From: an uncultured Actinomycetota bacterium
GTDB lineage: Bacteria; Actinomycetota; Actinomycetes; Mycobacteriales; Mycobacteriaceae
Length of the DNA stretch: 64,000 nt
Assembly (NCBI GenBank): GCA_963800125.1
Contig: CAWDAC010000030.1
Span: 98,736-162,735, forward strand
Direction: 5' to 3'
In this document: positions 1 to 64,000 of the stretch, one piece after another
Numbering within the stretch: the first letter of the stretch is position 1
How the letters are laid out: each line of letters begins with the position of its first letter
Made by a program: the position numbers and the translations under genes
The notes under the pieces: model-generated
Databases searched by the model: none
Told to the model about the DNA's origin: nothing
Seen by the model: the letters and a program-made list of their open reading frames with translations, nothing else

Positions 1-1951
<1,951 letters not shown>

Positions 1952-1961
1952 CTCTCGTCCC

Positions 1962-2029
1962 CCCGCGAGCGTGCGTGTCTGCAGGGGACATGCCGCGCAC
2001 GGTGCAGCCATTTTGCGCACGCTCGCGGG
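1962..2029. repeat. Intergenic palindromic (REP-like) element between convergent genes
   Basis: Perfect 14-bp inverted repeat CCCGCGAGCGTGCG (1962-1975) / CGCACGCTCGCGGG (2016-2029); a partial half-copy lies near 3245-3260. Confidence 0.7.
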
Positions 2030-2046
2030 TGAAACTGTGCGTACAG

Positions 2047-2595
2047 CTAGGCCTGCTTGAGCGCCTCGATCTCCAGCGTGATGTTGATCTTGTCGCCGAC
2101 GACGGTGCCGCCGGTCTCGAGAGGTAGGTCGATGTCGATACCGAAGTCCTTGCGGTTCAAGACGACTGATGCCTCAAAGCCCGCGACCTCGCCTTGGCCC
2201 ATGCCGGGATTGACGCCGTTGAACTCCACGTCGAGAGTCACCGGCTTGGTGACACCCTTGAGGGTGAAATCACCGTCCAGCAGATATTTGTCTCCCTCGG
2301 ACCGCACGCCAGTGGAGGTGAAAGTAGCGGTGGGATACTTCTCCACCTCGAAGAAGTCAGCGGACTTGATGTGGGCGTCGCGCTGGTCGTTGCGGGTGTT
2401 GATCGAGTCGACTGCGATCTCGGCGGTTACCGACGCTGTGCCGTCGTCGGCGACGACTATCGCACCGGTGAAATTCTCGAAGTTGCCGCGGACCTTGCTC
2501 ACCATGAGGTGGCGCACCGAGAACTCGATTGATGAATGGACGGGGTCAATGGCCCAGGTTCCGGCACTCAATTTGCTAGCCACCGCTGTGGTCAT
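2047..2595 (-). CDS. YceI-family protein
   Basis: WAIDPVHSSIEFSVRHLMVSKVRG, RDAHIKSADFF and GFEASVVLNRKDFGI are typical YceI motifs. Confidence 0.92.
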   Translation of the reverse strand: MTTAVASKLSAGTWAIDPVHSSIEFSVRHLMVSKVRGNFENFTGAIVVADDGTASVTAEIAVDSINTRNDQRDAHIKSADFFEVEKYPTATFTSTGVRSEGDKYLLDGDFTLKGVTKPVTLDVEFNGVNPGMGQGEVAGFEASVVLNRKDFGIDIDLPLETGGTVVGDKINITLEIEALKQA

Positions 2596-2669
2596 GGTCG
2601 TGTCTCCCTGACTTGGGGTGCCAGCCTGTCCGGCACCGTCAAAGGGGCTAAACGGACCTTAGTCCGGAT

Positions 2670-3131
2670 CTATTCCCGCTCGCCCCACACGGCCTGCGCG
2701 CCGGCATCACCGATCAACACGACGCCGACAGTCGACAAACCGCCGATCACGACGGCGAGCAGAGCGGCGACGGCGGCGAGCACCCGCTTTGGCTCCGACG
2801 ACCGCGACTCCACCCAGTGCTGGATCGCCTGGACGGCCGCCACCACCAGCAACGCGATGGCGATGTAGATCATCCATTGACCGCGCTCCTGGTGTGTTTC
2901 CAGGATGGCGGCGTGCTCCGGCAGCTGGTTGTACAGCCATTGACCGGCCGACGTAGTCAGCGGCGTCAGCACCATGACCGCTACCGCGAATGCCAGGACC
3001 AGCCACACCAATCGGCGTCGCGCAGCAGGCCACAATGCACAGAGGATTTCGAGCAGCGCGGTCAGCGGCGCGAGCACTACGACCGCGTGCACGAGCAGGG
3101 CGTGTGCAGGCAGTCCGAAGATCGTGGTCAT
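2670..3131 (-). CDS. DUF2231-like membrane protein
   Basis: GLPAHALLVHAVVVL start, four hydrophobic segments, HQERG and GDAGAQAVWG motifs. Confidence 0.8.
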   Translation of the reverse strand: MTTIFGLPAHALLVHAVVVLAPLTALLEILCALWPAARRRLVWLVLAFAVAVMVLTPLTTSAGQWLYNQLPEHAAILETHQERGQWMIYIAIALLVVAAVQAIQHWVESRSSEPKRVLAAVAALLAVVIGGLSTVGVVLIGDAGAQAVWGERE

Positions 3132-3299
3132 GGCGCTCCTGGGCTGGGGATGGCGACAGTCACCTTCGTATACGAGCCGAGCCTGACACTCGGTTCAGCG
3201 CGGCGCAGGATTTCAGCCCGAAGACAGGTGCGCCGCCCGGCATCTTGCGCACGCTCGTGGGTGCGGCCTCGGAATTGCTATACCTGCGTGATGAGCTAG

Positions 3300-3902
3300 C
3301 GATCAGCACCCACCGACAGAGACGCCGTCGTCCACGTCCGCCAGCTCACCGCCGATGAGCTCGAGGACGCGCGAAGTAAGAAGAAGTTCTTCAAGGAAAG
3401 CGCCTGGGACGAGTGGCGCACGACACAGGCCCTCAAGTTCGACGGACCCAACCACGAGTTCGAGGTATGTGAGAACTTCTCCACCGACTTGGTGTCGGTG
3501 CCCAGTGTCGTTGCGTGGTTCATCCCGCGCGCCGGGCGCTACGCGCGGGCGGCCGTGCTCCACGACTATCTGTGGCGCTACCCGGAGCGTCTCGGGATTG
3601 ACCACAATCAGGCCGACAGGCGCTTCCGGCTGCAGATGCAACGGGATGGTGTCAGCCTGCTGCGGCGCTGGATCATGTGGGCGGCGGTACGGATATCGTC
3701 GATCGTGCAAGGCAAGGGTGGCGCCGGCTGGTTGAAGGACCTCGCGGGCGCACTGCTGTTGCTGGTGTTCATCGCCCTGCCGATCGTTCTGTTGCCTGTC
3801 ATCACCATCGCGGTCTCCACGATCGCGTTCTGGGTTCTCGAGTCGATCGTCGCGCTGGTGGTGCCGGACGAGACACCGGTGCCGATCCAGTTGAAGACGT
3901 GA
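3300..3902 (+). pseudogene. DUF1353-family protein, 5' end disrupted or unclear
   Basis: Open frame after TAG 3297 contains FSTDLVSVP...AAVLHDYLW...ADRRFRLQM and a hydrophobic C-terminus; no clean in-frame start before 3489. Confidence 0.6.
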
Positions 3903-3905
3903 CCG

Positions 3906-6486
3906 CTACGCGGCAAGCGGCGCGTAGGTGGTGGTGCGCTGACGAGCGGGGCGGCCGATGCCCTCGGCGATCGCCACCAACTCTTCGACGGTCTTGGCCG
4001 AGCCGAACTCCGAGCCGGCCATCCGCGAGATCGTCTCCTCCATCAACGTGCCGCCGAGGTCGTTCGCGCCGCCGTTGAGCATCACCTGCGTGCGCTCGAC
4101 GCCGAGTTTGACCCAGCTGGTCTGAATGTGAGAGATCCTGCCGTGCAACATGATCCGCGCCAGCGCATGGACGGCGCGGTTGTCACGGTGGGTCGGGCCG
4201 GGGCGGGCCCCGCCGGCCAGATACAGCGGCGAGGACTGATGCACGAACGGCAGCGGCACGAACTCGGTGAACCCGCCGGTCTGGTCCTGGATGCCGCGCA
4301 GCACGCGCAGGTGCCCGACCCAATGCCGCGGCGTGTCGACGTGGCCGTACATCATCGTCGAACTCGACCGCAGCCCCACTTCGTGTGCGGTGGTGACGAC
4401 CTCGATCCACATCGACGTGGGCAGCTTGCCTTTCGTCAAGACCCAGCGGACCTCGTCGTCCAAAATCTCGGCTGCGGTGCCCGGGATGGTGTCCAGCCCG
4501 GCCTCGCGCAGGCCGATCAACCACTCCCGAATGGACAGCCCGCTCTTGGTGACGCCGTTGGCGATCTCCATCGGCGAGAACGCATGCACATGCATCGACG
4601 GCACCCGCTCCTTCACCGCGCGCACCAGATCGGCGTATCCGGTGATCGGCAGCTCGGGGTCGATGCCGCCCTGCATGCACACCTCGGTCGCTCCGGCGAC
4701 GTGCGCCTCCCACGCCCGGTCGGCGACCTCGGCGGTCGACAGCGAGTACGCATCGGCGTCGCCCTTGCGTTGCGCGAACGCGCAGAACCGGCAGCCCGTG
4801 TAGCAGATGTTGGTGAAGTTGATGTTGCGGTTCACCACAAACGTGACGTCGTCGCCGACGGTATCGCGGCGCAGCGAATCCGCCAGCGCGGCAACCGCAT
4901 CCAGGGCGGGCCCGTCGGCGGTGGCCAACGCCAGATACTCGTCATCGGTGCAACCGGCCGGGTCCCGCTCCGCTGAGCGCAACGCCGCGAGCCACATCGG
5001 TGTCGATCCGCTCCGGCGCCCGGGCGGCGAGCTCCCCCACCTTCTCCCGGATGGACTCCCAGTCCCCGAACGCACTGTCCAAGTCGCTGCGTGTGGTCGT
5101 CAGCCGCCCTTCGGCATCGATCGCAGAATGCAGATCGATCCGGCCGAGCGACTCGGCGGCCTCGTCGGGCTCCTGCCACGGCCGCCCCACCGGATTGACG
5201 TCCAACGCGAAGCCGGTGTCGGGGTCGGCCAACGCCGCGACATGCCTCTGAACGCGCGGGTCGATCCACGCCGCACCGGCCTGCACGTAGGGCGGCTGGG
5301 CGGTCAGCCGCTGCACCAGGTCGTAGCCCGCCTCGGCGGTGACCGCGGCCAGCTCGTCCAATGCCGGCCACGGCCGCTCGGGGTTGACGTGATCAGGGGT
5401 CAACGGTGACACGCCGCCCCAGTCGTCGACGCCTGCGCCGATCAGGGCCAAGCACTCGTCGCGCGACACCAGATTGGGCGGTGCCTGGATGCGCATCTTC
5501 GGTCCCAGCACCAACCGGGCGACGGCGACGGTCGCCACAAAGTCGTCGATGCCGGCGTCGGGCACCGAGGCCATCGCGGTGTGGTCCTTGGCCCGGAAGT
5601 TCTGCACGATCACTTCCTGGACGTGCCCGAACTCCTTGTGCGAGCGCCGGATTGCGTGCAGTGTCTCGGCGCGCTCGGTCAATGTCTCGCCAATTCCGAC
5701 CAGCAGGCCGGTGGTGAACGGGATGGACAGCCGCCCGGCGTCAGCCAGGGTCCGCAGCCGAACCTCGGGGTCCTTGTCAGGGCTGCCGTAGTGCGCCAGA
5801 CCCTTGGTCTCGAACAGCCGCCGCGAGGTGGTCTCCAGCATCATGCCCATCGACGGGGCGACCGGCTTGAGCCGCGACAGCTCCGACCAGGACATCACCC
5901 CGGGGTTCAGGTGCGGCAGCAGCCCGGTCTCTTCCAGCACACGGATCGCCATCGCCCGCACGTAGTCCAGTGTCGAGTTGTAGCCGCGCTCGTCGAGCCA
6001 TTGGCGAGCCTCGTCCCACCGCGTCTCCGGGCGATCGCCAAGCGTGAAAAGTGCTTCCTTGCAACCTAATTCGGCACCGCGACGCGCGACATCGAGGATC
6101 TCGTCGGGCTCCATGTACATGCCGAGGCCCTGTGCGCGCAGCTTGCCCGGAACGGTGACGAAGGTGCAGTAGTGGCAGGTGTCCCGGCACAGATGGGTGA
6201 CGGGGATGAACACCTTGCGCGAGTAACTGACCGGCAACCGGCCGTTGGGCCCGCGCCGACCCGACGACGTCAGACCGGCATCGCGCACCCGCGCGGCGCT
6301 GGCGCAGAGATCGGCCAGGTCGTCGCCGCGGGCGGTCATGGCGATGGCCGCCTCGTCGACGTTCAGCGCAACCCCGTCGCGGGCCCGCCGCAACACGCGC
6401 CGCACGGCGGCAGCGCTGGGCGCGCCGGACTTCAGGGAGACCACCGGGCTGGGCAGAGGTGTGCCGCGCTGGGGGTTCAGAGCCAC
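3906..6486 (-). CDS. fbiC: FO synthase (bifunctional CofG/CofH radical SAM), one +1 frameshift near 4992
   Basis: Two radical-SAM motifs, CRDTCHYC and CYTGCRFC, lie in two ORFs; removing one C at 4992-4993 joins them (..[17 protein letters not shown]..). Confidence 0.93.
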
Positions 6487-6711
6487 TCCCGTGTAACCCC
6501 GGCTTCGTCGAGAATCATCCACGCGTCTCACTATTTGAAACCCCTGCGCCTGGCATATCGGCAACAGTAGTCCGCGTGTCGACGACGGTGGCGGGCTGCC
6601 GCCCCGCAGGCGCCACCGACACGCCAATTGGCTTCGATTACCAGACGCAGCCAGCAACCCCGGCGTAGGTTTTCATCCAGGTCGGGGATTCCAAAAGACG
6701 AGAGAGCCGTT

Positions 6712-8024
6712 ATGAAGATTTCCGCACGGTCTGTCCTCATGGCCGGCGTCGCCACGGTCACGGCGAGCGCCGTCGCGATCGCGCCGTCGGTACAGCCTCC
6801 CCCGCCCCCTAGGCCGACGATTCAACTGGCGGCGGACGTCCAACTGCTGGCGCTCCAGGAACAGCCGCCTCTCCTCACTGTCCTGCTCAACTCACCGCTG
6901 GCGCTGCTCGGGACCGCAGCACCATTCGGCACGGTGCCCCCTCCGCCGGCTCCGATTCAGTTTGCCATCGCGCCGGATCATCGGCGACAGGATCAACGGC
7001 ATCTACAACGCCGTCGAGCCATGGGTGCAATACGGGTTCGAGGTCGCCACAGCGGTGGTGCGGCTGGATCCCCTATGTCGGCTGGTTGCGCCGCAGATCG
7101 ATCATGGACTTCTACATCTTCGGCGAAAGCGTGATCGCCATAGCATCGTCTTCAACATCGCCGATTGGCTTCGACGGCAACAGCAACTTCGGTCGAGAAC
7201 TTGGTCAATGTCGGCAGTCGACACCATCGACGCGTTCATCTGGTTCGGAATTGACCAGTGGAACTTCTGGTTGCCGAACGATCCCGCTACCGCCGTTGCC
7301 GCGCGCATCTTCACGTTCTCAGCAGGCGACGACGCTGATGGGCCCGACGGAGGCGCCGGGGGTTGGAGTCGCGAATGCCGGCGGCTTGGTGCTCGCCTTG
7401 CTCGACCGCGTTCTCAACAACCCCCTCAACGCCGACGGAGACGTCGACGGGGCTTTCAAGGGCGGCGCTACGTTGAGCTCCCTCATTAGGAACGGAATCG
7501 CAGAAATCGGCGACCTCTTGAGTGTTCCGTTGTCGCCGCCAGTGACTGCTCAGACGGGCGAACTGGAGAGGATGTCGGACATCGGTACCGTCCCGTCGAT
7601 CGGTCAAAACGCCGTTCACGCAGTTCAATTCCGCGCTCAATTCTCGTGCGCGGACGTCGACGAGACCTCGCCTGGTCCTCTGACCGAGGTGACCAAGACG
7701 GTACGCAACGTGCGCAACGAAATCCGCGCCAATTTCAATGCGGCCACCGAACGCCGGACCGAAGGAGCCGCCACCAACGGCGTAGTCCGGGCTCAGGGTG
7801 AGGTGCGCGGTGCGGTCGCCAGGGCGGTAAACGACGTCGTCAACGCCGTGCGCGCAGGCAGGCCGGGCAAGGTCACCGACGAGGTCGCGAAGGCGCCGAC
7901 CACCGTGGCCAAGAGTTTCCGCGACACCGCCAGGAAGGTCGTCAAGAACGTGCGGCAGGCCGTCGAAAGGACGTCCGAGAGGCCGCCAAGGACCGATCCG
8001 CCGGCGACGACGAGTAACCGCTAG
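6712..8024 (+). pseudogene. Putative secreted protein of a non-tuberculous mycobacterial family, several frameshifts
   Basis: Signal-like N-terminus MKISARSVLMAGVATVTASAVAIAP plus PxxQLAA; coding-like text hops across at least four frames; low-complexity C-terminus. Confidence 0.65.
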
Positions 8025-8395
8025 CGCGGCCGGGTGCGCCGATAGAGCACCAGCGCGGGCGGAAGCGCGCCCAGCACGATCAGCAGCAGCAGCGCGTACT
8101 CCGCACTGAACACTTCGTCATCACCGGGACCCGGGAAGGTGAGCCCGGCGACCGTCGCCAGCCAGGTCCACAGCGGTAGGGCCGCCAGCCGCGGCGACGA
8201 CGTCCACTGCAGAGCGGCCCACACCAGCGCCGCGTTGAGCAGGCCGCTGAGCAGCGCGCTGATGGGAAACGGGACCGAGCCGAGGCGAAGCGGAAGGAAG
8301 AAGGCGGCGAGTACCGCCGAGATGACGCCGTCGACGGCAAGCAGCGTGAGCACGACGGCACGCAGAGCCCGAGTGTCGTCGGGCGACAGGCTCAG
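8021..8395 (-). CDS. Rv1171-like membrane protein
   Basis: [16 protein letters not shown]...[20 protein letters not shown]...GPGDD; located next to mshB; start approximate. Confidence 0.8.
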
Positions 8396-8499
8396 GTCGG
8401 GATGCTGTCGAGCACCGACACGAGCGAACCGACCACCCACTGGAAGCTGTCCAGGCGGTCCTGCCAGTGCTGCAGGTTGGGGTCCAGATCCGGGTCCAT
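8392..8499 (-). CDS. 35-aa small protein [35 protein letters not shown]
   Basis: ATG at 8499 preceded by AAAGGA; TGA at 8392-8394 overlaps the next gene; too short for the ORF track. Confidence 0.7.
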
Positions 8500-8553
8500 G
8501 ACTGTCCTTTGTCTCTGCGGCCACTCGGTCGAAGCGTACCCGGTGACTCGCGG

Positions 8554-9439
8554 TCATCCGAGGTTCAATCCGGCGAGGAGGTCGGTCTCCCAGCCGCGGT
8601 GGTCGCGTTCGCCGGGCGTTGCCGGCGGCAAGGATGTAGTGCTCGGTCGCTCCGATCGGCAGCGCGATGTTGTTGGACAGCGCGCATGACTTGCCATTCG
8701 GGGCGACGGTTACCTGGGTGGCATGGGCCCGCAGCGCGGCGACCTTGGCCGGCAACTGCTCGGGGGCATCGATGACGGCGTCGATCTCGTCGTCGGGGTA
8801 GCCGAACGGGACGTCGTCGATCGACACCCGTGTCCAGCCGTCGGGGACTCCGTCCAGTTGCGCCAGGCCGGCGGCCATCGCGCTGGTGGCCATGACGGTC
8901 CAGTAGAACTTGGGCACCTGCCAGCGATTGCCGGGATATTCGTCCGAGCCGGAGGCAGCAACGGCCGCGGAGGTGACCCGATGGGTCTGGACGTGGTCGG
9001 GGTGGCCGTATCCGCCTTTGGGGTCATAGGTAACGACCACGTGGGGACGCAGTTGCCGGATGATGCCGACGAGTTCGCTGACGGCCTCGCGCATATCGGC
9101 GTCGATAAACCGCTGCCGGTGTCGGGGGCGGGTGCCGTCCATCCCTGAATCACGCCAGTGCCCGGGACCGCCGAGAAACATGGGCGGCCCGACCCCAAGC
9201 GCGTTTAGTGCGGATGTCAGTTCGCTGATGCGGTAGCCGCCAAGCTGATCGGCGGCGTCGACGGCGAGTTGTGCATACAGATCGCCGATGACCTCGCCCT
9301 CTTCGCCCAGCGTGCAGGTGACGACGTGCACGTCGGCGCCGCGCGCGGCGTAATGTGCAATGGCTACACCGGTTGTCAAACTCTCGTCGTCTGGGTGTGC
9401 GTGCACAAAAAGCAGACGGGGCGTTTTCTCGGACAACAT
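8554..9439 (-). CDS. mshB: GlcNAc-Ins deacetylase (mycothiol biosynthesis), +1 frameshift near 8619
   Basis: HAHPDDE and GGYGHPDH motifs; removing one base at 8619-8620 restores the ..[22 protein letters not shown] ending. Confidence 0.93.
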
Positions 9440-10151
9440 CAAGCCTCACGCTACCGCCGGGTCCGCAACTGCTCGCCAGCAGAGTCGGCCACCCGTGATC
9501 GAAACTGACCGCAATCGGCGGCCCGACTCGGAGGCGGATGAACGGCACCGCCGCCGGGTGCGGTCACTTTGGTCGCCTTTGTCGGCTCGGAAACGGCCGC
9601 ATCGTACAGACAACTGACAGTCGACGTAGAGGATCCGCAAAGTAGCTGCCGAAGCCGTACCGCATTGCCATGCCCGCGCGTGTCGGGCCGGAATTCGATG
9701 CTAAATCTCTGAGTCAGCGAGGACAATTGAAGGCATATCCAGCTAACCGTTGCCAAGCGTTCACTCGAACCGATTGACGTTGCCAAGATGTTGCACATGG
9801 GTCGCATGTTCCGAAAATCGCCCCTACGACACTGCCCAGTTCGGACATGGTCAGACTCCGGACGCCGCCCGCTACCACAATGTGGCAAACACATCTCGGT
9901 AAGCAAAACCCTGGAAACAGTGCTCGGCCCTTGTAACGTAGCAATTACGACTTGGTAACACACTTATAGCTGCTCCGGCCGTGAGCACTGAATTGATCAT
10001 GAAATCTTCGTGCGGGGGCGACGAATGTTTGCCAGGATCAAGATCGCCTGCAAGACGTTTCTGACCAGCTATTGAGCGCCGTACGTGAGCTTATTTGCAT
10101 TTGCAACGAACGTCGCCACAGGGCCTCTGAACGGTTGAGTCCGCTGCCGCT

Positions 10152-10595
10152 GTGGCTAAGGTGCCCGGCGGTGCGGCCAGGTCGTTAACGTTGACCGCGC
10201 CGGTCGAAAAGAGCGCTCCGGCACCCGAATCCGGCACCACGCCGGGCGACGAGAAGACGGGATCGGGTACGGTCGACGTCGGCACGGCGGTCCCGAGCGC
10301 GGGGACGAAAGACTCGTCCGGCGAGGTGACCCCAACAGACAACAAGGGAAACCTCAAGGGCGGCAATCTGTTCGTGCCCGGCGGGACCGCTGCCAAGGGC
10401 GGCAGGCATCGCGCCGACAACGGCGCGAGCTTCGGTCAGGGGCTCAGGGACGCGGCCGAGAAGACCGTCAAGGGGCTCACCAGCCTCGGTCACGGCGGCA
10501 AGTCCGAAAGCTCTGGCGCTAGCGCCTCCCACAGCGCAGTTCCGGTTCCGGCGGCTCCGGCTCCGGCAACGGCAGCTGACAAGCGAATCGAATGA
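10152..10595 (+). pseudogene. Orphan C-terminal low-complexity tail of a secreted/PE-PPE-domain-type protein
   Basis: GNLKGGNLFVPG..GGRHR..FGQGLRDAAEKTVKGL resembles tails of such proteins; no N-terminal domain upstream. Confidence 0.5.
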
Positions 10596-10648
10596 CCGCT
10601 CTGGTAATCGGCCCCCTCCCGCCCGGCAGGGGGCCGATTCCGTTCGGC

Positions 10649-12538
10649 CTACTGCGGCTCTTTGGCCCACTTGCCGGCGTCGCCGACGATGCCGACCGGA
10701 ACCGCGCCGGACAAACTGACGTTCTGCACCCGGGGACCGGCCGCGACGATCGTGGTGTCCTGCAGGATCGGCAGGACCGTGGACATGTTCCACAGCCGAG
10801 GCTCTACCGCGTCGATCACCTCGCCGATGTCCTCGGTACCCCGCAGCGCTCCGTCGATCTTGGGCTGGATGCTGCGGTCGCAGATGCCGGTGAGGTTACT
10901 GGGCGCCTGGACGAGTTCGTCCGACTCCGGCGCCGGGCTTGTCGTTGTCGGTGTCGCCGTCGTGGTGCCGGTCAGGGGCGGCGGGTCCTGGATGGCGCCC
11001 GGGGTCGGCGACGGCGTTGACGTCGTGGTCGCGCCTGCAGTGGTCGTCGACACTGGCGTCGCCTCCAGCGCCCGGCAGCCGTACCGCGAGGCCAGCGCCG
11101 TGGCGAGGTCGCCGCCCGCCTGATGCCAACCGACGATCGCGTCCACCCGGTTTTGCGCGACCGCATCGCCGTAGAGCACCGCCGGATCCAGCCCCAGCAC
11201 CGACGCCTCGATGCCGACATTGCGCAACTGGTCGGCAGCGGTGTTGGCGACGGCCACCGATGTCGGATCGTTGGCCGCCACACCGAGCACCAGCGCCAGC
11301 GGCACACCGTCCTTGGTGATTCGCCCGCGGTTGTTGTCCGGCACCGGGGTGCCGGGCGTGGGCGGCATCGACGTTTCCACGGGCGAAACCTGGTAACCGC
11401 TGTTCGCCAACAACTCGAGAGCGGCTTCCTTGGTCATGGCGGGCGGCGCGGTCGGCACGTACCCGGGGTCGGACGGTGAGCGCACCTGCGCCTGCGCCAG
11501 CGTCACGGTGTTGTCGCTGCCGGCACCGACCGCAGCGAGGAGGTCGACGTCGAGCAGACCCAGAATCGCCTCGCGCACTTGGGAATCGGCGAGCTTGGGC
11601 TGCTGGGCCCGCAGCGTCAACTGCATCACCCGCGGAGTCACGATCCGCGCTGTGCGCACGTCGGGAATGGCGGAGAGCTGTGCAAACGCCGCCGCGCCGC
11701 CATGCACCTGAGCGACCTGCGTGTCGCCGTTGCGGATCGAGTCGGCCAGCGCCGCGGTCGCCCCCGCCCGCCTGAACAGCAGTTGGTCGGGATGTGCGGG
11801 CGCGGCCCAGTACCTGTCGTTGCGCGCCAACAGGATTTCCTCGCGCTGCGGGTCGATGTTGTCCACCCGGAACTGGCCGCCGGTCACGGGCAATGCGCGG
11901 ACCAGGCCGGCCGCGAAGCCGCCCGGCACGTCCTTGACGATGTGCGCGGGCAGGATGTCGTTGAACATTTCCCGCCACGCGGGATAGGGCTGCGAGAACG
12001 TCACCACCGCGGTCTTGCCGCCCTCGATGGACTGCACGCCGGTGATGAGGTCGTATCCGGCGGGGTCGACGACGCCGGGCTGACTGACCATCTGCTGCCA
12101 GAGGTACCAGTAGTCGTCGGCGGCGATCGGCGCATTGTCGGTCCACTGCGCTTCCGGCCGGATCTTGTAGGTGACGGTGAACGGGTTGTCGTTCGTCACG
12201 TCCGCCGACACCAGCAGCGTCGGGTCGAGCACCCACCGCGAGCCCGTCGGCGACGCCGGATCCGGGACGGGGCGGAAGGAACTCGGCAGGACCAACGAAC
12301 TGATGGCCGCGTTCACCGGCGACTGATCGGACAGCAGGTGGGCGTTGAAACCGGGGCCGATCGTGTCGATGGCCATGATGATCTGCATGGCCCGCGGCGG
12401 CGGCGGTGCGGTGGTCTCCGTGGTGTCCGTGCTCTGCGGCGCCGGCGGTGGGCTGACCGTGCAGCCGCCCAGCACCAGCGCCGGTGCCAAAATCAGCACA
12501 CCAATCGTCGCGCGAACGCGGCGGGAGGGGGACGGCAC
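10649..12538 (-). CDS. lpqW: Solute-binding-family lipoprotein LpqW
   Basis: Lipobox LGGC; [24 protein letters not shown]; located next to typA. Confidence 0.92.
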
Positions 12539-12705
12539 GCTACTCAGGGTATCGACACGTCGTCGAGCGGCCCGGAAGCCAGCCGGTCGGTCGCAAGCCT
12601 GCTCTCACACAGGCCCGCTTACCTTGCCCGTCGCGCGGGCGACAGGTGAGCAACCTCTGTGGATTGGCGCTCCCCAGGTGACTGCACGGCCAATAGGATG
12701 GTGCG

Positions 12706-13005
12706 GTGGCCACCCTGGAAGACCTGGAAGCGCGGGTAGCGGCGCTGGAAGCTTCACAGGCCGACTACCGCGCGGTGCTCGCCGCGGTCAACGCGCTTGG
12801 CGCGAATCAGCGGGAACATACGCTGGGATTCGCGGCAGTCACGACAGACCTGGCGGCCGTAACGAAAGACCTCGCGGTCGTCAAGACAGAGCTGGGCGAC
12901 TTTGGCGAAGAAACACGCTCCACGTTCCGCTCGGTCGACGAGCAGCTCGCCGAAATTAAGGATCTGATCATCGGCCGTCGCGACGGTCAGTGGCCGCGAG
13001 CGTGA
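12706..13005 (+). CDS. Small coiled-coil hypothetical protein
   Basis: Heptad-rich LEDLEARVAALEASQ and VDEQLAEIKDLI; 99 aa. Confidence 0.7.
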   Translation: MATLEDLEARVAALEASQADYRAVLAAVNALGANQREHTLGFAAVTTDLAAVTKDLAVVKTELGDFGEETRSTFRSVDEQLAEIKDLIIGRRDGQWPRA

Positions 13006-13068
13006 AAGCTCTGCGAAGACTTGGAAACTCGCAATGGATTCACACTCGGCGAGGCGTCCGGCCGATTG

Positions 13069-14958
13069 TCAGCCCCGGGCCTTCGCCCGGGCCCTGCTGC
13101 GGGCCCGGGTGGTGGCGTCCAACTCGACCTTGCGCACCCGCACCACCTCCGGGGTGACCTCCACGCACTCGTCGGTCGCGCAGAACTCCATGGCGCGCTC
13201 CAGATCGAGTTCGATCGGCTTGGCCAGCGTCTCGATGACGTCCGCCGTCGACGACCGTATGTTGGTCAGCTTCTTCTCCCGCGTGACGTTGACGTCCAGA
13301 TCCTCCGGGCGGGGGTTGATCCCGACGACCTGTCCCTCGTAGGTGTCCTCGCCCGGCTCGACGAAGAAGCTGCCGCGGTCGGCCAACTGAATCAGCGCGA
13401 ACGGAGTGATGGTGCCGGTCCGGTCGGACACCAGCGATCCGGAGTGCCGGGAGCGGATCTCCCCCGCCCACGGCCGATAGCCGTCGAACACCGCGTTGGC
13501 GATGCCGGTGCCCCGCGTCTCGGTGAGGAAATCGGTGCGGAAGCCGATCAGGCCGCGGCTGGGCACGACGAAGTCGATCCGGACCCAGCCCGCGGCGTGG
13601 TTGGCCATCTCCTCCATCCGGCCCTTGCGCGCGGCCATCAGTTGCGTGATGACCCCGACGTATTCGTCAGGACAGTCGATGGTCAGCGCCTCGAACGGCT
13701 CGTGCAGCTGGCCATCGATTGTCTTGGTGACCACCTGCGGCTTGCCGACAGTCAGCTCGAAGCCTTCGCGGCGCATCTGTTCAACCAGTACCGCCAGCGC
13801 CAGCTCGCCGCGGCCCTGCACCTCCCAGGCGTCGGGCCTGCCGATGTCGACCACCCGGATCGACACGTTGCCGACCAGCTCGGTGTCCAAGCGCGACCGC
13901 ACCATCCGGGCGGTGAGCTTGTGACCGGAGACCTTGCCCGCCAACGGCGACGAGTTGGTGCCGATGGTGACGGAGATGGCGGGCTCGTCGACAGTGATCC
14001 GCGGCAGGGCGTGGGCGTGGTCCGGGTCAGCGAGCGTGTCGCCGATCATGATGTCGGGCAGCCCGGCCACGGCGACGATATCGCCGGCGATGGCCTCGTC
14101 GGTGGGATTGCGATCCACGCCTTCGGTGGCCAGCAGCTCGGTGATCTTGGCCGAAGTGATGACGGGAGCGCCGTCGACCAGTCGCATCCACGCGACCGTC
14201 TGACCCTTACGCAGCCGGCCGTTGTAGATGCGGATCAACGCCAGTCTGCCCAGGAACGGCGACGCGTCGAGGTTGGTGACCAACGCCTGCAACGGCGCCT
14301 CGGGGTCTCCCTGTGGCGGTGGAATGTGCTCGAACAGCACGTCGAACAGCGGATCGAGATTGTCGCCGTCGGGAATCTGGCCGTCAGCGGGCTGGATGGT
14401 GCTGACGACACCGGCTCGTCCCGACGCGTAGAGCGTCGGCAGCCCGAGTGCGTGCTCGGCGGCCGCGGCGGCCTCGTCGTCGAGGTCGGAAGCGACGTCG
14501 AGCAGTAGGTCGTGGCTGGCCTCGACGACCTCGGCGATCCGCGCGTCGGGCCGGTCCGTCTTGTTGACCACTAGGATCACCGGCAGGTGCGCGGCCAGCG
14601 CCTTGCGCAGCACGAACCGGGTCTGCGGCAGCGGGCCCTCGGACGCGTCGACCAACAGCAGCACGCCGTCGACCATGGACAGGCCGCGCTCCACCTCGCC
14701 GCCGAAGTCGGCGTGGCCCGGGGTGTCGATGACGTTGATGACCGTCACGCTGCCGTCGGGGTGATGACGATGCACGGCGGTGTTCTTGGCCAGGATCGTG
14801 ATGCCCTTTTCCCGCTCCAGATCACCGGAATCGAGCAATCGCTCGATGGCGTCGTCGCCTCGATGGGTCAGCGCACCGGATTGCCGCAGCATCGCGTCGA
14901 CCAGGGTCGTCTTGCCATGGTCGACGTGGGCCACGATCGCGACGTTGCGGAAACCCAC
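13069..14958 (-). CDS. typA: Translational GTPase TypA/BipA
   Basis: [32 protein letters not shown]; start placed at GTG 14958. Confidence 0.97.
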
Positions 14959-15216
14959 GCCGGTGATTGTCGCAGTGCAATGCACTGATCGCGAAAACGA
15001 GAGACACCCGGCACGTTGAGGGCAAGCAAGCTCGAAGTGTTCAAGCGGGCGCGCCGGCGTGCGTGACCACGGCGTGCCCGACTTGCAGCGACAGTGTCGC
15101 TCGTAGGCGGGCAATGGACACTGCTACGGGTAGGAAAGAAGCATCATCGCTCGGCCAAGGTATCGATCGACGGTAGGCGCGGGTGACGATGGAGTTCCGC
15201 GAGGGCGGCGGGTCGG

Positions 15217-15611
15217 CTAGCCCGGATCGCCGAGCGCCTTGGCCAGCTCGCCCAACCATGTCCGGTCGGCGGGGACCCACGGCAGGCGTTCCAGCTCGTC
15301 GGCCGTCACCCACCGCAACGCGCGGTGGTCGTTGGGATGCAGGGCGCCGCCAGTCTGGGTGACCCGGTAGGCGCGCAGCGTCGTCGTCTCGTCAGCGCGA
15401 CGTCCCCGCCCAGCCGCTCGCCGACCGCGACTTCAACGCCGAGTTCCTCGTGCAGTTCACGCGCCAGACCGGCGGCGTCGCTCTCCCCCGGCGCGACCTT
15501 GCCGCCCGGCAGCTCCCACAGCCCCGCCAATTCCGGCGGGCGGGCCACGCTGTGCCACCAGCAGCGCCAGCCCGCGATGAGCGCGCCCGCGACGACGATC
15601 TGGTTTGGCAT
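15217..15611 (-). pseudogene. mutT2: Nudix (deoxy)nucleoside triphosphate pyrophosphohydrolase, frameshifted
   Basis: LWELPGGKVAPGESDAAGLARELHEELG Nudix box; N- and C-terminal parts lie in other frames. Confidence 0.85.
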
Positions 15612-15908
15612 TGCGAGCGACGGTACCCGGGACTCGCTGGCTGCGACGGCGGCATGGTGACGTGGCTGAGCGTGGACGTGGATGCGGTGGGGGCGGAGAT
15701 GGTCGCGCAGACGACAGCGGAGCTGGACAAACGGTATCCAGATTCTGTTCCGACATGAGAGAGCGAGCAACGGACCAGTCTCATCCGACACGCCACTCGG
15801 CGGGACCCACGAACATTTCCAGAGTAAATTCTCTGAAGTTTGCTGAATTGCCGCAAATTGAGGTAGGCTCCGCGGAGTCTAGCGTCACCCCGAACCAAGA
15901 GGGAAGCC

Positions 15909-16964
15909 ATGCAACTCACACTTCGTCCATATGTCACTGCTGGCGTCGCCTTGGTCGGCGCGAGCGTGATCGTAGCCAGTACGGTGCAACCACCGCTACC
16001 AGATATCCGAGTATCCGCGGAGGCGGTGCAGCTCTCGGCGGCCAGCGTTCCCCCTCCCGCCGATGTCTACCCGTTTATTTTCAATAAGACCGTCGGCAAT
16101 GCAGGAGCCCTGGTGAACACGGCTTCAGCAGACCCGGCATCGGCGGCCCTGGGGCCGATTCTCGCCTTGGGGCGCATCCTCGAAAGCCAGCCCGGCAGTC
16201 TTCAAGACATCCTGGACGGACTCGGCATCTCTGCCGAGCAACTGTTCACAACGGTGCCGGCGCAACTCCTCGGCGCTGCGGGGAGCTTCGAAGCGGGCAG
16301 GATCAACTCGACGGTCAACATCCTGCAGAGTGTCCCGCTTGCGGTACTGAACCCCATTCTGGCGAAGAATCCCGCCCTCGCCGCCGTTCTGCTCGGTCTT
16401 GCTGGTCCGGCTATCAGCAGCGTCGGAGCGACCGTCGATGCGCTCCAACTCATAATTGACGCCTCGAATGCGGGCGACCCACAGGAAACTCTCAACGCCG
16501 TACTCGATGGACCCGCCGTGATCGCGGACGGCGTCTTCAATGGAGGGTACGGGCCCGACCTCGCCGCACATCCGAACACGGACCCCACGGTGCTGGCCGG
16601 GGGAATTCTCAGCGAGGGAACTGTCAGGGATGATGGCTCGGTTGTTCTACCCGGTCCGATTGCCACGCTTCTCCCCCCTGGTCAGCAGACGCTGCAGATT
16701 AAGCAGGCTGACAGCCAGGAAAAAGCGCCCGCTCTGGGAACCTGGAAACAGAGAGTCACCAAGCCCGTCATCGAATCCCTTGGCGTCCTGACCGGCGGCA
16801 AGAAGGTGTCGCTGGGCGCGAACTCCTCGAACACCAACCGCCCGGTCAGGGCCGCAGTTAACGGCCTTCGCGACCAGGTCAAGACGTCGATCAAGACCGT
16901 CGTGAACAACGTCCGGGACGCCACCGGGCTCGGCAGCAAAACCGAAGACGACGACGCCAAATGA
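15909..16964 (+). CDS. Putative secreted protein (RPYVTAGVALVGASVI N-terminal family)
   Basis: Signal-like N-terminus, VQLSAA, LDGPAVIADGVFNGGYGPDL, basic/acidic tail; intact 351 aa with GGGAAG upstream. Confidence 0.8.
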   Translation: MQLTLRPYVTAGVALVGASVIVASTVQPPLPDIRVSAEAVQLSAASVPPPADVYPFIFNKTVGNAGALVNTASADPASAALGPILALGRILESQPGSLQDILDGLGISAEQLFTTVPAQLLGAAGSFEAGRINSTVNILQSVPLAVLNPILAKNPALAAVLLGLAGPAISSVGATVDALQLIIDASNAGDPQETLNAVLDGPAVIADGVFNGGYGPDLAAHPNTDPTVLAGGILSEGTVRDDGSVVLPGPIATLLPPGQQTLQIKQADSQEKAPALGTWKQRVTKPVIESLGVLTGGKKVSLGANSSNTNRPVRAAVNGLRDQVKTSIKTVVNNVRDATGLGSKTEDDDAK

Positions 16965-16985
16965 CGACATCGGAGTCGTAACGAC

Positions 16986-17014
16986 GCGGCCCCCTCCCCA
17001 CCGGAGGGGGCCGC
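16986..17014 (+). terminator. GC-rich hairpin, probable intrinsic terminator
   Basis: Perfect 10-bp stem GCGGCCCCCT/AGGGGGCCGC, 22 nt after the stop at 16964. Confidence 0.65.
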
Positions 17015-17049
17015 TTCACGTCCGCCACTGATGTCCCTTCACCGAGCGG

Positions 17050-17092
17050 GCACAGCGGTACCTTGAGTGGTATGGCTGTGTTAACGGACGAA
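17050..17092 (+). repeat. attL-like direct repeat
   Basis: GCACAGCGGTA-CCTTGAGTGG-TATGGCTGTGTTAACGGACGAA; 38/43 identical to 24527-24569; encodes MAVLTDE, then diverges. Confidence 0.88.
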
Positions 17093-17183
17093 CACCCCCA
17101 CAGCGGCACCCCGTCTACCAGCGCAAACACCCCTGTTTCACCGTGTCCCGGTGAACCACAGGGCTACTAGTTACGATAACGGC

Positions 17184-18104
17184 GTGCCGACACCGCGCAT
17201 CCGACGCCCCTCACTCGACCTCGACACCCTCGCCCAGTCCTGGCACGTCGAACTCACCGCAGCCAACAAATCCCCGTCAACGCGCCGGGTCTACCAATCG
17301 TCGGTGCGGCGCTACCTGCAGTGGTGCGCCGAACACGACCACACACCGGCCATCGACCGGGGCCTCGTCGCCGCCTGGATAGCCGACATGCTCGCCGACG
17401 GCGCCAAACCCACCACCGCGGCCGCCCGCCTCGCCGGAGTCCGCCAGTTCAGCAAGTGGCTGGCCGCCGAAGGCGAAATCGGCGCCGATCCGCTGCTGCG
17501 CCTGACCGCCCCCAAAAGTGACGTCCCCATCACTCCGGTACTCACGGACGACGAGCTACGGCTGCTCATCAAAGCCTGCCAAGGTAAGGATCTTCGCGAC
17601 CGCCGCGACGAAGCGGCCATCCGGCTGATGTGCGAAACCGGGATGAGGGCAGGCGAATGCATCGCCCTACAAGTCGATGACGTCGACATGGTTCGCGGTC
17701 TGGCCACCATCGTGCGCGGTAAGGGCGGCCGCGGCAGGATCGTCCCATTCGGGCCGGCCACCGCCCGCGCCCTGGACCGCTACATCCGCGTCCGCCGAAC
17801 CCACCCCTACGCCGAACACAGCACCGCCCTGTGGCTCGGGCAGCGCGGCACCGGCGCACTCGGCTACCACGGGCTGCGGGTAGCCCTGCGTGAACGCGCA
17901 GAGTTGGCCGGTATCAACGACTTTCACCCCCACATACTTCGCCACACATTCTGCTCCCGCTGGCTCTCGGCGCGGGGCAGCGAGGGCGCGCTGATGGCGC
18001 TGGCCGGCTGGCGGGACCGGGCGATGCTGGACCGCTACGCCCGCGTCACCGCCGCCGACCGCGCCGTGGCAGAGGCCCGCAACCTCGGGCTGGGTGACTG
18101 GTGA
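17184..18104 (+). CDS. Tyrosine recombinase/integrase
   Basis: TGMRAGE (R), GKGG (K), HILRH (HxxR), LAGW, LDRY (Y). TACGAT -10 box 6 nt before GTG 17184 suggests a leaderless start. Confidence 0.95.
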   Translation: MPTPRIRRPSLDLDTLAQSWHVELTAANKSPSTRRVYQSSVRRYLQWCAEHDHTPAIDRGLVAAWIADMLADGAKPTTAAARLAGVRQFSKWLAAEGEIGADPLLRLTAPKSDVPITPVLTDDELRLLIKACQGKDLRDRRDEAAIRLMCETGMRAGECIALQVDDVDMVRGLATIVRGKGGRGRIVPFGPATARALDRYIRVRRTHPYAEHSTALWLGQRGTGALGYHGLRVALRERAELAGINDFHPHILRHTFCSRWLSARGSEGALMALAGWRDRAMLDRYARVTAADRAVAEARNLGLGDW

Positions 18105-18487
18105 ACCCGCAACGCGCCGACGCCATCCGCGACCGCATCCGAGAAACCCCGCAGCAGATCAGGGTGTTGTGCCCGCACGGGCATTTCATCGCCGACGTTT
18201 GGCTTGAGGTGCCCGACGGTGAGGGCGCTATTGCTATGTGGCCGGGTGGCCCTGATATTCAGCGTGCCTTCAACCGGCACGCGGGCTGGTATGGATTCTG
18301 GATGTCGATGGCGCGATCAAACGTGCGACGCCGTGAGCAGCACCTGAGTGATCCATCACCCGCCCAAAGATGGAAGTGCACGAACGCCCGATGCCGCTAC
18401 TCGGGCAGGTTCGACTACGCGTCGCTGGCGTTGGACCTCGCGGGCGCCGCGCTGGCAGGGCACCCCGAGCACCGACTCACCACATGA
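18101..18487 (+). CDS. Hypothetical protein, possible Zn-binding (CPHGH...CTNARC)
   Basis: GTGA overlap with the integrase stop; 128 aa. Confidence 0.65.
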   Translation: MNPQRADAIRDRIRETPQQIRVLCPHGHFIADVWLEVPDGEGAIAMWPGGPDIQRAFNRHAGWYGFWMSMARSNVRRREQHLSDPSPAQRWKCTNARCRYSGRFDYASLALDLAGAALAGHPEHRLTT

Positions 18488-18721
18488 ACACTGTGGTTCA
18501 GCCGACGGCCCGGCAGCGCCGACGCGAACGCCTACACCCGGTATCACACGACTCACACCGATACAGCAAACCTGGGCCACCACTCCCCTCGCAGGTCAGC
18601 GGCCACCCGATAGGCATAGCGTCTCGGATTCCGTACGGGTTTGGAAGTCGGTCCGGGGCGACCAACTGCACGCTAAATGGTCGGCCTTGAGTGCGAGTCG
18701 CTGGTGAGGAACGGTCGGCTT

Positions 18722-18877
18722 GTGTCGTGGACGGACCAGGTGCCGTGCGGTTGGTGTGGGACGTATGTGCCGGAGACGGAATCGGGCCGGGGCCGGCGGT
18801 GGTGTTCGGATGCCTGCCGGATGAAGAGCTACAGGGCGCACAAGCGAGCGCGGGGGGTCACCTACTGGCGTCTGTGA
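18722..18877 (+). CDS. Small Cys4 zinc-finger-like protein
   Basis: CGWCG...RRWCSDACRMKSYR pattern; GAGG upstream of GTG 18722. Confidence 0.6.
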   Translation: MSWTDQVPCGWCGTYVPETESGRGRRWCSDACRMKSYRAHKRARGVTYWRL

Positions 18878-19238
18878 CCACGGCGCGCATGGATAAGGCA
18901 GCATTCGAGCGCGTGGCATACGACGCCTGGTTGCGGTCTACGCGGGCAAGGACGGCCAGTTACCGCGTTGATTGAAATCGCCGGCAATCTACTCGAGTTC
19001 ACAGAGACTGCTGAGGCTGAGCAGTATCACGCGAGTGAGTCGATGCGAACGGCAGAGTGGGCTTCTGATACGCAATTGGCGTCAGCGGGTAGTCTTGACC
19101 TCGGCTGGCGTGGCGTAGAAGTACTCGCGCCTGAGATTCACTCTGTTGACGCGGGTACGGAGAACGGGGACCGCCCCAGAATGGCGGTGTCCCGGTGCGG
19201 GGGGGAATCCTGTGGGAACGTTCCCGCCGCGCGGGCTG

Positions 19239-20610
19239 TCACCACCAGCCGGTAGCAGCGCCGATCTGACGCCCCAGCTCGCTGGTCATGGTGCGCACGT
19301 ACGTGGTGGACAGGTGATGAGAGTCGTGATAGACCAGCACATTGCCTTCCACGGCGCGGCAAACGTCATTGCGGCACACCGCGTCGCTCATGTCGAGCGG
19401 CTTGAGTAGCGGGAACCGCGCGACGAAGTCCAGTGTCGGGTTGTGATCGGAGAGCACATCGGAGCGCTTGATCCCGCACGAGACGCCGTCGCCGCCGTCG
19501 GCCAGGCAGTCGGCCGGGGAGTACGGCCGCCCGTTCCGCACCAGCCACGGCGTATCGCGCATGGCGAGAATCGGAATGTTGTTGTCCGACAACGCTTGCC
19601 AGATCCCGATATAAGTAGCCGGCATGACATCGCCGGGCTTGATGTTCCACGGCCGGGTGGATGTGGTGAACACGTAATCCGGGTGGTCGGCGATCAGCTT
19701 GGCCATCACCCGCTGGTTCCAGTCGTGGCACTTCGGGTAGGGCCGGTTGTCGCCCATCACCTTCGGGACTTGCTCGGTGGTCAGCGGGCAACCCATCTTC
19801 AGGTAGGTCACCACCTTGAATCCATGCAGCTGGCCAAAAAGATCCAGCGCCGTGATCCAGTGCTCGGCGTGCGAGCCGCCGGCCAGCGCGATGGTGCGGG
19901 TAGCCGCCGTGTCGCCGTAGGTGCAGTTGATCACGTCGACGTTGGTGAAGTCGCTGATGCAGCCGTCAATGGTGGTTTCCGGCAGGTCCTTCTTGGCCTC
20001 CAGCACCGGCGGGCGCACCGGCAGCTGGGGCACCTTCACGTTGTTGAGCAGGGCACGCGCACCGAGATAGTCACGCGCCGACAGGCCGGCGAGCTCGTTG
20101 CCGTTCGCCCGCTGCAGGGTCACATGCTCACGCCAGGTGAACGACGTCACCGTCAGCGCGACACCGAGCAGCGCCGCCACCGAACCGAGTGCGATCGTCG
20201 GCCTGCGCAGCCGCACTCGCAGCGGGATCGCAACGATCGGACGGGTGGCGGCCGGGGCGCGGTAGCGCAGCGGGTTCTCGACATATCGCAGGGTCAGGTA
20301 GGCCAGCACGCCCGACAGCAGCAGCACGCCGGCACCCTCGACGAAATTGGCGTGCGGGTGCCCGGTGAAGGCCAGCCAGAAGATCAGCAGCGGCCAATGC
20401 CACAGATACAACGAGCACGCCATCGCCCCCAGCGTCATGAACGGCTTGGTGGCCAGCAGCCGGTTGCGGGCGGGCAACCTGCCGCCGTTGTGCGGGTCGG
20501 CCATCCGGTTGGCCGCGGACAGGATGAACAGCATCGCCGCGCCGACCGGCACCAGCGCCCACGGCCCGGGAAATTCCTTGACGCCGTCTACCTGGGTCGT
20601 CCCCCAGAAA
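19239..20610 (-). pseudogene. C-terminal part of an AT3 acyltransferase-SGNH protein (Rv1565c-like), N-terminus missing
   Basis: SLYLWHWPLLIFWL, AGGSHAEHW, YHDSHHLS and GRQIGAATGWW ending; joined in frame to the repeat protein. Confidence 0.85.
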
Positions 20611-21426
20611 GTGAGCGCACCGGCAAACGAGGTGACCATGTCCTGAACCGACGCGATGACGTCAGAAACCGGCCCGACCGCATCGGGGGCCGGCGCGACC
20701 GCATCGGGGGCCGGCGCGACCGCATCGGGGGCCGGCGCGACCGCATCGGGGGCCGGCGCGACCGCATTGGGGGCCGGCGCGACCGCATCGGGGGCCGGCG
20801 CGACCGCATCGGGGGCCGGCGCGACCGCATCGGGGGCCGGCGCGACCGCATCGGGGGCCGGCGCGACCGCATCGGGGGCCGGCGCGACCGCATCGGGGGC
20901 CGGCGCGACCGCATCGGGGGCCGGCGCGACCGCATCGGGGGCCGGCGCGACCGCATCGGGGGCCGGCGCGACCGCATCGGGGGCCGGCGCGACCGCATCG
21001 GGGGCCGGCGCGACCGCATCGGGGGCCGGCGCGACCGCATCGGGGGCCGGCGCGACCGCATCGGGGGCCGGCGCGACCGCCTTGGGGGCCGGCGCGACCG
21101 CCTTGGGGGCCGGCGCGACCGCCTTGGGGGCCGGCGCGACCGCCTTGGGGGCCGGCGCGACCGCCTTGGGGGCCGGCGCGACCGCCTTGGGGGCCGGCGC
21201 GACCGCCTTGGGGCCGGCGCGCCGCCTTGGCTGACGCGCCTTGGGGGCCGTGCCGTCTTTCTTCGGGTTTTTTTCCGCGCCGCGAATGCTGCTGGTTGGT
21301 GTCCGTGCTGTTCGCGGCGGAACCGCTGGAATCGGGATCGGCAACGGCGACCGCGCCCCCGCCGATCAGCAGGCCCGCTGTGAGCACGCAAACAGCTGCA
21401 GTGAAGCGGAAATGCGACGGAAACAC
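20611..21426 (-). pseudogene. N-terminal part of a secreted Pro/Ala-repeat protein (signal peptide + repeat), frameshift near 21270-21300
   Basis: VFPSHFRFTAAVCVLTAGLLIGGGAVAVADPDSSGSAA signal-like start; the repeat continues in a different frame. Confidence 0.65.
20674..21210. repeat. Tandem repeat, 21-bp unit, 25 full copies plus a partial copy
   Basis: Unit GGGGCCGGCGCGACCGCATCG with variants; minus strand encodes 7 x PKAVAPA, then PDAVAPA units with one PNAVAPA. Confidence 0.97.
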
Positions 21427-21831
21427 GATCTGCTCCCCACCAGTCACAGGACCGCTCGCAAACAGTCCACGGTTTGCCGCATTGTCGCATAGTCCGACCA
21501 TCGGGTATGCCGGAATCGCAAGCTAGGTATGCGCGGTCGACGGTTCAGCAGCAAACCATGCCTACGACGCCCGATGTCCGTTATGTCGATTAGCGCGGTC
21601 GAGCGCTTTGTCGACGGTAAGTGCGAATGACAACTTCCGCTTCGATGACAACCACGCCCGTGATGGTCGACCGCTGGAGGCACACGGCTGGCGGATGACC
21701 GGCACCCTCAAATGCTCAACGGATATGAGCATGATGAGACGTGGCCTGTTGAGACAGGACTCCCGCCGGGGCTGATGCTTCGGTAGGCGCTTTACTGCCT
21801 GCGCCCGTCACCCGCGGTGACGCGGCACGTA

Positions 21832-21928
21832 CTTTCTGAAGGCGTCCTTGACCTTCTCGCCAGCGTCCCTTGAGGTTGGACTTCGCCTGGTCGCCTCTGC
21901 CCTCAGCTTCGGTTCTCCTGTCGCCCAA
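21832..21928 (-). pseudogene. csbD: CsbD-family remnant
   Basis: TEAEGRGDQAKSNLK(+1)DAGEKVKDAFRK; 5' half absent. Confidence 0.65.
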
Positions 21929-22227
21929 GGTGGGCAGTCGGTAAGCCAGGCGTGTCGCCCACGGGGGCCGGGGGGTCTGCACCGGCGCCGCGCGGCATCC
22001 AGGCGATTGCGTGCTGCAACTGCACCGCCTCGCTCGCGCTGATCGGCCCATCAGTCCACACCGGCCAGCGCCGGCGGGCCGCCGCGGCGGCTGACCTGCA
22101 CGGGTGCCACTGTGGCTCACCCCGCGCCGAGAGCGGAACTATTAATCAGTTCTTCGATGGTTCGGTGTCAGAGCCGATTCCACACAGTCTGAGGCCGATG
22201 CGCGACCGTGGCTCCGTTGGGTACTGG

Positions 22228-22755
22228 TCACGTGGCAGACCAGAATGCTGGATCGTCGAAGCCGGGCTTGTACTTCACTTTGGTGATGGTAGTGCGCTTG
22301 GCTACCGGGAACAGCACCCATCCTCGCACGCATTCGCCCTCAACTATGGGCTCGTTGCTGAAGGGGTACTGGGGGGTGGGGAACCCCCTGTACGGCTTAT
22401 CGCTAGAAATGTACTGGCCGTTCTGGGCGTCCGACACTGACCAGTCGCTCCAGCCGACTGTCAACTGTCTGTAGACAGACCTTCTTGAGACATGTCCCGA
22501 TGTCGGCGCCTACCCAGTGGCCGCCCTGGTTGGCGTGGGTAGGCGCGGTGCGATGTTCTGGTCGACGGCGAAGACTGTGACATCAACTTCCAGTGCCCCT
22601 ACCATGTCGGTAAAGGTTCGTGTGGCGCCGAGTGGTTGTGGAACTGATGGGCCGGCGCTGGTGGTGGTCTCTGCTGAAGGCTCTCTGTTGTTGGAGCAAC
22701 CGGAGAGTATGAGGGAGATGGCGACGCCGAACGTGACGAGAAGTGCACGTATCAT
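22228..22755 (-). pseudogene. Putative lipoprotein, two frameshifts
   Basis: Lipobox LSGC after a hydrophobic stretch; continues GGHWVGADI in a second frame and VGWSDWSVSD...CVRGWVLF in a third. Confidence 0.65.
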
Positions 22756-23072
22756 GCGCAATCTTATCAAGAGTTTCCCGGCTCCTAACTCCATGTGGCG
22801 CAAGCAGCCCGCAGCGGCGGGCCAGTTAGTCAAGGCCCTGGACCTGTTGCGGAGCGGCCGGTGCGGCGGGGCCGGTTGGCCGCGGTGCGGACGATGGCAC
22901 CCGCTGGCAGCGACTCTGGTTGAAACAGCAAGATAACCGTCGGAGGGCCGAAAATCCTTCTCGGTGGGAGATAGGTCAGTACAAGCCCGGGAAGGGTGTA
23001 AAAGTCGCGCATTTCTCGGCGGCGACCTAATCGACGCTCCTCGCTCTCAAGCTCAGCCACCCGGCGGGATCG

Positions 23073-23231
23073 TCAACCCAACTGCGGGGTATACGGCGGC
23101 ACCCGCCGGCCGTCACGCACGACTGGGCACTGCTCGGTGCGGACCAGGCGGCGCACGTCGAGGACGCCGACGCCGAGCCGCGCCGCGGCCTGCGCGAAGG
23201 TGAGCAGTTCGCCGCTGCTGGTGGTGGTCAT
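23073..23231 (-). CDS. Excisionase-like (HTH_17/MerR-type) small protein, copy 1
   Basis: MTTTSSGELLTFAQAAARLGVGVLDVRRLVRTEQCPVVRDGRRV.., 52 aa. Confidence 0.65.
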   Translation of the reverse strand: MTTTSSGELLTFAQAAARLGVGVLDVRRLVRTEQCPVVRDGRRVPPYTPQLG

Positions 23232-23255
23232 GGTGGTTGTTTACCTTCGATGCCA

Positions 23256-23282
23256 TGGGTAGTTACTTCTAGTGACCACCCA
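23256..23282. promoter_or_regulatory. 11-5-11 palindrome, copy 1
   Basis: TGGGTAGTTAC-TTCTA-GTGACCACCCA upstream of xis-like copy 1. Confidence 0.65.
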
Positions 23283-23350
23283 GGCAGCTGGTGACACCCG
23301 GGACGGGGCGCACCGCCTGTTTACACGCGGCGCTGCACCAGATGATCTGG

Positions 23351-23707
23351 TTACGCCGCCGGTAGATCGGTTCGCGGCGGCGTGCCGTGCTGATTCTCTT
23401 CACCGGGCGGAAGACGCCGGCGGTTGGATCGCGCTCGCGATGTCCTGCCGCCAGTTCGTCTGACGCCTTGGACGGCCGCGACGGTGATAGCCACGACGGA
23501 AAGCATGTCGGATACCGTTATTCCGTGGCCATGGCTCAGAGGCATAAGAGTATGTCCCTCGAGCGGCCCATTGGTAACGGGCCAGATAAAGGCGAATAGA
23601 ATCACCGAAAGAATTGAAGCCCGATTCGGTTTTGCTGCACACCACGCAAGTGATGAAAATAGAGCGTTCATTGCCGCGATGCTGTAGAACAACTGCGGCT
23701 CGTCCAT
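23351..23707 (-). CDS. Small membrane protein
   Basis: Three hydrophobic segments; NGPLEGHTLMPLSHGHGITVSDMLS; start placed at ATG 23707. Confidence 0.6.
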   Translation of the reverse strand: MDEPQLFYSIAAMNALFSSLAWCAAKPNRASILSVILFAFIWPVTNGPLEGHTLMPLSHGHGITVSDMLSVVAITVAAVQGVRRTGGRTSRARSNRRRLPPGEENQHGTPPRTDLPAA

Positions 23708-23834
23708 GTATGTGCTCCTAACCCCCATTCGGCGAAGTCGGGTTCCCCCTCTGCCCCGCGTGCGTTCGTCGCGACCAGCTTCCCAGGGTATTCGACGCGA
23801 CCAAGCAAGGAGCAACGCGCGTTCACGGCGTGAA

Positions 23835-23957
23835 CTAGTCCAGAACGATCGGGCACTGCTCGGTGCGGACCATGCGCCGTATGTCGAGCACGCCGAGGTC
23901 GAGGCGCTGCGCCGCCTGGCTGTAGGTCAACAGTTCGCCGCTGCTGGTGGTGGTCAT
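23835..23957 (-). pseudogene. Excisionase-like small protein, copy 2 (truncated at 40 aa)
   Basis: MTTTSSGELLTYSQAAQRLDLGVLDIRRMVRTEQCPIVLD*; paralogous to 23073-23231. Confidence 0.6.
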
Positions 23958-23981
23958 GGTGGTGGTTTGCCTTCGATGCCA

Positions 23982-24008
23982 TAGGTAGTTACTCCTAGTG
24001 ACTACCTA
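23982..24008. promoter_or_regulatory. 11-5-11 palindrome, copy 2
   Basis: TAGGTAGTTAC-TCCTA-GTGACTACCTA upstream of xis-like copy 2. Confidence 0.7.
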
Positions 24009-24160
24009 GGCAGCTGGTCACACCGGGCAGGACCAGCGGCCCAACGAGGCCGGCGTGTGAGAGCACTCGGGATCGGCCCATACGGATTCACACCGGGGAC
24101 ACCCGTTTGATCGCTTACAGCAGCACGGTGACGGCAGTAATCGCTATGCCCGTCAGAGTT

Positions 24161-24430
24161 TCACCTGCGGGCCAGCTTCCGGGTCCGCTCGATGTCGTGC
24201 TGCCACTGCTGGGCCACCCGGTAGACCGCTGAGGCCGACGTCTGCCGCGCGGCCACACAGAGGCCGCCACAGCGGCGGCAGTCGACCGGGTGTGCCTGCA
24301 GCGCGTCGACCTGTGCTCTGATCCAAATGCGAGTTATCGACTGGCCGGCCTCGTCGGCGATTTGGAATAGTCGTAGCGCCACGATTTCGCCGCTGGCCTC
24401 GCGGTCGGCTGGATTGGCGGGGCGGCCCAC
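24161..24430 (-). CDS. Hypothetical element protein with CxxCxxxC
   Basis: 89-aa ORF next to attR containing DCRRCGGLC. Confidence 0.4.
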   Translation of the reverse strand: MGRPANPADREASGEIVALRLFQIADEAGQSITRIWIRAQVDALQAHPVDCRRCGGLCVAARQTSASAVYRVAQQWQHDIERTRKLARR

Positions 24431-24526
24431 GCCGATAAGTGTTCCACCGCGTCGGCGCGGACACCGCGCTACTTACGGATAACGTAGACCACAGCGCAAC
24501 CGCAGGTTCTAGGGATTTACCGGCAA

Positions 24527-24569
24527 GCACAGCGGTATCTTAAGGATTATGGCTGTGTTAACGGACGAA
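24527..24569 (+). repeat. attR-like direct repeat including the phhB start
   Basis: GCACAGCGGTA-TCTTAAGGAT-TATGGCTGTGTTAACGGACGAA. Confidence 0.88.
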
Positions 24570-24833
24570 GAAGTCGACGCCGCACTGCCCGACCTGAACG
24601 GCTGGGAGCGCAGCGAGGGAGTTCTACGCCGATCGATCAAGTTTCCCGCCTTCCTCGACGGTATCGACGCCGTGCGCCGCGTTGCCGAACGCGCCGAGGA
24701 GAAGGACCATCATCCCGACATCGATATCCGCTGGCGGACAGTGACTTTCGCACTGGTCACGCATTCCGCGGGCGGGATCACCCAGAACGATCTGGCGATG
24801 GCTCGGGAGATAAACCAGATCGTCGACCGGTAG
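24549..24833 (+). CDS. phhB: Pterin-4-alpha-carbinolamine dehydratase (Rv1159A-like)
   Basis: [25 protein letters not shown] signature. Confidence 0.93.
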
Positions 24834-25972
24834 CGGCGATCCACGCCAGCGTCGCCAACGTCGCCACGATGTAGATCAGCCCGGCCCACGCCAAGTACCA
24901 GGGCCTGCTGATCTCCCAGATGGTGGGCTGGGCGAAGCTCAGCAGCCACGGCACGCCGACGAGTGTCAGCGCCAGCCAGCCCCACCCAAGGATCCGCGCG
25001 CCCAGTCGCTGACCGCAGCGGGCCGTGCAACAGCCAGATCATCAGCGGCAGCACCCACACCCAGTGGTGGGTCCATGAGATCGGGGACAGCAGCAGTCCG
25101 AACAGCTGCACGACCACGATTCCGCCCAACCGGTCGTTGGTGCCGACGGCACGCCACGCCAGTAGCGCAAGCGCGGCGGTGACGACGATCGCCGCCACCA
25201 CGAGTGGTCCGTAGCCGGCGTCGTGGCCGAGGATCCGGGAGATGCCGCCGCGCCACGACTGGTTGAACGAGGTTCCGATCGGTCCCACCCGCCCGGCGTC
25301 GCCCAGCAGCTCGGTGAAGTAGTAGCGGGTTTGGTCGCCGACCACCAATGCGGACACGCCGATCGTCGCGAAGAACACCACCGCCGAGAACACCACGGTG
25401 CCCCAGCGGCGCACGCCGAGGAAGTACAGTCCGCTGACCGCGGGCGTCAGTTTCACCCCGGCCGCCAGCCCGACCAGCAGCCCGGACACCCACCATCGCG
25501 TGCTGTAGACCGCGTACAGCACGGCCAGCACCAGCAGCACGTTGATCTGTCCGTAGTCGAACGTGCTGCGCAGCGGTTCGAGCCAGATGCCGACGGCTGT
25601 CCACAGCATCGCGACACGTCGACTGGTGGCGAACTCGTCATCCACCGGCAGCAGACGTTGGCTGATGCGCACCACGCCGTACAACGCGACGATGATGCCC
25701 AGTTGCCACGCGAGCGCGACGAGGCCGAACGGCAGCAGGTGCAGCGGGTAGAAGACGACGGCCGCGAACGGCGGATAGGTGAACGGCAACGGGAAATCCG
25801 GCGTCTGGTCGGCATAGACGTAGTCGTAGAGCGTTCCGCGCTCACCCAACGTGCCTGCGCCGCCGACGTACACGTGCAAGTCGACGAAGTTCGCGCCGTT
25901 GGGCGCCAGGTACGTCCACGCCAGGCGCGCGGCGATGCTGACCAACAGCAGCAACGGCGCCGCGGCCGCCAA
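24778..25972 (-). CDS. pimE: GT87 polyprenol-phosphate-mannose mannosyltransferase, +1 frameshift near 25013; start uncertain
   Basis: [40 protein letters not shown]; corrected C-terminus ..[12 protein letters not shown].. Confidence 0.9.
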
Positions 25973-26162
25973 TCGCGCTGGCAGCCGCGGGAGTGTCGTT
26001 GCGGTGGCGGGTGTGGCTTCTATTCGACCGACTCTAGCGATCGGTCACCGAAAGCCGTCGTCTCCGTAACGGTTGCATAAACGCCACACGTGTCACTTGA
26101 GTAACTCTAGTAACGGGCTAGCTTCGGGCTGAGGCGTTCGCCGTCCAACGATTGGGAGAACC

Positions 26163-26781
26163 ATGAAACGCACCGGGAAACTGCTTGTTTCGACCATGAT
26201 CGCCGCCGCGGGCGCGGTCTCGACAGCGCTGGCGCTGAGCACGACGGCGGCGGCCGAACCGGCACCACCGACCAACCCCGGCGTTCCCGGGATGGAAATC
26301 CTCAGCCAGCTGTCGAATGTGCAGGCCGCCGCGCCGCAGGTGATCCAGAGCATCGCGTCGGCCTTGGCCGGCACGCCTGCTACGCCCGTCACGCCGGCAG
26401 CGCCCGCCCCTGGCGCCACCGCCTCGGTGACCCTGCCGCAACCGCCCGCGCTTCCGGCGGCCGCGACACCGGCCGCCGCTCCGGCGACCGCTCCGGCGGC
26501 CGCTCCGGGCAACCTGCTTTCCAATGTGCCGTTGTTGTCGGCGCTTCCGGACCAACTTGCAACCCCGGCCAGTCTGGCCAAGTTGCTTCCGAGCGGGGTT
26601 CCGATGCCCAATCTGGGCGCGCCTGCGGCCTACTGCACCCATCGCCACTGCACCCATCGCCACGGCGCCGGTAACGGCACCCGTCGCAACAGCACCCGTC
26701 GCTGCGGCGCCGGCGGCAGCACCCGTAGTACCGGGCGCGGCAGGCCTCCTGCCCATGACGGTGCTCAGCGCCCTGCCGTGA
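26163..26781 (+). CDS. Ala/Pro-rich secreted protein (Rv1158c-like), +1 frameshift near 26629
   Basis: Signal peptide ending AAAEPAPP; natural ending LLPMTVLSALP* in a shifted frame. Confidence 0.75.
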
Positions 26782-26822
26782 CACCGGAAGCCAACTGCCA
26801 ACCACCGAGCCTTGGGAGAACC

Positions 26823-27785
26823 ATGTCACCGACCGGGAAGCTGTTCGCCAACCTCGCCGTCGCGGTCGGCTCATCGGCAGCAATGCTGTTGGGTCTGACG
26901 GGCACCGCCAACGCCGACCCGGCGTCGCCGCTGCCGATCGATCCCCTGCAGGCGCCGGGCATGTCGGCGGTGCAAAGCCTAGGCCCGGTGATTCAGCAGG
27001 CGGCCGCCGATCCGACCAACGCGGCGTCGATGTTGATGGCGGCCGCGGCGGCGTTCACCGGTAACTCGACGGCACCCGCGGACTCGAGGAACGTGGCGTC
27101 GGCGGTCAACCAGTTCGTAGCCCAACCCGCCGCCGCACACGTCCCGGCGCCGGGTGCGGTGCCGGGCACCGAGGCGCACCTGCCCGCCGGTGTCGACCCG
27201 GCCCACGCCGTCGGACCGCTACCGGAAGCCGCCCCGGCGCCCGCACCCGAGGCCGCACCGCCCGCCCCGGCGCCCGAGGCGCTCCCCGCACTGGCACCCG
27301 AGGCACCGCCCGCACCCGCGCCTGAGAGCGCAGCGCCGGCTCCGGAGGCAGCCGCGAATCCGCAGTTCGGTCCGGACGCCCCGCCGACGCAGGACTTCAT
27401 GTTCCCGTCGATCAGCAACGGGTGCCTCAAGGACGGCGCCAACGTACTGGCGACCGCCCTCTCGGTGGCCGGGCCCGCCAAGATTCCGGCACCCGGCCCC
27501 GGCCCGGGCCAGACCGCCTATGTGTTCACCGCGGTCGGCACACCCGGTCCTGCGGCGGAGCAGCGACTGCCGCTGAACGTCACCTGGGTGAACCTGACCA
27601 CCGGCAGGTCCGGTAGCGCCACACTCAAGCCGCGCCCGGACATCAACCCGGAGGGCCCGACGACGCTTTCGGCCATTGTCGACACCGGCTCGGGCAGCGT
27701 CATGTCGACGATCTTCGGCCAGGTGACCACCACCGAGATGCAGTGCCAGTTCATGCCCACCATCGGCTCGACGGTGGTGCCCTGA
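26823..27785 (+). CDS. Rv1157c-like secreted Ala/Pro-rich protein
   Basis: Own RBS (TTGGGAGAACCATG) and signal peptide; conserved C-terminus TQDFMFPSISNGC...CQFMPTIG. Confidence 0.88.
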   Translation: MSPTGKLFANLAVAVGSSAAMLLGLTGTANADPASPLPIDPLQAPGMSAVQSLGPVIQQAAADPTNAASMLMAAAAAFTGNSTAPADSRNVASAVNQFVAQPAAAHVPAPGAVPGTEAHLPAGVDPAHAVGPLPEAAPAPAPEAAPPAPAPEALPALAPEAPPAPAPESAAPAPEAAANPQFGPDAPPTQDFMFPSISNGCLKDGANVLATALSVAGPAKIPAPGPGPGQTAYVFTAVGTPGPAAEQRLPLNVTWVNLTTGRSGSATLKPRPDINPEGPTTLSAIVDTGSGSVMSTIFGQVTTTEMQCQFMPTIGSTVVP

Positions 27786-27800
27786 CCCCTAAGTCTCGGG

Positions 27801-27947
27801 TCAGTACGCCATGAACAGGATGGCGTCGCGGTCGTACTCGCGACCGGGGTGCGCCTCGGACAGGTGTGCCTGGGCCTTCTCGACGAGGTCGTCCTCGTCC
27901 TTGCCGGTGATCGCCTCGCCGCACGGGCAGTTCAGGTGTGTCTTCAT
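27801..27947 (-). CDS. DUF1059-like small protein (48 aa)
   Basis: MKTHLNCPCGEAITGKDEDDLVEKAQAHLSEAHPGREYDRDAILFMAY; not in the ORF track. Confidence 0.8.
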   Translation of the reverse strand: MKTHLNCPCGEAITGKDEDDLVEKAQAHLSEAHPGREYDRDAILFMAY

Positions 27948-27979
27948 TCCTTCACGATCCCACAGTCAAGATGTAGGGC

Positions 27980-28639
27980 ATGGAGTTATACGACGTCATG
28001 CGCACGACGGCTGCGGTCCGCCGATTCACCGATGACCCACTGCCCGACGACGTACTCGAGCGCATCCTCGACAACGCCCGATTCGCGCCGAGCGGCGGCA
28101 ACCGCCAGGGCATGCGGGTGGTGGTGGTCCGGGACCGGCAGACCCGCGAGGCGCTCGTCGAATTGAGCGTTACGGGTGCGCGCCGCTACATCGCGCAAAC
28201 CCGGAATGGCGAAGGACCGTGGAATCCCTTGCAGCCCATGCAGGTTTCCGACGAAGAGTTGGCAGCCACCGAGGTACCGCCGTACCTGGGCGCACCCTTG
28301 CTGGGCGCCGGCGCAGTGCTGGTGGTCTGCGTGGACCTCAACGTCGTCGCGGCGTTCGACCAGTACCTCGACCGCATCGGCGTCATCCCTGGCGCATCGG
28401 TGTACCCGTTCGTCTGGAACATCCTGCTGGCGGCGCGCAACGAGGGATACGGCGGAGTGCTGACCACCATGGCGGTGGCCGAGGAACCACGCGTCAAGGA
28501 ACTGCTCGGAATACCGGATGACTACGCGATCGCGGCTCTCCTACCGATCGGCAAGCCGGTAAAGCAGGTCACCAAGCTGACGCGCAAGCCCGTTGCCGAG
28601 ATCGCCACCAAGGAGCGCTTCGACGGAGAGCCGCTCTAG
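27980..28639 (+). CDS. Nitroreductase-family protein
   Basis: MRTTAAVRRF, ARFAPSGGNRQG, NILLAARNEGYG. Confidence 0.9.
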   Translation: MELYDVMRTTAAVRRFTDDPLPDDVLERILDNARFAPSGGNRQGMRVVVVRDRQTREALVELSVTGARRYIAQTRNGEGPWNPLQPMQVSDEELAATEVPPYLGAPLLGAGAVLVVCVDLNVVAAFDQYLDRIGVIPGASVYPFVWNILLAARNEGYGGVLTTMAVAEEPRVKELLGIPDDYAIAALLPIGKPVKQVTKLTRKPVAEIATKERFDGEPL

Positions 28640-29433
28640 AGACCACGCGTACCGAGCCACGTGTGGATCCGGTCGGCTACGGACTCCCACCCTCGCTCCA
28701 GCATCATGTCGTGTCCCATGCCTGGAAAGAATTCGGCGTCCGTGCGGTATGCCTGCGCCGTCGCGCGGACTTCCGCCTGGGTGATCGAGCCGTCGGATTC
28801 CGCACCCAAGACGAGCATTGGGGTGGTAACGCGCTCGGGTCTGGGCCGGCTGAGGAACAACTGGTCGAACGACCATTTCGCCCCGCGTTCTTCCTGCAGC
28901 CGTGCGGCGTTGCGCGCGACAAGGTCTGCGGGGGTCTGTGCGGAGAAGAAATTCTCCCGGGCAAGCGCTGGGGTGCCGCCGACAAGACGCAACGACTTGC
29001 CCGACATATACGTCAGGATGGCGCGCAACGGATGGCGCTTGAACTGACGCATGACGTACTTGATGCTGCCTTGCGGCGGCGTTGACGCCACCAATACCGC
29101 TGCGGGGGCGGCGTATGACTGCAGATAGTGCTGCACGACGAATCCGCCCATGGAATGGGCGATCACTACCGGTGAGCTCGGAAGGCCCTCGGCAACCGAC
29201 GCGACATCGTCGACATAATCCGCCATCGAGGTGCGCACGGACCTAGGCATTTGGCTTCCTCCGTGGCCCCGCAGGCTGAGAGCTAGCGCGCGGTATCCAC
29301 TCTCGGCGAAGAAGTCCAGGAAATGTTCGTTCCAGCACCATGCGGCGTGCCATGCCCCGTGGACGAACAGAAGTGGGGCGGGGTGAGCCGCGGTGATTGT
29401 CCCCTCGTCGATGACCTCGAGGCCATGCTCCAC
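28636..29433 (-). CDS. Alpha/beta hydrolase
   Basis: FVHGAWH, AHSMGG nucleophile elbow, GMGHDMML. Confidence 0.9.
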   Translation of the reverse strand: MEHGLEVIDEGTITAAHPAPLLFVHGAWHAAWCWNEHFLDFFAESGYRALALSLRGHGGSQMPRSVRTSMADYVDDVASVAEGLPSSPVVIAHSMGGFVVQHYLQSYAAPAAVLVASTPPQGSIKYVMRQFKRHPLRAILTYMSGKSLRLVGGTPALARENFFSAQTPADLVARNAARLQEERGAKWSFDQLFLSRPRPERVTTPMLVLGAESDGSITQAEVRATAQAYRTDAEFFPGMGHDMMLERGWESVADRIHTWLGTRGL

Positions 29434-29436
29434 GGG

Positions 29437-30015
29437 TTAGCTTTTGGCCGCCTTGGCCGCCGCTTTCATCTGCTTCTTGTACGACCGCACCTTTTCCAGC
29501 GAGCCGGCGTCGACGATGTCGGCCACCGAAATGTGCGTGCCCGCTTTGCCGTATTCACCCGCCGCCTCGCGCCAGCCCTTCGGGGTCACGCCGTACTGCT
29601 TGCCGAGCAGCGCCAGGAAGATCCGCGCCTTCTGCTCGCCGAAGCCCGGCAACTCCTTCAGCCGCGCTAGCACTTCCGCCCCGTCCGGGTTGCCCGCGAC
29701 CCACAGTGCCGTGGCGTCACCGTCGTAACGGTCCACGATGATCTGCGCCAGCGTCTGGATCCGCTTTGCCATCGATCCTGGAAACCGGTGTATGGCAGGC
29801 CGTTCCGAACACAGCGCAGCGAACTTCTCCGGGTCGTAGTCGGCGATCTCGCGGGCATCCACGCCGCCGATCCGGTCGGCGATCTTCTTCGGCCCGGCGA
29901 ACGCCGTCTCCATCGGAACCTGCTGATCGAGAAGCATGCCGACCAACAACGCAAACGGATTGGAGTCCAGCAGAGCGTCGGCTGCCGGATCCTGGACAAG
30001 CTGCAGTTTCGCCAC
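29437..30015 (-). CDS. HhH-GPD-type base-excision repair-family protein (Rv1156-like)
   Basis: GMLLDQQVPME, LKELPGFGEQKARIF. Confidence 0.9.
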   Translation of the reverse strand: MAKLQLVQDPAADALLDSNPFALLVGMLLDQQVPMETAFAGPKKIADRIGGVDAREIADYDPEKFAALCSERPAIHRFPGSMAKRIQTLAQIIVDRYDGDATALWVAGNPDGAEVLARLKELPGFGEQKARIFLALLGKQYGVTPKGWREAAGEYGKAGTHISVADIVDAGSLEKVRSYKKQMKAAAKAAKS

Positions 30016-30128
30016 GTCGTCAGTCTAGATCGGCGGTTTGACGCCACTCCTCGCCGGGAACCCCTCACCTGTGAGGTAGCGCCCTTTGTGCTGTGAGTCG
30101 CACATGTCATCGAGGTCAGGAGTCAGCG

Positions 30129-30476
30129 GTGCCCGAAATCGACCTTCCACTGCTGGAAGCGCCCAGCGGCCACAAATTCGTCGAGATACAAGCCAGCCCC
30201 GAGTTTCAGGAACTCCGAAGTAGGTTGCGCCGCTTCGTCTTCCCGATGAGCGCGTTGTTCCTGATCTGGTACTTCGCCTACGTGTTGCTGGGCGCTTTCG
30301 CCCACGACTTCATGGCGACCAAGGTCTGGGGCAACATCAACATCGGCCTGCTGATCGGCCTGGGGCAGTTCCTGTCCACATTCATCATCACGGGCATCTA
30401 CGTCGTGTGGGCTAACCGTGAATTCGATCCACGCGCCGAAGCCATCCGCTCCAAGATCGAAGGCGGTGCGGCATGA
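30129..30476 (+). CDS. DUF485 small membrane protein (partner of the symporter)
   Basis: SPEFQELRSRLRRFVFP, YVVWANREFDP; overlaps the symporter start. Confidence 0.88.
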   Translation: MPEIDLPLLEAPSGHKFVEIQASPEFQELRSRLRRFVFPMSALFLIWYFAYVLLGAFAHDFMATKVWGNINIGLLIGLGQFLSTFIITGIYVVWANREFDPRAEAIRSKIEGGAA

Positions 30477-32113
30477 CCGTCAATATCGTGGCCGCAGAAG
30501 GCGACACCGTCGGTAATCCCGCCGCCAACATCGGCATCTTCATCCTCTTCGTCGCTGTGACGCTCTACGTCGTGATCCGTGCGAGCAAGAAGAACGCCAC
30601 CGCCGACGAGTTCTTCACCGCCGGCCGCGCGTTCACCGGCCCGCAGAACGGCATCGCGATCTCCGGTGACTATCTGTCCGCGGCAAGTTTCCTCGGCATC
30701 GCAGGCGCCATCGCCGTCTACGGCTACGACGGCTTCCTCTACTCCATCGGCTTCCTGGTCGCCTGGCTCGTCGCACTGCTCTTGGTCGCCGAATTGCTGC
30801 GCAACGCAGGCAAATTCACCATGGCCGACGTGCTGAGCTTCCGGCTGAAGCAACGGCCGGTACGGCTCGCCGCCGCGACCACCACCCTGGCGGTGTGCCT
30901 GTTCTACCTGCTGGCGCAGATGGCAGGCGCAGGCGGGTTGGTGGCCCTGCTACTCAATGTCTCCAGCGATATCGGCCAGGCATTCGTCATCGCGGTGGTC
31001 GGAGTGCTGATGATCGTCTACGTGCTGATCGGCGGGATGAAGGGCACCACCTGGGTGCAGATCATCAAGGCCGTCCTGTTGATCGGCGGCGCCGCACTGA
31101 TGACGGTCATGGTGCTGGCCAAGTTCGGAATCAACTTCTCCGAGATGCTCGGCGCCGCCCAGTCCGCGGTCTCCGCATCCACCGATGAGACCGTCGCCGG
31201 CCGCGACGTCTTGGCGCCCGGCGCCCAGTACGGCGCGTCGCTGACGTCGCAGATCAACTTCGTCTCGCTGGCGCTGGCCCTGGTGCTGGGCACGGCAGGC
31301 CTGCCGCACGTGCTGATGCGCTTCTACACGGTGCCCACCGCGAAGGAAGCCCGCCGTTCCGTCGTGTGGGCCATCGCCCTGATCGGCGCCTTCTACCTGT
31401 TCACCTTGGCGCTGGGCTACGGCGCCGCGGCCCTGGTCGGACCCGACGAGATCCTCGCGGCCCCTGGCGCGCAGAACTCCGCCGCACCCCTGCTGGCATT
31501 CCACCTCGGCGGTGTTGTCCTGCTCGGCGTCATCTCGGCGGTGGCGTTCGCGACGATCCTCGCGGTGGTCGCCGGCCTGACGATTACCGCGGCAACCTCG
31601 TTCGCGCACGACATCTACGCCAGCGTGCTGAAGCGCCACCAGGTCGACGAGTCCGAGCAGGTGCGGGTATCCCGCATCACCGTCGTGGTGCTCGGCATCC
31701 TCGCGATCGCGCTGGGCATCCTCGCCGCCGAGCAGAACATCGCGTTCCTGGTCGCGCTGGCGTTCGCCGTCGCCGCGGCCGCCAACCTGCCGACCATCCT
31801 GTATTCGCTGTACTGGCAACGGTTCAACACCCGGGGTGCGTTGTGGAGCATGTACGGCGGGCTGATCTCGACGATCGTCCTGATCATCTTCTCGCCCGCG
31901 GTATCGGGTGCGAAGACCGCGATGATGCCGAACGTGGACTTCGCCTGGTTCCCGTTGGCCAACCCCGGCATCGTGTCGATCCCGCTCGCGTTCATCCTGG
32001 GCATCGTCGGCACGCTGACCTCGTCCGACCGTAGCGATCCGGAGCTGAACGCGGAGTTCGAGGTGCGGGCGCTGACCGGCGTCGGCGCGGAGAAGGCGGT
32101 CGCCGCGCATTGA
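30473..32113 (+). CDS. actP: Cation/acetate (monocarboxylate) symporter, SSS family
   Basis: NGIAISGDYLSAASFLG, GLPHVLMRFYTV; many transmembrane segments. Confidence 0.88.
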   Translation: MTVNIVAAEGDTVGNPAANIGIFILFVAVTLYVVIRASKKNATADEFFTAGRAFTGPQNGIAISGDYLSAASFLGIAGAIAVYGYDGFLYSIGFLVAWLVALLLVAELLRNAGKFTMADVLSFRLKQRPVRLAAATTTLAVCLFYLLAQMAGAGGLVALLLNVSSDIGQAFVIAVVGVLMIVYVLIGGMKGTTWVQIIKAVLLIGGAALMTVMVLAKFGINFSEMLGAAQSAVSASTDETVAGRDVLAPGAQYGASLTSQINFVSLALALVLGTAGLPHVLMRFYTVPTAKEARRSVVWAIALIGAFYLFTLALGYGAAALVGPDEILAAPGAQNSAAPLLAFHLGGVVLLGVISAVAFATILAVVAGLTITAATSFAHDIYASVLKRHQVDESEQVRVSRITVVVLGILAIALGILAAEQNIAFLVALAFAVAAAANLPTILYSLYWQRFNTRGALWSMYGGLISTIVLIIFSPAVSGAKTAMMPNVDFAWFPLANPGIVSIPLAFILGIVGTLTSSDRSDPELNAEFEVRALTGVGAEKAVAAH

Positions 32114-32230
32114 CCGGCGGTCGCCGACCGCACACGCGTCGATGTCGCCGTGCGGCAGACCGTCACAAGACGCGAACTTTGAGTGCGTCTACTCAGATCC
32201 TTTTGTCCAGCTCAGCCCTAAATTTGGTGC

Positions 32231-33298
32231 ATGACGGTTGCAGCGCTGTTCCCCAGTCCGGCTGAGGTCGAGGCGAACACGCCGGCCACGCGGGACCGGG
32301 CCATCGACGTCATTCGGATCGTCTCGTTGGTGGCCGTCGTGGTCGGCCACACGATCATGGCCACCAGCACATTGCGCGACGACGTCTTCATCTGGAGCAA
32401 CCTGCTCACCGCCTCCGTGGTCCTCCAGGCGCTGACCTGGGTGTTTCAGATCATGCCGCTGTTCTTCTTCGCCGGGGTCGGCACGTATGCGTTCATCGCG
32501 GTGATCGACGCCATCCGGATCAACGTCGACGGGATGTCCGGCTTGGGCTACCTCAACCTCGTTGTCTGGTTGATCCCGGGCATGTTCGGTGTCGCGTACC
32601 GCCGACGCCGGCTCGCCGACCGGGCGGCACTGACGCTCGGCGCGGTGATGTTCGCGGTCAACCTCGCGCTGATGTGGCTCGGCCCCTACGAACTCAGCCT
32701 GGTCGGCATCGAGACCCAACATCTGAAGAACATGACGCCGCCATCGCTGCTGTTGGCCGGGCACGCAATAATGATGTGCGCGTTCGCGATTGCCGCCGCG
32801 CCGTCGATCGCACGGTGGGCGCAGCGCCCGCGCGTGTGGTGGCTGACGGCGATCGGAAACTCCGGGGCGATGACGCTGTACCTCTGGCACATTCCGCCGC
32901 TGCTGGCGATGCACCTGGTCTTCGACTACTTCGGCCATCCGCGCTACGACCCGACCGCCCCCGGCTTCATCGCGCTCAGCGTTCTGCAGTTGGTCATCAT
33001 GGCCATCCTGGTTGCGGCGGTGTGCGTCGTGCTGCGCCCGTTGGAGAACAGCCCGCTGCCGCTGTGGGACGGCGGCTTCGTGGCCGGGACCGGATCACGC
33101 AGTGCCGCGGTTGGCGCCCTCCTGTGCGTGGCCGGTGCGGCCACGCTGGCATCGGTCGGCTGGGGCCTCAAAGGTCCGGGGCTGTACTGCGTCGCGGTGA
33201 TGCTGGCGGCGCTGGTCGGGGCCCGGTTCCTGGCCACCGACCCGCGCGTCACCGCTCAGCGCGTCTGCGCCGCCAGCCGGCCGGCAAGCACCAGGTAG
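32231..33298 (+). pseudogene. Acyltransferase family 3 protein with probable in-frame internal deletion near 32480
   Basis: RDRAIDVIR...QIMPLFFFAGV joined directly to GTYAFIAVIDAIR; LYLWHIP later. Confidence 0.6.
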
Positions 33299-33867
33299 GT
33301 GGCGGCGAAGCTACGTCGCACCCACGCCACGATGCGCGGGCGGGAGAACACCTGGCGGCGCACCGCGGCGGCGAACACCCCGTAGAAGCTGAACACCACC
33401 AGCGTCACCGCCATGAAGACCGCGCTGAGAAACACCATCAGCGGCACTGCCCCGGCGCGGTCGGACGGCACGAACTGGGGCAGGAACGCGAAGAAGAAGA
33501 TCGTCAACTTGGGGTTCAGGGTGTTGACCAGGACCCCGGACCCGATCACCCGCCACGGCGAGGCCCTCACCGGTTCCGTCTCGACCGCGAACACCGACTT
33601 GTCGCGAAACGTCTTCCACGCCAGGTAGAGCAGGTATGCGACGCCGAGCCACTTGATGATCGAGAAGGCCACGGCGCTGGCGTGCATGATGGCCGCCAGA
33701 CCGGTGACCGCGGCAATCATGTGCGGAACGATGCCGAGCGTGCAGGCGAAAGCCGCCACAAGGCTGGCCTGCCAGCCGCGTGAAACGCCCGCCGCCACCG
33801 TGTACAGCACGCCCGCCCCGGGCGTCGCCACCACGACGAGCGTCGTCAGCAGGAACTCGGGCGTCAC
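33256..33867 (-). CDS. LysE-family translocator
   Basis: VVATPGAGVLY, NTLNPKLTIFFFAFLPQF. Confidence 0.92.
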   Translation of the reverse strand: MTPEFLLTTLVVVATPGAGVLYTVAAGVSRGWQASLVAAFACTLGIVPHMIAAVTGLAAIMHASAVAFSIIKWLGVAYLLYLAWKTFRDKSVFAVETEPVRASPWRVIGSGVLVNTLNPKLTIFFFAFLPQFVPSDRAGAVPLMVFLSAVFMAVTLVVFSFYGVFAAAVRRQVFSRPRIVAWVRRSFAATYLVLAGRLAAQTR

Positions 33868-33869
33868 GG

Positions 33870-34037
33870 CTATCCGCTCTTGCGGCGGAATTCCCGTCGA
33901 TTCTCGAGCGGCCCGTGTGCCCTCGGTTGCTTGCTTCCACCGTCTCTGTGATCGGCCCCGCCGGCCGACTTCGCCTTCTTGCGCTCCAGCGCTTCCCGGA
34001 ACTTCCGCTTCGTGTCGTCTTCCGGTGATTTAGCCAT
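33870..34037 (-). CDS. DUF5302-like small protein (55 aa)
   Basis: MAKSPEDDTKRKFREALERKK...RREFRRKSG; TAGGCT -10 box 6 nt before ATG. Confidence 0.8.
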   Translation of the reverse strand: MAKSPEDDTKRKFREALERKKAKSAGGADHRDGGSKQPRAHGPLENRREFRRKSG

Positions 34038-34089
34038 AGCCGCAGCCTAGCGCGGCGCACCTAGCGCCGTCGCGGGCTTTTCGTCGGCC

Positions 34090-34542
<453 letters not shown>

Positions 34543-34602
34543 CTACGTCGGCCGCCACCAGGGCCGACCCCGATTCGACGGCGGCGTACCTACTATGAGC
34601 GA

Positions 34603-35454
34603 ATGGCCGTAATCAGCGGTGACACCCTCGATGGCGTCTCGGCGACCACGCTGTGGACCCTGCACAACCGTGGCACCGAGGCAAAGCGGCCCGACGGCGT
34701 GATCCGTGATCCATGGGCGGCCACGTTGTTCGACACGATCGAGTACGACTACCGCAAGTTCGGCAAGCCCAACCAGTCGCACGGTTTGCGGGCGGCCGCA
34801 TTCGACGGGGTGATGCGTGAGCACCTCACAGCACACCCGAAAGCATCGGTCGTGGCCCTCGCCGAAGGACTGCAGACCAGCTTCTGGCGACTGGATGAAG
34901 CGGGCGTCGCCGACGAGTTGATCTGGTATTCCATCGATCTGCCGCCGGTGATGGCGTTGCGCGAACAACTGCTTCCGCACGACGACCGCATCGTGCCGCT
35001 CGCCCAGTCGGCGCTTGACCGCAGCTGGATGGACCGGGTAGCCGGAGCCGCGGCGCCGGCGACATCAGACACCGGCTCGAACGGGGTCTTCATCACCGCA
35101 GAAGGCCTGATGATGTACCTCGAACCCGACGACGCGCTCGCGCTGATCCGGGACTGCGCCGCCAGGTTTCCCGGCGGCCGGATGATGTTCGATTCCATCC
35201 CGCCGTTCTTCAGCCGCCGCACGCTGAAGGGCCTCAAGCTGTCCCACCGCTACACCGCTCCGCGGATGCCGTTCGGGATGACACCGGACGAGGCCCTCGC
35301 GCTGGCCGACACCGTTCCCGGGGTCCGCAGTGCACGCGACATCAAGCTGCCGCCCGGTCGCGGCTTGTTCAAAGTGGCCGCGTGGCCACCGCTGGACCGT
35401 GGTTTCCTGCGCCGCGTCCGGCCCAGCATCACGTTGTTGGAGTTCGATCGATGA
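34603..35454 (+). CDS. Class I SAM-dependent methyltransferase (Omt/LCM-like), paralog 1
   Basis: [25 protein letters not shown]; TACTAT -10 box 6 nt before ATG 34603. Confidence 0.9.
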   Translation: MAVISGDTLDGVSATTLWTLHNRGTEAKRPDGVIRDPWAATLFDTIEYDYRKFGKPNQSHGLRAAAFDGVMREHLTAHPKASVVALAEGLQTSFWRLDEAGVADELIWYSIDLPPVMALREQLLPHDDRIVPLAQSALDRSWMDRVAGAAAPATSDTGSNGVFITAEGLMMYLEPDDALALIRDCAARFPGGRMMFDSIPPFFSRRTLKGLKLSHRYTAPRMPFGMTPDEALALADTVPGVRSARDIKLPPGRGLFKVAAWPPLDRGFLRRVRPSITLLEFDR

Positions 35455-35972
35455 CCCGGTATGCCGCGTTCCTTCGCGGAGTGAACGTGGGCGGGGTCAA
35501 CCTCAAGATGGCCGAGGTGGCCGCCGCGTTGGAGAAGGCGGGTTTCGAGAACGTCCGAACGATCCTGGCCAGCGGCAACGTGTTGCTGGAGAGCCGATCC
35601 GGTGTCGATGCCGTGCGCAAGAAGGCCGAGAAGGCGCTGCGCGACCAATTCGGCTACGACGCCTGGGTGCTGGCCTACGACCTGGACACCGTGCGGGCGA
35701 TCTCTGACGACTACCCGTTCGACCGCGACGTCGACGGCCATCACAGCTACGTCACGTTCGTCACCGACGAGGATGTGCTCGACGAGCTGGCGGCGCTGGC
35801 CAAAGACGCCGGTTCGCACGAGAAGATCGAACGCGGCGAGGGGGTCATCTATTGGCAGGTCCCCAACAAGGGCACGCTGGACACCACCATCGGCAAGACG
35901 ATGGGAAAGAAGCGCTACAAGTCGTCGACAACCACCCGCAACCTGCGCACGCTGGGCAAAGTGTTGCGATGA
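35451..35972 (+). CDS. DUF1697 protein (Rv1154c-like)
   Basis: YAAFLRGVNVGG, LASGNV, TTRNLRT. Confidence 0.9.
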   Translation: MTRYAAFLRGVNVGGVNLKMAEVAAALEKAGFENVRTILASGNVLLESRSGVDAVRKKAEKALRDQFGYDAWVLAYDLDTVRAISDDYPFDRDVDGHHSYVTFVTDEDVLDELAALAKDAGSHEKIERGEGVIYWQVPNKGTLDTTIGKTMGKKRYKSSTTTRNLRTLGKVLR

Positions 35973-36796
35973 CCGAGAAGACAGACGGCACCGCACTGAC
36001 CGGCGTTTCCGAGACTGCGCTCCTCACGCTGCTGGTGCGCGCCACCGAGGCGCGCAGGCCGGATTCCGTCATCGATGACCCGATGGCGATCAAGCTGGTC
36101 GACGCCATCGACTTCGACTTCGCCAAGTTCGGCTTCACCCGCCGCCAGGACATGGCGTTGCGGGCGCTGGCCTTCGACAACTACACCCGGCGCTACCTGA
36201 TCGACCATCCGTCGGCCACCGTCGTCGCCCTCGCCGAGGGGCTCCAGACCAGCTTCTACCGCCTGGACGCGTCGGGCTTGGGGGACCAATTCCGTTGGCT
36301 CACTGTCGATCTGCCACCGATCATCGAGCTTCGCGAGCGACTGCTGCCGCACTCTGATCGGGTCTCGATGTGCGCGCGTTCCGCGCTGGACTTCGGCTGG
36401 ATGGACCTGGTCGACCCAACCGAGGGGGTGTTCATCACCACCGAGGGCCTGCTGATGTACCTGCAGCCCGAGGAGGCCCTCGGCCTGATCACCGAATGCG
36501 CCAAGCGCTTTCCCGGGGGCCAGATGATGTTCGATCTGCCGCCCGTGTTGTTCGCGGCGTGGGCTCGCCGCGGCATGCGTATGTCGCGGCGCTACCGGGT
36601 GCCGCCCATGCCGTTCACCCTCTCGGTGTCCGACATCGCAGACCTGGCCAACACCGTGCCCGGCGTACGCGCCGTGCATGACCTGCCGATGGCGCCGGGC
36701 CGGGGCAAACTGCTCAACGCGATGATGTGGACGGCGCAGCGGGTTCCACTGCTGGATCCGGTCCGGCCCGTCCTCACCCTGCTCGAGTTCGGTTAG
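35969..36796 (+). CDS. omt: Class I SAM-dependent O-methyltransferase (Rv1153c-like), paralog 2
   Basis: [34 protein letters not shown]. Confidence 0.85.
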
Positions 36797-37158
36797 CCGA
36801 ACGCGGACTCGACATACTTAAGCGCCTCATCCTTGCCGATGCCCAGCGCCTTCGCCGCCGTCGCGTACGTGTGCGCCGCCGTCGCCAGCGCCGCGTCGGC
36901 GGGGTCGGTGCGCGCGACGAAAGTGCCGAAGCGGCCACGGGTTTCGAGGATCCCGGCCGACTCCAGCTCGCGATACGCGCGAGCGACGGTGTTCACCGCC
37001 ATTCCCAGCCGCGCCGCGAGTTCACGAACCGTCGGCAGCCGGGTACCCGGCGGCAGCCGGCCACCCCGAATCCCGTCGATGATCTGACCCCTGAGCTGGT
37101 CGAATAGCGGCTTGCTTCCCTGCGGGTCACCCTGAACCCATTCCCCCAAATTGGCCAC
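36793..37158 (-). CDS. GntR-family regulator (Rv1152-like)
   Basis: [27 protein letters not shown]. Confidence 0.92.
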
Positions 37159-37195
37159 GTGCCTAGTATCGCGCAAGACCCGCTAGTTTGGTGAT

Positions 37196-37912
37196 GTGCA
37201 ATTGACTGTGCTCAGCGGGGCAGGTATTTCCGCAGAGAGCGGGGTTCCGACGTTCCGCGATGTCGAGACCGGGCTGTGGGCAAAAGTCGACCCGTACGAG
37301 ATATCGAGCGCACAGGGCTGGCACCGGCACCCGGAGAAGGTGTGGGCGTGGTACCTGTGGCGGCACTACCTCATGCAGTCGGTCGAGCCGAATAACGGCC
37401 ATCGAGCCGTCGCGGCGTGGCAGGACCACGCCGAGGTCCACGTCGTCACCCAGAACGTCGACAACCTGCACGAACGGGCAGGCAGTGAACACGTGTACCA
37501 CCTGCATGGCAGCCTCTTCGAATTCCGTTGCGACCGTTGCCAAGCCGAATACCGCGGCGCCCTGCCCGAGATGCCCGAGCCGGTCGAAGTCGCGCAGCCG
37601 CCGCAGTGTGTTGTCTGCGGGGGCCTGGTCAGACCCAACGTGGTGTGGTTCGGCGAGCCGCTGCCCGACACCGCCTGGCAGAAATCTGTCGATGCCGTCA
37701 ATAACGCCGACGTCGTGATCGTGGTTGGCACGTCGTCGATCGTCTACCCAGCCGCCGGGCTGCCGGAACTGGCGCTGGCCAACGGCATTCCGGTTGTCGA
37801 GGTCAATCCCGAGCGCACACCGCTATCGGATGCCGCGACGGTCACGGTGCGGGAATCCGCCGCCGGCGCACTGCCAGGGCTGTTGCAGCGACTGCCTGCG
37901 CTACTCGGCTAG
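37196..37912 (+). CDS. cobB: NAD-dependent protein deacylase (sirtuin)
   Basis: [32 protein letters not shown], two Cxx[10 protein letters not shown]. Confidence 0.95.
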
Positions 37913-37925
37913 GAGCTCACCGACC

Positions 37926-38580
37926 CGCGAACCTGTAATTAACGCGGAGAAGTACGAGTTGAGACGTTGGCATCGACGAATCTTCCGCGACGTTAATTTC
38001 CTCGAGCGGCACGAGGTTTCATTTCGAGACCGGATCGCGGGAGCCTGGCTTCGGTCAGGACGGCAGGGGATCATCGCGGGAGTGGCCGCTGTCGGCGCTT
38101 CACGGCGCACCGTGGGTCGACGATGAGGTCCCGATCGAGATGATCTGGTCCAACACCAGACCACCTGCCGGTGTCATCGCGTGCGATGAACGCTTTGCGG
38201 AAGACGAGATCACGCGAGTCGCGGGCATTCCCGTGACCGCACGTGCGGCGGACGCCGTTCGATCTCGGCCGCCACCCACCGCGTCATGAAGCACTGGCCC
38301 GACTCGACGCCCTGATGTGGGCGTCACCCTTTTCGACTGCGGACGTATTGCCGCTCGCCAAACGCTATACCGATGCTCGGGGCCCGCGGCAGATTTGTCG
38401 GATGCCGCCGCTTGTGGACGGGCGCGGACTCACCGAGGGAAACGGACCGACCGCAAGCAGTACGTCAAGGACCTCCGCGTGATGCCAAAGCTCGAGCGCA
38501 TGGGCTGGATCGTGATCCGGGTAATCAAGGAGGACAACGAGAATGACATCATCGAGCGAACTCGGACGGCGCGTGTTGTC
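37926..38580 (+). pseudogene. DUF559/AbiEi-like (Rv3517/Rv1482c-type) remnant
   Basis: Fragments LRRWHRRIFRDV, RTPFDLGRH...ALARLDAL and KLERMGWIVIRVIKED in different frames, with gaps. Confidence 0.6.
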
Positions 38581-38664
38581 CCCGAGGCTGGCCTCCGAGA
38601 CTGTAGTTACCTCGGAATAGTGCGAGTGGAGCGCGCGATAACGACAGGCTCGGCGATTCGTCGG

Positions 38665-39315
38665 CTAGGCCGCGGGCTTTTCGGCGCGGCCGATGGCGTA
38701 CTCCGCCACCGGCGTCGGAAACCATGCGGGAAGGGCAGGTTCGCGACGCGTGCTCTCCACCGCGAAGCCGGCACCGACGATTGATGCCTCGGTGTCGCGA
38801 TGGGTGTGGCAGTTGCCCATCAATCGCGGCCACACGGTTGCGTCTGCGATTTTCTGTAGCCGCCCCCGAGCGCCGGTACTGGCGACGTGCTCGAGGTAAC
38901 GCAGTTCGCCACCGGGACGCAACAGCGAAAACAGTTGATGCAGAACACTGTCCGGGTCTTCGATGGAACAGAGCACCAGCGAGCACACCACGGCGTCGAA
39001 CGGCTCACCTTGGGAAAGCCCTGCGAATTTCTCGACGGTACCTGTGCTCACCATCACCGGAACAGTGGCCCTTCCTGCGGCTTCCCGGGCCAGCGGAACC
39101 AGCCGTCGTTCCGGCTCGACGGCGACCACCTCGGTCACCGTCGGCGGGTAGAACGCGAAGTTGGTCCCGGTCCCGGCACCCACTTCCAGCACGCGGCCGG
39201 ACAAGCCTTCCAGGTTCTCGCTCCGCAGCTGCTGTATCTCCTCGGTTTCATGGTTGGACAAGAAGGTCCACAGCCGGGCGAAGAACGGGTTGTCTGTGGT
39301 GTCGCTGTCGGTCAC
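38665..39315 (-). CDS. Class I SAM-dependent methyltransferase (Rv1147-like)
   Basis: VLEVGAGTG, FDAVVCSLVLCS, LRPGGELRYLEH. Confidence 0.92.
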   Translation of the reverse strand: MTDSDTTDNPFFARLWTFLSNHETEEIQQLRSENLEGLSGRVLEVGAGTGTNFAFYPPTVTEVVAVEPERRLVPLAREAAGRATVPVMVSTGTVEKFAGLSQGEPFDAVVCSLVLCSIEDPDSVLHQLFSLLRPGGELRYLEHVASTGARGRLQKIADATVWPRLMGNCHTHRDTEASIVGAGFAVESTRREPALPAWFPTPVAEYAIGRAEKPAA

Positions 39316-40010
39316 GAGTTCCTTTCTGGCGGTTGGCGGTTCAGCAACCAGTCGACGGTCTGCTGGGGTGTCACGTCGTCATCCTCGACCAGCCCGAGCA
39401 CGATGTGGCCCAGACACGCCGCCGACAACGTCTGGTCGGCGAATTCCTCGACGTCGCCCCACGGCAGGTACGGCTTCGAGATCAGCAGCGCTGCAACACC
39501 GTGTGCGGCGGTCAGCAGCTGCAGTGCGGCCGTAGTCGGATCGCCCGGCGGGTAAATGCCCTCGTCGATCAACGACTCTACCGAGTTACGCAGGTGCAGG
39601 AACGCCGAGCTGTTCAGCGTCATGTCGACGTCGCTGCCAGGCCTGCCTTCGCCCATGGTCGCGATGCGATACAACTCGGGCGTTTGCGTGGCGAAGCGGA
39701 CATACGCCAGGCCCTGTGCGCGCAGCACGTCGATGGTCGACGGCTGGTCGGCCGCCACTCGACCCATCTCCTCGTTGAGCTTCTCGAAATACCGCGCACA
39801 CACCGCGTCCAGCAGCGCGTCCTTGTCGGCGAAGTGCAGGTAGATCGACGGCGGCGTGACGCCGACCCGCTCTGCCACCGACCGGATCGACACTGCCTTG
39901 GCGTGCCCGGTTTCCAGCAGCAACTCGGTGGTGGCGTCGAGGATTTCGTCTCTCAGCTGCTCACCGGATCCGCGAGGGGAGCGCCTGCGACGCAACGGCT
40001 GGGTTACCAC
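39312..40010 (-). CDS. TetR-family regulator
   Basis: ILDATTELL...SIRSVAERVGVTPPSIYLHFADK; start placed at GTG 40010. Confidence 0.9.
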   Translation of the reverse strand: MVTQPLRRRRSPRGSGEQLRDEILDATTELLLETGHAKAVSIRSVAERVGVTPPSIYLHFADKDALLDAVCARYFEKLNEEMGRVAADQPSTIDVLRAQGLAYVRFATQTPELYRIATMGEGRPGSDVDMTLNSSAFLHLRNSVESLIDEGIYPPGDPTTAALQLLTAAHGVAALLISKPYLPWGDVEEFADQTLSAACLGHIVLGLVEDDDVTPQQTVDWLLNRQPPERNS

Positions 40011-40012
40011 GA

Positions 40013-42295
40013 CTAACCAGTGTCCGTCACCAAGACCGCGGCCCGCTCCCGTTTCTCCGCACGGGGAATCAAGTCGTCGGTAGATTCGCTGATACCGATC
40101 CGTTCGTGCAGCCGGGCCAACGGCTTGGGCGCCCACCAACACCACCGGCCGAGCAAGTGCATGAACGCGGGCACCAGGGCCATCCGCACCAGGGTGGCGT
40201 CGACGAGCACCGCCAGCGTCAGCCCGACGCCGAACATCCGCATGAACGCCACCTGGGCGGCGATCAACGCCGCGAACGAAATCGACATCACCAGCGCGGC
40301 GGCGGTCACGACGCGGCCCGTGCGGGCCAGACCGAGCGCGACGGCCTCATCGTTGTCCGCCCGCGTCTTACCACCCAAGGACAGCCAGTATTCGCGCATC
40401 CGGCTCACCAGGAACACCTCGTAGTCCATCGAGAGCCCAAAGGCGATGCAGAACAACAACACCGGCAAGTTTGCGACGAGCGTTCCGGTAGGCGTGGTGC
40501 CCAGCGCGCCGAGATGGCCCTCCTGGAATATCCACACCAAGGCGCCGAACGCCGCGGTCAACGACAACACGTTGAGCACCAACGCCTTCAGCGGCAGGAT
40601 CACGCTGCCCGTCAACAGGAACAGCAGCACGAACGTGATCGCGGCGATTATCGCCAGCACGACAGGCAGCCGTTCGGTGATCGCCACCGAGCTGTCACGG
40701 TTGATCAGCGCAACCCCGGTCAGTTGCACCGGTTTGCCCGCAGGCGTGCTCACCGCGCGCAGGCGGTCCAGCTGGGCTTCGGAGGCGTCGGAGAACAGCG
40801 GCGCGTTGCTGCCGACGGTCAAAAACGCGCTGTCTTCCTTCAGTCCGGTCGCGGCCGACGGCGGCCCGGCGGGTGCACCGTTGACGAATGTCCCTGCCGG
40901 CGAGGACACCGACGCCACGTCGGGGACTTGGGACAGCCGCGCGGCGTAGCGGCCGAGATCCTCGGGCGTTACCCCGGTCGCGTCGGGAATGACGACGGTC
41001 ACGTTCCTGGCCGAGTCGACGGCGAAATCGTTGCGCAGTTGGTCACCGACCTGGCGGGCGGACAAGGACTCGGGCAGCACGCGGTCGTCGGGGAAGCCCC
41101 ACTTCGCGCCCAGGAACGGCGCGCCAAGCAGTAGCAAGAGCGCAATGATCGCGACACCGATCGGAATCGACCGGCGCATAACGAATTTGGTAGAGCGGTA
41201 CCAGAAGGTGTCCTCCACCGGCTTGGGAGCCGGCTCGGGACGCCCCAGCGCCCGGCGCAACATGCGCCGCACGTCCAGAGAGTCCAGCCGATCGCCGAGC
41301 AGCACGATCGCCGCAGGCGCCACCACGATCGCCGCGATGGCGGCGAACGCCACCACCGCAATGCCCGCGTAGGCGAAGGACTTCAGGAAATACATCGGGA
41401 ACAGCACCATCGCCACCATCGACAGCGCGACGGTCATCGCCGAGAACAGCACGGTCCGGCCCGCGGTGGCCATCGTGCGGATCAGCGCCTCGTCCCGCCC
41501 TGACCCGGCGGCCAGTTCGTCCCGGTACCGGCTGACGATCAGCAGCGTGTAGTCGATGGATAGCGCGAGGCCCATAGCGACCGTCAGATTGAGCGCGAAG
41601 ATCGACACATCGGTGACAAAGGTGACCGCGTGCAGCACCGCCATCGACCCCAAGATCGCGAAGGCGCCGACCGCCACCGGAAGCGCCGCCGCCAGCAGCC
41701 CGCCGAACACCCACACCAGCACAAGGAAGCTCAGCGGGATCGCGATGGATTCCATGAGCAGCAGGTCTTTTTCGCTTTGACCGCTGATCTGTACATAGAT
41801 CATCACCTCGCCGCCCGCGCGCACGGTGACTCCGTCGCGGTCGTGCACGAGTCGCTCGGTCAGCTCCTTGGCGTGCTTCTGCGCTTCGCTCTCACCGCCG
41901 GTGATGCCTGCGACGATCAGACCGGTCTTGCCGTCCTTGCTGACCAGCGCCGGGGCGGCCGACGGCGGCGAGGTCCATGCCGACGTCACGTCTGCCACGT
42001 ATGGCGACGCCTGCAGCTGCCCGGCGATGTCGGCGCCGACCGCCCGCGCTGCGGCGCTCTGCGCGCCGGCCTCGGACGTCACGCTGATCAGGAGCTCCAT
42101 GTCGCCCTGCCCGAACTTGTCGACCAGCACCTTGCTGGCTTGGGCGGACTCCGACGTCGGGTCCTGGAATCCGCCGGCCGACAGGCTCTTGGTGACCGGG
42201 ATGCCGAAGATGCCCGTGGCCACCATCACCAGCATCGCGATGACGATGATCCGCTTCGGCGCGGTGATAGCGAGCCGAGCGATCCCTTGCAGCAC
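40013..42295 (-). CDS. mmpL13: MMPL-family transporter, uninterrupted MmpL13-type
   Basis: Two MMPL repeats, GLALSIDY and GLSMDYEVFL; position matches Rv1145/1146. Confidence 0.85.
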   Translation of the reverse strand: MLQGIARLAITAPKRIIVIAMLVMVATGIFGIPVTKSLSAGGFQDPTSESAQASKVLVDKFGQGDMELLISVTSEAGAQSAAARAVGADIAGQLQASPYVADVTSAWTSPPSAAPALVSKDGKTGLIVAGITGGESEAQKHAKELTERLVHDRDGVTVRAGGEVMIYVQISGQSEKDLLLMESIAIPLSFLVLVWVFGGLLAAALPVAVGAFAILGSMAVLHAVTFVTDVSIFALNLTVAMGLALSIDYTLLIVSRYRDELAAGSGRDEALIRTMATAGRTVLFSAMTVALSMVAMVLFPMYFLKSFAYAGIAVVAFAAIAAIVVAPAAIVLLGDRLDSLDVRRMLRRALGRPEPAPKPVEDTFWYRSTKFVMRRSIPIGVAIIALLLLLGAPFLGAKWGFPDDRVLPESLSARQVGDQLRNDFAVDSARNVTVVIPDATGVTPEDLGRYAARLSQVPDVASVSSPAGTFVNGAPAGPPSAATGLKEDSAFLTVGSNAPLFSDASEAQLDRLRAVSTPAGKPVQLTGVALINRDSSVAITERLPVVLAIIAAITFVLLFLLTGSVILPLKALVLNVLSLTAAFGALVWIFQEGHLGALGTTPTGTLVANLPVLLFCIAFGLSMDYEVFLVSRMREYWLSLGGKTRADNDEAVALGLARTGRVVTAAALVMSISFAALIAAQVAFMRMFGVGLTLAVLVDATLVRMALVPAFMHLLGRWCWWAPKPLARLHERIGISESTDDLIPRAEKRERAAVLVTDTG

Positions 42296-42465
42296 GTCGT
42301 GTCCCTCCGCAAAACCCGACTAGAAGCTATCGTCGATAACTTATCAACGGTAACTCAGCAGGGTCAACGCGTCACTTCTACGGTGATCACGGTGCCGAGC
42401 CATCGAACGTTCAGCGCGCGAGAGGGCGGTTCACAGCATGCTCACAGCCGCCTAGGCTCGGCGAC

Positions 42466-43000
42466 ATGGCGACCACCGAACGCACCGTCGAAACCTCCAC
42501 ATCACTGACCGATCTGGGCCTGTTGATCCTGCGTATCGGCATCGGCGCCGCGATGGTTCAGGCCGGGCTCATAAAGCTTCTTCGACTTCAGCACCACCGT
42601 CGGCTTCATGGAGTCCGGCGGCTGGAGCATGCCGACATTCGCCGCCCTCATGGTGTCCGTCGCCGAGACGGCCGGCGGGATCGGACTCATCTTTGGCGTC
42701 CTTACACCGCTGGCCGCGTGCGCGGTGATCGGCGCGATGATCGACGCGTGGGCGGTCAACGTCTCTGAGGGCGCGTTTTGGTCGGCACCGTTCAACTTGC
42801 CGTTCTTGCTGGCCATCGGCGCGACGACGCTGCTGTTCACCGGCCCAGGCGCCTACTCCGTGGACGCCCGGGTGTTCGGCCGTCCGCGCTGGTCGCCGGG
42901 CATCGCGCTGGGACTGCTCGTGCTGGCGATCGTCGCGGCCATCCTTACCTGGATCCTGCTCAACGGGACAAACCCGATCCATTTCAGTTCACCGGGGTAA
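42466..43000 (+). CDS. DoxX-family membrane protein, +1 frameshift near 42578
   Basis: LGLLILRIGIG, AETAGGIGLIFG, GPGAYSVD. Confidence 0.8.
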
Positions 43001-43114
43001 TCCCTGGTCAGCTACTCGCGAGTAGCCTCGGACCCTACCCGGCGGTAAGAATTGCCACGATTTTCCGAATCGTGACTCAAAGATTCCTTAATGGTGATGG
43101 TTACTGTTCAGTAC

Positions 43115-43246
43115 ATGTGGATCGACGACACCAGTGCTGATGTCATCAAGGTTGACTTCGAGGCGCTCTACCACGGCGATGTCCTGGTAGAGGGTGACAC
43201 CTCAGAGCAGCTCGACGACGGCCCCGCACTGCCCACCGCGGTCTGA
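43115..43246 (+). CDS. 43-aa acidic small protein
   Basis: MWIDDTSADVIKVDFEALYHGDVLVEGDTSEQLDDGPALPTAV; TACTGT -10 box 7 nt before ATG. Confidence 0.65.
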   Translation: MWIDDTSADVIKVDFEALYHGDVLVEGDTSEQLDDGPALPTAV

Positions 43247-43344
43247 GCCAACGCGCTCGGCTTGAGCGCTTTGACGTGTCAGACAGTTTGCCCTGTACGG
43301 GGCGTTCGTTGATTCCTCATTGACTCGATATTGACCCGATTCCC

Positions 43345-43606
43345 TTAGGCGGGAACCCTCTCAGATTCCGCTGACTCGACCATGTCGTCGAGCCTGCCGA
43401 TGATCAGTTCTTCGGCCTCGTCCACGATGCGTGTGACCAACTCGCCGACCGTCGGGATGTCGTTGATCAGGCCCATCGCCGTGCCGACCGACCAGATACC
43501 GGCCTCCACGTCACCGTCGTCGAACACCTTGCGACCACGGACCCCTGCGACCAGGTCCTTGATGTCGTCGAACTGACCGCCATCGTTGAGAATCTCGACC
43601 ACCTCA
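43345..43606 (-). pseudogene. Nitronate monooxygenase-family gene, C-terminal fragment
   Basis: EVVEIL..DLVAGVRGRKVFDDGDVEAGIWSVGTAMGLINDIPTVGELV. Confidence 0.85.
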
Positions 43607-43610
43607 CCGG

Positions 43611-43778
43611 CTTGCCGAGCAGCTCGACGTCACCGAGAGTGCCCGCGACGTGTGTGCGCTGGGGTTGCGGTTGCAGTCGGTGCTCGAGGAGCTCGACAAC
43701 ATGCCGCAGTCAGGCCCAGTGAGTAAGGCTGATGAGATTGCTGAACGGCGGCGTCAGCGTCGGGCGCAGCACAGCTAG
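43611..43778 (+). pseudogene. Terminase small subunit-like C-terminal fragment
   Basis: LAEQLDVTESARDVCALGLRLQSVLEELDNMPQSGPVSKADEIAERRRQRRAQHS*; pattern recalled from actinophage TerS. Confidence 0.5.
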
Positions 43779-43812
43779 GCACGTTCGCATATAGAGACGG
43801 GCTGTAGGTGCC

Positions 43813-43839
43813 TAGGTAGTCACTAGGGGTAACTACCTA
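43813..43839. promoter_or_regulatory. 11-5-11 palindrome, copy 3
   Basis: TAGGTAGTCAC-TAGGG-GTAACTACCTA; 43809-43839 matches the reverse complement of 23982-24012 at 30/31. Confidence 0.75.
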
Positions 43840-43913
43840 GGCAATCGATGGGAGCACCGACAATGAACACCGAACCCCGGCAGAGGGTTGTCGATCACGT
43901 ATAACGTGGCGCG

Positions 43914-44225
43914 TTACATGTCCGGGATCGTCTGGCTAACATACGACTCCCAAGTGGCGATCTGGCCACCCTCAAGCATGACGGCCTGCATCTCAGGATC
44001 GTCCAGGACAGCCTGCTGAACCTGGCCGAACCGCGTCCAGTCCTCGGCGCTAGAGAGCACGCCGATCGTGTTGGTCGCCCGCCCCCCGATCATGGTCACC
44101 GTCACCGTCACATTCTCCGCGCCGTGCTTGCGGGCGAGGTCACACGCCTTCTTGATTTGCTTCTGCACGTCTTCCCACTTGACGCCCGGATTCGGATGGA
44201 TGGTCGTTAACTGAAGAATGGTCAT
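43914..44225 (-). CDS. Hypothetical protein, possible dimeric alpha/beta-barrel (NIPSNAP-like)
   Basis: Intact 103 aa with strong RBS AAGGAGG; beta-alpha-beta-beta-alpha-beta-like pattern. Confidence 0.7.
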   Translation of the reverse strand: MTILQLTTIHPNPGVKWEDVQKQIKKACDLARKHGAENVTVTVTMIGGRATNTIGVLSSAEDWTRFGQVQQAVLDDPEMQAVMLEGGQIATWESYVSQTIPDM

Positions 44226-45158
44226 GGTGGAGCCTCCTTAATGCGTTGTGGCGGTCTTGCCAAAGGTAAGCCAACTGCGAATGCTGCTGCGGGCCGACCG
44301 CTACGCGACGGGCCGTCGGGTGGGAAAAGAGTAGTCCGGGCAGATGCCCTATCCTGCTGCGACCTGCTTCCTGCCGTCAGAGGTGCTCCATCGCGCGATA
44401 CATCCGCGTTATCTCGAAATAGTCGTGAATGGCGTCCTGCCGCCAAGGATGCGGTTTTGGAGGGGGGAGGTGGGGGTAGTGGATGTGACTGGCTGTGGCA
44501 GCCACGGTTGAGCGCCAGTGATGGTGCTGGTTGGAGCCGGCCGCGGACGCAGCCGTGTTGACCTGGGGAGCGGTGTGCTTGGGTAGGAAATGCGGCATGT
44601 GGGTTAGTAGATGTGGCATTTGCGGCGCCTCCCGATGTGCGGTGGCTGGTATTTGGAGTCACAGCCTTCGATTTGGGTTCCTGTCCCCCCGGACACTCAA
44701 TAAAACGGAAAACCGAGACGTTGGCTCCCTCGCTTCTCAATTTTCCCTTGGCGCGTGGCCGATGTTTCGGCCGCGACGGGATCGGCCAGTCGAGAGAGTC
44801 GCTACTGTCGGCTCTCGGATCAGTCACATCCTCGCCGCCGCGTCAATTATTCCGCCCCTGGACCCGATGTGATGACGTTTCTCGGCGGAAAAATTACGGG
44901 GTTATTGCAAATTCAAGTTTCCGGCAAAAGCCACGCCACCTCCGCCAGGGACTGCCGCTGACCTGGTCGAGCACAATGAACCGCTCACTAGGAGAGCAGA
45001 GACATCACAGGGCCACAGAGCTGCTTCTCAGCGGTTCATTGGCGAACTCTCCCCGCCGATAAATTAGTCGTAAGGGGACAAGTCAGTCCCACGATTCGAG
45101 TTGGGAACTGGCCCATTCCCGTGACCGCACCCAGGCGTGAAAAGCGCGGAAGCGTTCA

Positions 45159-46342
<1,184 letters not shown>

Positions 46343-46357
46343 TGATGCGTTCCCTTT

Positions 46358-47458
46358 CTATTTCCAGTCGTTCAGAACGGTTTCGATGTCTGTCCCCGGC
46401 TCGCCCAACGGCTTGGGTACCGACGGCGCGCTGCGGGAGAACCGCGGCGCGGGCGACGGCAGCAACACCTCGCCGTCTAGGTAGAACGTGTCGCGCTCGT
46501 TGACGTGAGGTTCCGTCTCCACCTCGCCGAACGCCAGCACCGGGGTCGCACAGGCGTCGCTGTCGGCGAACACCTTGGCCCAGTGGTCGCGATCGGCCGA
46601 AGCGAACACCTCGGCGAACCGGGCGCGCAGTTCGGGCCAGCGGCTGACGTCCTGCTGAGCGGGCAGGTCCTCAGGAGGTAAGTCGTCGAGGCCGAGCCCC
46701 TTGAGCAGTTCGGCGTAGAACTGCGGCTCGATCGCCCCGACCGCCATGTACCGGCCGTCGGCGCACTCGTAGGTGTCGTAGTACGGGGCCCCGCTGTCGA
46801 GCATGTTGGTGCCGCGTTCGTCGGACCACAAGCCGCCCGCGCGCATCCCCCACATCATCGCCATCAGCACGTTGGAGCCGTCGATCATCGCGGCGTCGAC
46901 CACCTGGCCCTTGCCGGAGGTCTGCCGTTCCCAGAGCGCCGCGAGAATGCCGACGATCAGAAACATCGAGCCGCCGCCGAAGTCACCGGTCAGATTCAGC
47001 GGCGGCACGGGGCGCTCGCCGGCGTGGCCGATGGAGTGCAGCAGGCCGTTGAGTGAGATGTAGTTGATGTCGTGGCCGGCCTGCTGGCTGCGCGGGCCGG
47101 TCTGACCCCATCCGGTCATCCGCCCGTACACCAACCGCTCGTTGACCTTTGCGCAATCCTCGGGTCCGAGGCCGAGTCGCTCGGTGACACCGGGCCGGTA
47201 GCCCTCGATCAGCACGTCGGCCTTCGCGATCAGCGCCAGCACCCGATCTCGGCCTTCTTCGGTCTTCAAGTTCGCCGCCACGGCCCGCCGGTTGCGATTC
47301 ATGGCTTCGTGGCTGCCCTTCGGGACGCCACCGGTTCCTCCGGGACGTTCGACGCGGACCACGTCGGCGCCCAGATCGGCGAGGATCATCGCCGCATGCG
47401 GTCCGGGACCGATGCCGGCCAATTCGACGATTCGCAATCCCTGCAGTGGTCCCGCCAT
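46358..47458 (-). CDS. mcr: Alpha-methylacyl-CoA racemase (CaiB/BaiF)
   Basis: [28 protein letters not shown]. Confidence 0.92.
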
Positions 47459-47559
47459 TAGTGCGCCCCGCCTCCCGTAGTTGACCGCGACATAGCTTAC
47501 TTGTATAACCATGTGAAACCAGTCGCGGCCCATTTGCCACCCCGATCTAAGGTTCACCA

Positions 47560-48372
47560 ATGACTTCCATCGATTCCAGCACCGGAGCGTATGTGAGCGT
47601 CGACGGCCTAGTGGTGACACTCGGCGACGGGGTGCTGTCGTTGACGTTGAACCGGCCGGACAGCCTCAACTCGTTGACGGCGACGATGCTGAACGGCGTC
47701 TCGGATGCGCTGGAACAGGCGGCCACCGATCCGCGCGTCAAGGTGGTGCGTCTTGCGGGTGCGGGTCGCGGGTTCAGCTCGGGTGCCGGAATCAGCGCCG
47801 AGGATCAGGCCAAGAAGGCCGGCGGCCTGTCCGTTCTGGACGCCGCGAACCGTGCGGTGCGCGCGATCGTGGCGGCGCCCCGCCCTGTGGTCGCCGTCGT
47901 GCAGGGCCCCGCCGCAGGCGTTGGCGCATCGCTGGCGTTGGCGTGTGACGTCGTACTTGCTTCGGACAAGGGCTATTTCATGCTCGCCTTCACCAAGATC
48001 GGGCTGATGCCCGACGGCGGGGCTTCGGCTCTGGTCGCGGCCGCGGTGGGCCGGATCCGGGCGATGCGGATGGCGCTGTTGGCCGAACGGATTCCGGCTG
48101 CCGAGGCATTGCAGGCCGGGTTGGTGACGGCTGTCTATCCGGCGGACGATCTCGACGCCGAGGTGGACAAGGTAGTCGCCACCCTGGTTCGTGGTCCGGT
48201 CGTGGCGTTGGCGAAGACGAAGGAAGCCATCAACGCGACAACGCTGACGGAACTCGACGCTGCGCTGGAGCGGGAGCGGTCCGGCCAGGCGTCGCTGCTG
48301 CGAGGCACCGACTACCGCGAGGGCATTCGGGCCTTCCAGGAGCGCCGCGCCGCCAACTTCACCGACTCCTGA
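47560..48372 (+). CDS. Enoyl-CoA hydratase (EchA10/11-like)
   Basis: [26 protein letters not shown]. Confidence 0.9.
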
Positions 48373-48467
48373 TCCCCTAGCTCCGCTGTGGGCCCACCCC
48401 TAGCTTCGCTGTGGGCCCAGCGAAAATCGTTGGACGCGGCCCTACCCGGTCGGCGACCATCGAATGT

Positions 48468-49751
48468 GTGAGTACGCAATTCGACCTTGAAACACCGGTG
48501 CACACCGGTGGCTGGCGCGTGCTCGCACCGTTCCGGTTCCGCGAATACCGCCTGCTGATCACCGCAGTGTCGATCTCGATTTTCGCCACCGGGATGTGGG
48601 CGGTGGTGATGGCGCTTCAGGTCATGGCCATCGACGACGACCCGGCTTCGTTGTCGCTGGTCGCCGCCTGCATGGGTGTCGGGATGGTGGCGTTCCTCCT
48701 GGTCGGCGGCATCGCCGCGGACCGGTTTCCCCAGCGCACGATCATTATCGTCGTCGAGACGGTGAACTTCGCGGCAGTGACGGCAGTCGCGGTTCTGGGC
48801 GTGGCCGGCTCGTTGCGGCTGTGGCACATGGCCGTTGCCGCCGCATGCCTCGGGGTCGCCGCGGCGTTCTTCTTTCCGGCCTACAGCGCGTACCTGCCGC
48901 GCATCCTGCCTGCCGAACAGTTGTTGGCGGCCAACGGGATCGAGGGCGTGGTCCGTCCGACGCTGCAGCAAGCGATCGGACCGGCCTTCGCCGGTGTCCT
49001 TGTCGGCGCGACCTTCCCCACGTTGGGCGCGGTCATCGTCGCGGTGCTCTACGGCACCGGGCTGGCGCTGCTGGTCGCGACGCGACCGGTGTCGCAGCCG
49101 TTCTTGGACGACGAGAGCCACAAGAAGCCAAACGTGCTGTCCGACCTTCGGGACGGCTTCCTGTTCATGCTGCGTACCCCGTGGCTGTTGGCCACGCTGC
49201 TGTTCGCCAGCGGATTCGTCTTGTTGGTGATCGGTCCGATCGAGGTGTTGTTGCCGTTCATCACTACCGCGAGGTTCGAAAACGGTGAGCGGATATACGG
49301 TTTCGTGCTGGCGGCCTACGGGGTAGGCGGAGCGCTGGGCGCACTTGCCGTGTCGTCGGGTCGACTTCCGCGGCGCTACATGACGGTGATGATGCTCTGC
49401 TGGGGGCTGGGAAATCTGCCGCTGGTGGTGCTGGGCTACTCGTCGTCGTTCCCGTTGATGGCCGCGGCCGCCTTCCTCGTCGGTATGACCGACAGCGCGG
49501 GCTTGGTCATCTGGGGCACACTGTTGCAGCGGCGGGTACCGCCGGAAATGCTCGGCCGGGTGTCGAGCCTGGACTTCTTTGTGTCACTGGCGTTCATGCC
49601 GGTGTCGATGGCCGTGGCCGGCCCGCTGTCCAAGGTGATTTCGGTCGAGACGATTTTCTTGGCGGCGGGTGTGATTCCGTCCGTACTGGCCGTGGTCGCG
49701 TTCGTCTCGGCACGGATGGGGCGTGACGAGCTGGCGCATCCGCTGCGCTAG
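48468..49751 (+). CDS. tetV: Tet(V)-like MFS efflux transporter
   Basis: GWRVLAPFRFREYRLL, GPIEVLLPFI and IWGTLLQRRVPPEMLGRVSSLDFFVSLAFMP match my recollection of M. smegmatis Tet(V). Confidence 0.8.
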   Translation: MSTQFDLETPVHTGGWRVLAPFRFREYRLLITAVSISIFATGMWAVVMALQVMAIDDDPASLSLVAACMGVGMVAFLLVGGIAADRFPQRTIIIVVETVNFAAVTAVAVLGVAGSLRLWHMAVAAACLGVAAAFFFPAYSAYLPRILPAEQLLAANGIEGVVRPTLQQAIGPAFAGVLVGATFPTLGAVIVAVLYGTGLALLVATRPVSQPFLDDESHKKPNVLSDLRDGFLFMLRTPWLLATLLFASGFVLLVIGPIEVLLPFITTARFENGERIYGFVLAAYGVGGALGALAVSSGRLPRRYMTVMMLCWGLGNLPLVVLGYSSSFPLMAAAAFLVGMTDSAGLVIWGTLLQRRVPPEMLGRVSSLDFFVSLAFMPVSMAVAGPLSKVISVETIFLAAGVIPSVLAVVAFVSARMGRDELAHPLR

Positions 49752-49779
49752 ACGCCGACCGCTGGCAGCGCCGGCGTCG

Positions 49780-50502
49780 TCAGACGCCGAAAACCGGCGG
49801 AAGTACGAGCACCATGATCAGTCCCCACACCATGTGGGTGAGGATCGGTGCGAGCACGCCGCCGGTGGCCCGGCGCTCGAACGCGCACACGGAGCCGAGC
49901 ACGAGCGCGGCGAACGCCAGCATCGGGTTGCGGGTGGCGACGAATATCGCGGCCGTGTAGATGATCGTGGAAATGATTGCGGGGTGGTGCTTTTCCAGCG
50001 CCGTGTACAGCGCCCCACGGAAGAAGAGCTCCTCGGCAATGCCGTTGAGCAGCATGCTGACCACGATCAGCAGCAGGCTCTCTTGGTTCGCGAATTCCAG
50101 GACGCGGGTGACATGGCCGGACAGCGCCGGGATTTCGCGGGCGATCAGCCCGCCGAGCACGAACACGGCGCCGACCACCAAGCCGACCACTGTCCCCGTG
50201 ATCACCGGGCGTTGATTGCGCCCCCGGAAGCGCACGCCACCGAGATGCAGTGGCCCCGACGCGAGCGCACCGACGGTCCAGACCGCTGCGAGGACGAGGG
50301 TGAGCCAGTAGAAGGACGCGTCACCGGGCTGCAGGGCCAGCGAATAGCCCAGTAGCACAGCGCCTATCACGAGCACGAAGCCAACGGCAATGCGCCTGCG
50401 AAGCACCACTACGGGGGGTTCATGGTGCGGTACGGCGACCCTGGTGATGTTGTCTCTGACTTCGCGGAGGAATCCGGGGTAGGTGGTGGTGGGTTCTGTC
50501 AT
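49780..50502 (-). CDS. CPBP (CAAX/Abi) intramembrane protease (Rv1140-like)
   Basis: IAEELFFRG, FERRATGG, ILTHMVWG. Confidence 0.88.
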   Translation of the reverse strand: MTEPTTTYPGFLREVRDNITRVAVPHHEPPVVVLRRRIAVGFVLVIGAVLLGYSLALQPGDASFYWLTLVLAAVWTVGALASGPLHLGGVRFRGRNQRPVITGTVVGLVVGAVFVLGGLIAREIPALSGHVTRVLEFANQESLLLIVVSMLLNGIAEELFFRGALYTALEKHHPAIISTIIYTAAIFVATRNPMLAFAALVLGSVCAFERRATGGVLAPILTHMVWGLIMVLVLPPVFGV

Positions 50503-51061
50503 GCCGGTCGCGCCTTCGGTGTGAGGTTGATCAGGGTGTCGAGCCCGGTCCGCAGCGCAGCGGCGACGGGCCCTGGGACGGCGTTTAGGAGCCCGAGAGC
50601 GGGCCGGACGATCGGCGGCGTGACCGATATCGCCAGACGCTGAATGCGTAGCGTGTCTCCACCGGCCCAAGCCGGATCGGTGTCAGCAAGATGGTGTGGG
50701 TCGGTGAGTTCGGAGGCCATCATCGGATGATCAAGCGACTCAACCAGATCGGCGGCGAGCCCACCCGGCACCGGCAGCTCGGCCGCAGTCAGCTTCGATG
50801 CCACGCCGGTATCCACTCCACGGATCGGCACACTAGCCCGCCACTTGCCTGTCGCGCGGCCATATGCGCCCAACAGGTCGCAATACGTGGTCGTTTCCGG
50901 GCCGAAGATGTCGTGGGCACCCGCAGGCACCCGGTCGGCGTCGGCCGCGGCGGCAACGTAATAGAGGCGCCCAGCCACATCACCTCGGGGCCGCCTCGAC
51001 ACTCAACGCGGCGGCGACCTCGGCCCGGCTGGTCAGATGCTCGGACAACCAGGATTCGCAT
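50499..51061 (-). pseudogene. NAD(P)-binding epimerase-like gene, heavily deleted
   Basis: MRILV start without a complete GxxGxxG; later fragments GAHDIFGPETTTYCDLL and LAADLVESLDHPM. Confidence 0.6.
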
Positions 51062-51111
51062 TGGCTTCACCGTACGGTCTTACCCGCACCTGGCTGATGG
51101 GAATCGGACGG

Positions 51112-51636
51112 TTAGCCGAGTGAGGCGCGATGCAGTTCGATCAGCCGCTGGTAGACCTCCGCGTTGTCGCGGTTGTTGGCTATCTCGGCATCGCTGAGTT
51201 CGCGCCGCACTGCACCGGGCACACCGGTCACCAGCGATCGAGGCGGTACCACGACACCCTGCGGCACCAACGCTCCCGCCGCGATCAATGAGCCCTTGCC
51301 CACCCGTGCGCCATTGAGGATGACGGCCCCCATGCCGATCAGTGCATCGTCCTCGACGACACAGCCGTGCAGCACGGCGTTGTGGCCGACGCTGACTCCC
51401 GCGCCGATGCTGACCGGGAATTCGGAGTCGACGTGGATGGTGACCCCGTCCTGGATATTCGTGCCGAATCCGATGTCGATCGGCTCGGCCTCGGCGCGCA
51501 GCGTGGCTCCGTACCAGACGCTGGCCCTGGCGGCGAGCGTGACCTGGCCGATCACGCTCGCGTTGGGCGCGACCCAGCTTTCGGCATGAAGCGAGGGTGC
51601 GCGACCGCGAATGGGCAGGATCAGCGGCTGAGGCAT
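51112..51636 (-). CDS. Gamma carbonic anhydrase-family (hexapeptide repeat) protein
   Basis: IGFGTNIQDGVTIH, VGHNAVLHGC, IGMGAVILNGA. Confidence 0.9.
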   Translation of the reverse strand: MPQPLILPIRGRAPSLHAESWVAPNASVIGQVTLAARASVWYGATLRAEAEPIDIGFGTNIQDGVTIHVDSEFPVSIGAGVSVGHNAVLHGCVVEDDALIGMGAVILNGARVGKGSLIAAGALVPQGVVVPPRSLVTGVPGAVRRELSDAEIANNRDNAEVYQRLIELHRASLG

Positions 51637-51722
51637 GCACGTCATCGTATTGACGCCCGCTACCTCCCGTTCATCCGCCATCCGATTCTCTGCCCTTGCG
51701 CCGATGGACCGGGGCGAGGTAC

Positions 51723-52268
51723 TCACGCCGCCCGCATTTCCTGCAGAGTCCCCCGGAGCGCCCGCAATGCATAATGCAGCCTCGACTTCACCGTGCCTTC
51801 GGCGATCTGGAGGTCCTCGGCGATACGCGCCACCGTCCAGCCCAGGTAATAAGAGCGCCAGACCACGGCGCGGTGTTCGGTGGACAACAGAGCCAGCGCG
51901 TGCCTGACCATCAGCCGGTCGATGGTGGCATTTGTGTCCTGCAGATCGACCGGCTCGCGGATGTGTGCGCCCTCCGGCATGGCTACTTCGTTGCGGAACC
52001 GAGCACTGCGGCGGTCGTCGATGACGATGTTGCGCGCGACGGTGAATAGCCAGGCCCGTGGCGATCGCTTGCTGTCTTCGGTGATTTCGGGGCTCCGCCA
52101 TGCGCGTAGCAGCGTTTCCTGCACCACGTCGTGCGCTTGGTGCGGGTCACCGGTCAACCGCAGGACATAGCGCCACAACGAGGCCGAGTGAACTTCGTAC
52201 AGCACGCTCAACCGGGAGGCGCCGGGACCCTGCGTCACTGGCAGATGACTCGGAAGTAGAGCCGGCAT
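51723..52268 (-). CDS. ECF sigma factor, SigL-like; start uncertain
   Basis: DVVQETLLRAW, WLFTVARNIVIDD, GTVKSRLHYAL. Confidence 0.88.
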   Translation of the reverse strand: MPALLPSHLPVTQGPGASRLSVLYEVHSASLWRYVLRLTGDPHQAHDVVQETLLRAWRSPEITEDSKRSPRAWLFTVARNIVIDDRRSARFRNEVAMPEGAHIREPVDLQDTNATIDRLMVRHALALLSTEHRAVVWRSYYLGWTVARIAEDLQIAEGTVKSRLHYALRALRGTLQEMRAA

Positions 52269-52378
52269 CTCTTCAACGATCACCCTCAAGAAGGGCCGTG
52301 TCGTCCCCGCTGCCACCCGTCAACGACCCCCGCCACCCGGTACTCACATCGGACCAACCTCACCTCTAGCAGCAGCGA

Positions 52379-52412
52379 TTGCAGACAACTACACTCTTGC
52401 AGTTAACTGCAA
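52379..52412. promoter_or_regulatory. Tandem palindromic operator candidates upstream of the luxE-like gene
   Basis: Perfect TTGCAGTTAACTGCAA (52397-52412) plus a 12/16 copy TTGCAGACAACTACAC (52379-52394). Confidence 0.7.
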
Positions 52413-52432
52413 TATCCCGTACCGTGCGTGAC

Positions 52433-53866
52433 ATGACGACACAGCAGTCGACCACGCCGGTTGAGCAGTTCATGGATGACCCGATCGCCTTCTTCGGCGA
52501 GTCGCTCACGCAGATGCACAGCATCCCCCGCAAAGAGCTGGAGGAGTTGCAACGCCGGGCCATGGCCATCCGGTTCGGCCAGCATCGGCAGAGCATCGAG
52601 ATGGTGCGCAAGCTGGCCGACCGGCTCGGCGTCACGGAAGTGAACGAATTCAACGACGTTGTCCCGCTGTTCTTCTCGCATACGGCGTTCAAGTCGTATC
52701 CGGCCGCGCTGATCGACAACAAGCGCTTCGACCTGATGACCAAGTGGCTGGACAAGCTCACCAGCCACGACCTGTCCGATGTGGACACCGACGGCTGCGA
52801 CAGCATCGATGAGTGGATCGACCGGCTCGACCAGCAGACACCGCTGGAGGTCATTACCTCCAGCGGGACCACGGGAACCTTGTCGATCATCCCGAAGGAC
52901 AAGCACGGCGCGCGCGAGGGCATGGTGCTCTGGAAGATCTGCTTGTTCCAGACCTTCGGCAACGAACCCACCGAAGAGCAGCTCAACCCGGCCGTCGACG
53001 TCATCTGGCCCAACTACGCCAGCGGAAAGCTCGGTCACCTGCGCATCGCGGCCATGATCAGGCGCGGGTTCACCGGTGGCGACGAGAGCAAGTTCCATGC
53101 GCTCTACCCCGACGCCATCGACACCGACCTGATGTTCCTGGCCTCGAAGATGCGGGCCGCCGCGTCCCGCGGTGAACTCGACCGCCTCGTCATCGACCCG
53201 GCGCTGGCCGCCCGCAAGGACGAGTTCATCGCGATGCAGGCACGTCAACCCGAAGACCTCGACCGGTTCTTCACCACGATCACCGAGAAGCTGCGCGGCA
53301 AGCGCGTATTCATGATCGGCGCCTACAACATCATGTACGACGTCGCCAAGGCCGGCCTCGAGCGCGGCGTCAAGAACGTCTTCGCCAAGGACTCGGCGAT
53401 CCTGACCGGCGGCGGGCTGAAGGGGGTGGCCCTGCCCGACGACTACATGGATGTGATCCATGGGTTCCTCGGGGTCGACCGGATCCAGGAGGGCTACGGA
53501 TTCTCCGAGCAGAGTGCGTTCCACTGGGGCTGCAGCGAGGGTCGATATCACGTGCAGCCGTGGGTGATCCCGTTCGTGCTCGACCCGGCGACCAGTGAGC
53601 CGCTTCCGCGCACCGGCAGGCAGACCGGCCGCGCCGCGGTCTACGACGTCCTCCTCAAGGCTCATTGGGGTGGCGTGATCTCCGGCGACGAGGTCACCAT
53701 CGACTGGGACCTGCAGTGCCCTTGCGGCCAGGCCAGCGTCGCGTTCGAGCACGACATCATCCGCTACAGCGAGAAGCAGGGTATTGACGACGACCGCATC
53801 ACCTGCGCGGCCACCCACGAAGTGCACAACGAGGCGGTCGACTTCATGAAGGCGTTCGAATCATGA
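52433..53866 (+). CDS. LuxE-like acyl-protein synthetase / ANL-type adenylating protein
   Basis: TSSGTTG P-loop, YGFSE, DEVTIDW..CPCG, C-terminal Cys (RITCAAT); 477 aa. Confidence 0.7.
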   Translation: MTTQQSTTPVEQFMDDPIAFFGESLTQMHSIPRKELEELQRRAMAIRFGQHRQSIEMVRKLADRLGVTEVNEFNDVVPLFFSHTAFKSYPAALIDNKRFDLMTKWLDKLTSHDLSDVDTDGCDSIDEWIDRLDQQTPLEVITSSGTTGTLSIIPKDKHGAREGMVLWKICLFQTFGNEPTEEQLNPAVDVIWPNYASGKLGHLRIAAMIRRGFTGGDESKFHALYPDAIDTDLMFLASKMRAAASRGELDRLVIDPALAARKDEFIAMQARQPEDLDRFFTTITEKLRGKRVFMIGAYNIMYDVAKAGLERGVKNVFAKDSAILTGGGLKGVALPDDYMDVIHGFLGVDRIQEGYGFSEQSAFHWGCSEGRYHVQPWVIPFVLDPATSEPLPRTGRQTGRAAVYDVLLKAHWGGVISGDEVTIDWDLQCPCGQASVAFEHDIIRYSEKQGIDDDRITCAATHEVHNEAVDFMKAFES

Positions 53867-55335
53867 ACAGCGCCTATACCGTTCCGCTCTTCCTCCGGGG
53901 CGAGCTCATCACCGATGACCTGGTGTCGTTCGGCACCCGAACCGGCGGTAACCAGTTCCAAGCGCCCGACATGGCCCGCTACGTCGACCGCCTTCCGCTC
54001 GCCACACCGATGGCGATGACCGACCTGAACGACCTCGCCTTCGACGAAATCCTCGATGTCCTCGAGGCATTGGGTGATGCACTCGACTTCGACCGCAACA
54101 CGCACTTGCAGGAGGCATACCAGGCGGCGCTGTCGGCCAACCCGCTTCCGGCCGGGATGTTGAAAAACAGTTACCAGATCCTGCGACCGCTGTTCTCCCG
54201 CGCCAACGTGCTCGAAGTCGCCGACACCCAAGTCGGTCTCGGCTATCTCAACGGCTGGGTGCCGCAACAGCTGGCCGACGGACGGGAATTGCGGGTCCGC
54301 GCCTTCGGAGCGCGGGTCCTGCACATCCCGGCGGGCAACGGTGGTCTTGTTTCGGCGGTGACGATCCTGCGATCGGTGATCACCCGCTGCGACACGATCA
54401 TCAAGGCCCCGTCGAACGACCCGCTGACCGCCGTTGCGATCGCCCGCACCCTCGCCGACGTCGCACCCGACCATCCGATCACCAAACACCTTGTCGTCGG
54501 GTACTGGAAAGGGGGCGACACCGCCGTCGAGGAGAAGCTGTACCGACCCGAGCACATCGAAAAGATCGTCGCCTGGGGAGGTTTGGCTTCGGTCAAGCAC
54601 GTCACCCGCTACATCCAGCCGGGCCTGGAGATGATCGCGCTCGATCCGAAACGCAGCGCGACGATCATCGGACGCCAGGCGTTCGATGACGACGAGACGA
54701 TGCGCGAGGTGGCTCGCTGCGCCGCCGTCGACATCGGCGTGGCCAACCAGGAAGGGTGCGCCAACGCCCGGGTCATCTACGTGATGAGCGGCACCGACGC
54801 CGCCGGCATCGCCAACGCCAACAAGCTCGGCGAGATGATCTACCAGGAGCTGACACGCCTGCCCTCGTTCGTCAGCACCCCGCCGCTCTACCCGAGCCTG
54901 GAGCTGTACGAGCATGTGGAGGCGTCCCGGATGACCGACGACTGGTATCAGGTCATCGGTGGCGAACATCGGGAAGGCGCGATCATCGTGTCGCAGTTCG
55001 ACTCTGCGGTGGACTACTCCGCGATGCTGTGCGGGCGGGTGGCCAACATCGTGCCGGTCGATAGCATCGACAAGGTGACCGAAGCGGTGACCGCATACAC
55101 CCAGACCATCGGCATCTACCCCGAATCGTTGAAACACGCACTGCGCGACACGCTTCCGTTGTTCGGCGCCCAGCGGCTCACCAGCCTCGGGTATGCCTGC
55201 AGCGTTCCGATCGCAGCGCCGCAGGACGCGATCGAGCCGATGCGCCGGATGTGTAAGTGGATCGTGGAAGAAGCGTGTGATCCCGACGTGGTGACACCGC
55301 TTTGGCGACTCGGCGAACCGGCGGCGCAGGCGTGA
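53863..55335 (+). CDS. LuxC-like acyl-CoA/acyl-protein reductase
   Basis: HIPAGNG, IIKAPSNDP, IVAWGG, ALDPKRS, NQEGCAN catalytic-Cys region; ATGA overlap with the upstream gene. Confidence 0.8.
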   Translation: MNSAYTVPLFLRGELITDDLVSFGTRTGGNQFQAPDMARYVDRLPLATPMAMTDLNDLAFDEILDVLEALGDALDFDRNTHLQEAYQAALSANPLPAGMLKNSYQILRPLFSRANVLEVADTQVGLGYLNGWVPQQLADGRELRVRAFGARVLHIPAGNGGLVSAVTILRSVITRCDTIIKAPSNDPLTAVAIARTLADVAPDHPITKHLVVGYWKGGDTAVEEKLYRPEHIEKIVAWGGLASVKHVTRYIQPGLEMIALDPKRSATIIGRQAFDDDETMREVARCAAVDIGVANQEGCANARVIYVMSGTDAAGIANANKLGEMIYQELTRLPSFVSTPPLYPSLELYEHVEASRMTDDWYQVIGGEHREGAIIVSQFDSAVDYSAMLCGRVANIVPVDSIDKVTEAVTAYTQTIGIYPESLKHALRDTLPLFGAQRLTSLGYACSVPIAAPQDAIEPMRRMCKWIVEEACDPDVVTPLWRLGEPAAQA

Positions 55336-56273
55336 TGGACGCGATTACCGCGCTTGAAGTGGTCAACGGTGTCGACCTGACCGGCAGGACATGCGTGATC
55401 ACCGGCGCATCGGCCGGATTGGGTCGGGAGTCCGCCAGGGCGCTCGCCGCGACCGGAGCGCACGTCGTCCTGGCAGCACGCAATCCCAGTGCCCTTGCCG
55501 AGGCCGAGGACTGGGTCCGCGCCGAGGTCCCGCAGGCGATGACATCGACCGTCGCGCTGGACCTCACGTCGTTGGCAGGCGTTCGCGCGGCCGCCGCCGC
55601 GATTGGACGCATCGCCCCGGCCATCCATGTGCTGATGAACAACGCCGGGGTGATGTTCACCCCGTTCAGCAGGACGGCCGATGGCTTCGAAATTCAATTC
55701 GGCACAAATCATCTGGGCCATTTCGAGCTCACCCGACTGCTCATCCCGCAGCTTGTCGCCGCCGGCGGCGCCCGGATCGTCATCTTGTCGTCTGACGGCC
55801 ATCAGATGGGCGATGTCGATCTCGACGACCCGAACTGGCGGCGCCGCGACTACGACAAGTTCGTCGCATACGGTGCGTCGAAGACCGCCAACATCCTGCA
55901 TATGGTCGAACTCGACCGACGACTGCGAGACAGCGGCGTGCGGGCGTACTCGGTGCACCCCGGCGTGGTCGCGACATCACTGGCCCGCCACATGAACCGC
56001 GACGACTTCAAGTCGCTGAGCCGCATGACGCCCGTACACACGGACCCGGGCAGGACAGCCATTGACGTGCGCCGTGACTTCACGATGCCCGAGCACGGGG
56101 CGGCCACCCAGGTGTGGGCGGCGGTGAGCCCGGAGTTGGCGGACGTCGGGTCCGTCTATCTCGCGGATTGCGCGGTCCACGACAACGTTGTGCCATACGC
56201 GGTCGATGAGAAGCATGCGCTGGCGCTGTGGGAGCTCTCGGAGAGGCTGTGCGTCGTGGGAGCAGAGCAGTGA
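55335..56273 (+). CDS. SDR oxidoreductase (retinol dehydrogenase/WWOX-like)
   Basis: TGASAGLG, NNAGVM, FGTNHLGHF, YGASK; TGATG overlap. Confidence 0.92.
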   Translation: MDAITALEVVNGVDLTGRTCVITGASAGLGRESARALAATGAHVVLAARNPSALAEAEDWVRAEVPQAMTSTVALDLTSLAGVRAAAAAIGRIAPAIHVLMNNAGVMFTPFSRTADGFEIQFGTNHLGHFELTRLLIPQLVAAGGARIVILSSDGHQMGDVDLDDPNWRRRDYDKFVAYGASKTANILHMVELDRRLRDSGVRAYSVHPGVVATSLARHMNRDDFKSLSRMTPVHTDPGRTAIDVRRDFTMPEHGAATQVWAAVSPELADVGSVYLADCAVHDNVVPYAVDEKHALALWELSERLCVVGAEQ

Positions 56274-56854
56274 ACAGGATCGACCGGCGCAAGATGGAGG
56301 TGCGCGAAAGGATACTGGGGGCAGCGTTCGATCTGTTCCTCTCCCAAGGCGTCTCGGCCACCACGATCGAAGAGATCTGCGAGCGTGCGGACGTCGCAAA
56401 TCGGACCTTCTTCAACCACTTCCCCACCCGGCAGGACATGATGCGCGCACTCGCCGAGCGACGCCTGCTCAACCTGCACGACGTCATCTTCGATCGGACC
56501 AGTGAACCGATCCCGGCCAGACTCATCGGAGTGTTCGACGACATCGCAACCGCCCTGGTCAAGTCGAGCTCTACCTATCGTGAGCTCATCGGCGAGATGC
56601 TGGCCAGTTCCGGATACGGCATTCAACGCGGCTTTGCCCTGCACGACACGTTTCTCGAGCTCGTCAAGGATGGCGTGGCCCGCGGCGAGGTCAGCGCCCG
56701 CCACGACGCCCAGACCCTGGCTGACATCCTCGTCAGCGCGCTGACGGGAGGAATCGTCAATTGGACTGTGGACAGGACATATTCGCTCGAGACAGGCCTT
56801 CACGACTTGGCCGTCGCACTGGCCGACCTTTTGGTGGGTGATTCAGACGGCTGA
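56270..56854 (+). CDS. TetR-family regulator
   Basis: ILGAAFDLF..TTIEEICERADVANRTFFNHFPT; GTGA overlap. Confidence 0.9.
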   Translation: MNRIDRRKMEVRERILGAAFDLFLSQGVSATTIEEICERADVANRTFFNHFPTRQDMMRALAERRLLNLHDVIFDRTSEPIPARLIGVFDDIATALVKSSSTYRELIGEMLASSGYGIQRGFALHDTFLELVKDGVARGEVSARHDAQTLADILVSALTGGIVNWTVDRTYSLETGLHDLAVALADLLVGDSDG

Positions 56855-57425
56855 CGTCGTATACCTGCGGTCGTACGACGATCGCAGTCGTAGCGACGAC
56901 GAGAGTGCGCGCAAAGTGATGGACGCGACCGTCGAATTGCTGCGGGAGGTCCCTTATTCCAGCGTCACCATGCGGTCGATCGCCAAACGCGCGGGCGTCG
57001 CGCATCGCGAAGTCCTCACCCACTTCCGGTCGAAGGACGCGATTGTCGCCGAGGTTTATCTGAAGCGGCTACGCGCCGCCCCGTTGATCCTCGACGTCGA
57101 GCAATCCGCCCAGGAGCGGATTGCCGCCCAGTTCTCACAATTGGTCATGTTGCTGGCGGACCAACCCGGTCTTACGGCCGCCTGCTCGAGCGCGCTGATC
57201 TGTGACGAGCCATCCATGCGCTCCATCCGGCAGCGGATCCACGCAGAATTGCACCGACGGGTGCGCACCACGCTGCGCTCAGGGGGATGGCCCGAGGTCG
57301 CCGAGACGCTCGAGTACGGGCTGATCGGCGCTTTGGTGAACGCAAGCTGCGGCGGCGACAGGTTCCGTCAGACGGCCGACGAGCTGGCCGGCGTGGTGTC
57401 CGTTGTGCTGCCCGACGGCCGCTAG
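56838..57425 (+). CDS. TetR-family regulator (second)
   Basis: VTMRSIAKRAGVAHREVLTHFRSKDAIV. Confidence 0.85.
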   Translation: MIQTADVVYLRSYDDRSRSDDESARKVMDATVELLREVPYSSVTMRSIAKRAGVAHREVLTHFRSKDAIVAEVYLKRLRAAPLILDVEQSAQERIAAQFSQLVMLLADQPGLTAACSSALICDEPSMRSIRQRIHAELHRRVRTTLRSGGWPEVAETLEYGLIGALVNASCGGDRFRQTADELAGVVSVVLPDGR

Positions 57426-57574
57426 GCGCGTCTCTCGCAAAAATCGAGCAGCCGATTACTCACCTCCGTCTAGGCGACGGGCGGACACTTAGTTCTCGGA
57501 CAAATCGATCCACGCTCGAGAAACGGGGGTCACGCCGATGCGCATCATCGTTAATATGGAGTGCTGTTGTGAGC

Positions 57575-58792
57575 ATGACTGACCCGGTCGTTTCTCGCGG
57601 CGCGGTGGAGTTCGATCCGTTTTCCGAGGATTTCTTCAACGCGCCCTTCGAGACGTACCGCCGCCTTCGCGATGAAGCACCGGTGTATCACAACGAGAAG
57701 TACGGCTTTTGGGCGCTGTCACGCTACGAGGACGTCGAGCCCGCGCTGAAGGACTTCGAGACCTACTCGTCGGCCAGGGGCATCACGCTCGACATGTACA
57801 AGGCCGAACCCGATCCGACACAGCCGCCGATGATCATCATGATGGACCCGCCCGATCACACCGTGATGCGCAAACTGGTCAACAAGGTGTTCACACCACG
57901 CGCGATCGCGGATCTTGAGGGGATGATTCGCCGGAAGATCACCGATGTCGCGGGCACTCTCGACGGCACGGCGTTCGATGTGGTCGCCGATTTCGGGGCG
58001 ATCTTCCCGGTCGAGATCATCTCCACGATGTTGGGCGTACCCGCTGAGGATCGACAACAGGTCCGGCTGTGGAGCGACAAGCAGCTGGAGCGTAGCCCTG
58101 GGGACTTCCATGTCCCGCCCGAAGGCGCCGAGGCCGCCGAGGCGATCAGCAGGTTCTACTACGAGCTGGTCTGCGAACGTCGGGCCAATCCGCAAGACGA
58201 CATGATCAGCAGACTTACCCAAGTCGACGTCATCCGTGGTGACGGTGTCGCGAAACTGACCGACCTCGAAATCGCCTCGTTCGCAATGATCCTCGGAGGC
58301 GCGGGTGCCGAGACGGTCGTGAAGCTCATCGGCAATGCCGCGGTCACCTTCGCCGCGAACCCCGACCAATGGCGGAAGGCTCCGCGAAGACAGGAGCAGG
58401 ATCCCCGGCGCGTTCGAGGAACTGCTCCGATATGAGGCGCCCTCGCAGTACCAGCTCCGATACAGCAAGCGTGACGTGGCATTGCACGGGGCAACCATTC
58501 CCGCCGGCAGCATCGTCATGCTGATCAACGGGTCGGCGACGCGCGACGAGCGAGCCTTCGCCGATGCCGATCGATTCGACATCGACCGGACACCGTCCGG
58601 GCACAATCTCAATTTCGGGTATGGCGTCCACAGCTGCCTCGGCGCCGCCCTCGCACGTATGGAGGGCCGGATCGCGCTCGATGTCATGCTCATTTGATGC
58701 CCGAATACAAGGTGGACACCGCCGGACTGCGGCGGGTCGCGATGGCGAACGTGGCGGGCTGGTCGAACGTGCCGATCCAGGTGATTCGCTGA
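57575..58792 (+). CDS. Cytochrome P450, frameshifts near 58378 and 58692
   Basis: MDPPDHT, LGGAGAET I-helix, EELLR, FGYGVHSCLG heme motif. Confidence 0.9.
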
Positions 58793-58814
58793 CGCCTGCA
58801 ACGGCCGACAGTGG

Positions 58815-59773
58815 TTAAACGCCCTGATAGACCTTGCGATAGCTCGACGGGGACATGCCCATCCCGCGGCGTAGGTGGTGTCGCAGATTTCCGCCGGATC
58901 CAAGCCCCGACAGCCGGGCGACCTCATCGATGGGTAGGTCGCGCGATTCGAGGAGTTCGCGGGCCCGGTCGACGCGTCGGCTTCGTATCCACGCTCCCGG
59001 CGACTGCCCGGTCTCTTCGCGGAACCGCCGATTGAACGTGCGCGCGCTCATCCTTCGCGTGCCGGGCCAGCCGCTGCACCGTCAGCTCCTCGTCCAGATG
59101 CCGCAGCGCCCACTCCCGCGTTCCCGCGGTCGAGTAGTGATCCGGAGTCGGTATCTGCCGATCGATGAACTGCGCCTGACCACCTTCACGCCACGGCGGC
59201 ACCACGCAGTACCGGGCAACGGCGTTGGCCACCTGCGCGCCGTGGTCACGTCGAATGATGTGTAGGCACAAGTCGATTCCGGCCGCGAGTCCCGCAGAAG
59301 TCAATACGTCGCCATCATCGACGAATAGCACGTTCTCATCGACCAGCACCTCGGGGTGCAGCCGGCGCATGGAGTCGGCGAACTTCCAGTGCGTGGTCGC
59401 GGGCCTTCCGTCGAGCATCCCGGCGGCTGCGAGCACGAACGCACCGGTGCAGATCGACACCAGCCGGGTGCCCGGGCGGATCAGCGCCAGCGCGGCGGAG
59501 GCCTCGCCGGGCAGCACGCCGTCGACGCGGGCGGGCGGGTATCGCGTGCCGGGGATCACCACGGTGTCGGCGGTCGGCCAGCGCCTCGGGGCCGGCGCTG
59601 GGCAGTACGTCGAAACCGGTCGTCGCCTCGACCGGGCCGCGCGTCAGTCCACACGTGACCACCTCGTAGAGCGCATTGCCGTCGACGTCGGTGGCGCTGG
59701 AAAACAGCGTCGGCGCGATCGCGGCATCGAACCCAACCACGGGCGGCAGCAGGAGGACGGCGACACGATGCAC
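58815..59773 (-). CDS. GlxA-type DJ-1/AraC regulator, +1 frameshifts near 59576 and 59052
   Basis: LVSICTGAFVLA, TSAGLAAGIDL, REGGQAQF, MSARTFNRRF. Confidence 0.88.
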
Positions 59774-59856
59774 GGTACCCAATCTGGCATGTTTTTGACG
59801 ATTGTTGTCATTCATGCCACTGGGCTCCGACGGGATCGATCCGCCACAGTGGATGG

Positions 59857-61144
59857 GTGACGCTCGCCGCCGCAGACAAACGCACGCCTATCAGCCGTAT
59901 GCACTGGGCCTGGGTGGTGGCCGCGGTCAGCTTCATCGCGATCCTCGGCGCGGCGGGTTTCCGCTCGGTTCCCGGCGTGATGATGGGCCCGCTGCACCAC
60001 GAGTTCGGCTGGTCGCACGGCATGGTCGGGCTGGCGATGTCGGTCAACATGACGTTGTTCGGCCTGACCGCCCCGTTCGCCGCGGCGTTGATGGACCGGT
60101 TCGGCGTGCGTCCGGTGCTCTCGGCGGCACTGATGCTCATCGCGGCGGGATCGGCGCTGAGCGTCTGCGATGACGGCCAGTTGGCAGCTCGTGCTGCTGT
60201 GGGGCGTGCTGGTCGGCGTCGGCACCGGCTCGATATCGATGGGCTTCGTCGCCACCGTGGCGACCCGCTGGTTCGATGCGCGACGCGGCCTGGTGACCGG
60301 CGTGCTGACCGCGGCGAGCGCGACGGGTCAGCTGATCTTCCTGCCGATCGTCGCCGAGGTCACCACCCGCCACGGCTGGCGCTGGGCGTCACTGATCGTC
60401 GCCGCCGCCGCGCTGGCTGTGGTGCCGCTGGTCGTGGTGTTCATGCGAAATTATCCGCAGGACAAGGGCTTAACGGCCTACGGCGCCTCCGGCACCGAGC
60501 CTGCCGAGCCCGCCGCGGTACCTGCCTCCAGCTTCCGCGCCGCGTTCGACGGGCTGCTGCTCGGCGCGAGGGTGCCTGCGTTCTGGCTCCTGGCCGCTAG
60601 CTTCGCGATCTGCGGCATGACGACCAACGGCCTGATCGGCACGCATTTCATCCCGGCGGCCAACGACCACGGCATGCCGACCACCGTCGCGGCGGGACTG
60701 CTGGCCACCATCGGCATCCTGGATGTCGCAGGCACCGTGTTCTCCGGCTGGCTAACCGACCGAGTCGATCCGCGGCTGCTGCTGGTCGTGTACTACACCG
60801 GGCGCGGCGTCTCGCTGCTGCTGTTGCCGTCGCTGCTTTCGCCGCAGGCCGAACCAAGCACCTGGGTGTTCGTCATCTTCTACGGGTTGGACTGGGTGGC
60901 CACCGTGCCGCCGACGATCGTGTTGTGCCGTAATTACTTCGGTACGAGCTCCCCCGTGGTATTCGGCTGGGTCTTCGCATCGCACCAAGTCGGTGCGGCG
61001 ATCGCCGCCGCAGGAGCGGGCAGGCTGCGCGATCTGCAGGGCAATTACGACCTCGCTTTCTACCTTGCCGCCGCCCTTTGCCTCGTCGCCGCCGTGCTCT
61101 GTGCGAATGTTCGCAAAGCGCAGGTCAGCACCCCCGCGACATAA
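59857..61144 (+). CDS. MFS transporter, frameshift near 60165
   Basis: AAGFRSVPG, LMDRFG, FAICGMTTNGLIGTHF, GWVFASHQVG; divergent from the GlxA regulator. Confidence 0.85.
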
Positions 61145-61223
61145 GTTTTCGCCGATCGTGACTTTGGCATCGACTCGTCAGTGCCCCTAACATGCCTAGC
61201 GACTGACGAGCTAGGAGCCGAAA

Positions 61224-61955
61224 GTGAAGACTCGCACCAGCAAGGCAATGGGCGCAGCGGCGGCATTCGCCGCGATCGTCGCATCGGTACCGCTGGCGAT
61301 CAACGCATACGCCGATCCGGAGCCGGCACCACAGCCCGTGGAGATCCCCGATCCGCAGGGAAACTGTGACCCGTTCAAGCAGGCGGTGCCGAACTGGAAG
61401 GCGCTGAACGACGTGCCGGTCAGCAAGGCGCTGGCCAGCATCCCGGACATCAGCACTTTCAACTCCGCGGTATCCGGCGGGCTGAATCCCGAGGCGAACA
61501 TCACCTCGGTGCTGGACAACGGGCCGTATGTGGTGTTCGCGCCGACCAACGAGGCGTTCGCCGCACTCGACCCCGGCCAGCTCGACGCCCTCAAGGCCGA
61601 TCCAGCCGCGCTGACCAAGCTGGACTACTACCACGTGTTCCTGGGTCTGCTGGGCCCCGAGGACGTGCACGGGCAGCGCCCGACCCAGGAGGGCGCCGAG
61701 ATCAAGGTCGACGGCAAGAACGGCGACATCAAGGTCAACGACACCGCCAAGTTGGTCTGCGGTGGGATCCAGGCCGAAAACGCGCGGATCTACATCATCG
61801 ACAAGGTGCTCGATCCTGCGTCTCCGCCCGAGCCGCTCGCGCCGACCGTCAGCGGCTCGTCGTCGACGACCACGACGACGACCACGACGTCGGCGCTGCC
61901 GGCTGAGCAGCCGAACGCCGAAGTGGTCCCGGGCGCCGAGGCGCCGACCGGATAG
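61224..61955 (+). CDS. Secreted fasciclin-domain protein (MPT70/83-like)
   Basis: Signal peptide, YVVFAPTNEAF, IYIIDKVL, Thr-rich tail. Confidence 0.88.
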   Translation: MKTRTSKAMGAAAAFAAIVASVPLAINAYADPEPAPQPVEIPDPQGNCDPFKQAVPNWKALNDVPVSKALASIPDISTFNSAVSGGLNPEANITSVLDNGPYVVFAPTNEAFAALDPGQLDALKADPAALTKLDYYHVFLGLLGPEDVHGQRPTQEGAEIKVDGKNGDIKVNDTAKLVCGGIQAENARIYIIDKVLDPASPPEPLAPTVSGSSSTTTTTTTTSALPAEQPNAEVVPGAEAPTG

Positions 61956-61958
61956 CGG

Positions 61959-62757
61959 CTAGCGCGCCTTCCAGACGGGCTGACGCTTCTCGGCGAACGC
62001 CAGCGGTCCCTCCTTGGCGTCCTCGGAACGAATCAGCGTCCCGATTTCGCGCATGGTCCTGTCCCAGCCGGGCTCGTCGCCGGTGATGACGCCGTCGTCG
62101 ACGCCCATGGCCACCCGCTTGCTTGCCCACACCGCCAGCGGCGCGTTGACGGTGATCCGTTCGGCGAGCGCCAGCGCCGCGTCCACCGCGGTGCCGTCCG
62201 GCACCACCTGGTTGATCAAACCCCACTTCAAGGCATCCGCCGATGACATCGGGTCACCGGTGAACATCAACTCCATCGCGACCTTGCGCGGAAGCTGCTC
62301 GGCGAGCCGGAACACGCCACCGGCCGCAGCGATCAGACCGCGCTTCACCTCGGGCAGCCCGAACGTGGCGCTCTGGCCCGCGACGACCAGATCACTGGCC
62401 AGGGCGAGTTCTGTTCCGCCACCCAGCGCGGTGCCGTTGACTGCCGCAATGGTCGGCTTGTCAATGAAGTGGCGCACGTAACCGGCGAAACCCCATTCGC
62501 TGTGGTCCGGGTGATAGATGTTCTCCCTGCGGGAGATCGCCTTCAGATCGGCTCCCGCGCAGAAGGATTTCACCTGCGCCGGTGATCACTACCGCCCGCA
62601 CCTCCGGATCGTCCTGCGCCTCCTGCAGCGCGTCGCCCACCGCGAGGCTGACCGCGCTGTTGACGGCGTTGCGGGCCTGGGGCCGGTTCAGCGTGATGAC
62701 GAGGACATTTCCCCGCCGCTCAGTGAGAGCAGCGGGGGTGGTCACGTCACTGGTCAC
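61959..62757 (-). CDS. Crotonase/enoyl-CoA hydratase (Rv1136-like), frameshift near 62575
   Basis: ITLNRPQARNAVN in one frame, FCAGADLK...ALGGGTEL...FGLPEVKRG in the next. Confidence 0.88.
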
Positions 62758-63899
62758 AGCAGCTCGATGATGGTGGCGTTGGCCTGGCCGCCGCCCTCGC
62801 ACATGGTCTGCAGGCCGTACTGAATTCCCTTGTCCCGCATGTGGTACAGCATGGTGGTCATGATGCGGGCACCGGATCCTCCGAGCGGATGCCCGAGCGC
62901 GATCGCACCGCCGTTGGGATTGAGCTTCTTCTCGTCGGCGCCGATGTCCTTCAGCCACGCCAATGGCACCGGGGCGAATGCCTCGTTGACCTCGAACACG
63001 CCGATGTCCTCGAGCTTCAGACCCGACTTCTTCAGCGCCTTCTGGGTGGCGGGGATCGGCGCGGTCAGCATGATGACCGGGTCGGCGCCGGCAAGCGTCG
63101 CGGTGTGCACCTTGGCGATCGGCTTGAGCCCCAACGACTTCGCCTTCTCCGCAGACATGAACAGCAGGGCGGCCGATCCGTCGGAGATCTGCGACGAGTT
63201 GCCCGCGTGGATCACGCCGTCCTCTTTGAACGCCGGCTTGAGCTGAGCCATCTTCTCGATGGTGGTGCCGCGGCGGATGCCCTCGTCCTTGAGCACGGGA
63301 TTTCCGTCCTGGTCCTTGATGGCCACGATCTGGTCGTCGAACGCACCGGAATCCTGTGCCGCGGCGGCCTTTTCGTGCGAAGCCAGCGAGAACTCGTCGA
63401 CCGCGGTGCGGTCGAATCCCCACTGCTCGGCGATCATCTCGGCGCCGATGCCCTGGTTCGGCGTCTGGCTGTAGCGATTGCGGAAAGCCTCGGGATACGG
63501 ATGTCCACCGTTGGCGAGCGAGGCGCCCATCGGCGTGCGCGACATCGACTCAACGCCGCCGGCGACCACGACGTCGTAGTGCCCGGCGACCACACCGGCG
63601 GCTGCGAAGTGGATGGACTGCTGACTCGATCCGCACTGGCGGTCCACGGTCACACCGGGGACGCTCTCAGGCCAACCCGCAGCCAACAGCGCGGTGCGGC
63701 CGATGTCGAGTGCCTGCTCGCCGGCCTGCATGACGCAGCCCCAGATGACGTCGTCGACGATGCCGGGGTCGATGCCGGTCCGCTCGGCGAGGCCGTTGAG
63801 AACCTGTGCGGACAGTTCGGCGGGGTGCACTCCCGACAGGCCGCCATTGCGCTTGCCGATCGGTGACCGCACCGCCTCGACGATTACGGCTTCAGCCAT
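62754..63899 (-). CDS. fadA: Acetyl-CoA C-acyltransferase (thiolase)
   Basis: VDRQCGSSQQ, NEAFA, GGAIALGHPLG, MCEGGG. Confidence 0.93.
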   Translation of the reverse strand: MAEAVIVEAVRSPIGKRNGGLSGVHPAELSAQVLNGLAERTGIDPGIVDDVIWGCVMQAGEQALDIGRTALLAAGWPESVPGVTVDRQCGSSQQSIHFAAAGVVAGHYDVVVAGGVESMSRTPMGASLANGGHPYPEAFRNRYSQTPNQGIGAEMIAEQWGFDRTAVDEFSLASHEKAAAAQDSGAFDDQIVAIKDQDGNPVLKDEGIRRGTTIEKMAQLKPAFKEDGVIHAGNSSQISDGSAALLFMSAEKAKSLGLKPIAKVHTATLAGADPVIMLTAPIPATQKALKKSGLKLEDIGVFEVNEAFAPVPLAWLKDIGADEKKLNPNGGAIALGHPLGGSGARIMTTMLYHMRDKGIQYGLQTMCEGGGQANATIIELL

Positions 63900-64000
63900 G
63901 ACACTTCTCCTTCGAAGTTTGGTTGGGTTGCGCGACTGGTCGCTTATTTTCGAACGTAGAGGACAAGGTTTACTAGGTCAACCTACTGGTTGGTAGATCA

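Follow-up and report, generated by a model that had tools for sequence, protein, structure and literature searches.

Attachment sites at translation starts have been described for prophages of Mycobacterium abscessus. Sites attB-12 and attB-13 (Dedrick et al. 2021, PMC8092301) and attB-29 (PMC10654092) overlap start codons, and at all three the transcription of the host gene comes from the prophage (PMC8092301, PMC10654092). The attB-12 and attB-13 prophages additionally show integration-dependent immunity, with attP located inside the repressor gene (PMC8092301). Among smaller elements, candidate mycobacterial satellites of the PICI type have as their working definition an integrase plus a major capsid gene, and the three example PICIs with tyrosine integrases integrate at tRNA genes (PMC10654092). 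For Cluster E mycobacteriophages, no attB was identifiable in 2011 (PMC3029335).

The locus described here resembles attB-12, -13 and -29 in its tyrosine integrase, its non-tRNA attB and a core lying over the translation start of a host gene; as in M. abscessus, transcription of the target gene must originate inside the integrated element. The targets differ (MAB_3824 and MAB_3947 versus phhB), and so do the elements, which are full prophages in M. abscessus and a 7.5-kb islet without phage genes in the window, the 64-kb stretch of DNA (64,000 nucleotides) from a Mycobacterium genome that was analysed. The initial annotation knew of no described element using such a site, a statement that the M. 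abscessus precedents overturn: with the phhB start, a further attachment site joins a kind that was known before. In the literature, we found no paper naming phhB as an attachment site, and none describing the phhB-linked elements of M. europaeum, SMC-2, HUMS_1102779, G072 and metagenome contigs that are compared below.

Foreign DNA at the mutT2-phhB junction

The gene phhB is present in 116 of the 121 genomes of the genus, and in most relatives it and mutT2 are divergent neighbours ~33 nt apart, with a single copy of the phhB start. The native consensus between the two is CAT-N7-GACGGTATACCGTCG-N4-6-ATG. A GGTATACC-type palindrome lies just upstream of the phhB ATG in 18/29 relatives, with the mutT2 start codon ~33 nt off in most. 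In the window, ~8.9 kb of foreign DNA (15626-24548) separates mutT2 from phhB (Table 1). Alignment to G044, the closest species, runs as far as 15625, stopping after ..GCGACGGTA, and resumes at 24549. The right repeat copy opens the intact phhB ORF, and three-frame translation reveals three frame changes in mutT2. At the left breakpoint (..GCGACGGTA before the break, C after it), the sequence CGGTA is shared with the repeats, which could mean a different crossover point.

The empty target can be seen across species, as a native mutT2-phhB junction with one core in 18 of the 29 relatives. Relatives lacking the integrase have a single copy of the site at an unoccupied junction, in line with the integration proposed in the initial annotation. 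In the other 11, mutT2 and phhB are separated by 0.06-5.4 kb of DNA that is unrelated and specific to the lineage, with neither an integrase nor a second core; these inserts include a DivIVA-like gene, a small secreted protein, and LuxR and WD40 genes. In one genome (G134), a relic of the integrase-side arm persists at phhB and the integrase is absent, a case of independent decay of a phhB-site element.

Table 1. Features of the mutT2-phhB region (positions are those of the window)
Feature	Position	Strand	Evidence and remarks
mutT2 (NUDIX), native left neighbour of phhB, frame broken	15232..15611	-	tblastn with MutT2 of relative G016: two pieces in different frames
Native mutT2-phhB intergenic remnant (TGCGAGCGACGGTA)	15612..15625	.	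homology to closest relative ends here
Foreign segment A	15626..17049	+	absent from mutT2-phhB junction of relatives; ends in far-arm-like sequence
ORF351 in segment A	15909-16964		member of multi-copy mycobacterial family; no orthologue
Terminator-like hairpin in segment A	16986-17014		
Left 43-bp repeat	17050..17092	+	far-arm-like half (GCACAGCGGTACCTTGAGTGGT) plus first 21 nt of phhB; reads as attP-type junction
Integrase-side arm	17093..17183	+	CACAGCG copy at 17099; conserved int promoter-like block ~17158-17183 (..CCACAGGGCTACTAGTTACGATAACGGC-GTG)
Tyrosine integrase, XerD-like, 306 aa, intact	17184..18104	+	PF00589 E = 1.5e-28; PF02899 E = 2.5e-9; PHROG 1; XerD structure 1a0p E = 6.6e-19
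ORF128, overlaps int stop codon	18101..18487	+	homologue follows int in efp-linked element of G013
Small zinc-ribbon-like ORF, 66 aa	18677..18877	+	GC3 0.82; weak matches to DUF2116 and function-unknown PHROGs
Cargo gene: C-terminal third of AT3 acyltransferase domain plus SGNH domain, fused to tandem array	19239..21365	-	PF19040 E = 8e-23; PF01757
Lipoprotein-like gene, in-frame stop at 22510-22512	22228..22833	-	two same-frame ORFs parted by a single stop
Excisionase-like HTH gene (MTTTSSGELLTF..)	23073..23231	-	GC3 0.88; HTH_17 E = 3.5e-4 and PHROG 66 (excisionase) E = 0.005, both weak
Truncated paralogue of excisionase-like HTH gene	23835-23961		inside 190-nt direct repeat
ORF89, divergent from phhB	24161..24430	-	GC3 0.77
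Element far arm	24473..24548	+	CACAGCG at 24490 and 24528, further copy at 24268; TATCTT 24536-24541
Right 43-bp repeat	24527..24569	+	element far arm plus real phhB start; homology to closest relative resumes exactly at ATG 24549
phhB (pterin-4a-carbinolamine dehydratase), intact, 94 aa	24549..24833	+	PF01329 (Pterin_4a) E = 1.3e-29

Direct repeats over the phhB start codon

A repeat search returned 17050-17092 and 24527-24569, two 43-nt segments that are 7,477 nt apart and identical at 38/43 positions (88%). Direct repeats bearing the target core lie at both ends of the element, as is characteristic of integrative elements. The phhB ATG is covered by an identical 22-mer, TATGGCTGTGTTAACGGACGAA, which occurs exactly twice in the window (expected by chance: 0, from 100 shuffles of the window) and has no further copy in the 6.2-Mb assembly. 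All five mismatches (17061, 17065 and 17068-17070) fall within a 10-nt stretch, and the inverted arms CACAGCGGTA and TATGGCTGTG are complementary at 8/10 positions. In the left copy, TACCTT (17059-17064) ends 7 nt before the ATG at 17072; in the right copy, TATCTT ends 7 nt before the ATG at 24549. AAGGA is found in the right copy only and ends 2 nt before the ATG, which is too close for Shine-Dalgarno action. These features (repeat length and identity, the 22-bp core over the ATG, the mismatch window, the TANNNT boxes, AAGGA and the inverted arms) had been listed in the initial annotation, and all of them hold. To the left of the repeats, weaker similarity runs on for ~12 nt (TTCACCGAGCGG versus TTTACCG-GCAA); on the right side, similarity ends sharply after CGAA.

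Since the inverted arms do not vary between the copies and enclose all five mismatches, the site could be taken as the pair CACAGCGGTA/TATGGCTGTG with an 11-nt spacer. Strand exchange would tolerate spacers that are not identical, like the coupling sequences of Tn916 and CTnDOT, and the mismatches would be the footprint of integration. The native site does have a weak equivalent of the left arm (GCGACGGTA). However, tyrosine recombinases use 6-8 bp spacers, and 11 nt would be unusual. Moreover, the crossover in three relatives maps inside ATGGCTGTGTT, not upstream, and the presence of non-native DNA left of the left repeat means that this copy cannot be a simple attB/attP hybrid. We consider recombination across such a spacer to be quite improbable.

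An integrase clade linked to phhB

The integrase is intact, judging by its domains, its catalytic residues and the presence of its own family-type promoter. It is a member of the tyrosine recombinase family, with the PF00589 catalytic domain and an N-terminal SAM-like core-binding domain, and the catalytic R, K, HxxR, W and Y can all be read from its sequence (TGMRAGE, GKGGRGR, HILRHTF, GWRD and DRYARV). Its GC3 is 0.81, and it begins ~90 nt after the left repeat; the promoter-like block ahead of it comes from a comparison of the upstream regions of 20 homologous int genes. XerC and XerD share its fold and size and, like it, have no arm-binding N-terminal domain. IMEX elements exploit XerC/XerD and dif, whereas the window element encodes its own recombinase and targets a gene start. 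Best phage matches are to Cluster E mycobacteriophages (SirDuracell, Toto and others; 41.6% identity) and Streptomyces phage Kromp (52%), whose integrases are likewise short and XerD-like, although the relationship is distant. A non-tRNA site for Cluster E would be consistent with the failure to identify its attB in 2011 (PMC3029335).

No relative above 72% identity was present in the protein collections searched. The nine nearest homologues looked up (62-72% identity; M. europaeum, Mycobacterium sp. SMC-2, HUMS_1102779, G072 and metagenomes, 15 contigs) all lie directly beside the phhB start. In the tree, a bipartition supported at 100/99 sets the window and phhB-linked integrases apart from those linked to sigA, efp and ribE, and the rows nearest to the window integrase are all phhB-linked (66-71% identity). 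Clade-wide targeting of the phhB start is well supported by these comparisons, and integration at the start of a protein-coding gene, as first proposed from the repeats, is supported by this linkage. Both element ends could be seen in three relatives, G072 (14-bp core), M. europaeum (12 bp, 9.7-kb element) and JGI contig L124 (11 bp, 7.2 kb), each with a clean attL and attR. Their common core, ATGGCTGTGTT(A)(TC), corresponds to the first 11-14 bases of phhB.

The phhB-linked elements share with the window element the target, the flanks (pimE/phhB and mutT2) and CACAG[CT]G repeats in the far arm (layout CACAG[CT]G-N10-16-core), and several, at 7-10 kb, are about as small. Their cores of 11-14 bp compare to 22 identical bp within a 43-bp repeat in the window. 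Of the 11 forward copies of CACAGCG in the window, five are at the two element ends.

These data bear on whether the integrase made the repeats at all. With unrelated DNA between mutT2 and phhB in 11/29 relatives, and no integrase or second core there, one could imagine local duplication or rearrangement in a variable intergenic region, the integrase being a passenger or the relic of another event. Against this, the integrase clade is strictly linked to the phhB site (9/9), the right end of the repeat coincides exactly with the end expected of an att core, ~90 nt separate the integrase from a repeat, and CACAGCG arm motifs flank both ends. Of the readings weighed here, local duplication strikes us as the least credible.

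Reversed polarity and the origin of the left repeat

In all nine relatives the gene order is GT87 (rightward), phhB (leftward), int (rightward), such that the integrase is beside and divergent from phhB, and the far end abuts the native promoter and mutT2. The window element is inverted relative to all of them: its integrase is 7.4 kb from phhB, beside the left repeat, and points in the same direction as phhB. Compared with the nine, the core is inverted relative to the integrase and both arms. With this polarity opposite to that of the nine relatives, the exact arrangement has no second example.

Like the polarity, the nature of the left repeat departs from the first reading of the site, and we do not interpret it as native promoter joined to the element. 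The upstream half of this repeat resembles the element far arm (17/22 matches, plus ~9/13 further left) and has no match to the native promoter, and 1.4 kb of foreign DNA parts the repeat from mutT2. We infer that it is not a simple attL; its layout of far-arm-like sequence, core and integrase arm would be that of an attP. Because the upstream half matches the far arm and not the native promoter, and because ORF351 of the adjoining segment has no orthologue in 120 genomes, we favour a tandem model; duplicated xis-like blocks also point to stacked siblings. We put at roughly 0.7 the probability that the 7.5 kb represent an integrative element of the site-specific type that has decayed to an islet, that its XerD-like integrase, still intact, comes from a Mycobacterium clade specialising in the first 11-14 bases of phhB (ATGGCTGTGTTA..), and that its left repeat is the attP-type junction of stacked siblings. 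In the most economical history, a related element A would have integrated first, and element B would then have recombined with the attR of A to give a tandem array. Later deletion of most of A, including its integrase, would have left 15626-17049, which makes segment A the proposed leftover of an older sibling.

Only one integrase is present, with no integrase remnant elsewhere in the region, and this would also fit a single integration into the native site. The inserted DNA would then be either one ~8.9-kb element (15626-24548) or a 7.5-kb element followed by an unrelated insertion of the ORF351 segment, and the upstream half of the left repeat would be native or target DNA that has diverged. 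CGGTA does occur in both the native promoter and the repeats, similarly far from the ATG, and the left breakpoint comes exactly after CGGTA. But the 22 nt preceding the left ATG agree with the element far arm at 17/22 positions and, outside CGGTA..CC.T, not with the native sequence, and the similarity to the far arm extends into non-native flanking DNA. In addition, a single event would be expected to leave the native promoter beside one copy of the core, as it is in G072, M. europaeum and L124. We therefore view a single integration as unlikely, if less so than the readings set aside above.

Arms and cargo

Pfam and PHROGs find in the element the integrase and a weak excisionase-like HTH only, with no virion structural, packaging or lysis genes, and int is the sole source of DNA matches to phages. 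The element does not qualify as a prophage, and its decayed cargo is free of phage genes. No repressor-like ORF crosses either repeat, the core being followed by the integrase promoter region, so the arrangement of integration-dependent immunity is absent. Many phhB-linked relatives carry capsid, terminase or portal genes, and the window element carries none. Relatives of the window integrase in ~10-kb elements with a capsid gene fit the PICI definition, at phhB in M. europaeum and at the 3' end of sigA in M. abscessus, and capsid genes are present in relatives L117, L116, L122, L127 and L128. Whereas PICI-type satellites have a capsid gene, Pfam and PHROGs detect no major capsid gene in the window element, nor any other phage gene.

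The ORF128 homologue (tblastn, 32.5% identity, E = 5e-12) is directly downstream of int in L052. ORF351 has no Pfam match, and its best match in the 120 genomes of the genus (44% identity) is located elsewhere in that genome. The element A remnant has no recognisable element gene. No family match was found for the lipoprotein-like gene or ORF89. In the acyltransferase cargo gene, the PF01757 match spans profile positions 221-324 only; a 21-bp tandem array of ~33 copies (20508-21305; repeat families D1 and D2) encodes PAPDAVA/PAPKAVA heptads, and at the DNA level the gene is 71% identical to acyltransferase genes carried by Mycolicibacterium plasmids. The excisionase-like sequences fall in a 190-nt direct repeat (D3; 23112-23301 and 23838-24027, 84% identity). 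The element is a small, partly decayed mobile islet with pseudogene-like lesions in its cargo, and given these lesions it may no longer move.

Expression of phhB after integration

Integration parted phhB from its native promoter, which is shared with the divergent mutT2 and is probably leaderless, and the element far arm is now directly upstream of the phhB ATG. As this DNA is element-derived, phhB can only be expressed from a start within the element or at its junction with the gene; transcription would come from the far arm or, alternatively, from further inside the element. Native sites read TACCGT-N6/7-ATG and the repeats TACCTT or TATCTT with N7, so the far-arm TATCTT box keeps the spacing of the native TACCGT box. 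A generic sigma-70 scan gave no match at the TANNNT boxes of the repeats. The leaderless replacement promoter suggested for phhB amounts to a motif match. In the phhB-linked relatives, the phhB-side arm has, in place of the TANNNT box of the window, the Shine-Dalgarno sequence AGGAGG ~11 nt before the ATG.

One tentative and rather doubtful extension is that a single integrase clade may use the 11-14-bp core at the phhB start in both orientations. The window lineage would have flipped its attP core with respect to the integrase and both arms, and its far arm would have come to resemble the leaderless promoter of the native site (GGTAYCTT, the TANNNT box lying 7 nt ahead of the ATG) by mimicry, while relatives supply a Shine-Dalgarno leader. 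If this is true, one clade would hold two different solutions to keeping a disrupted housekeeping gene expressed.

The interpretation in the initial annotation was right in its main point: the phhB start is the target of a site-specific element, which also provides the region upstream of the gene. The window lies on contig C30 of a Mycobacterium-type genome (G000; 6.2-Mb assembly in 58 contigs), and local GC is 62–70%. A repeat search of the window recovered two copies of a 43-nt direct repeat, 88% identical, with five mismatches. The identical 22-nt part, TATGGCTGTGTTAACGGACGAA, has exactly 2 copies in the window, compared to zero in 100 shuffles, and only 2 in the entire assembly. TACCTT in the left repeat and TATCTT in the right each end 7 nt before the corresponding ATG, and the inverted arms, CACAGCGGTA and TATGGCTGTG, are complementary at 8/10 positions. 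AAGGA occurs in the right repeat only and ends 2 nt from ATG, which is too near for a role as a ribosome-binding site. Thus all the sequence features claimed earlier for the element (repeats, mismatches, boxes, arms, AAGGA) were present on re-examination.

The right repeat forms the opening of an intact 94-aa phhB, encoding pterin-4a-carbinolamine dehydratase (PF01329), and the convergent GT87 gene pimE is next after phhB. A tyrosine integrase (PF00589 and PF02899) starts ∼90 nt past the left repeat. No tRNA, tmRNA or other RNA gene was found at the element ends with ARAGORN or Rfam. The neighbouring genes typA and pimE look intact.

Features of the phhB region (window coordinates unless stated)
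Feature	Position	Strand
mutT2	15232-15611	-
End of upstream homology with G044	15625	
Foreign DNA left of the left repeat	15626-17049	
Rejected phhB 5′ fragment	15654	
ORF351	15909-16964	
GC-rich hairpin	16986-17014	
Hairpin copy, elsewhere in assembly	G000:C43:97476-97513	
Candidate element	17050-24569	
Left repeat	17050-17092	
Repeat mismatches	17061, 17065, 17068-17070	
Integrase	17184-18104	+
21-bp tandem array	20508-21305	
Excisionase-like block, first copy	23112-23301	
Excisionase-like block, second copy	23838-24027	
Right repeat	24527-24569	
phhB (homology with G044 restarts at its ATG, 24549)	24549-24833	+

The native phhB site in relatives

phhB was detected in 116 of 121 genomes of the genus. 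Directly upstream of its ATG, 18 of the 29 best-matching relatives carry a palindrome-containing block, GACGGTATACCGTCG-N4-6-ATGGCTGTGTTA, and in most of these 18 the divergent NUDIX gene mutT2 starts only ∼33 nt away. TACCGT within the block is a TANNNT box that ends 6–7 nt before the phhB ATG, the arrangement that would be expected of a leaderless mycobacterial gene. Comparison with relatives lacking the insert, proposed earlier as a check, was possible across species: the mutT2–phhB junction is uninterrupted in those 18, and the phhB start is single-copy in the relatives (3–20 kb upstream examined). An exact-protein look-up returned no identical PhhB in other assemblies.

In the closest species (G044), PhhB is 90% identical. 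Homology with the window extends through mutT2 and the intergenic region, ends at ..GCGACGGTA, and restarts exactly at the phhB ATG. Therefore, ∼8.9 kb of foreign DNA stands in place of 13 nt of native promoter. The site is empty in another genome, G048; an apparent integrase beside phhB there was rejected, as the coinciding coordinates of integrase and phhB belong to separate contigs.

An integrase clade tied to the phhB start

Within the 121 genus genomes, the best homologue of the integrase (66% identity) lies ∼110 nt from the phhB start, in G072, and homologues of ≤61% identity lie elsewhere in their genomes. The nearest relatives in a collection of 5.8 billion proteins are 62–72% identical, and all nine of the nearest that we looked up show the gene order GT87 →, ← phhB, int →.

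Nearest integrase relatives linked to phhB
Protein	Source	Locus
P0002	ENA metagenome assembly	L114, L115
P0012	Mycobacterium sp. SMC-2	L116
P0014	M. europaeum	L117, L118
P0003	NCBI assemblies	L119, L120
P0006	ENA metagenome assembly	L121
P0017	HUMS_1102779	L122
P0007	JGI metagenomes	L123-L125
P0037	Logan assembly	L127
P0018	G072	L071

Both element ends are seen in three relatives: G072, M. europaeum and the JGI contig L124. The G072 junctions read mutT2-native promoter-ATGGCTGTGTTATC followed by phage DNA, and int-arm-ATGGCTGTGTTATC followed by GGACGAA. From ORF size and sequence, inspection by eye suggests terminase- and portal-sized candidates and an HNH-like ORF in this element, a predicted prophage. 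In M. europaeum the element spans 9.7 kb and carries int together with a capsid gene (core ATGGCTGTGTTA); the one on L124 spans 7.2 kb (core ATGGCTGTGTT). In the tree, a split with support of 100/99 sets the window integrase, together with those linked to phhB, apart from all others; the other groups are linked to the sigA 3′ end, the efp 5′ end and the ribE 3′ end. Given the linkage in nine relatives, the cores seen with both ends and the tree, the clade as a whole is specific for the phhB start, and site-specific integration in the window is upheld. A scan of genome contigs with the integrase returned only sigA-linked relatives in Nocardia and Prescottella.

The sister clades, found in Mycobacterium, Mycobacteroides, Nocardia and Prescottella, lie at the ends of housekeeping genes: the sigA 3′ end (L043-L046, L107-L110, L126, L128), the efp 5′ end (L052, L054, L067, L068) and the ribE 3′ end (L053, L055, L056). 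Common to all of them is a conserved block upstream of int, TTGCACAGCG-N8-9-TAAGATAAC-N4-6-ATG, that looks like a leaderless int promoter.

Reversed polarity and proposed stacked elements

The window integrase sits beside the left repeat, in the same direction as the phhB fragment, and the far arm abuts phhB; element orientation is opposite in 9/9 relatives. The arms nonetheless keep their arrangement relative to the integrase, as in the relatives. The window, M. europaeum, L124 and G072 share the far-arm layout CACAGCG-N29-36-CACAG[CT]G-N10-16-core, and the window integrase carries the promoter block of the family. The inverted part is the core itself. No palindrome that would allow either orientation is present in the 11-bp core. 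Insertion either way through a palindromic overlap, GTTAAC, was considered and rejected, since the relatives' cores stop before or inside GTTA and the attP of L124 lacks GTTAAC. The usual polarity would be restored if a second, degraded integrase lay near the right end, but a search as permissive as E = 10 found none there.

The upstream 22 nt of the left repeat match the far arm of the element at 17/22 positions, with weaker similarity for ∼12 nt further, and show no match to the native promoter block. The order is that of an attP: a far-arm-like sequence, the core and then the integrase arm. Left of this repeat lie 1.4 kb containing a hairpin and ORF351, for which 120 genomes yielded no orthologue. 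In the simplest history, two sibling elements would have integrated in tandem or serially at the phhB start, and most of the left one would have been deleted later. The duplicated excisionase-like blocks (84% identity) fit such stacked siblings. The initial reading of a site-specific element at phhB stands, but the structure is better read as stacked siblings with reversed polarity.

Several other features of this segment were noted. ORF351 is one of a multi-copy family in mycobacteria (N-terminus M..RPYVTAGVALVGA..) that is without a Pfam model, and its paralogues cluster 6–20 kb from phhB in many relatives. The GC-rich hairpin that follows it, GCGGCCCCCTCC..GGAGGGGGCCGC, has a 92% identical copy elsewhere in the assembly and may be a dispersed terminator or REP-like repeat. 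A degenerate phhB 5′ fragment, ATGGTGACG.., was rejected, its similarity by eye being not above chance.

Other inserts between mutT2 and phhB

Eleven relatives have non-native mutT2–phhB gaps. Only G072 (intact) and G134 (a relic arm with a score of 23, where shuffles reached at most 14) are clear element cases, and G106 and G008 are borderline as relics. The remaining gaps hold ordinary lineage-specific genes, so a reading of all 11 as element relics was rejected and the idea of a 'hot spot' is weakly supported. The G134 relic (L090), TATCGCAGGCAGAGCC..ACAGGAGTAAAGTTGCGGT-ATG at phhB, derives from the integrase-side arm of the usual type; it lacks an integrase and lies at the edge of a 5.4-kb insert with an ORF of ∼970 aa, LuxR-like as judged by eye. 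In G117 (L097), where the mutT2–phhB spacer measures 64 nt, an inverted version of the phhB start, CACAGCCAC, precedes the real ATGGCTGTG by 14 nt. It resembles one arm of the repeats in the window, CACAGCGGTA, and may be the footprint of a past element.

Content and decay of the element

The window's element appears to be an islet in decay. Besides the integrase, it contains ORF128, which is also conserved downstream of int in an efp-linked element; a small zinc-ribbon ORF; half of an AT3-SGNH acyltransferase, joined to a tandem array of ∼33 copies of a 21-bp unit; a lipoprotein-like gene interrupted by an in-frame stop; xis-like genes; and a pair of ORFs of unknown function. Searches of domain and phage families and of DNA returned no phage genes besides the integrase and xis-like genes, and only int and the acyltransferase gene match phage or plasmid DNA. 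The near-identical copies of the array encode PAPDAVA/PAPKAVA heptads, in frame with the last third of the AT3 domain, whose first ∼220 profile positions are missing, and with the SGNH domain. One caveat here is that the assembly may hold indel errors, making pseudogene calls provisional: the reading frame of mutT2 shifts three times (twice near codons 15–25, as a compensated pair, and once near codon 75), which reflects either a pseudogene or such errors.

Consequences for phhB expression

In every relative with the element, the DNA adjoining the phhB ATG is element-derived, and in most of them AGGAGG lies ∼11 nt upstream of the ATG. On this evidence, the relatives' elements probably turn a probably leaderless phhB into a leadered gene, expressed from the int–phhB divergent region. 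In the window, too, the arm is element-derived, homology with G044 resuming only at the ATG, which bears out the earlier claim that the element supplies this region. In place of the AGGAGG-type arm, it carries a TANNNT box (TATCTT). Because this six-base motif holds the native spacing, a leaderless replacement promoter is plausible; a generic promoter scan gave no match at the box.

Precedent and significance

Integration at a translation start is a known kind of event, as M. abscessus prophages use attB-12 and attB-13 (Dedrick et al. 2021, PMC8092301) and attB-29, also at a translation start; several sites have been validated with integration vectors (PMC10654092). The earlier suggestion that the event lacks precedent is therefore not upheld. 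In the M. marinum-ulcerans, M. avium-intracellulare and M. fortuitum-smegmatis groups, tRNA-Lys and tmRNA are the only prophage sites that a survey reports (PMC10654092). Our literature search found nothing relevant on phhB, Rv1159A or pterin dehydratase as attB. The first 11–14 nt of phhB, between pimE/phhB and mutT2, are a new attachment site, which small XerD-like integrases of one clade use in slow-growing mycobacteria. Several relatives (integrase and capsid gene, ∼10 kb) fit the working definition of PICI-type satellites (PMC10654092) and are candidates, whereas the window's element does not qualify. The nearest phage match to the window integrase is that of Streptomyces phage Kromp (52% identity). 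Identity to Cluster E mycobacteriophage integrases is 41.6%; the Cluster E attB could not be found in 2011 (PMC3029335).

As the phhB site is short, conserved across the genus and distinct from tRNA genes, the integrase and attP could seed another integration-proficient vector. Of specialist interest are the clade-wide use of this site and the polarity flip in the window's element, a small but real puzzle as to what sets orientation in such simple recombinases. The targets of the sister clades suggest a family-wide habit of docking at conserved-gene boundaries and bringing replacement expression signals.

Follow-up and report, generated by a model that had tools for sequence, protein, structure and literature searches.

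Many integrases attach at stem-loops of tRNA genes, in which symmetric stems flank a loop of 5–7 nt at the 3′ end of the gene (the sublocation rule), the gene end being carried along and duplicated by the incoming DNA. The cluster A mycobacteriophages carry stoperators (the L5 gp71 sites), asymmetric 13-bp sequences present in about 30 copies per phage together with a repressor gene. To our knowledge, no integron-like or dif-module-like system has been described in mycobacteria, and little is understood of how their small accessory genes pass from one prophage remnant, satellite, or chromosomal hot spot to another. Close counterparts of the locus described here are the cassettes and attC sites of integrons, the PeSL composite terminator/promoter motifs of T4-like phages (Arbiol et al. 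2010, PMC2839356; Comeau et al. 2014, PMC4122927), and the dif modules, with their pdif sites, of Acinetobacter plasmids (e.g., PMC6449649).

In the window, i.e., the whole 64,000-nt stretch analyzed here, a palindrome is present at all three positions given in the original prediction, and copies 2 and 3 are indeed identical at 30 of 31 positions in inverted orientation. The conserved block is longer than the 27-bp palindrome, and oriented, reading TGCCTrGGTAGTCAC TAGnn GTAACTACC; the oriented 29-mer can be written as TGCCTrGGTAGTCAC-TAGnn-G(T/G)AACTACC (Table 1). Its GTAG "head" may be a coincidence. The chance expectation for the motif is 0.04 matches, and the observed count is reached in 0 of 100 dinucleotide-preserving shuffles. 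Copy 3 forms with its flanks a 15-5-15, alternatively a 14-7-14, palindrome. Copies 1 and 2 are not independent, being contained in a 190-nt direct repeat (23112–23301 and 23838–24027, 84% identity) that takes in the beginning of the xis-like gene as well, which is thereby duplicated. In the entire 6.2 Mb genome, a profile search yields exactly six sites, namely the three window copies, C54:18256, C26:147422, and C26:148077. Each of them is situated in DNA of integrases, IS elements, or phage remnants, and the claimed restriction to foreign DNA is thus upheld genome-wide. The TAGTTAC at 17168, in the −10 region of the integrase, had been proposed as a half-site and turns out to be a lone 7-mer indistinguishable from chance; the 7-mer occurs 62 times in the genome (0.64 per 64 kb), a second stray window copy being found at 38604.

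Table 1. Positions of the sites, modules, and genes in the window.
Feature	Position	Strand	Description
Site copy 1	23258..23286	-	TGCCTGGGTGGTCAC TAGAA GTAACTACC; left arm with one change; core 23-mer 23258-23280
Box of copy 1	23287..23301	-	GTCCCGGGTGTCACCAGC; V-P-G-V-T-S in the frame ending at the loop TAG
Site copy 2	23984..24012	-	TGCCTAGGTAGTCAC TAGGA GTAACTACC; core 23-mer 23984-24006
Box and ~45 nt of left flank of copy 2	24013..24066	-	Reads ...GLVGPLVLPGVTS
Site copy 3	43809..43837	+	TGCCTAGGTAGTCAC TAGGG GTAACTACC; core 23-mer 43815-43837
Integrative element 1	17050..24569		7.5 kb; 43-nt direct repeats 17050-17092 and 24527-24569, 88% identity
Xer-like tyrosine integrase of element 1	17151..18104	+	Pfam Phage_integrase 1.5e-28
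Xis-like gene 1	23073..23231	-	52 aa; excisionase-family HTH; ATG 27 nt after site copy 1
Type C module 2	23284..24012	-	Site copy 2, xis-like gene 2, membrane protein gene, tail with box
Membrane protein gene, 118 codons	23707..23351	-	Part of type C module 2
Xis-like gene 2	23835..23957	-	40 aa; shorter paralogue of gene 1, 75% identity
Foreign block	43606..45180		1,575 bp, in place of 373 bp of a nitronate monooxygenase gene; compared with the empty site of two relatives
Type B module	43809..44275	+	Far end truncated; site, 77-nt conserved non-coding stretch, convergent gene
Convergent 103-codon gene of type B module	44225..43914	-	Points at site copy 3

The site is carried, in 1–2 copies each, by 19 of the 401 genomes of the genus and by none of 365 genomes representing other genera of the same family; in the site-by-site tally there are six copies here and 1–3 in the other genomes; at such a low copy number (1–6 per genome) its activity, if any, is rare. 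The loose pattern GTAGTYAC-N5-GTRACTAC returns mostly chance matches across phyla, and true relatives were selected by the extended motif. Phage and plasmid records contain neither a DNA match for 22800–24560 nor a protein match for the type B 103-aa gene, and the site region is likewise without a match among phage records. Rfam gives no family match for five site loci at E up to 1, while in the literature the site 12-mers occur in no paper and 9-mers gave unrelated matches only. We are dealing with a rare, previously undescribed family of ~50-bp junction sequences in the mobile DNA of soil mycobacteria, and the suggestion of a marker of mycobacterial satellites stands insofar as the site marks an element family in mycobacterial mobile DNA. 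A REP element with a RAYT transposase is rejected, tens to hundreds of copies being expected for it, and so is an IS200/IS605 or REP-like single-stranded DNA element, in view of the low copy number and of the lack of a hairpin at the right ends of the modules.

Small gene modules have at one end a junction element of ~50 bp, the core of which is the palindrome. The junction consists of a loose box ending in AGC or AGG, the left arm TGCCTrGGTAGTCAC, the loop TAGnn, and the right arm G(T/G)AACTACC. The box, the left arm, and the TAG read as the end of a coding tail, ...P-G-V-T-S-C-L-G-S-H-stop, the stop codon of which falls in the loop, making the site a stop-codon-spanning stem-loop. At copy 1, the central TAG is the stop codon of a 44-codon frame (23403..23269). 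Over TGC..TAG, the entropies at codon positions 1, 2, and 3 are 2.26, 1.99, and 4.09, respectively, in 53 unique sites, and to the right of the TAG the same sites have no codon periodicity. Judged by its sequence, the left half of the site evolved as coding sequence. Neither this genome nor the site loci contain a full-length parent gene ending in ...PGVTSCLGSH, and the open frames upstream of the sites are mostly short.

Environmental mycobacteria have these modules, 0.3–1.8 kb in size, in their accessory DNA. Type A (C54:18256-18733, 478 nt) is found behind 12 unrelated left flanks, its mean pairwise identity following the pattern 0.33/0.95/0.31 across the edges, with 0.95 in the site, 0.94 in the next 168 nt, 0.81 in the ORF, and 0.33 and 0.31 in the flanks. 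Small ORFs in these 168 nt were considered and rejected, 3 of 9 copies having frame-breaking indels and the substitutions being mostly non-synonymous. Type B stands behind at least four left flanks; the module of copy 3 is 97.7% identical to that of L049 and 94.7% to that of L073, which have different left flanks. Conversely, of the six shared left flanks, five lead into different right-hand modules, and the left flank of copy 2 also precedes the C54 site, where a different module is headed. Nine of 20 neighborhoods hold 2–4 sites, and adjacent site pairs, taken from these neighborhoods and from other arrays, are co-oriented in 20 of 20 cases at a spacing of 0.33–2.75 kb. The same right-hand modules with many unrelated left flanks, the reverse situation, and the co-oriented arrays support the proposal of cassette or module shuffling, with the qualification that tandem duplication, without a recombinase, could account for the co-orientation of window copies 1 and 2 and of the sites in the cyclase paralogue arrays.

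The break recurs between AGS and TGCCT (AGS/TGCCT) at both module ends, i.e., at the left junctions and at the right ends of types A, B, and C. The entire 29-mer moves with the module on its right-arm side, the modules are joined head to tail, and every module ends in its own box. The two junctions are asymmetric, the left ones having a perfect full site and the right ones a left-arm remnant only; in the solitary modules L123, L118, L183, and L049 the end consists of the box and a left-arm-like remnant, the right arm being absent. Position 6 of the site is G in 13 of 13 type A loci, compared to about half of the 46 unique sites overall. This marker stays with the right-hand module, and the exchange therefore occurs to the left of position 6.

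Two xis-like modules, headed by copies 1 and 2, are stacked at the cargo end of element 1. The att repeats of this element are unrelated to the palindrome, the right one covering the start of a pterin-4a-carbinolamine dehydratase gene, and at the same spot a relative has a 680-nt insert. Type C module 2 has a counterpart of 88.6% identity in another genome (L033), and xis-like gene 1 matches Pfam HTH_17 (3.5e-4), TIGR01764 (6.7e-5), and phrog_66. The foreign block around copy 3 begins with a 3′ fragment of a TerS-like gene (43606–43778), the identity of which comes from a phrog_1459 match (4.7e-6) of the intact homologue in contig C55, and the nitronate monooxygenase fragments are recognized by Pfam. 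A cos or pac site beside the TerS fragment is rejected, because the intact TerS-like gene of contig C55 is not followed by a palindrome. The module that copy 3 heads is truncated and is part of a phage or satellite remnant by which the monooxygenase gene was destroyed.

The 19–20 kb between the two accessory regions are ordinary core DNA, collinear with a relative. The palindrome had been thought to link these regions; there is no sign of exchange, the order is that of the relative, and the contigs contain no joints. No recombination products (circles, deletions, or inversions) are seen among the placeable assembled contigs of four metagenome sets. The two regions are independent relics of related modules, and all three window copies are passengers or relics, not a working link between the regions.

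We tentatively prefer to read the site as a recombination joint at which modules are exchanged, most likely in a site-specific manner and by an enzyme acting in trans. The junction would be cut and rejoined site-specifically at or beside AGS/TGCCT by a recombinase supplied in trans, and modules would be inserted, stacked in one orientation, and lost, akin to integron cassettes or dif modules. A tyrosine recombinase is located within 10 kb at 8 of 20 sites, compared to ~7% of random 20-kb stretches, as estimated from the number of integrases per genome, while 12 of the 20, including the largest arrays, have none within this distance. No recombinase is consistently linked to the sites in the 10-kb neighborhoods of these 20 sites or in 22 site-bearing genomes. 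The integrase of element 1 (NCBIfam XerC 1.2e-42, below the cut-off), which had been put forward as the palindrome's partner, possesses 43-nt att repeats of its own at the start of the pterin dehydratase gene; homologues of at least 50% identity occur in 8 of the 22 site-bearing genomes, none of them adjoining a site, and are absent from the other 14. This integrase is probably not the partner. For the element carrying the C54 integrase no att repeats were found, and the sites seem unlike dif, as judged by what we take to be the actinobacterial dif consensus.

The geometry of lox, FRT, and dif sites, with arms of ~9–14 bp and a spacer of 6–8 bp, is present as GGTAGTCAC-TAGnn-GTAACTACC. The comparison with a simple tyrosine-recombinase site thus holds as regards the inverted arms around a short asymmetric center, which are compatible with a core, and is not supported as regards a break in the 7-bp center, the recurrent break point being at the outer edge of the left arm. 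Strand exchange inside the spacer is not borne out, in that the left arm, the loop, and the right arm all stay with the right-hand module and the visible breaks at AGS/TGCCT lie outside the arms. Also, a simple two-sided crossover does not explain the asymmetry between the full site at the left junctions and the remnant at the right ones.

Taking the trans-served joint one step further, soil mycobacteria may possess their own cassette system, composed of single-gene modules with stop-codon-spanning sites and an in-trans recombinase, either host Xer or an unrecognized enzyme, that would excise circles and re-insert them at AGS/TGCCT. We regard this extension as doubtful. If true, short co-oriented arrays would be functionally similar to integrons or dif modules while being built on an unrelated site, and their cargo would comprise highly expressed small secreted or uncharacterized proteins, and even cyclase paralogues. 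In any case, the 29-mer is a concrete probe of module movement that can be searched for, cloned, and assayed.

Alternatively, the exchange may be driven by homology, in the manner of the PeSL motifs. A shared end-piece of 30–50 nt, composed of an ORF end and a stem-loop, possibly with the start signal for the next gene, and common to many accessory modules, would be swapped by ordinary or phage-type homologous recombination with no dedicated recombinase. Such a mechanism has a documented precedent (PMC2839356 and PMC4122927) and accounts for the lack of a linked recombinase. It is also consistent with the stop codon in the loop, with the stability of the stem-loop (−18 to −25 kcal/mol; z-scores of −3.3 and −4.65), and with the transcription of the modules in soils. 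Type A and type B sequences, including the stretch adjoining the hairpin, are found in at least 18 soil or rhizosphere metatranscriptome runs each, and the cargo of the bounded modules may therefore matter in the field. However, in all 13 type A loci both position 6 and the loop dinucleotide go with the right-hand module. Because these in-site markers remain on the right, the crossovers would be confined to the first 5 nt, a length insufficient for homologous exchange. In addition, the window copies show no promoter-like hexamers, no U-tract follows the hairpin, and the arms do not covary, and we consider this mechanism unlikely. Should the exchange nevertheless be solely homology-driven, the PeSL idea of conserved regulatory end-pieces as exchange points would extend from lytic coliphages to actinobacterial chromosomes.

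It is improbable that the site is an RNA 3′-end hairpin only, which would end or stabilize the transcripts of highly expressed small accessory genes, the module boundaries being a by-product of capture. The gene does point at the site in types A, B, and E, on the gene strand the C/A asymmetry becomes a G-U pair with a better fold (z-scores as above, compared to −1.27 on the other strand), and the metatranscriptome runs include the stretch beside the hairpin. On the other hand, the type C, type F, and cyclase modules have their gene downstream of the site and on the strand with the mismatch, and some RNA contigs extend across the site. Moreover, the sequence is kept across unrelated genes, which a hairpin does not need. 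The changes in the arms are compensated in two cases and uncompensated in more than 25, and at the two inner pairs between half and three quarters of the unique sites have a mismatch. This lack of covariation leads us to reject the RNA hairpin as the selected feature; a sequence conserved in this way suggests, from the alignment of the sites, recognition by a protein rather than a hairpin alone. An intrinsic (factor-independent) terminator is rejected as well, since the hairpin is stable but no T-run follows it on either strand, and the terminator scan did not list the sites.

Arms that are conserved without covariation also fit an operator, at which a dimeric repressor or a xis-like HTH protein would bind and switch the downstream genes. 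Window copies 1 and 2 lie 27 nt ahead of xis-like start codons, and both the C54 locus and the viral contig L173 have HTH genes no more than 2 kb away. The original prediction of an operator ahead of xis-like genes does not generalize, however: only ~5 of ~46 unique sites precede such a gene, most being situated behind convergent small genes or between unrelated genes, with varying gene orientation. Orphan sites with no HTH or integrase gene nearby keep the 29-mer intact, and no promoter-like match overlaps the site; a sigma-70-type scan of 22900–24600, which captures mycobacterial promoters poorly, found none. As an operator alone also leaves the module boundaries and the arrays unexplained, we find this function highly improbable. 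Reading the GGAAC/GTAAC arm as an ECF-sigma promoter is rejected, the spacing to a CGT-type −10 being inconsistent between module types.

Compared with the known systems, the family shares with the stoperators the multiple copies of one short sequence in mobile mycobacterial DNA, often in short intergenic gaps over stop codons and in a fixed orientation, but it is palindromic, 29 bp long, present in 1–6 copies per genome, and not accompanied by a repressor. The stop-codon-spanning stem-loop is comparable in geometry to the tRNA stem-loops used by many integrases, except that the "gene end" is a short protein-coding tail, the parent gene of which is not found intact in this genome, and that the visible break is outside the stem instead of in the loop. 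As in the PeSL motifs, a short conserved stem-loop lies at the edges of variable small-ORF modules in hyperplastic regions, marks the boundaries of indels and replacements between relatives, joins otherwise unrelated sequences, and has no dedicated recombinase encoded beside it. The differences are the setting, a bacterial chromosome with integrated elements instead of a lytic phage genome, the lack of a recognizable promoter in the sigma-70-type scan, the stop codon of a conserved coding tail in the loop, and the in-site polymorphisms, which stay with one side and argue against crossovers within the motif.

The dif modules are likewise discrete accessory modules bounded by short recombination-site-like sequences with inverted arms, in many contexts without a recombinase of their own, with host Xer proteins presumably acting on them in trans; pdif sites occur in alternating orientation and are similar to chromosomal dif, whereas the present sites are co-oriented. 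In comparison with integrons, no integron integrase, attI, or Pc platform is found here, the window integrase scoring 51.6 bits against a cut-off of 265 and the largest arrays having no tyrosine recombinase within 10 kb. The site is short (29–35 bp) and conserved in sequence and not just in structure, the arrays are short (2–4 sites), and several modules have the opposite gene orientation. What is shared with the integron cassettes and their attC sites are small, mostly single-gene units with one imperfect palindromic site at one end each, stacking in one orientation, exchange at the outer edge of the palindrome, and solitary units at secondary sites. Read in the reverse orientation, most modules even show the order ORF then site, while differing from integron cassettes in that they seem to be expressed on their own.

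Taken together, the facts identify the palindrome as a module-boundary element and not as the operator of xis-like genes. All three copies described in the original prediction are present in the window, and copies 2 and 3, inverted relative to each other, share the same base at 30 of 31 positions, as had been claimed. The pattern GGTAGTYAC-N5-GTRACYACC, allowing up to 2 mismatches, occurs at three places in the window against 0.04 expected, and no shuffled sequence reached three. The conserved block is directional and longer than first read, TGCCTrGGTAGTCAC TAGnn GTAACTACC, consisting of a left arm, a TAGnn loop and a right arm (the site). Copies 1 and 2 do not count as independent: they belong to a direct repeat in which the 5′ UTR and opening codons of two excisionase-family HTH genes are duplicated as well. 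The TAGTTAC half-site noticed at 17168 is a lone 7-mer with 62 copies in the genome and a second stray at 38604, and it is given no weight here. Each site has between one and three CTAGs (CCTAGG, CACTAGG), despite the scarcity of CTAG genome-wide (3,320 in 6.2 Mb, about six-fold below the base-composition prediction).

Features of the window associated with the site
Feature	Position	Strand	Description
Site copy 1	23258-23286	-	conserved 29-mer block
Site copy 2	23984-24012	-	conserved 29-mer block
Site copy 3	43809-43837	+	conserved 29-mer block
Repeat holding copies 1 and 2	23112-23301 / 23838-24027		190-nt direct repeat, 84%
xis-like gene 1	23231..23073	-	52 aa; HTH_17 3.5e-4, TIGR01764 6.7e-5, phrog_66
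xis-like gene 2	23957..23835	-	40 aa; excisionase-family HTH
Type C module	23284-24012		between copies 2 and 1
Type B gene	44225..43914	-	103 codons; module of copy 3
Ends of element 1	17050-17092 / 24527-24569		43-nt direct repeats
Element 1 integrase	17151-18104		Xer-like tyrosine recombinase
Region 2	43606-45180		1,575 nt

The site is rare, patchy and low in copy number. A 53-nt site profile finds exactly six in the 6.2-Mb genome: the three in the window, one (C54:18256) adjoining an integrase/xis/primase-polymerase/helicase element, and two (C26:147422 and C26:148077) adjoining an IS256-family transposase and integrase fragments. One site on the latter contig (C26:148026-148121) has its TAG and right arm separated by an insertion of 58 nt placed exactly between them; it lies 45 nt past an IS256-family transposase stop codon. 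None of 400 further genomes in the family, of which 36 belong to the genus itself and 364 to other genera, has the 23-mer, while the 29-mer, with up to 3 mismatches, was found in 19 of 401 genomes of a denser genus sample, mostly in one or two copies each. Further copies occur in soil metagenome-assembled genomes, five metagenome contigs and one predicted viral contig. The site is absent from core DNA; common occurrence between core genes, which would have counted against the original prediction, is thus not what is seen. Its 12-mers have no literature match, it has no Rfam family, and no phage or plasmid record matches its region; in these sources we found no prior description of the sequence or of such a mycobacterial module system.

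With all copies set in one orientation, the right-arm sides fall into a few conserved module types and the left sides differ between loci, the divergence beginning exactly at TGCCT. In the best-sampled module, type A, the site is followed by a non-coding stretch of 168 nt, then by a convergent gene whose product is a small secreted Cys/Trp-rich protein, and last by a tail. The mean pairwise identity over seven loci is 0.95 in the site, 0.94 in the non-coding stretch, 0.81 in the ORF and 0.84 in the tail, versus 0.33 and 0.31 in the flanks, and this drop on both sides delimits the module to C54:18256-18733. Type A was found after 12 different left flanks and type B after at least four; five of six recurring left flanks are joined to different right-hand modules. 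Another genome carries type C at 88.6% identity, placed downstream of a relative of the window integrase. Each module finishes in a loosely conserved box whose last bases are AGC or AGG, followed directly by the next site or, in solitary modules, by a remnant that keeps the left arm and TAG and lacks the right arm. Arrays of two to four sites are seen in 9 of the 20 neighbourhoods examined, and all 20 adjacent pairs in these and other arrays are co-oriented. The reuse of modules and of left flanks, together with the co-oriented arrays, bears out the earlier idea of cassette shuffling.

The junction recurs at AGS/TGCCT, between box and site, at both module ends. Polymorphic positions of the 29-mer go with the module on the right: all 13 type A loci have G at position 6, versus about half of the 46 unique sites, and the loop dinucleotide is largely module-specific. 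This linkage places the exchange at or left of the first five bases, and not in the 5-7 nt centre where a lox-like reading would put it. A recombination joint at AGS/TGCCT is, tentatively, the most likely mechanism; the exchange would be site-specific and the enzyme acting on the joint would be supplied in trans. It is favoured by the fixed break with the site travelling intact with one partner, by the conservation of sequence and not of pairing, and by the co-oriented arrays and the enrichment of sites in integrase-bearing DNA; against it, neither the enzyme nor a recombination product was seen. The main rival, which we consider unlikely, is exchange driven by homology within a regulatory end-piece that the modules share, a process documented for the PeSL motifs of T4-like phages (PMC2839356, PMC4122927); it predicts breaks scattered through the motif, which is not the pattern observed.

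Of 20 sites, 8 have a tyrosine recombinase within 10 kb, compared to about 7% of random 20-kb stretches expected to have one (an estimate from per-genome integrase counts); the other 12, the three largest arrays among them, have none within this distance. Homologues of the window integrase (at least 50% identity) occur in 8 of 22 site-bearing genomes, and in none of the 22 does one adjoin a site. The counts point to no particular partner enzyme. With no site nearby, three tyrosine recombinase genes stand in tandem at each of two places in this genome, C52:11471-13822 and C39:162390-164766, like recombinase-in-trio elements.

Unexpectedly, the left half of the site behaves as coding sequence. 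Translated from the box through the left arm to TAG, it gives ...(L)V(L/I)-P-G-V-T-S-C-L-G-S-H-stop or, in another subfamily, ...D-P-T-F-T-S-C-L-G-S-H-stop; over 53 unique sites, TGC..TAG has entropies of 2.26/1.99/4.09 for codon positions 1/2/3, and codon periodicity is absent right of TAG. No intact parent gene with such a tail is present in this genome; two genomes have the tail after alpha/beta-hydrolase-cyclase paralogues interleaved with sites. At L239:11890-16650 and L240:9990-11750, paralogues of a 512-aa alpha/beta-hydrolase plus cyclase protein alternate with sites; one of them has an in-frame TGA and then 40 codons ending ...DPTFTSCLVNP-stop within the site, while others have the same tail in a shifted frame, which could reflect readthrough, frameshifting or assembly error.

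Also unexpected is the lack of covariation between the arms, with two compensated changes versus more than 25 uncompensated ones; mismatches are usual at the two inner pairs (C·A in 34 of 46 sites, A·G in 23 of 46). The hairpin of canonical copies is nonetheless stable (-18 to -25 kcal/mol), and the fold is better on the transcribed strand of the type A and B genes (z -3.3 and -4.65 versus -1.27 on the other strand). A pure RNA 3′ hairpin is improbable; it would account for parts of this anatomy and leaves the module boundaries unexplained. The same holds for an operator, the least probable reading, with only some 5 of 46 unique sites preceding a xis-like gene. Directly after one site (L211:1530-1575, minus strand), there are three 13-nt iteron-like units (GTGCAGTAACGGG), the unit containing the right-arm word GTAAC.

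Copies 1 and 2 are two type C modules, stacked or tandemly duplicated, at the cargo end of element 1, an integrative element whose own att sequence bears no relation to the palindrome. Its right repeat includes the start codon of the pterin-4a-carbinolamine dehydratase gene. The MutT/pterin-dehydratase gap that holds this 7.5-kb element carries, in a relative (L118:3150-3850), an integrase-less 680-nt insert flanked by the 12-nt direct repeat AATATGGCTGTG and made up of a palindrome-headed module (type A plus flanks); the start of the dehydratase gene is a recurrent landing site. Also in the window, about 26 in-frame repeats of a 21-nt unit (PAPKAVA/PAPDAVA, 20508-21305) replace the front of an AT3-acyltransferase/SGNH gene (19239-21344, minus strand).

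Copy 3 heads a truncated type B module within a TerS-containing remnant, region 2, whose limits are set exactly by two relatives that carry, in its place, 373 nt of the nitronate monooxygenase gene; fragments of this gene are present in the window. The region opens with the 3′ fragment only of a TerS-like gene, an intact 87-aa homologue of which is found on contig C55 (phrog_1459, 4.7e-6). The 19-20 kb separating the two regions are collinear with a relative, and nothing suggests that the copies interact over the intervening 19.8 kb; the link once supposed between the regions finds no support. At the start of an SDR gene region, a motif of about 32 nt (45545-45583) has matches in short tandem arrays, spread over dozens of loci of related genomes, and looks like a MIRU-like intergenic repeat family.

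Types A and B, the conserved non-coding stretch included, each occur in 18 or more soil or rhizosphere runs labelled as RNA, at up to 99-100% identity, and type C in only three; these are assembled contigs without recorded strand, DNA carry-over is possible, and some runs are very small. Some of the contigs cross the site into other left flanks. The 168-nt stretch of type A (L004:1524-1691, equivalent to C54:18285-18452 in this genome) is conserved above the adjacent secreted-protein ORF (0.94 versus 0.81), folds well on the gene strand (z -3.3) and turns up in many metatranscriptome assemblies from soil; it has no Rfam family, and a structured 3′ UTR and a small RNA are candidate identities. 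The type B protein has no phage record match, no PHROG or NCBIfam family and no Pfam match beyond one weak sub-threshold hit, and RNA runs from soil and rhizosphere, down to a size of 20-26 million letters, contain it at 99-100% identity. Its site-less paralogue (81.6% amino acid identity, C43:119107-119415) lies beside a type A-like gene and an integrase.

We regard the site, whose family is rare, as a putative new member among the conserved junction elements that mediate module exchange. Its layout and geometry recall att sites in tRNA stem-loops; in their unit logic, its modules recall integron cassettes and dif modules.

Follow-up and report, generated by a model that had tools for sequence, protein, structure and literature searches.

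The locus considered here raises the question of what a mycobacterium does with neighbouring genes that resemble luxE and luxC, in an operon that, unlike lux, is without luxA, luxB, luxD and luxG. The operon lies in a window of 64,000 nucleotides (the whole stretch of DNA that was analysed), and its source is a soil mycobacterium. Carboxylic-acid reduction is a rare reaction of biotechnological value, and to our knowledge only two kinds of carboxylic-acid reducer are well understood, the LuxCDE complex of luminescence and the NRPS-like CARs.

A role in light production, whether open or through a concealed lux system, was rejected as an explanation, since the genome lacks LuxD and the surroundings of the operon contain no luciferase-family gene. 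LuxD (PF02273) has no match genome-wide, and the nearest luciferase-like monooxygenase match on the contig, among 65 in the genome, lies more than 150 kb from the operon; the absence of luxAB and luxD from the locus, to which an earlier note on this DNA had drawn attention, is thereby borne out. Such numbers of luciferase-like monooxygenases are usual for mycobacteria. Profiling and inspection by eye covered part of the recurring neighbour ORFs, and neither LuxD nor luciferase-family genes were seen there. Kinship with the 'lux-like' mel2 locus of M. marinum (PMC1793995) was likewise rejected, as the domain families differ and mel2 holds no LuxE homologue. The literature searched for LuxE or LuxC in mycobacteria and actinobacteria yielded nothing beyond papers on reporter genes, the mel2 locus, a table of MAP deletions in which fadD genes are loosely labelled 'LuxE like', and TabE; no paper in it assigns the cluster, in agreement with the earlier note, whose author knew of no characterised mycobacterial pathway of this kind.

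Gene order and the conserved unit

Five translationally coupled genes follow each other on the + strand. They encode a putative long-form acyl-protein synthetase of 477 aa (luxE-like, 52433-53866), a putative acyl-thioester reductase of 490 aa (luxC-like, 53863-55335), a classical SDR of the PRK06196/RDH-like type that is a putative NADPH-dependent aldehyde reductase (55335-56273; adh_short 110 bits, PRK06196 320 bits), the conserved local regulator TetR1 (tetR1, 56270-56854; TetR_N 45.7 bits) and a second TetR protein (tetR2, 56838-57425; TetR_N 47.8 bits). All the genes that the earlier note had named were found in place on this strand, and the overlapping stops and starts that it described are real, the four junctions being ATGA at 53863-53866, TGATG at 55333-55337, GTGA at 56270-56273 and a 17-nt overlap at 56838-56854.

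The extent of the functional unit was assessed in a comparison set of 80 related mycobacterial loci, 61 of which are long loci. The luxE-like and luxC-like genes are adjacent wherever the contig allows, both in the 80 mycobacterial loci and in homologues of 28-56% identity. The SDR gene stands directly 3′ of luxC in 56 of the 61 long loci and tetR1 is present in 55 of them; a TetR gene also adjoins distant homologues of the pair. Orthologues of tetR2 (at least 63% identity), on the other hand, are confined to 8 of the 80 loci, all of them nearest relatives. Judged by gene content, the conserved unit is luxE-like, luxC-like, SDR and tetR1, with tetR2 a local add-on and bystander, contrary to its earlier inclusion in the core. 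The distribution of the unit is patchy: among 301 genomes of the family, 35 contain it.

The neighbourhood survey for SDR co-occurrence that had been suggested came out in favour of an association: an SDR usually follows the pair, and in a paralogue of 32% identity the position of the SDR is occupied by an aldo-keto reductase. The replacement is non-homologous and suggests aldehyde reduction as the function served. That paralogous cluster also includes a true ALDH, whose presence would speak against a straightforward reductive route. Nor is the alcohol step obligatory: at 8 of the 80 loci the SDR that matches best (45-79% identity) is encoded 5′ of the pair instead of after luxC, and at others no SDR match is seen. 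Direct reading of the SDR sequence reveals YxxxK and, after beta-2, 'LAARN'. Substrate clues were sought in the matches of TetR1 and the SDR to solved structures, which were generic only.

Relationship of the pair to LuxE, LuxC and PaaK

The second protein of the operon matches Pfam LuxC (PF05893) at 126 bits against a cut-off of 21, over model positions 2-401 of 401, and is homologous along its full length to P. phosphoreum LuxC (7XC6 chain A, E=1.8e-26). Its catalytic Cys299, within NQEGC, comes from a QEGC motif that aligns to the QQAC active-site Cys of 7XC6_A (Cys296 in PpLuxC), and C299, N295 and Q296 are invariant among 8 diverse luxC-like partners (32-69% identity). These results uphold the LuxC-like, ALDH-pattern assignment of the earlier note. 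The score against the NCBIfam LuxC equivalog NF052251 (131.6 bits) is far under the cut-off of 750, and the protein is, on sequence comparison, a LuxC family member rather than a lux orthologue.

The motifs that had been reported, SSGTTG and RITCAAT in the luxE-like protein and QEGCAN in its partner, are all present, and the claim that the first protein is LuxE-like stands on its hallmark residues and on family-level comparison, while the single protein falls just short of the profile. Alone, it scores 24.1 bits against Pfam LuxE (PF04443; cut-off 24.9), in its C-terminal half only, 18 bits against NCBIfam LuxE (cut-off 550), and E=0.22 against chain E of 7XC6. Many orthologues carry a precomputed PF04443 match, and a profile built from 57 family members finds LuxE (7XC6_E) as its best match among PDB sequences at 1.7e-10, followed by PaaK at 6e-8. 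SSGTTG (143-148) and GGGLK330 align to SSGTSG and GGGWK of LuxE. K330, the GGGxK lysine, corresponds to K238 of LuxE, which is essential (PMC9157457), and is conserved in all 80 orthologues and in 52 of the 57 family members; the tail residue Cys458 is likewise present in all 80, and in 54 of the 57. HMMER left Cys458 and Cys364 of LuxE unaligned, and we infer their equivalence from position and from the preceding basic residue. Against this, three family-typical residues are replaced in the mycobacterial clade (K149 by T, R433 by Q in 70 of 80 orthologues, and K455 by R). Taken by its residues, the first protein is a long, distant relative of LuxE that bears LuxE hallmarks despite a score just under the Pfam cut-off.

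The closest characterized counterpart of the pair is the LuxC-LuxE fatty acid reductase, known from the Photobacterium phosphoreum complex (PDB 7XC6; Tian et al. 2022, PMC9157457). In both systems adjacent genes specify a (here putative) adenylating enzyme devoid of the ANL C-terminal subdomain and a reductase of the ALDH fold, with the catalytic Cys alone retained in LuxC and predicted to be so in the luxC-like protein. LuxE and the luxE-like protein both possess an SSGT[ST]G loop, a GGGxK lysine and a C-terminal tail that is short and carries a Cys. The basic residue before this Cys is found as K-G-C in LuxE and as [KR]-I-T-C in the luxE-like family. The differences are that the luxE-like protein is ~100 residues longer, owing to an N-terminal extension and inserted helices, and retains a PaaK-like Cys/His cluster (C367/H373/C429/C431); that Cys458 opens a predicted helix 19 residues short of the C-terminus, whereas the LuxE Cys stands in a flexible tail, 10 residues short of it; that the gene order is E-C instead of the C...E of lux; and that an SDR and a putative TetR repressor are encoded together with the pair.

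In overall fold the luxE-like protein is nearest to the PaaK family of CoA ligases (PaaK1/PaaK2 2Y27/2Y4O, BT_0428 4R1L, NatL2, AjiA1), which give the best Foldseek matches (E ~1e-12, TM ~0.5-0.57), with LuxE outside the top 50. The P-loop (S143-G148), the YG(M/L)SE motif and the Cys...His...CxCG cluster are common to both. PaaK continues into a ~110-residue C-terminal subdomain that holds the A10 lysine and makes the CoA thioester. The CxCG of the luxE-like protein (429-432) aligns to residues 312-323 of the 436-aa PaaK (BT_0428) and is followed by merely 45 residues, with a conserved Cys in place of the subdomain, and the predicted model has only two short helices beyond residue 436. With so little sequence left, the ANL C-terminal subdomain is missing, as in LuxE, and with it would go the conformation in which a CoA thioester is formed; unlike PaaK, moreover, the protein is always paired with a LuxC-type reductase.

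A stand-alone LuxC-like reductase, TabE, acts on acyl-ACP/CoA in tambjamine BE-18591 biosynthesis (bioRxiv 10.1101/2025.08.11.669332). Like the luxC-like protein it is an actinobacterial ALDH-like thioester reductase with an aldehyde product, and its Cys is essential; it differs in having no LuxE partner, in using ACP/CoA thioesters and in residing inside a biosynthetic gene cluster.

Operator and promoter

Two palindromic elements precede the luxE-like gene on the + strand. The first, operator half 1 at 52379-52394, is the imperfect palindrome TTGCAGACAACTACAC, which is conserved and in register with operator 2 at 52397-52412, a perfect 16-bp palindrome (TTGCAGTTAACTGCAA) that abuts the promoter and is the putative TetR1 site. 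The chance expectation of the latter palindrome in the window is 0.03. The pattern TTGC-N6-CTGCA occurs upstream in 79 of the 80 loci, against 2 background matches in 1.23 Mb, and 75 of the loci have the double-site motif ahead of the luxE-like gene. At one locus (L085), where the gene order is tetR-luxE-luxC, the operator motif is upstream of tetR, that is, it moves with tetR.

Operator 2 is situated just upstream of a putative -10 box, TACCGT (52420-52425), itself 7 nt 5′ of the leaderless ATG at 52433. An alignment of 27 upstream regions displays a conserved TAnnnT-type hexamer at the -10 position, with the ATG directly after it in about half, and we infer that transcription starts at this ATG. 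The TetR_N HTH of TetR1, together with a conserved palindrome in the promoter of its own operon, makes it a putative local repressor. A wider TetR1 regulon was rejected for want of a second operator copy, TTGCAGTTAACTGCAA being the only exact copy in the 6.2-Mb genome and 3-mismatch matches being at control level.

Proposed route and alternative explanations

The reading that we regard as probable, with confidence somewhat better than even, is that of a self-contained, TetR-repressed operon whose products would take an acid to the aldehyde and on to the alcohol, inducibly and without CoA, through a Cys458 relay. It starts from observed gene content, conserved residues, synteny and operator conservation, and reasons from these to the chemical steps, CoA independence, direction, repression by TetR1 and substrate. 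TetR1 would bind both palindromic operators, which overlap a promoter predicted to yield a leaderless transcript, and would be released by a ligand, presumably the substrate or the aldehyde. The 477-aa LuxE-like enzyme would then adenylate a carboxylic acid with ATP and pass the acyl group to its own tail Cys458, just after a GGDD[KR]I motif that resembles the A8 hinge. From the tail the thioester would be handed to Cys299 of the LuxC-like partner and reduced there with NAD(P)H to a free aldehyde, which the co-translated NADP-type SDR could convert to the alcohol. Our best guess for the substrate is a free fatty, aromatic or other lipophilic acid, the purpose being detoxification or assimilation. 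The proposal of the earlier note that the pair is a split, two-protein carboxylic-acid reductase is favoured, on sequence grounds, by a LuxE/LuxC-type pairing that is always adjacent, down to 28% identity, and its suggestion that the pair feeds the SDR fits an SDR located 3′ of the pair and an aldo-keto reductase in the paralogue.

NRPS-like CARs (for example, the Nocardia/Mycobacterium FadD9-type A-PCP-R enzymes) convert acid, ATP and NADPH to aldehyde by way of an enzyme-bound thioester, and are also found in mycobacteria. The net chemistry proposed for the LuxE/LuxC-like pair would be the same. A CAR, however, is one polypeptide with a phosphopantetheine arm and an SDR-type R domain, whereas the arrangement proposed here would consist of two proteins, with a cysteine side chain as carrier and an ALDH-fold reductase. 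If the route is as described, the operon would represent a compact LuxCE-type system with a built-in putative aldehyde reductase and a dedicated putative sensor-repressor. The long form of LuxE may also show how an acyl-CoA ligase evolved towards a protein-thioester relay. A broader view, offered as a tentative and rather doubtful extension, is that the ~470-aa 'long LuxE' is a distinct family between PaaK and LuxE in which the PaaK Cys/His cluster persists while the CoA-binding lid has been swapped for a Cys tail, and that with LuxC, the SDR and the dedicated TetR sensor it could form, in mycobacteria of acid soil and peat, an inducible CoA-free system that turns toxic or nutrient carboxylic acids (fatty, aromatic, humic-derived) into alcohols. 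On this view mycobacteria would possess, besides the NRPS-like CAR, a second means of carboxylate reduction with a different mechanism. With its operator defined, the operon lends itself directly to testing: TetR1 and the operator could together serve in a screen for the acid that acts as inducer, and thus identify the substrate.

Two alternatives keep the reductive direction. The pair may depend on CoA, with a PaaK-like acyl-CoA (or acyl-AMP) ligase supplying a free acyl-CoA intermediate to an ordinary acyl-CoA reductase and no thioester relay between proteins, a reading to which the Foldseek ranking and the Cys/His cluster common to PaaK (BT_0428) sequences lend some weight, as does the report that LuxC itself reduces acyl-CoA in vitro (bioRxiv 10.1101/2025.08.11.669332). 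It is nevertheless unlikely, given the missing C-terminal subdomain (45 residues after CxCG against ~113 in PaaK), the presence of the LuxE-type GGGxK lysine and the near-invariant tail Cys, and the strict adjacency and ATGA coupling with luxC, which fit a complex. The other alternative leaves the relay aside and concerns purpose: rather than process an external acid, the operon might make an aldehyde or alcohol for a cell-envelope lipid, a wax ester or a secondary metabolite. In its favour, a homologue of 37% identity (L092) directly follows a type I PKS module (KS-AT-KR-ACP) and has a P450 in its vicinity, relatives of LuxC take part in tambjamine biosynthesis (bioRxiv 10.1101/2025.08.11.669332), and in many slow-growing mycobacteria the operon is beside psd, pssA and other lipid genes, neighbours recognised by eye. 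Such a role is given only a small chance, as the unit in mycobacteria stands alone as a cassette of four genes, has a putative repressor dedicated to it, changes its neighbours and is patchy in occurrence (35 of 301 genomes), and no carrier protein, synthase or acyltransferase is conserved alongside it.

The inducible reductive route that we prefer must finally be set against an oxidative pathway, also raised in the earlier note, in which hydroxylation of a lipid, terpenoid or aromatic substrate by a P450 would come first, with the LuxC-like enzyme and the SDR working in the oxidative direction. P450-homologous sequence does lie 150 bp after tetR2 on the same strand (57575-58792), outside the conserved unit. 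Compared with the intact copies at L007 and L014, however, its reading frame is broken in this sequence by one extra base at 58374/58375 and one base missing after 58691; the first frame ends at a stop at 58433-58435, and the two frameshifts put the heme-Cys segment out of frame. With two frameshifts here and orthologues at those 2 related loci only, the P450 was ruled out as a pathway member, and the oxidative proposal, which falls with it, has a negligible probability; an ATP-consuming adenylating enzyme would be senseless in that direction, and LuxC-type enzymes are generally without the catalytic Glu and Asn of ALDH (PMC9157457). The picture of the cluster is corrected to one in which the P450 and the second TetR are bystanders. 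Altogether 6 frameshifts are present in the 5.2 kb downstream (in the P450, a GlxA/AraC-type regulator, an MFS transporter and one more gene), against 0 in the 5.0-kb operon.

Operon layout, gene identities and putative operators

The operon is formed by five tightly packed genes on the forward strand, with stops overlapping starts, in a region of about 62-66% G+C, and its 5.0 kb contain no frameshifts. The luxE-like gene (52433-53866) meets the luxC-like gene (53863-55335) in an ATGA junction, which is followed by a TGATG junction to the SDR gene (55335-56273) and a GTGA junction to tetR1 (56270-56854). The latter overlaps tetR2 (56838-57425) by 17 nt, and a P450 gene lies beyond a 150-bp gap.

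The motifs SSGTTG, RITCAAT and QEGCAN, which the earlier note had listed for the LuxE/LuxC-like pair, are all found in the sequence. With regard to profile matches, the assignment holds for the luxC-like protein (Pfam LuxC, 126 bits) and falls just short for the luxE-like protein, which scores 24.1 bits against a Pfam LuxE cut-off of 24.9; the SDR (adh_short, 110 bits) and the two TetRs (TetR_N, 46 and 48 bits) are also recognized. NCBIfam gives 132 bits for the luxC-like protein (LuxC cut-off 750) and 18 bits for the luxE-like protein (LuxE cut-off 550), and the two sets of scores agree in indicating that neither enzyme is a luminescence orthologue.

Immediately 5′ of the luxE-like gene lie an operator-like element, TTGCAGACAACTACAC (52379-52394), and a perfect 16-bp palindrome, TTGCAGTTAACTGCAA (52397-52412), which is unique in the 6.2-Mb genome. 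These are followed by TACCGT (52420-52425), 7 nt 5′ of the ATG at 52433, a layout predicted to be that of a mycobacterial leaderless promoter with putative operators abutting its upstream side. Among 80 loci fetched with luxE-like homologues, TTGC-N6-CTGCA is present within 200 nt upstream in 79, as a double site in 75, and is matched only twice in the remaining 1.23 Mb of locus DNA; the motif is kept despite differing flanking genes. At one locus, L085, tetR is first in order and the same motif precedes it, which strongly suggests that TetR1 is a dedicated, autoregulated repressor of the operon, as yet a putative one.

The luxE-like, luxC-like and SDR proteins

Two comparisons place the luxE-like protein differently. 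A family profile of 57 members (26-55% identity to the window protein), compared with all PDB sequences, finds its best match in LuxE (chain E of 7XC6, the LuxC-LuxE complex of P. phosphoreum; E=1.7e-10), with PaaK ligases next at 6e-8 to 2e-7, whereas the overall fold of a confident AlphaFold model (pLDDT 92.8) is matched by PaaK-family ligases, with LuxE outside the top 50. The conflict is settled by residue evidence. The conserved P-loop SSGTTG is common to both families. K330 of the GGGxK motif, present in 52 of the 57 family members and 80/80 orthologues, is the counterpart of LuxE Lys238, an essential residue that stands in for the A10 lysine (PMC9157457). Cys458, within GGDD[KR]I[TS]C, is similarly conserved (54/57 and 80/80), in a motif comparable to the LuxE tail TRxxKGC364. 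The CxCG motif at 429-432 (C429 in 55/57, C431 and G432 in 56/57) aligns with residues 312-323 of the 436-aa PaaK BT_0428, and the near-invariant cluster C367/H373/C429/C431 (H373 in 57/57), possibly a structural metal site, is common to this PaaK; the C367 position is non-Cys in the aligned part of LuxE. Since only 45 residues, modelled as two short helices, follow CxCG (versus about 113 in PaaK), the ANL C-terminal subdomain is missing, as in LuxE, and motif comparison suggests that GGDDK is what survives of the ANL A8 hinge, directly followed by the Cys. The luxE-like protein therefore combines LuxE-like mechanism-defining features with a PaaK-like core, and is plausibly an evolutionary intermediate. 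Within the mycobacterial clade T149 and R455 are fixed and Q433 is found in 70 of 80 orthologues, at positions where the wider family has K149, R433 and K455; these are stable substitutions and do not point to decay.

Residues 94-470 of the luxC-like protein align with P. phosphoreum LuxC, placing QEGC299 opposite the catalytic Cys, and N295, Q296 and C299 are invariant across eight diverse partners. The SDR belongs to an RDH/POR-like clade (PRK06196, 320 bits) and carries an Arg following beta-2, in ‘LAARN’. In SDRs an Arg at this position points to NADPH, which suggests that the operon enzyme is an NADPH user.

By likeness to the 7XC6 complex (PMC9157457), the luxE-like enzyme would convert an acid and ATP to an acyl-AMP and load the acyl group onto Cys458, and Cys299 of the luxC-like enzyme would take this group over; reduction with NAD(P)H would then yield an aldehyde, and the SDR would convert this to an alcohol. 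Luminescence genes are absent, in line with the earlier note, which saw no luxAB or luxD here. Its remark that no characterised mycobacterial pathway of this kind is known is in keeping with a literature search, which found no study on the operon or on non-luminous LuxE partners in actinobacteria. The only related work in that search concerns TabE, a LuxC-like reductase that stands alone, whereas the luxC-like protein of the operon is paired with a luxE-like one. Kinship with the ‘lux-like’ mel2 locus of M. marinum was considered and rejected, the two being unrelated. The system may be summed up as a putative long-form LuxE/LuxC acid reductase that is coupled with a probable aldehyde reductase and placed under a candidate TetR switch whose operator is defined; the operon is real, conserved and open to direct test, and its proposed chemistry is what would be expected.

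The P450 and frameshifted downstream genes

The P450 had been proposed as a member of the pathway, a role that is not sustained. Its homology is scattered across three reading-frame pieces, and alignment with intact copies at the related loci L007 and L014 reveals an extra base at 58374/58375 and a base lost after 58691, so that the segment with the heme-binding Cys is out of frame. As these two are the only related loci at which the operon is followed by a P450 orthologue, the gene is placed outside the system.

Three further genes downstream are frameshifted relative to relatives. A regulator of the GlxA/AraC type that contains a DJ-1/PfpI domain (58818-59806, reverse strand) lies in three frames, the shifts falling near 59576-59601 and 59053, and is intact at 329 aa in L007 and a further locus, L004; an MFS transporter (59836-61138, forward strand), 434-445 aa in relatives, lies in two frames split at about 60168; and a third gene (61962-62793, reverse strand) is split near 62551-62570. 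The frameshifts in the P450 and these genes may be either true pseudogenes or assembly errors. Elsewhere in the genome several luciferase-like monooxygenase matches are broken into adjoining pieces, some with internal stops, on several contigs (for example, C50:16547-17238 and C26:131791-134712), and this fragmentation points to many frameshifts throughout the assembly, whether real pseudogenes or indel errors.

Distribution and other gene contexts

Highly conserved relatives of the luxE-like protein, at 79-94% identity, are encoded by many genomes of Mycobacterium and Mycolicibacterium, as well as by soil or peat MAGs. The nearest named one is from M. moriokaense (Mycolicibacterium moriokaense DSM 44221, locus L004), whose operon is 94% identical; the pair is present once in the window's genome. 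The association with an SDR, put forward in the earlier note, is upheld by the neighbourhood survey: luxC follows luxE in all 80 fetched loci wherever the contig allows, and 56 of the 61 long loci carry the SDR and 55 carry tetR1, every other neighbour gene occurring in no more than about half of them. Across the 80 loci tetR2 is confined to the closest relatives. An ECF sigma factor divergent from the operon (51723-52316, reverse strand) and a conserved gene beyond it without a Pfam match (51115-51684, reverse strand), possibly an anti-sigma factor, are common only to the nearest relatives, L013 and L014. A homologue of any kind occurs in only 35 out of the 301 genomes that were sampled from the taxonomic family, with close orthologues scarce even inside the genus, and the module is thus accessory. 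A MAG labelled Nocardioides sp. (L063) contains a copy of the mycobacterial operon at 80% identity, the result of either horizontal gene transfer or misbinning.

An exhaustive search for the luxE-like family yielded 943 cluster representatives; E<=1e-30 was reached by 244, and lengths were mostly about 450-490 aa. The distant members looked up (28-56% identity) all adjoin a LuxC-family gene, and often a TetR gene too, which confirms the pairing as a general one. A paralogous cluster (L089:4371-14448) has, in this order, ACAD, glyoxalase, SDR and TetR genes beside luxE-like (432 aa, 32% identical), LuxC, aldo-keto reductase, ALDH, CMD and HIBADH-like genes, and is common in another Mycobacteriaceae genus. 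Here the aldo-keto reductase, a non-homologous carbonyl reductase, holds the place of the SDR, which lends support to the proposed aldehyde-to-alcohol step. Two other Mycobacteriaceae loci differ again. In L094 the pair is flanked on its opposite side by an SDR and a TetR gene. In L092 (4834-14217, reverse strand) a luxE-like homologue of 37% identity comes directly 3′ of a type I PKS module of 1773 aa (KS-AT-KR-ACP), and a P450 is close by, so that the pair seems to be put to a biosynthetic use there. The pair is therefore a portable module that serves in several contexts. On the JGI contig of another homologue, P0128, two luxE-like/luxC pairs stand side by side as a tandem duplication.
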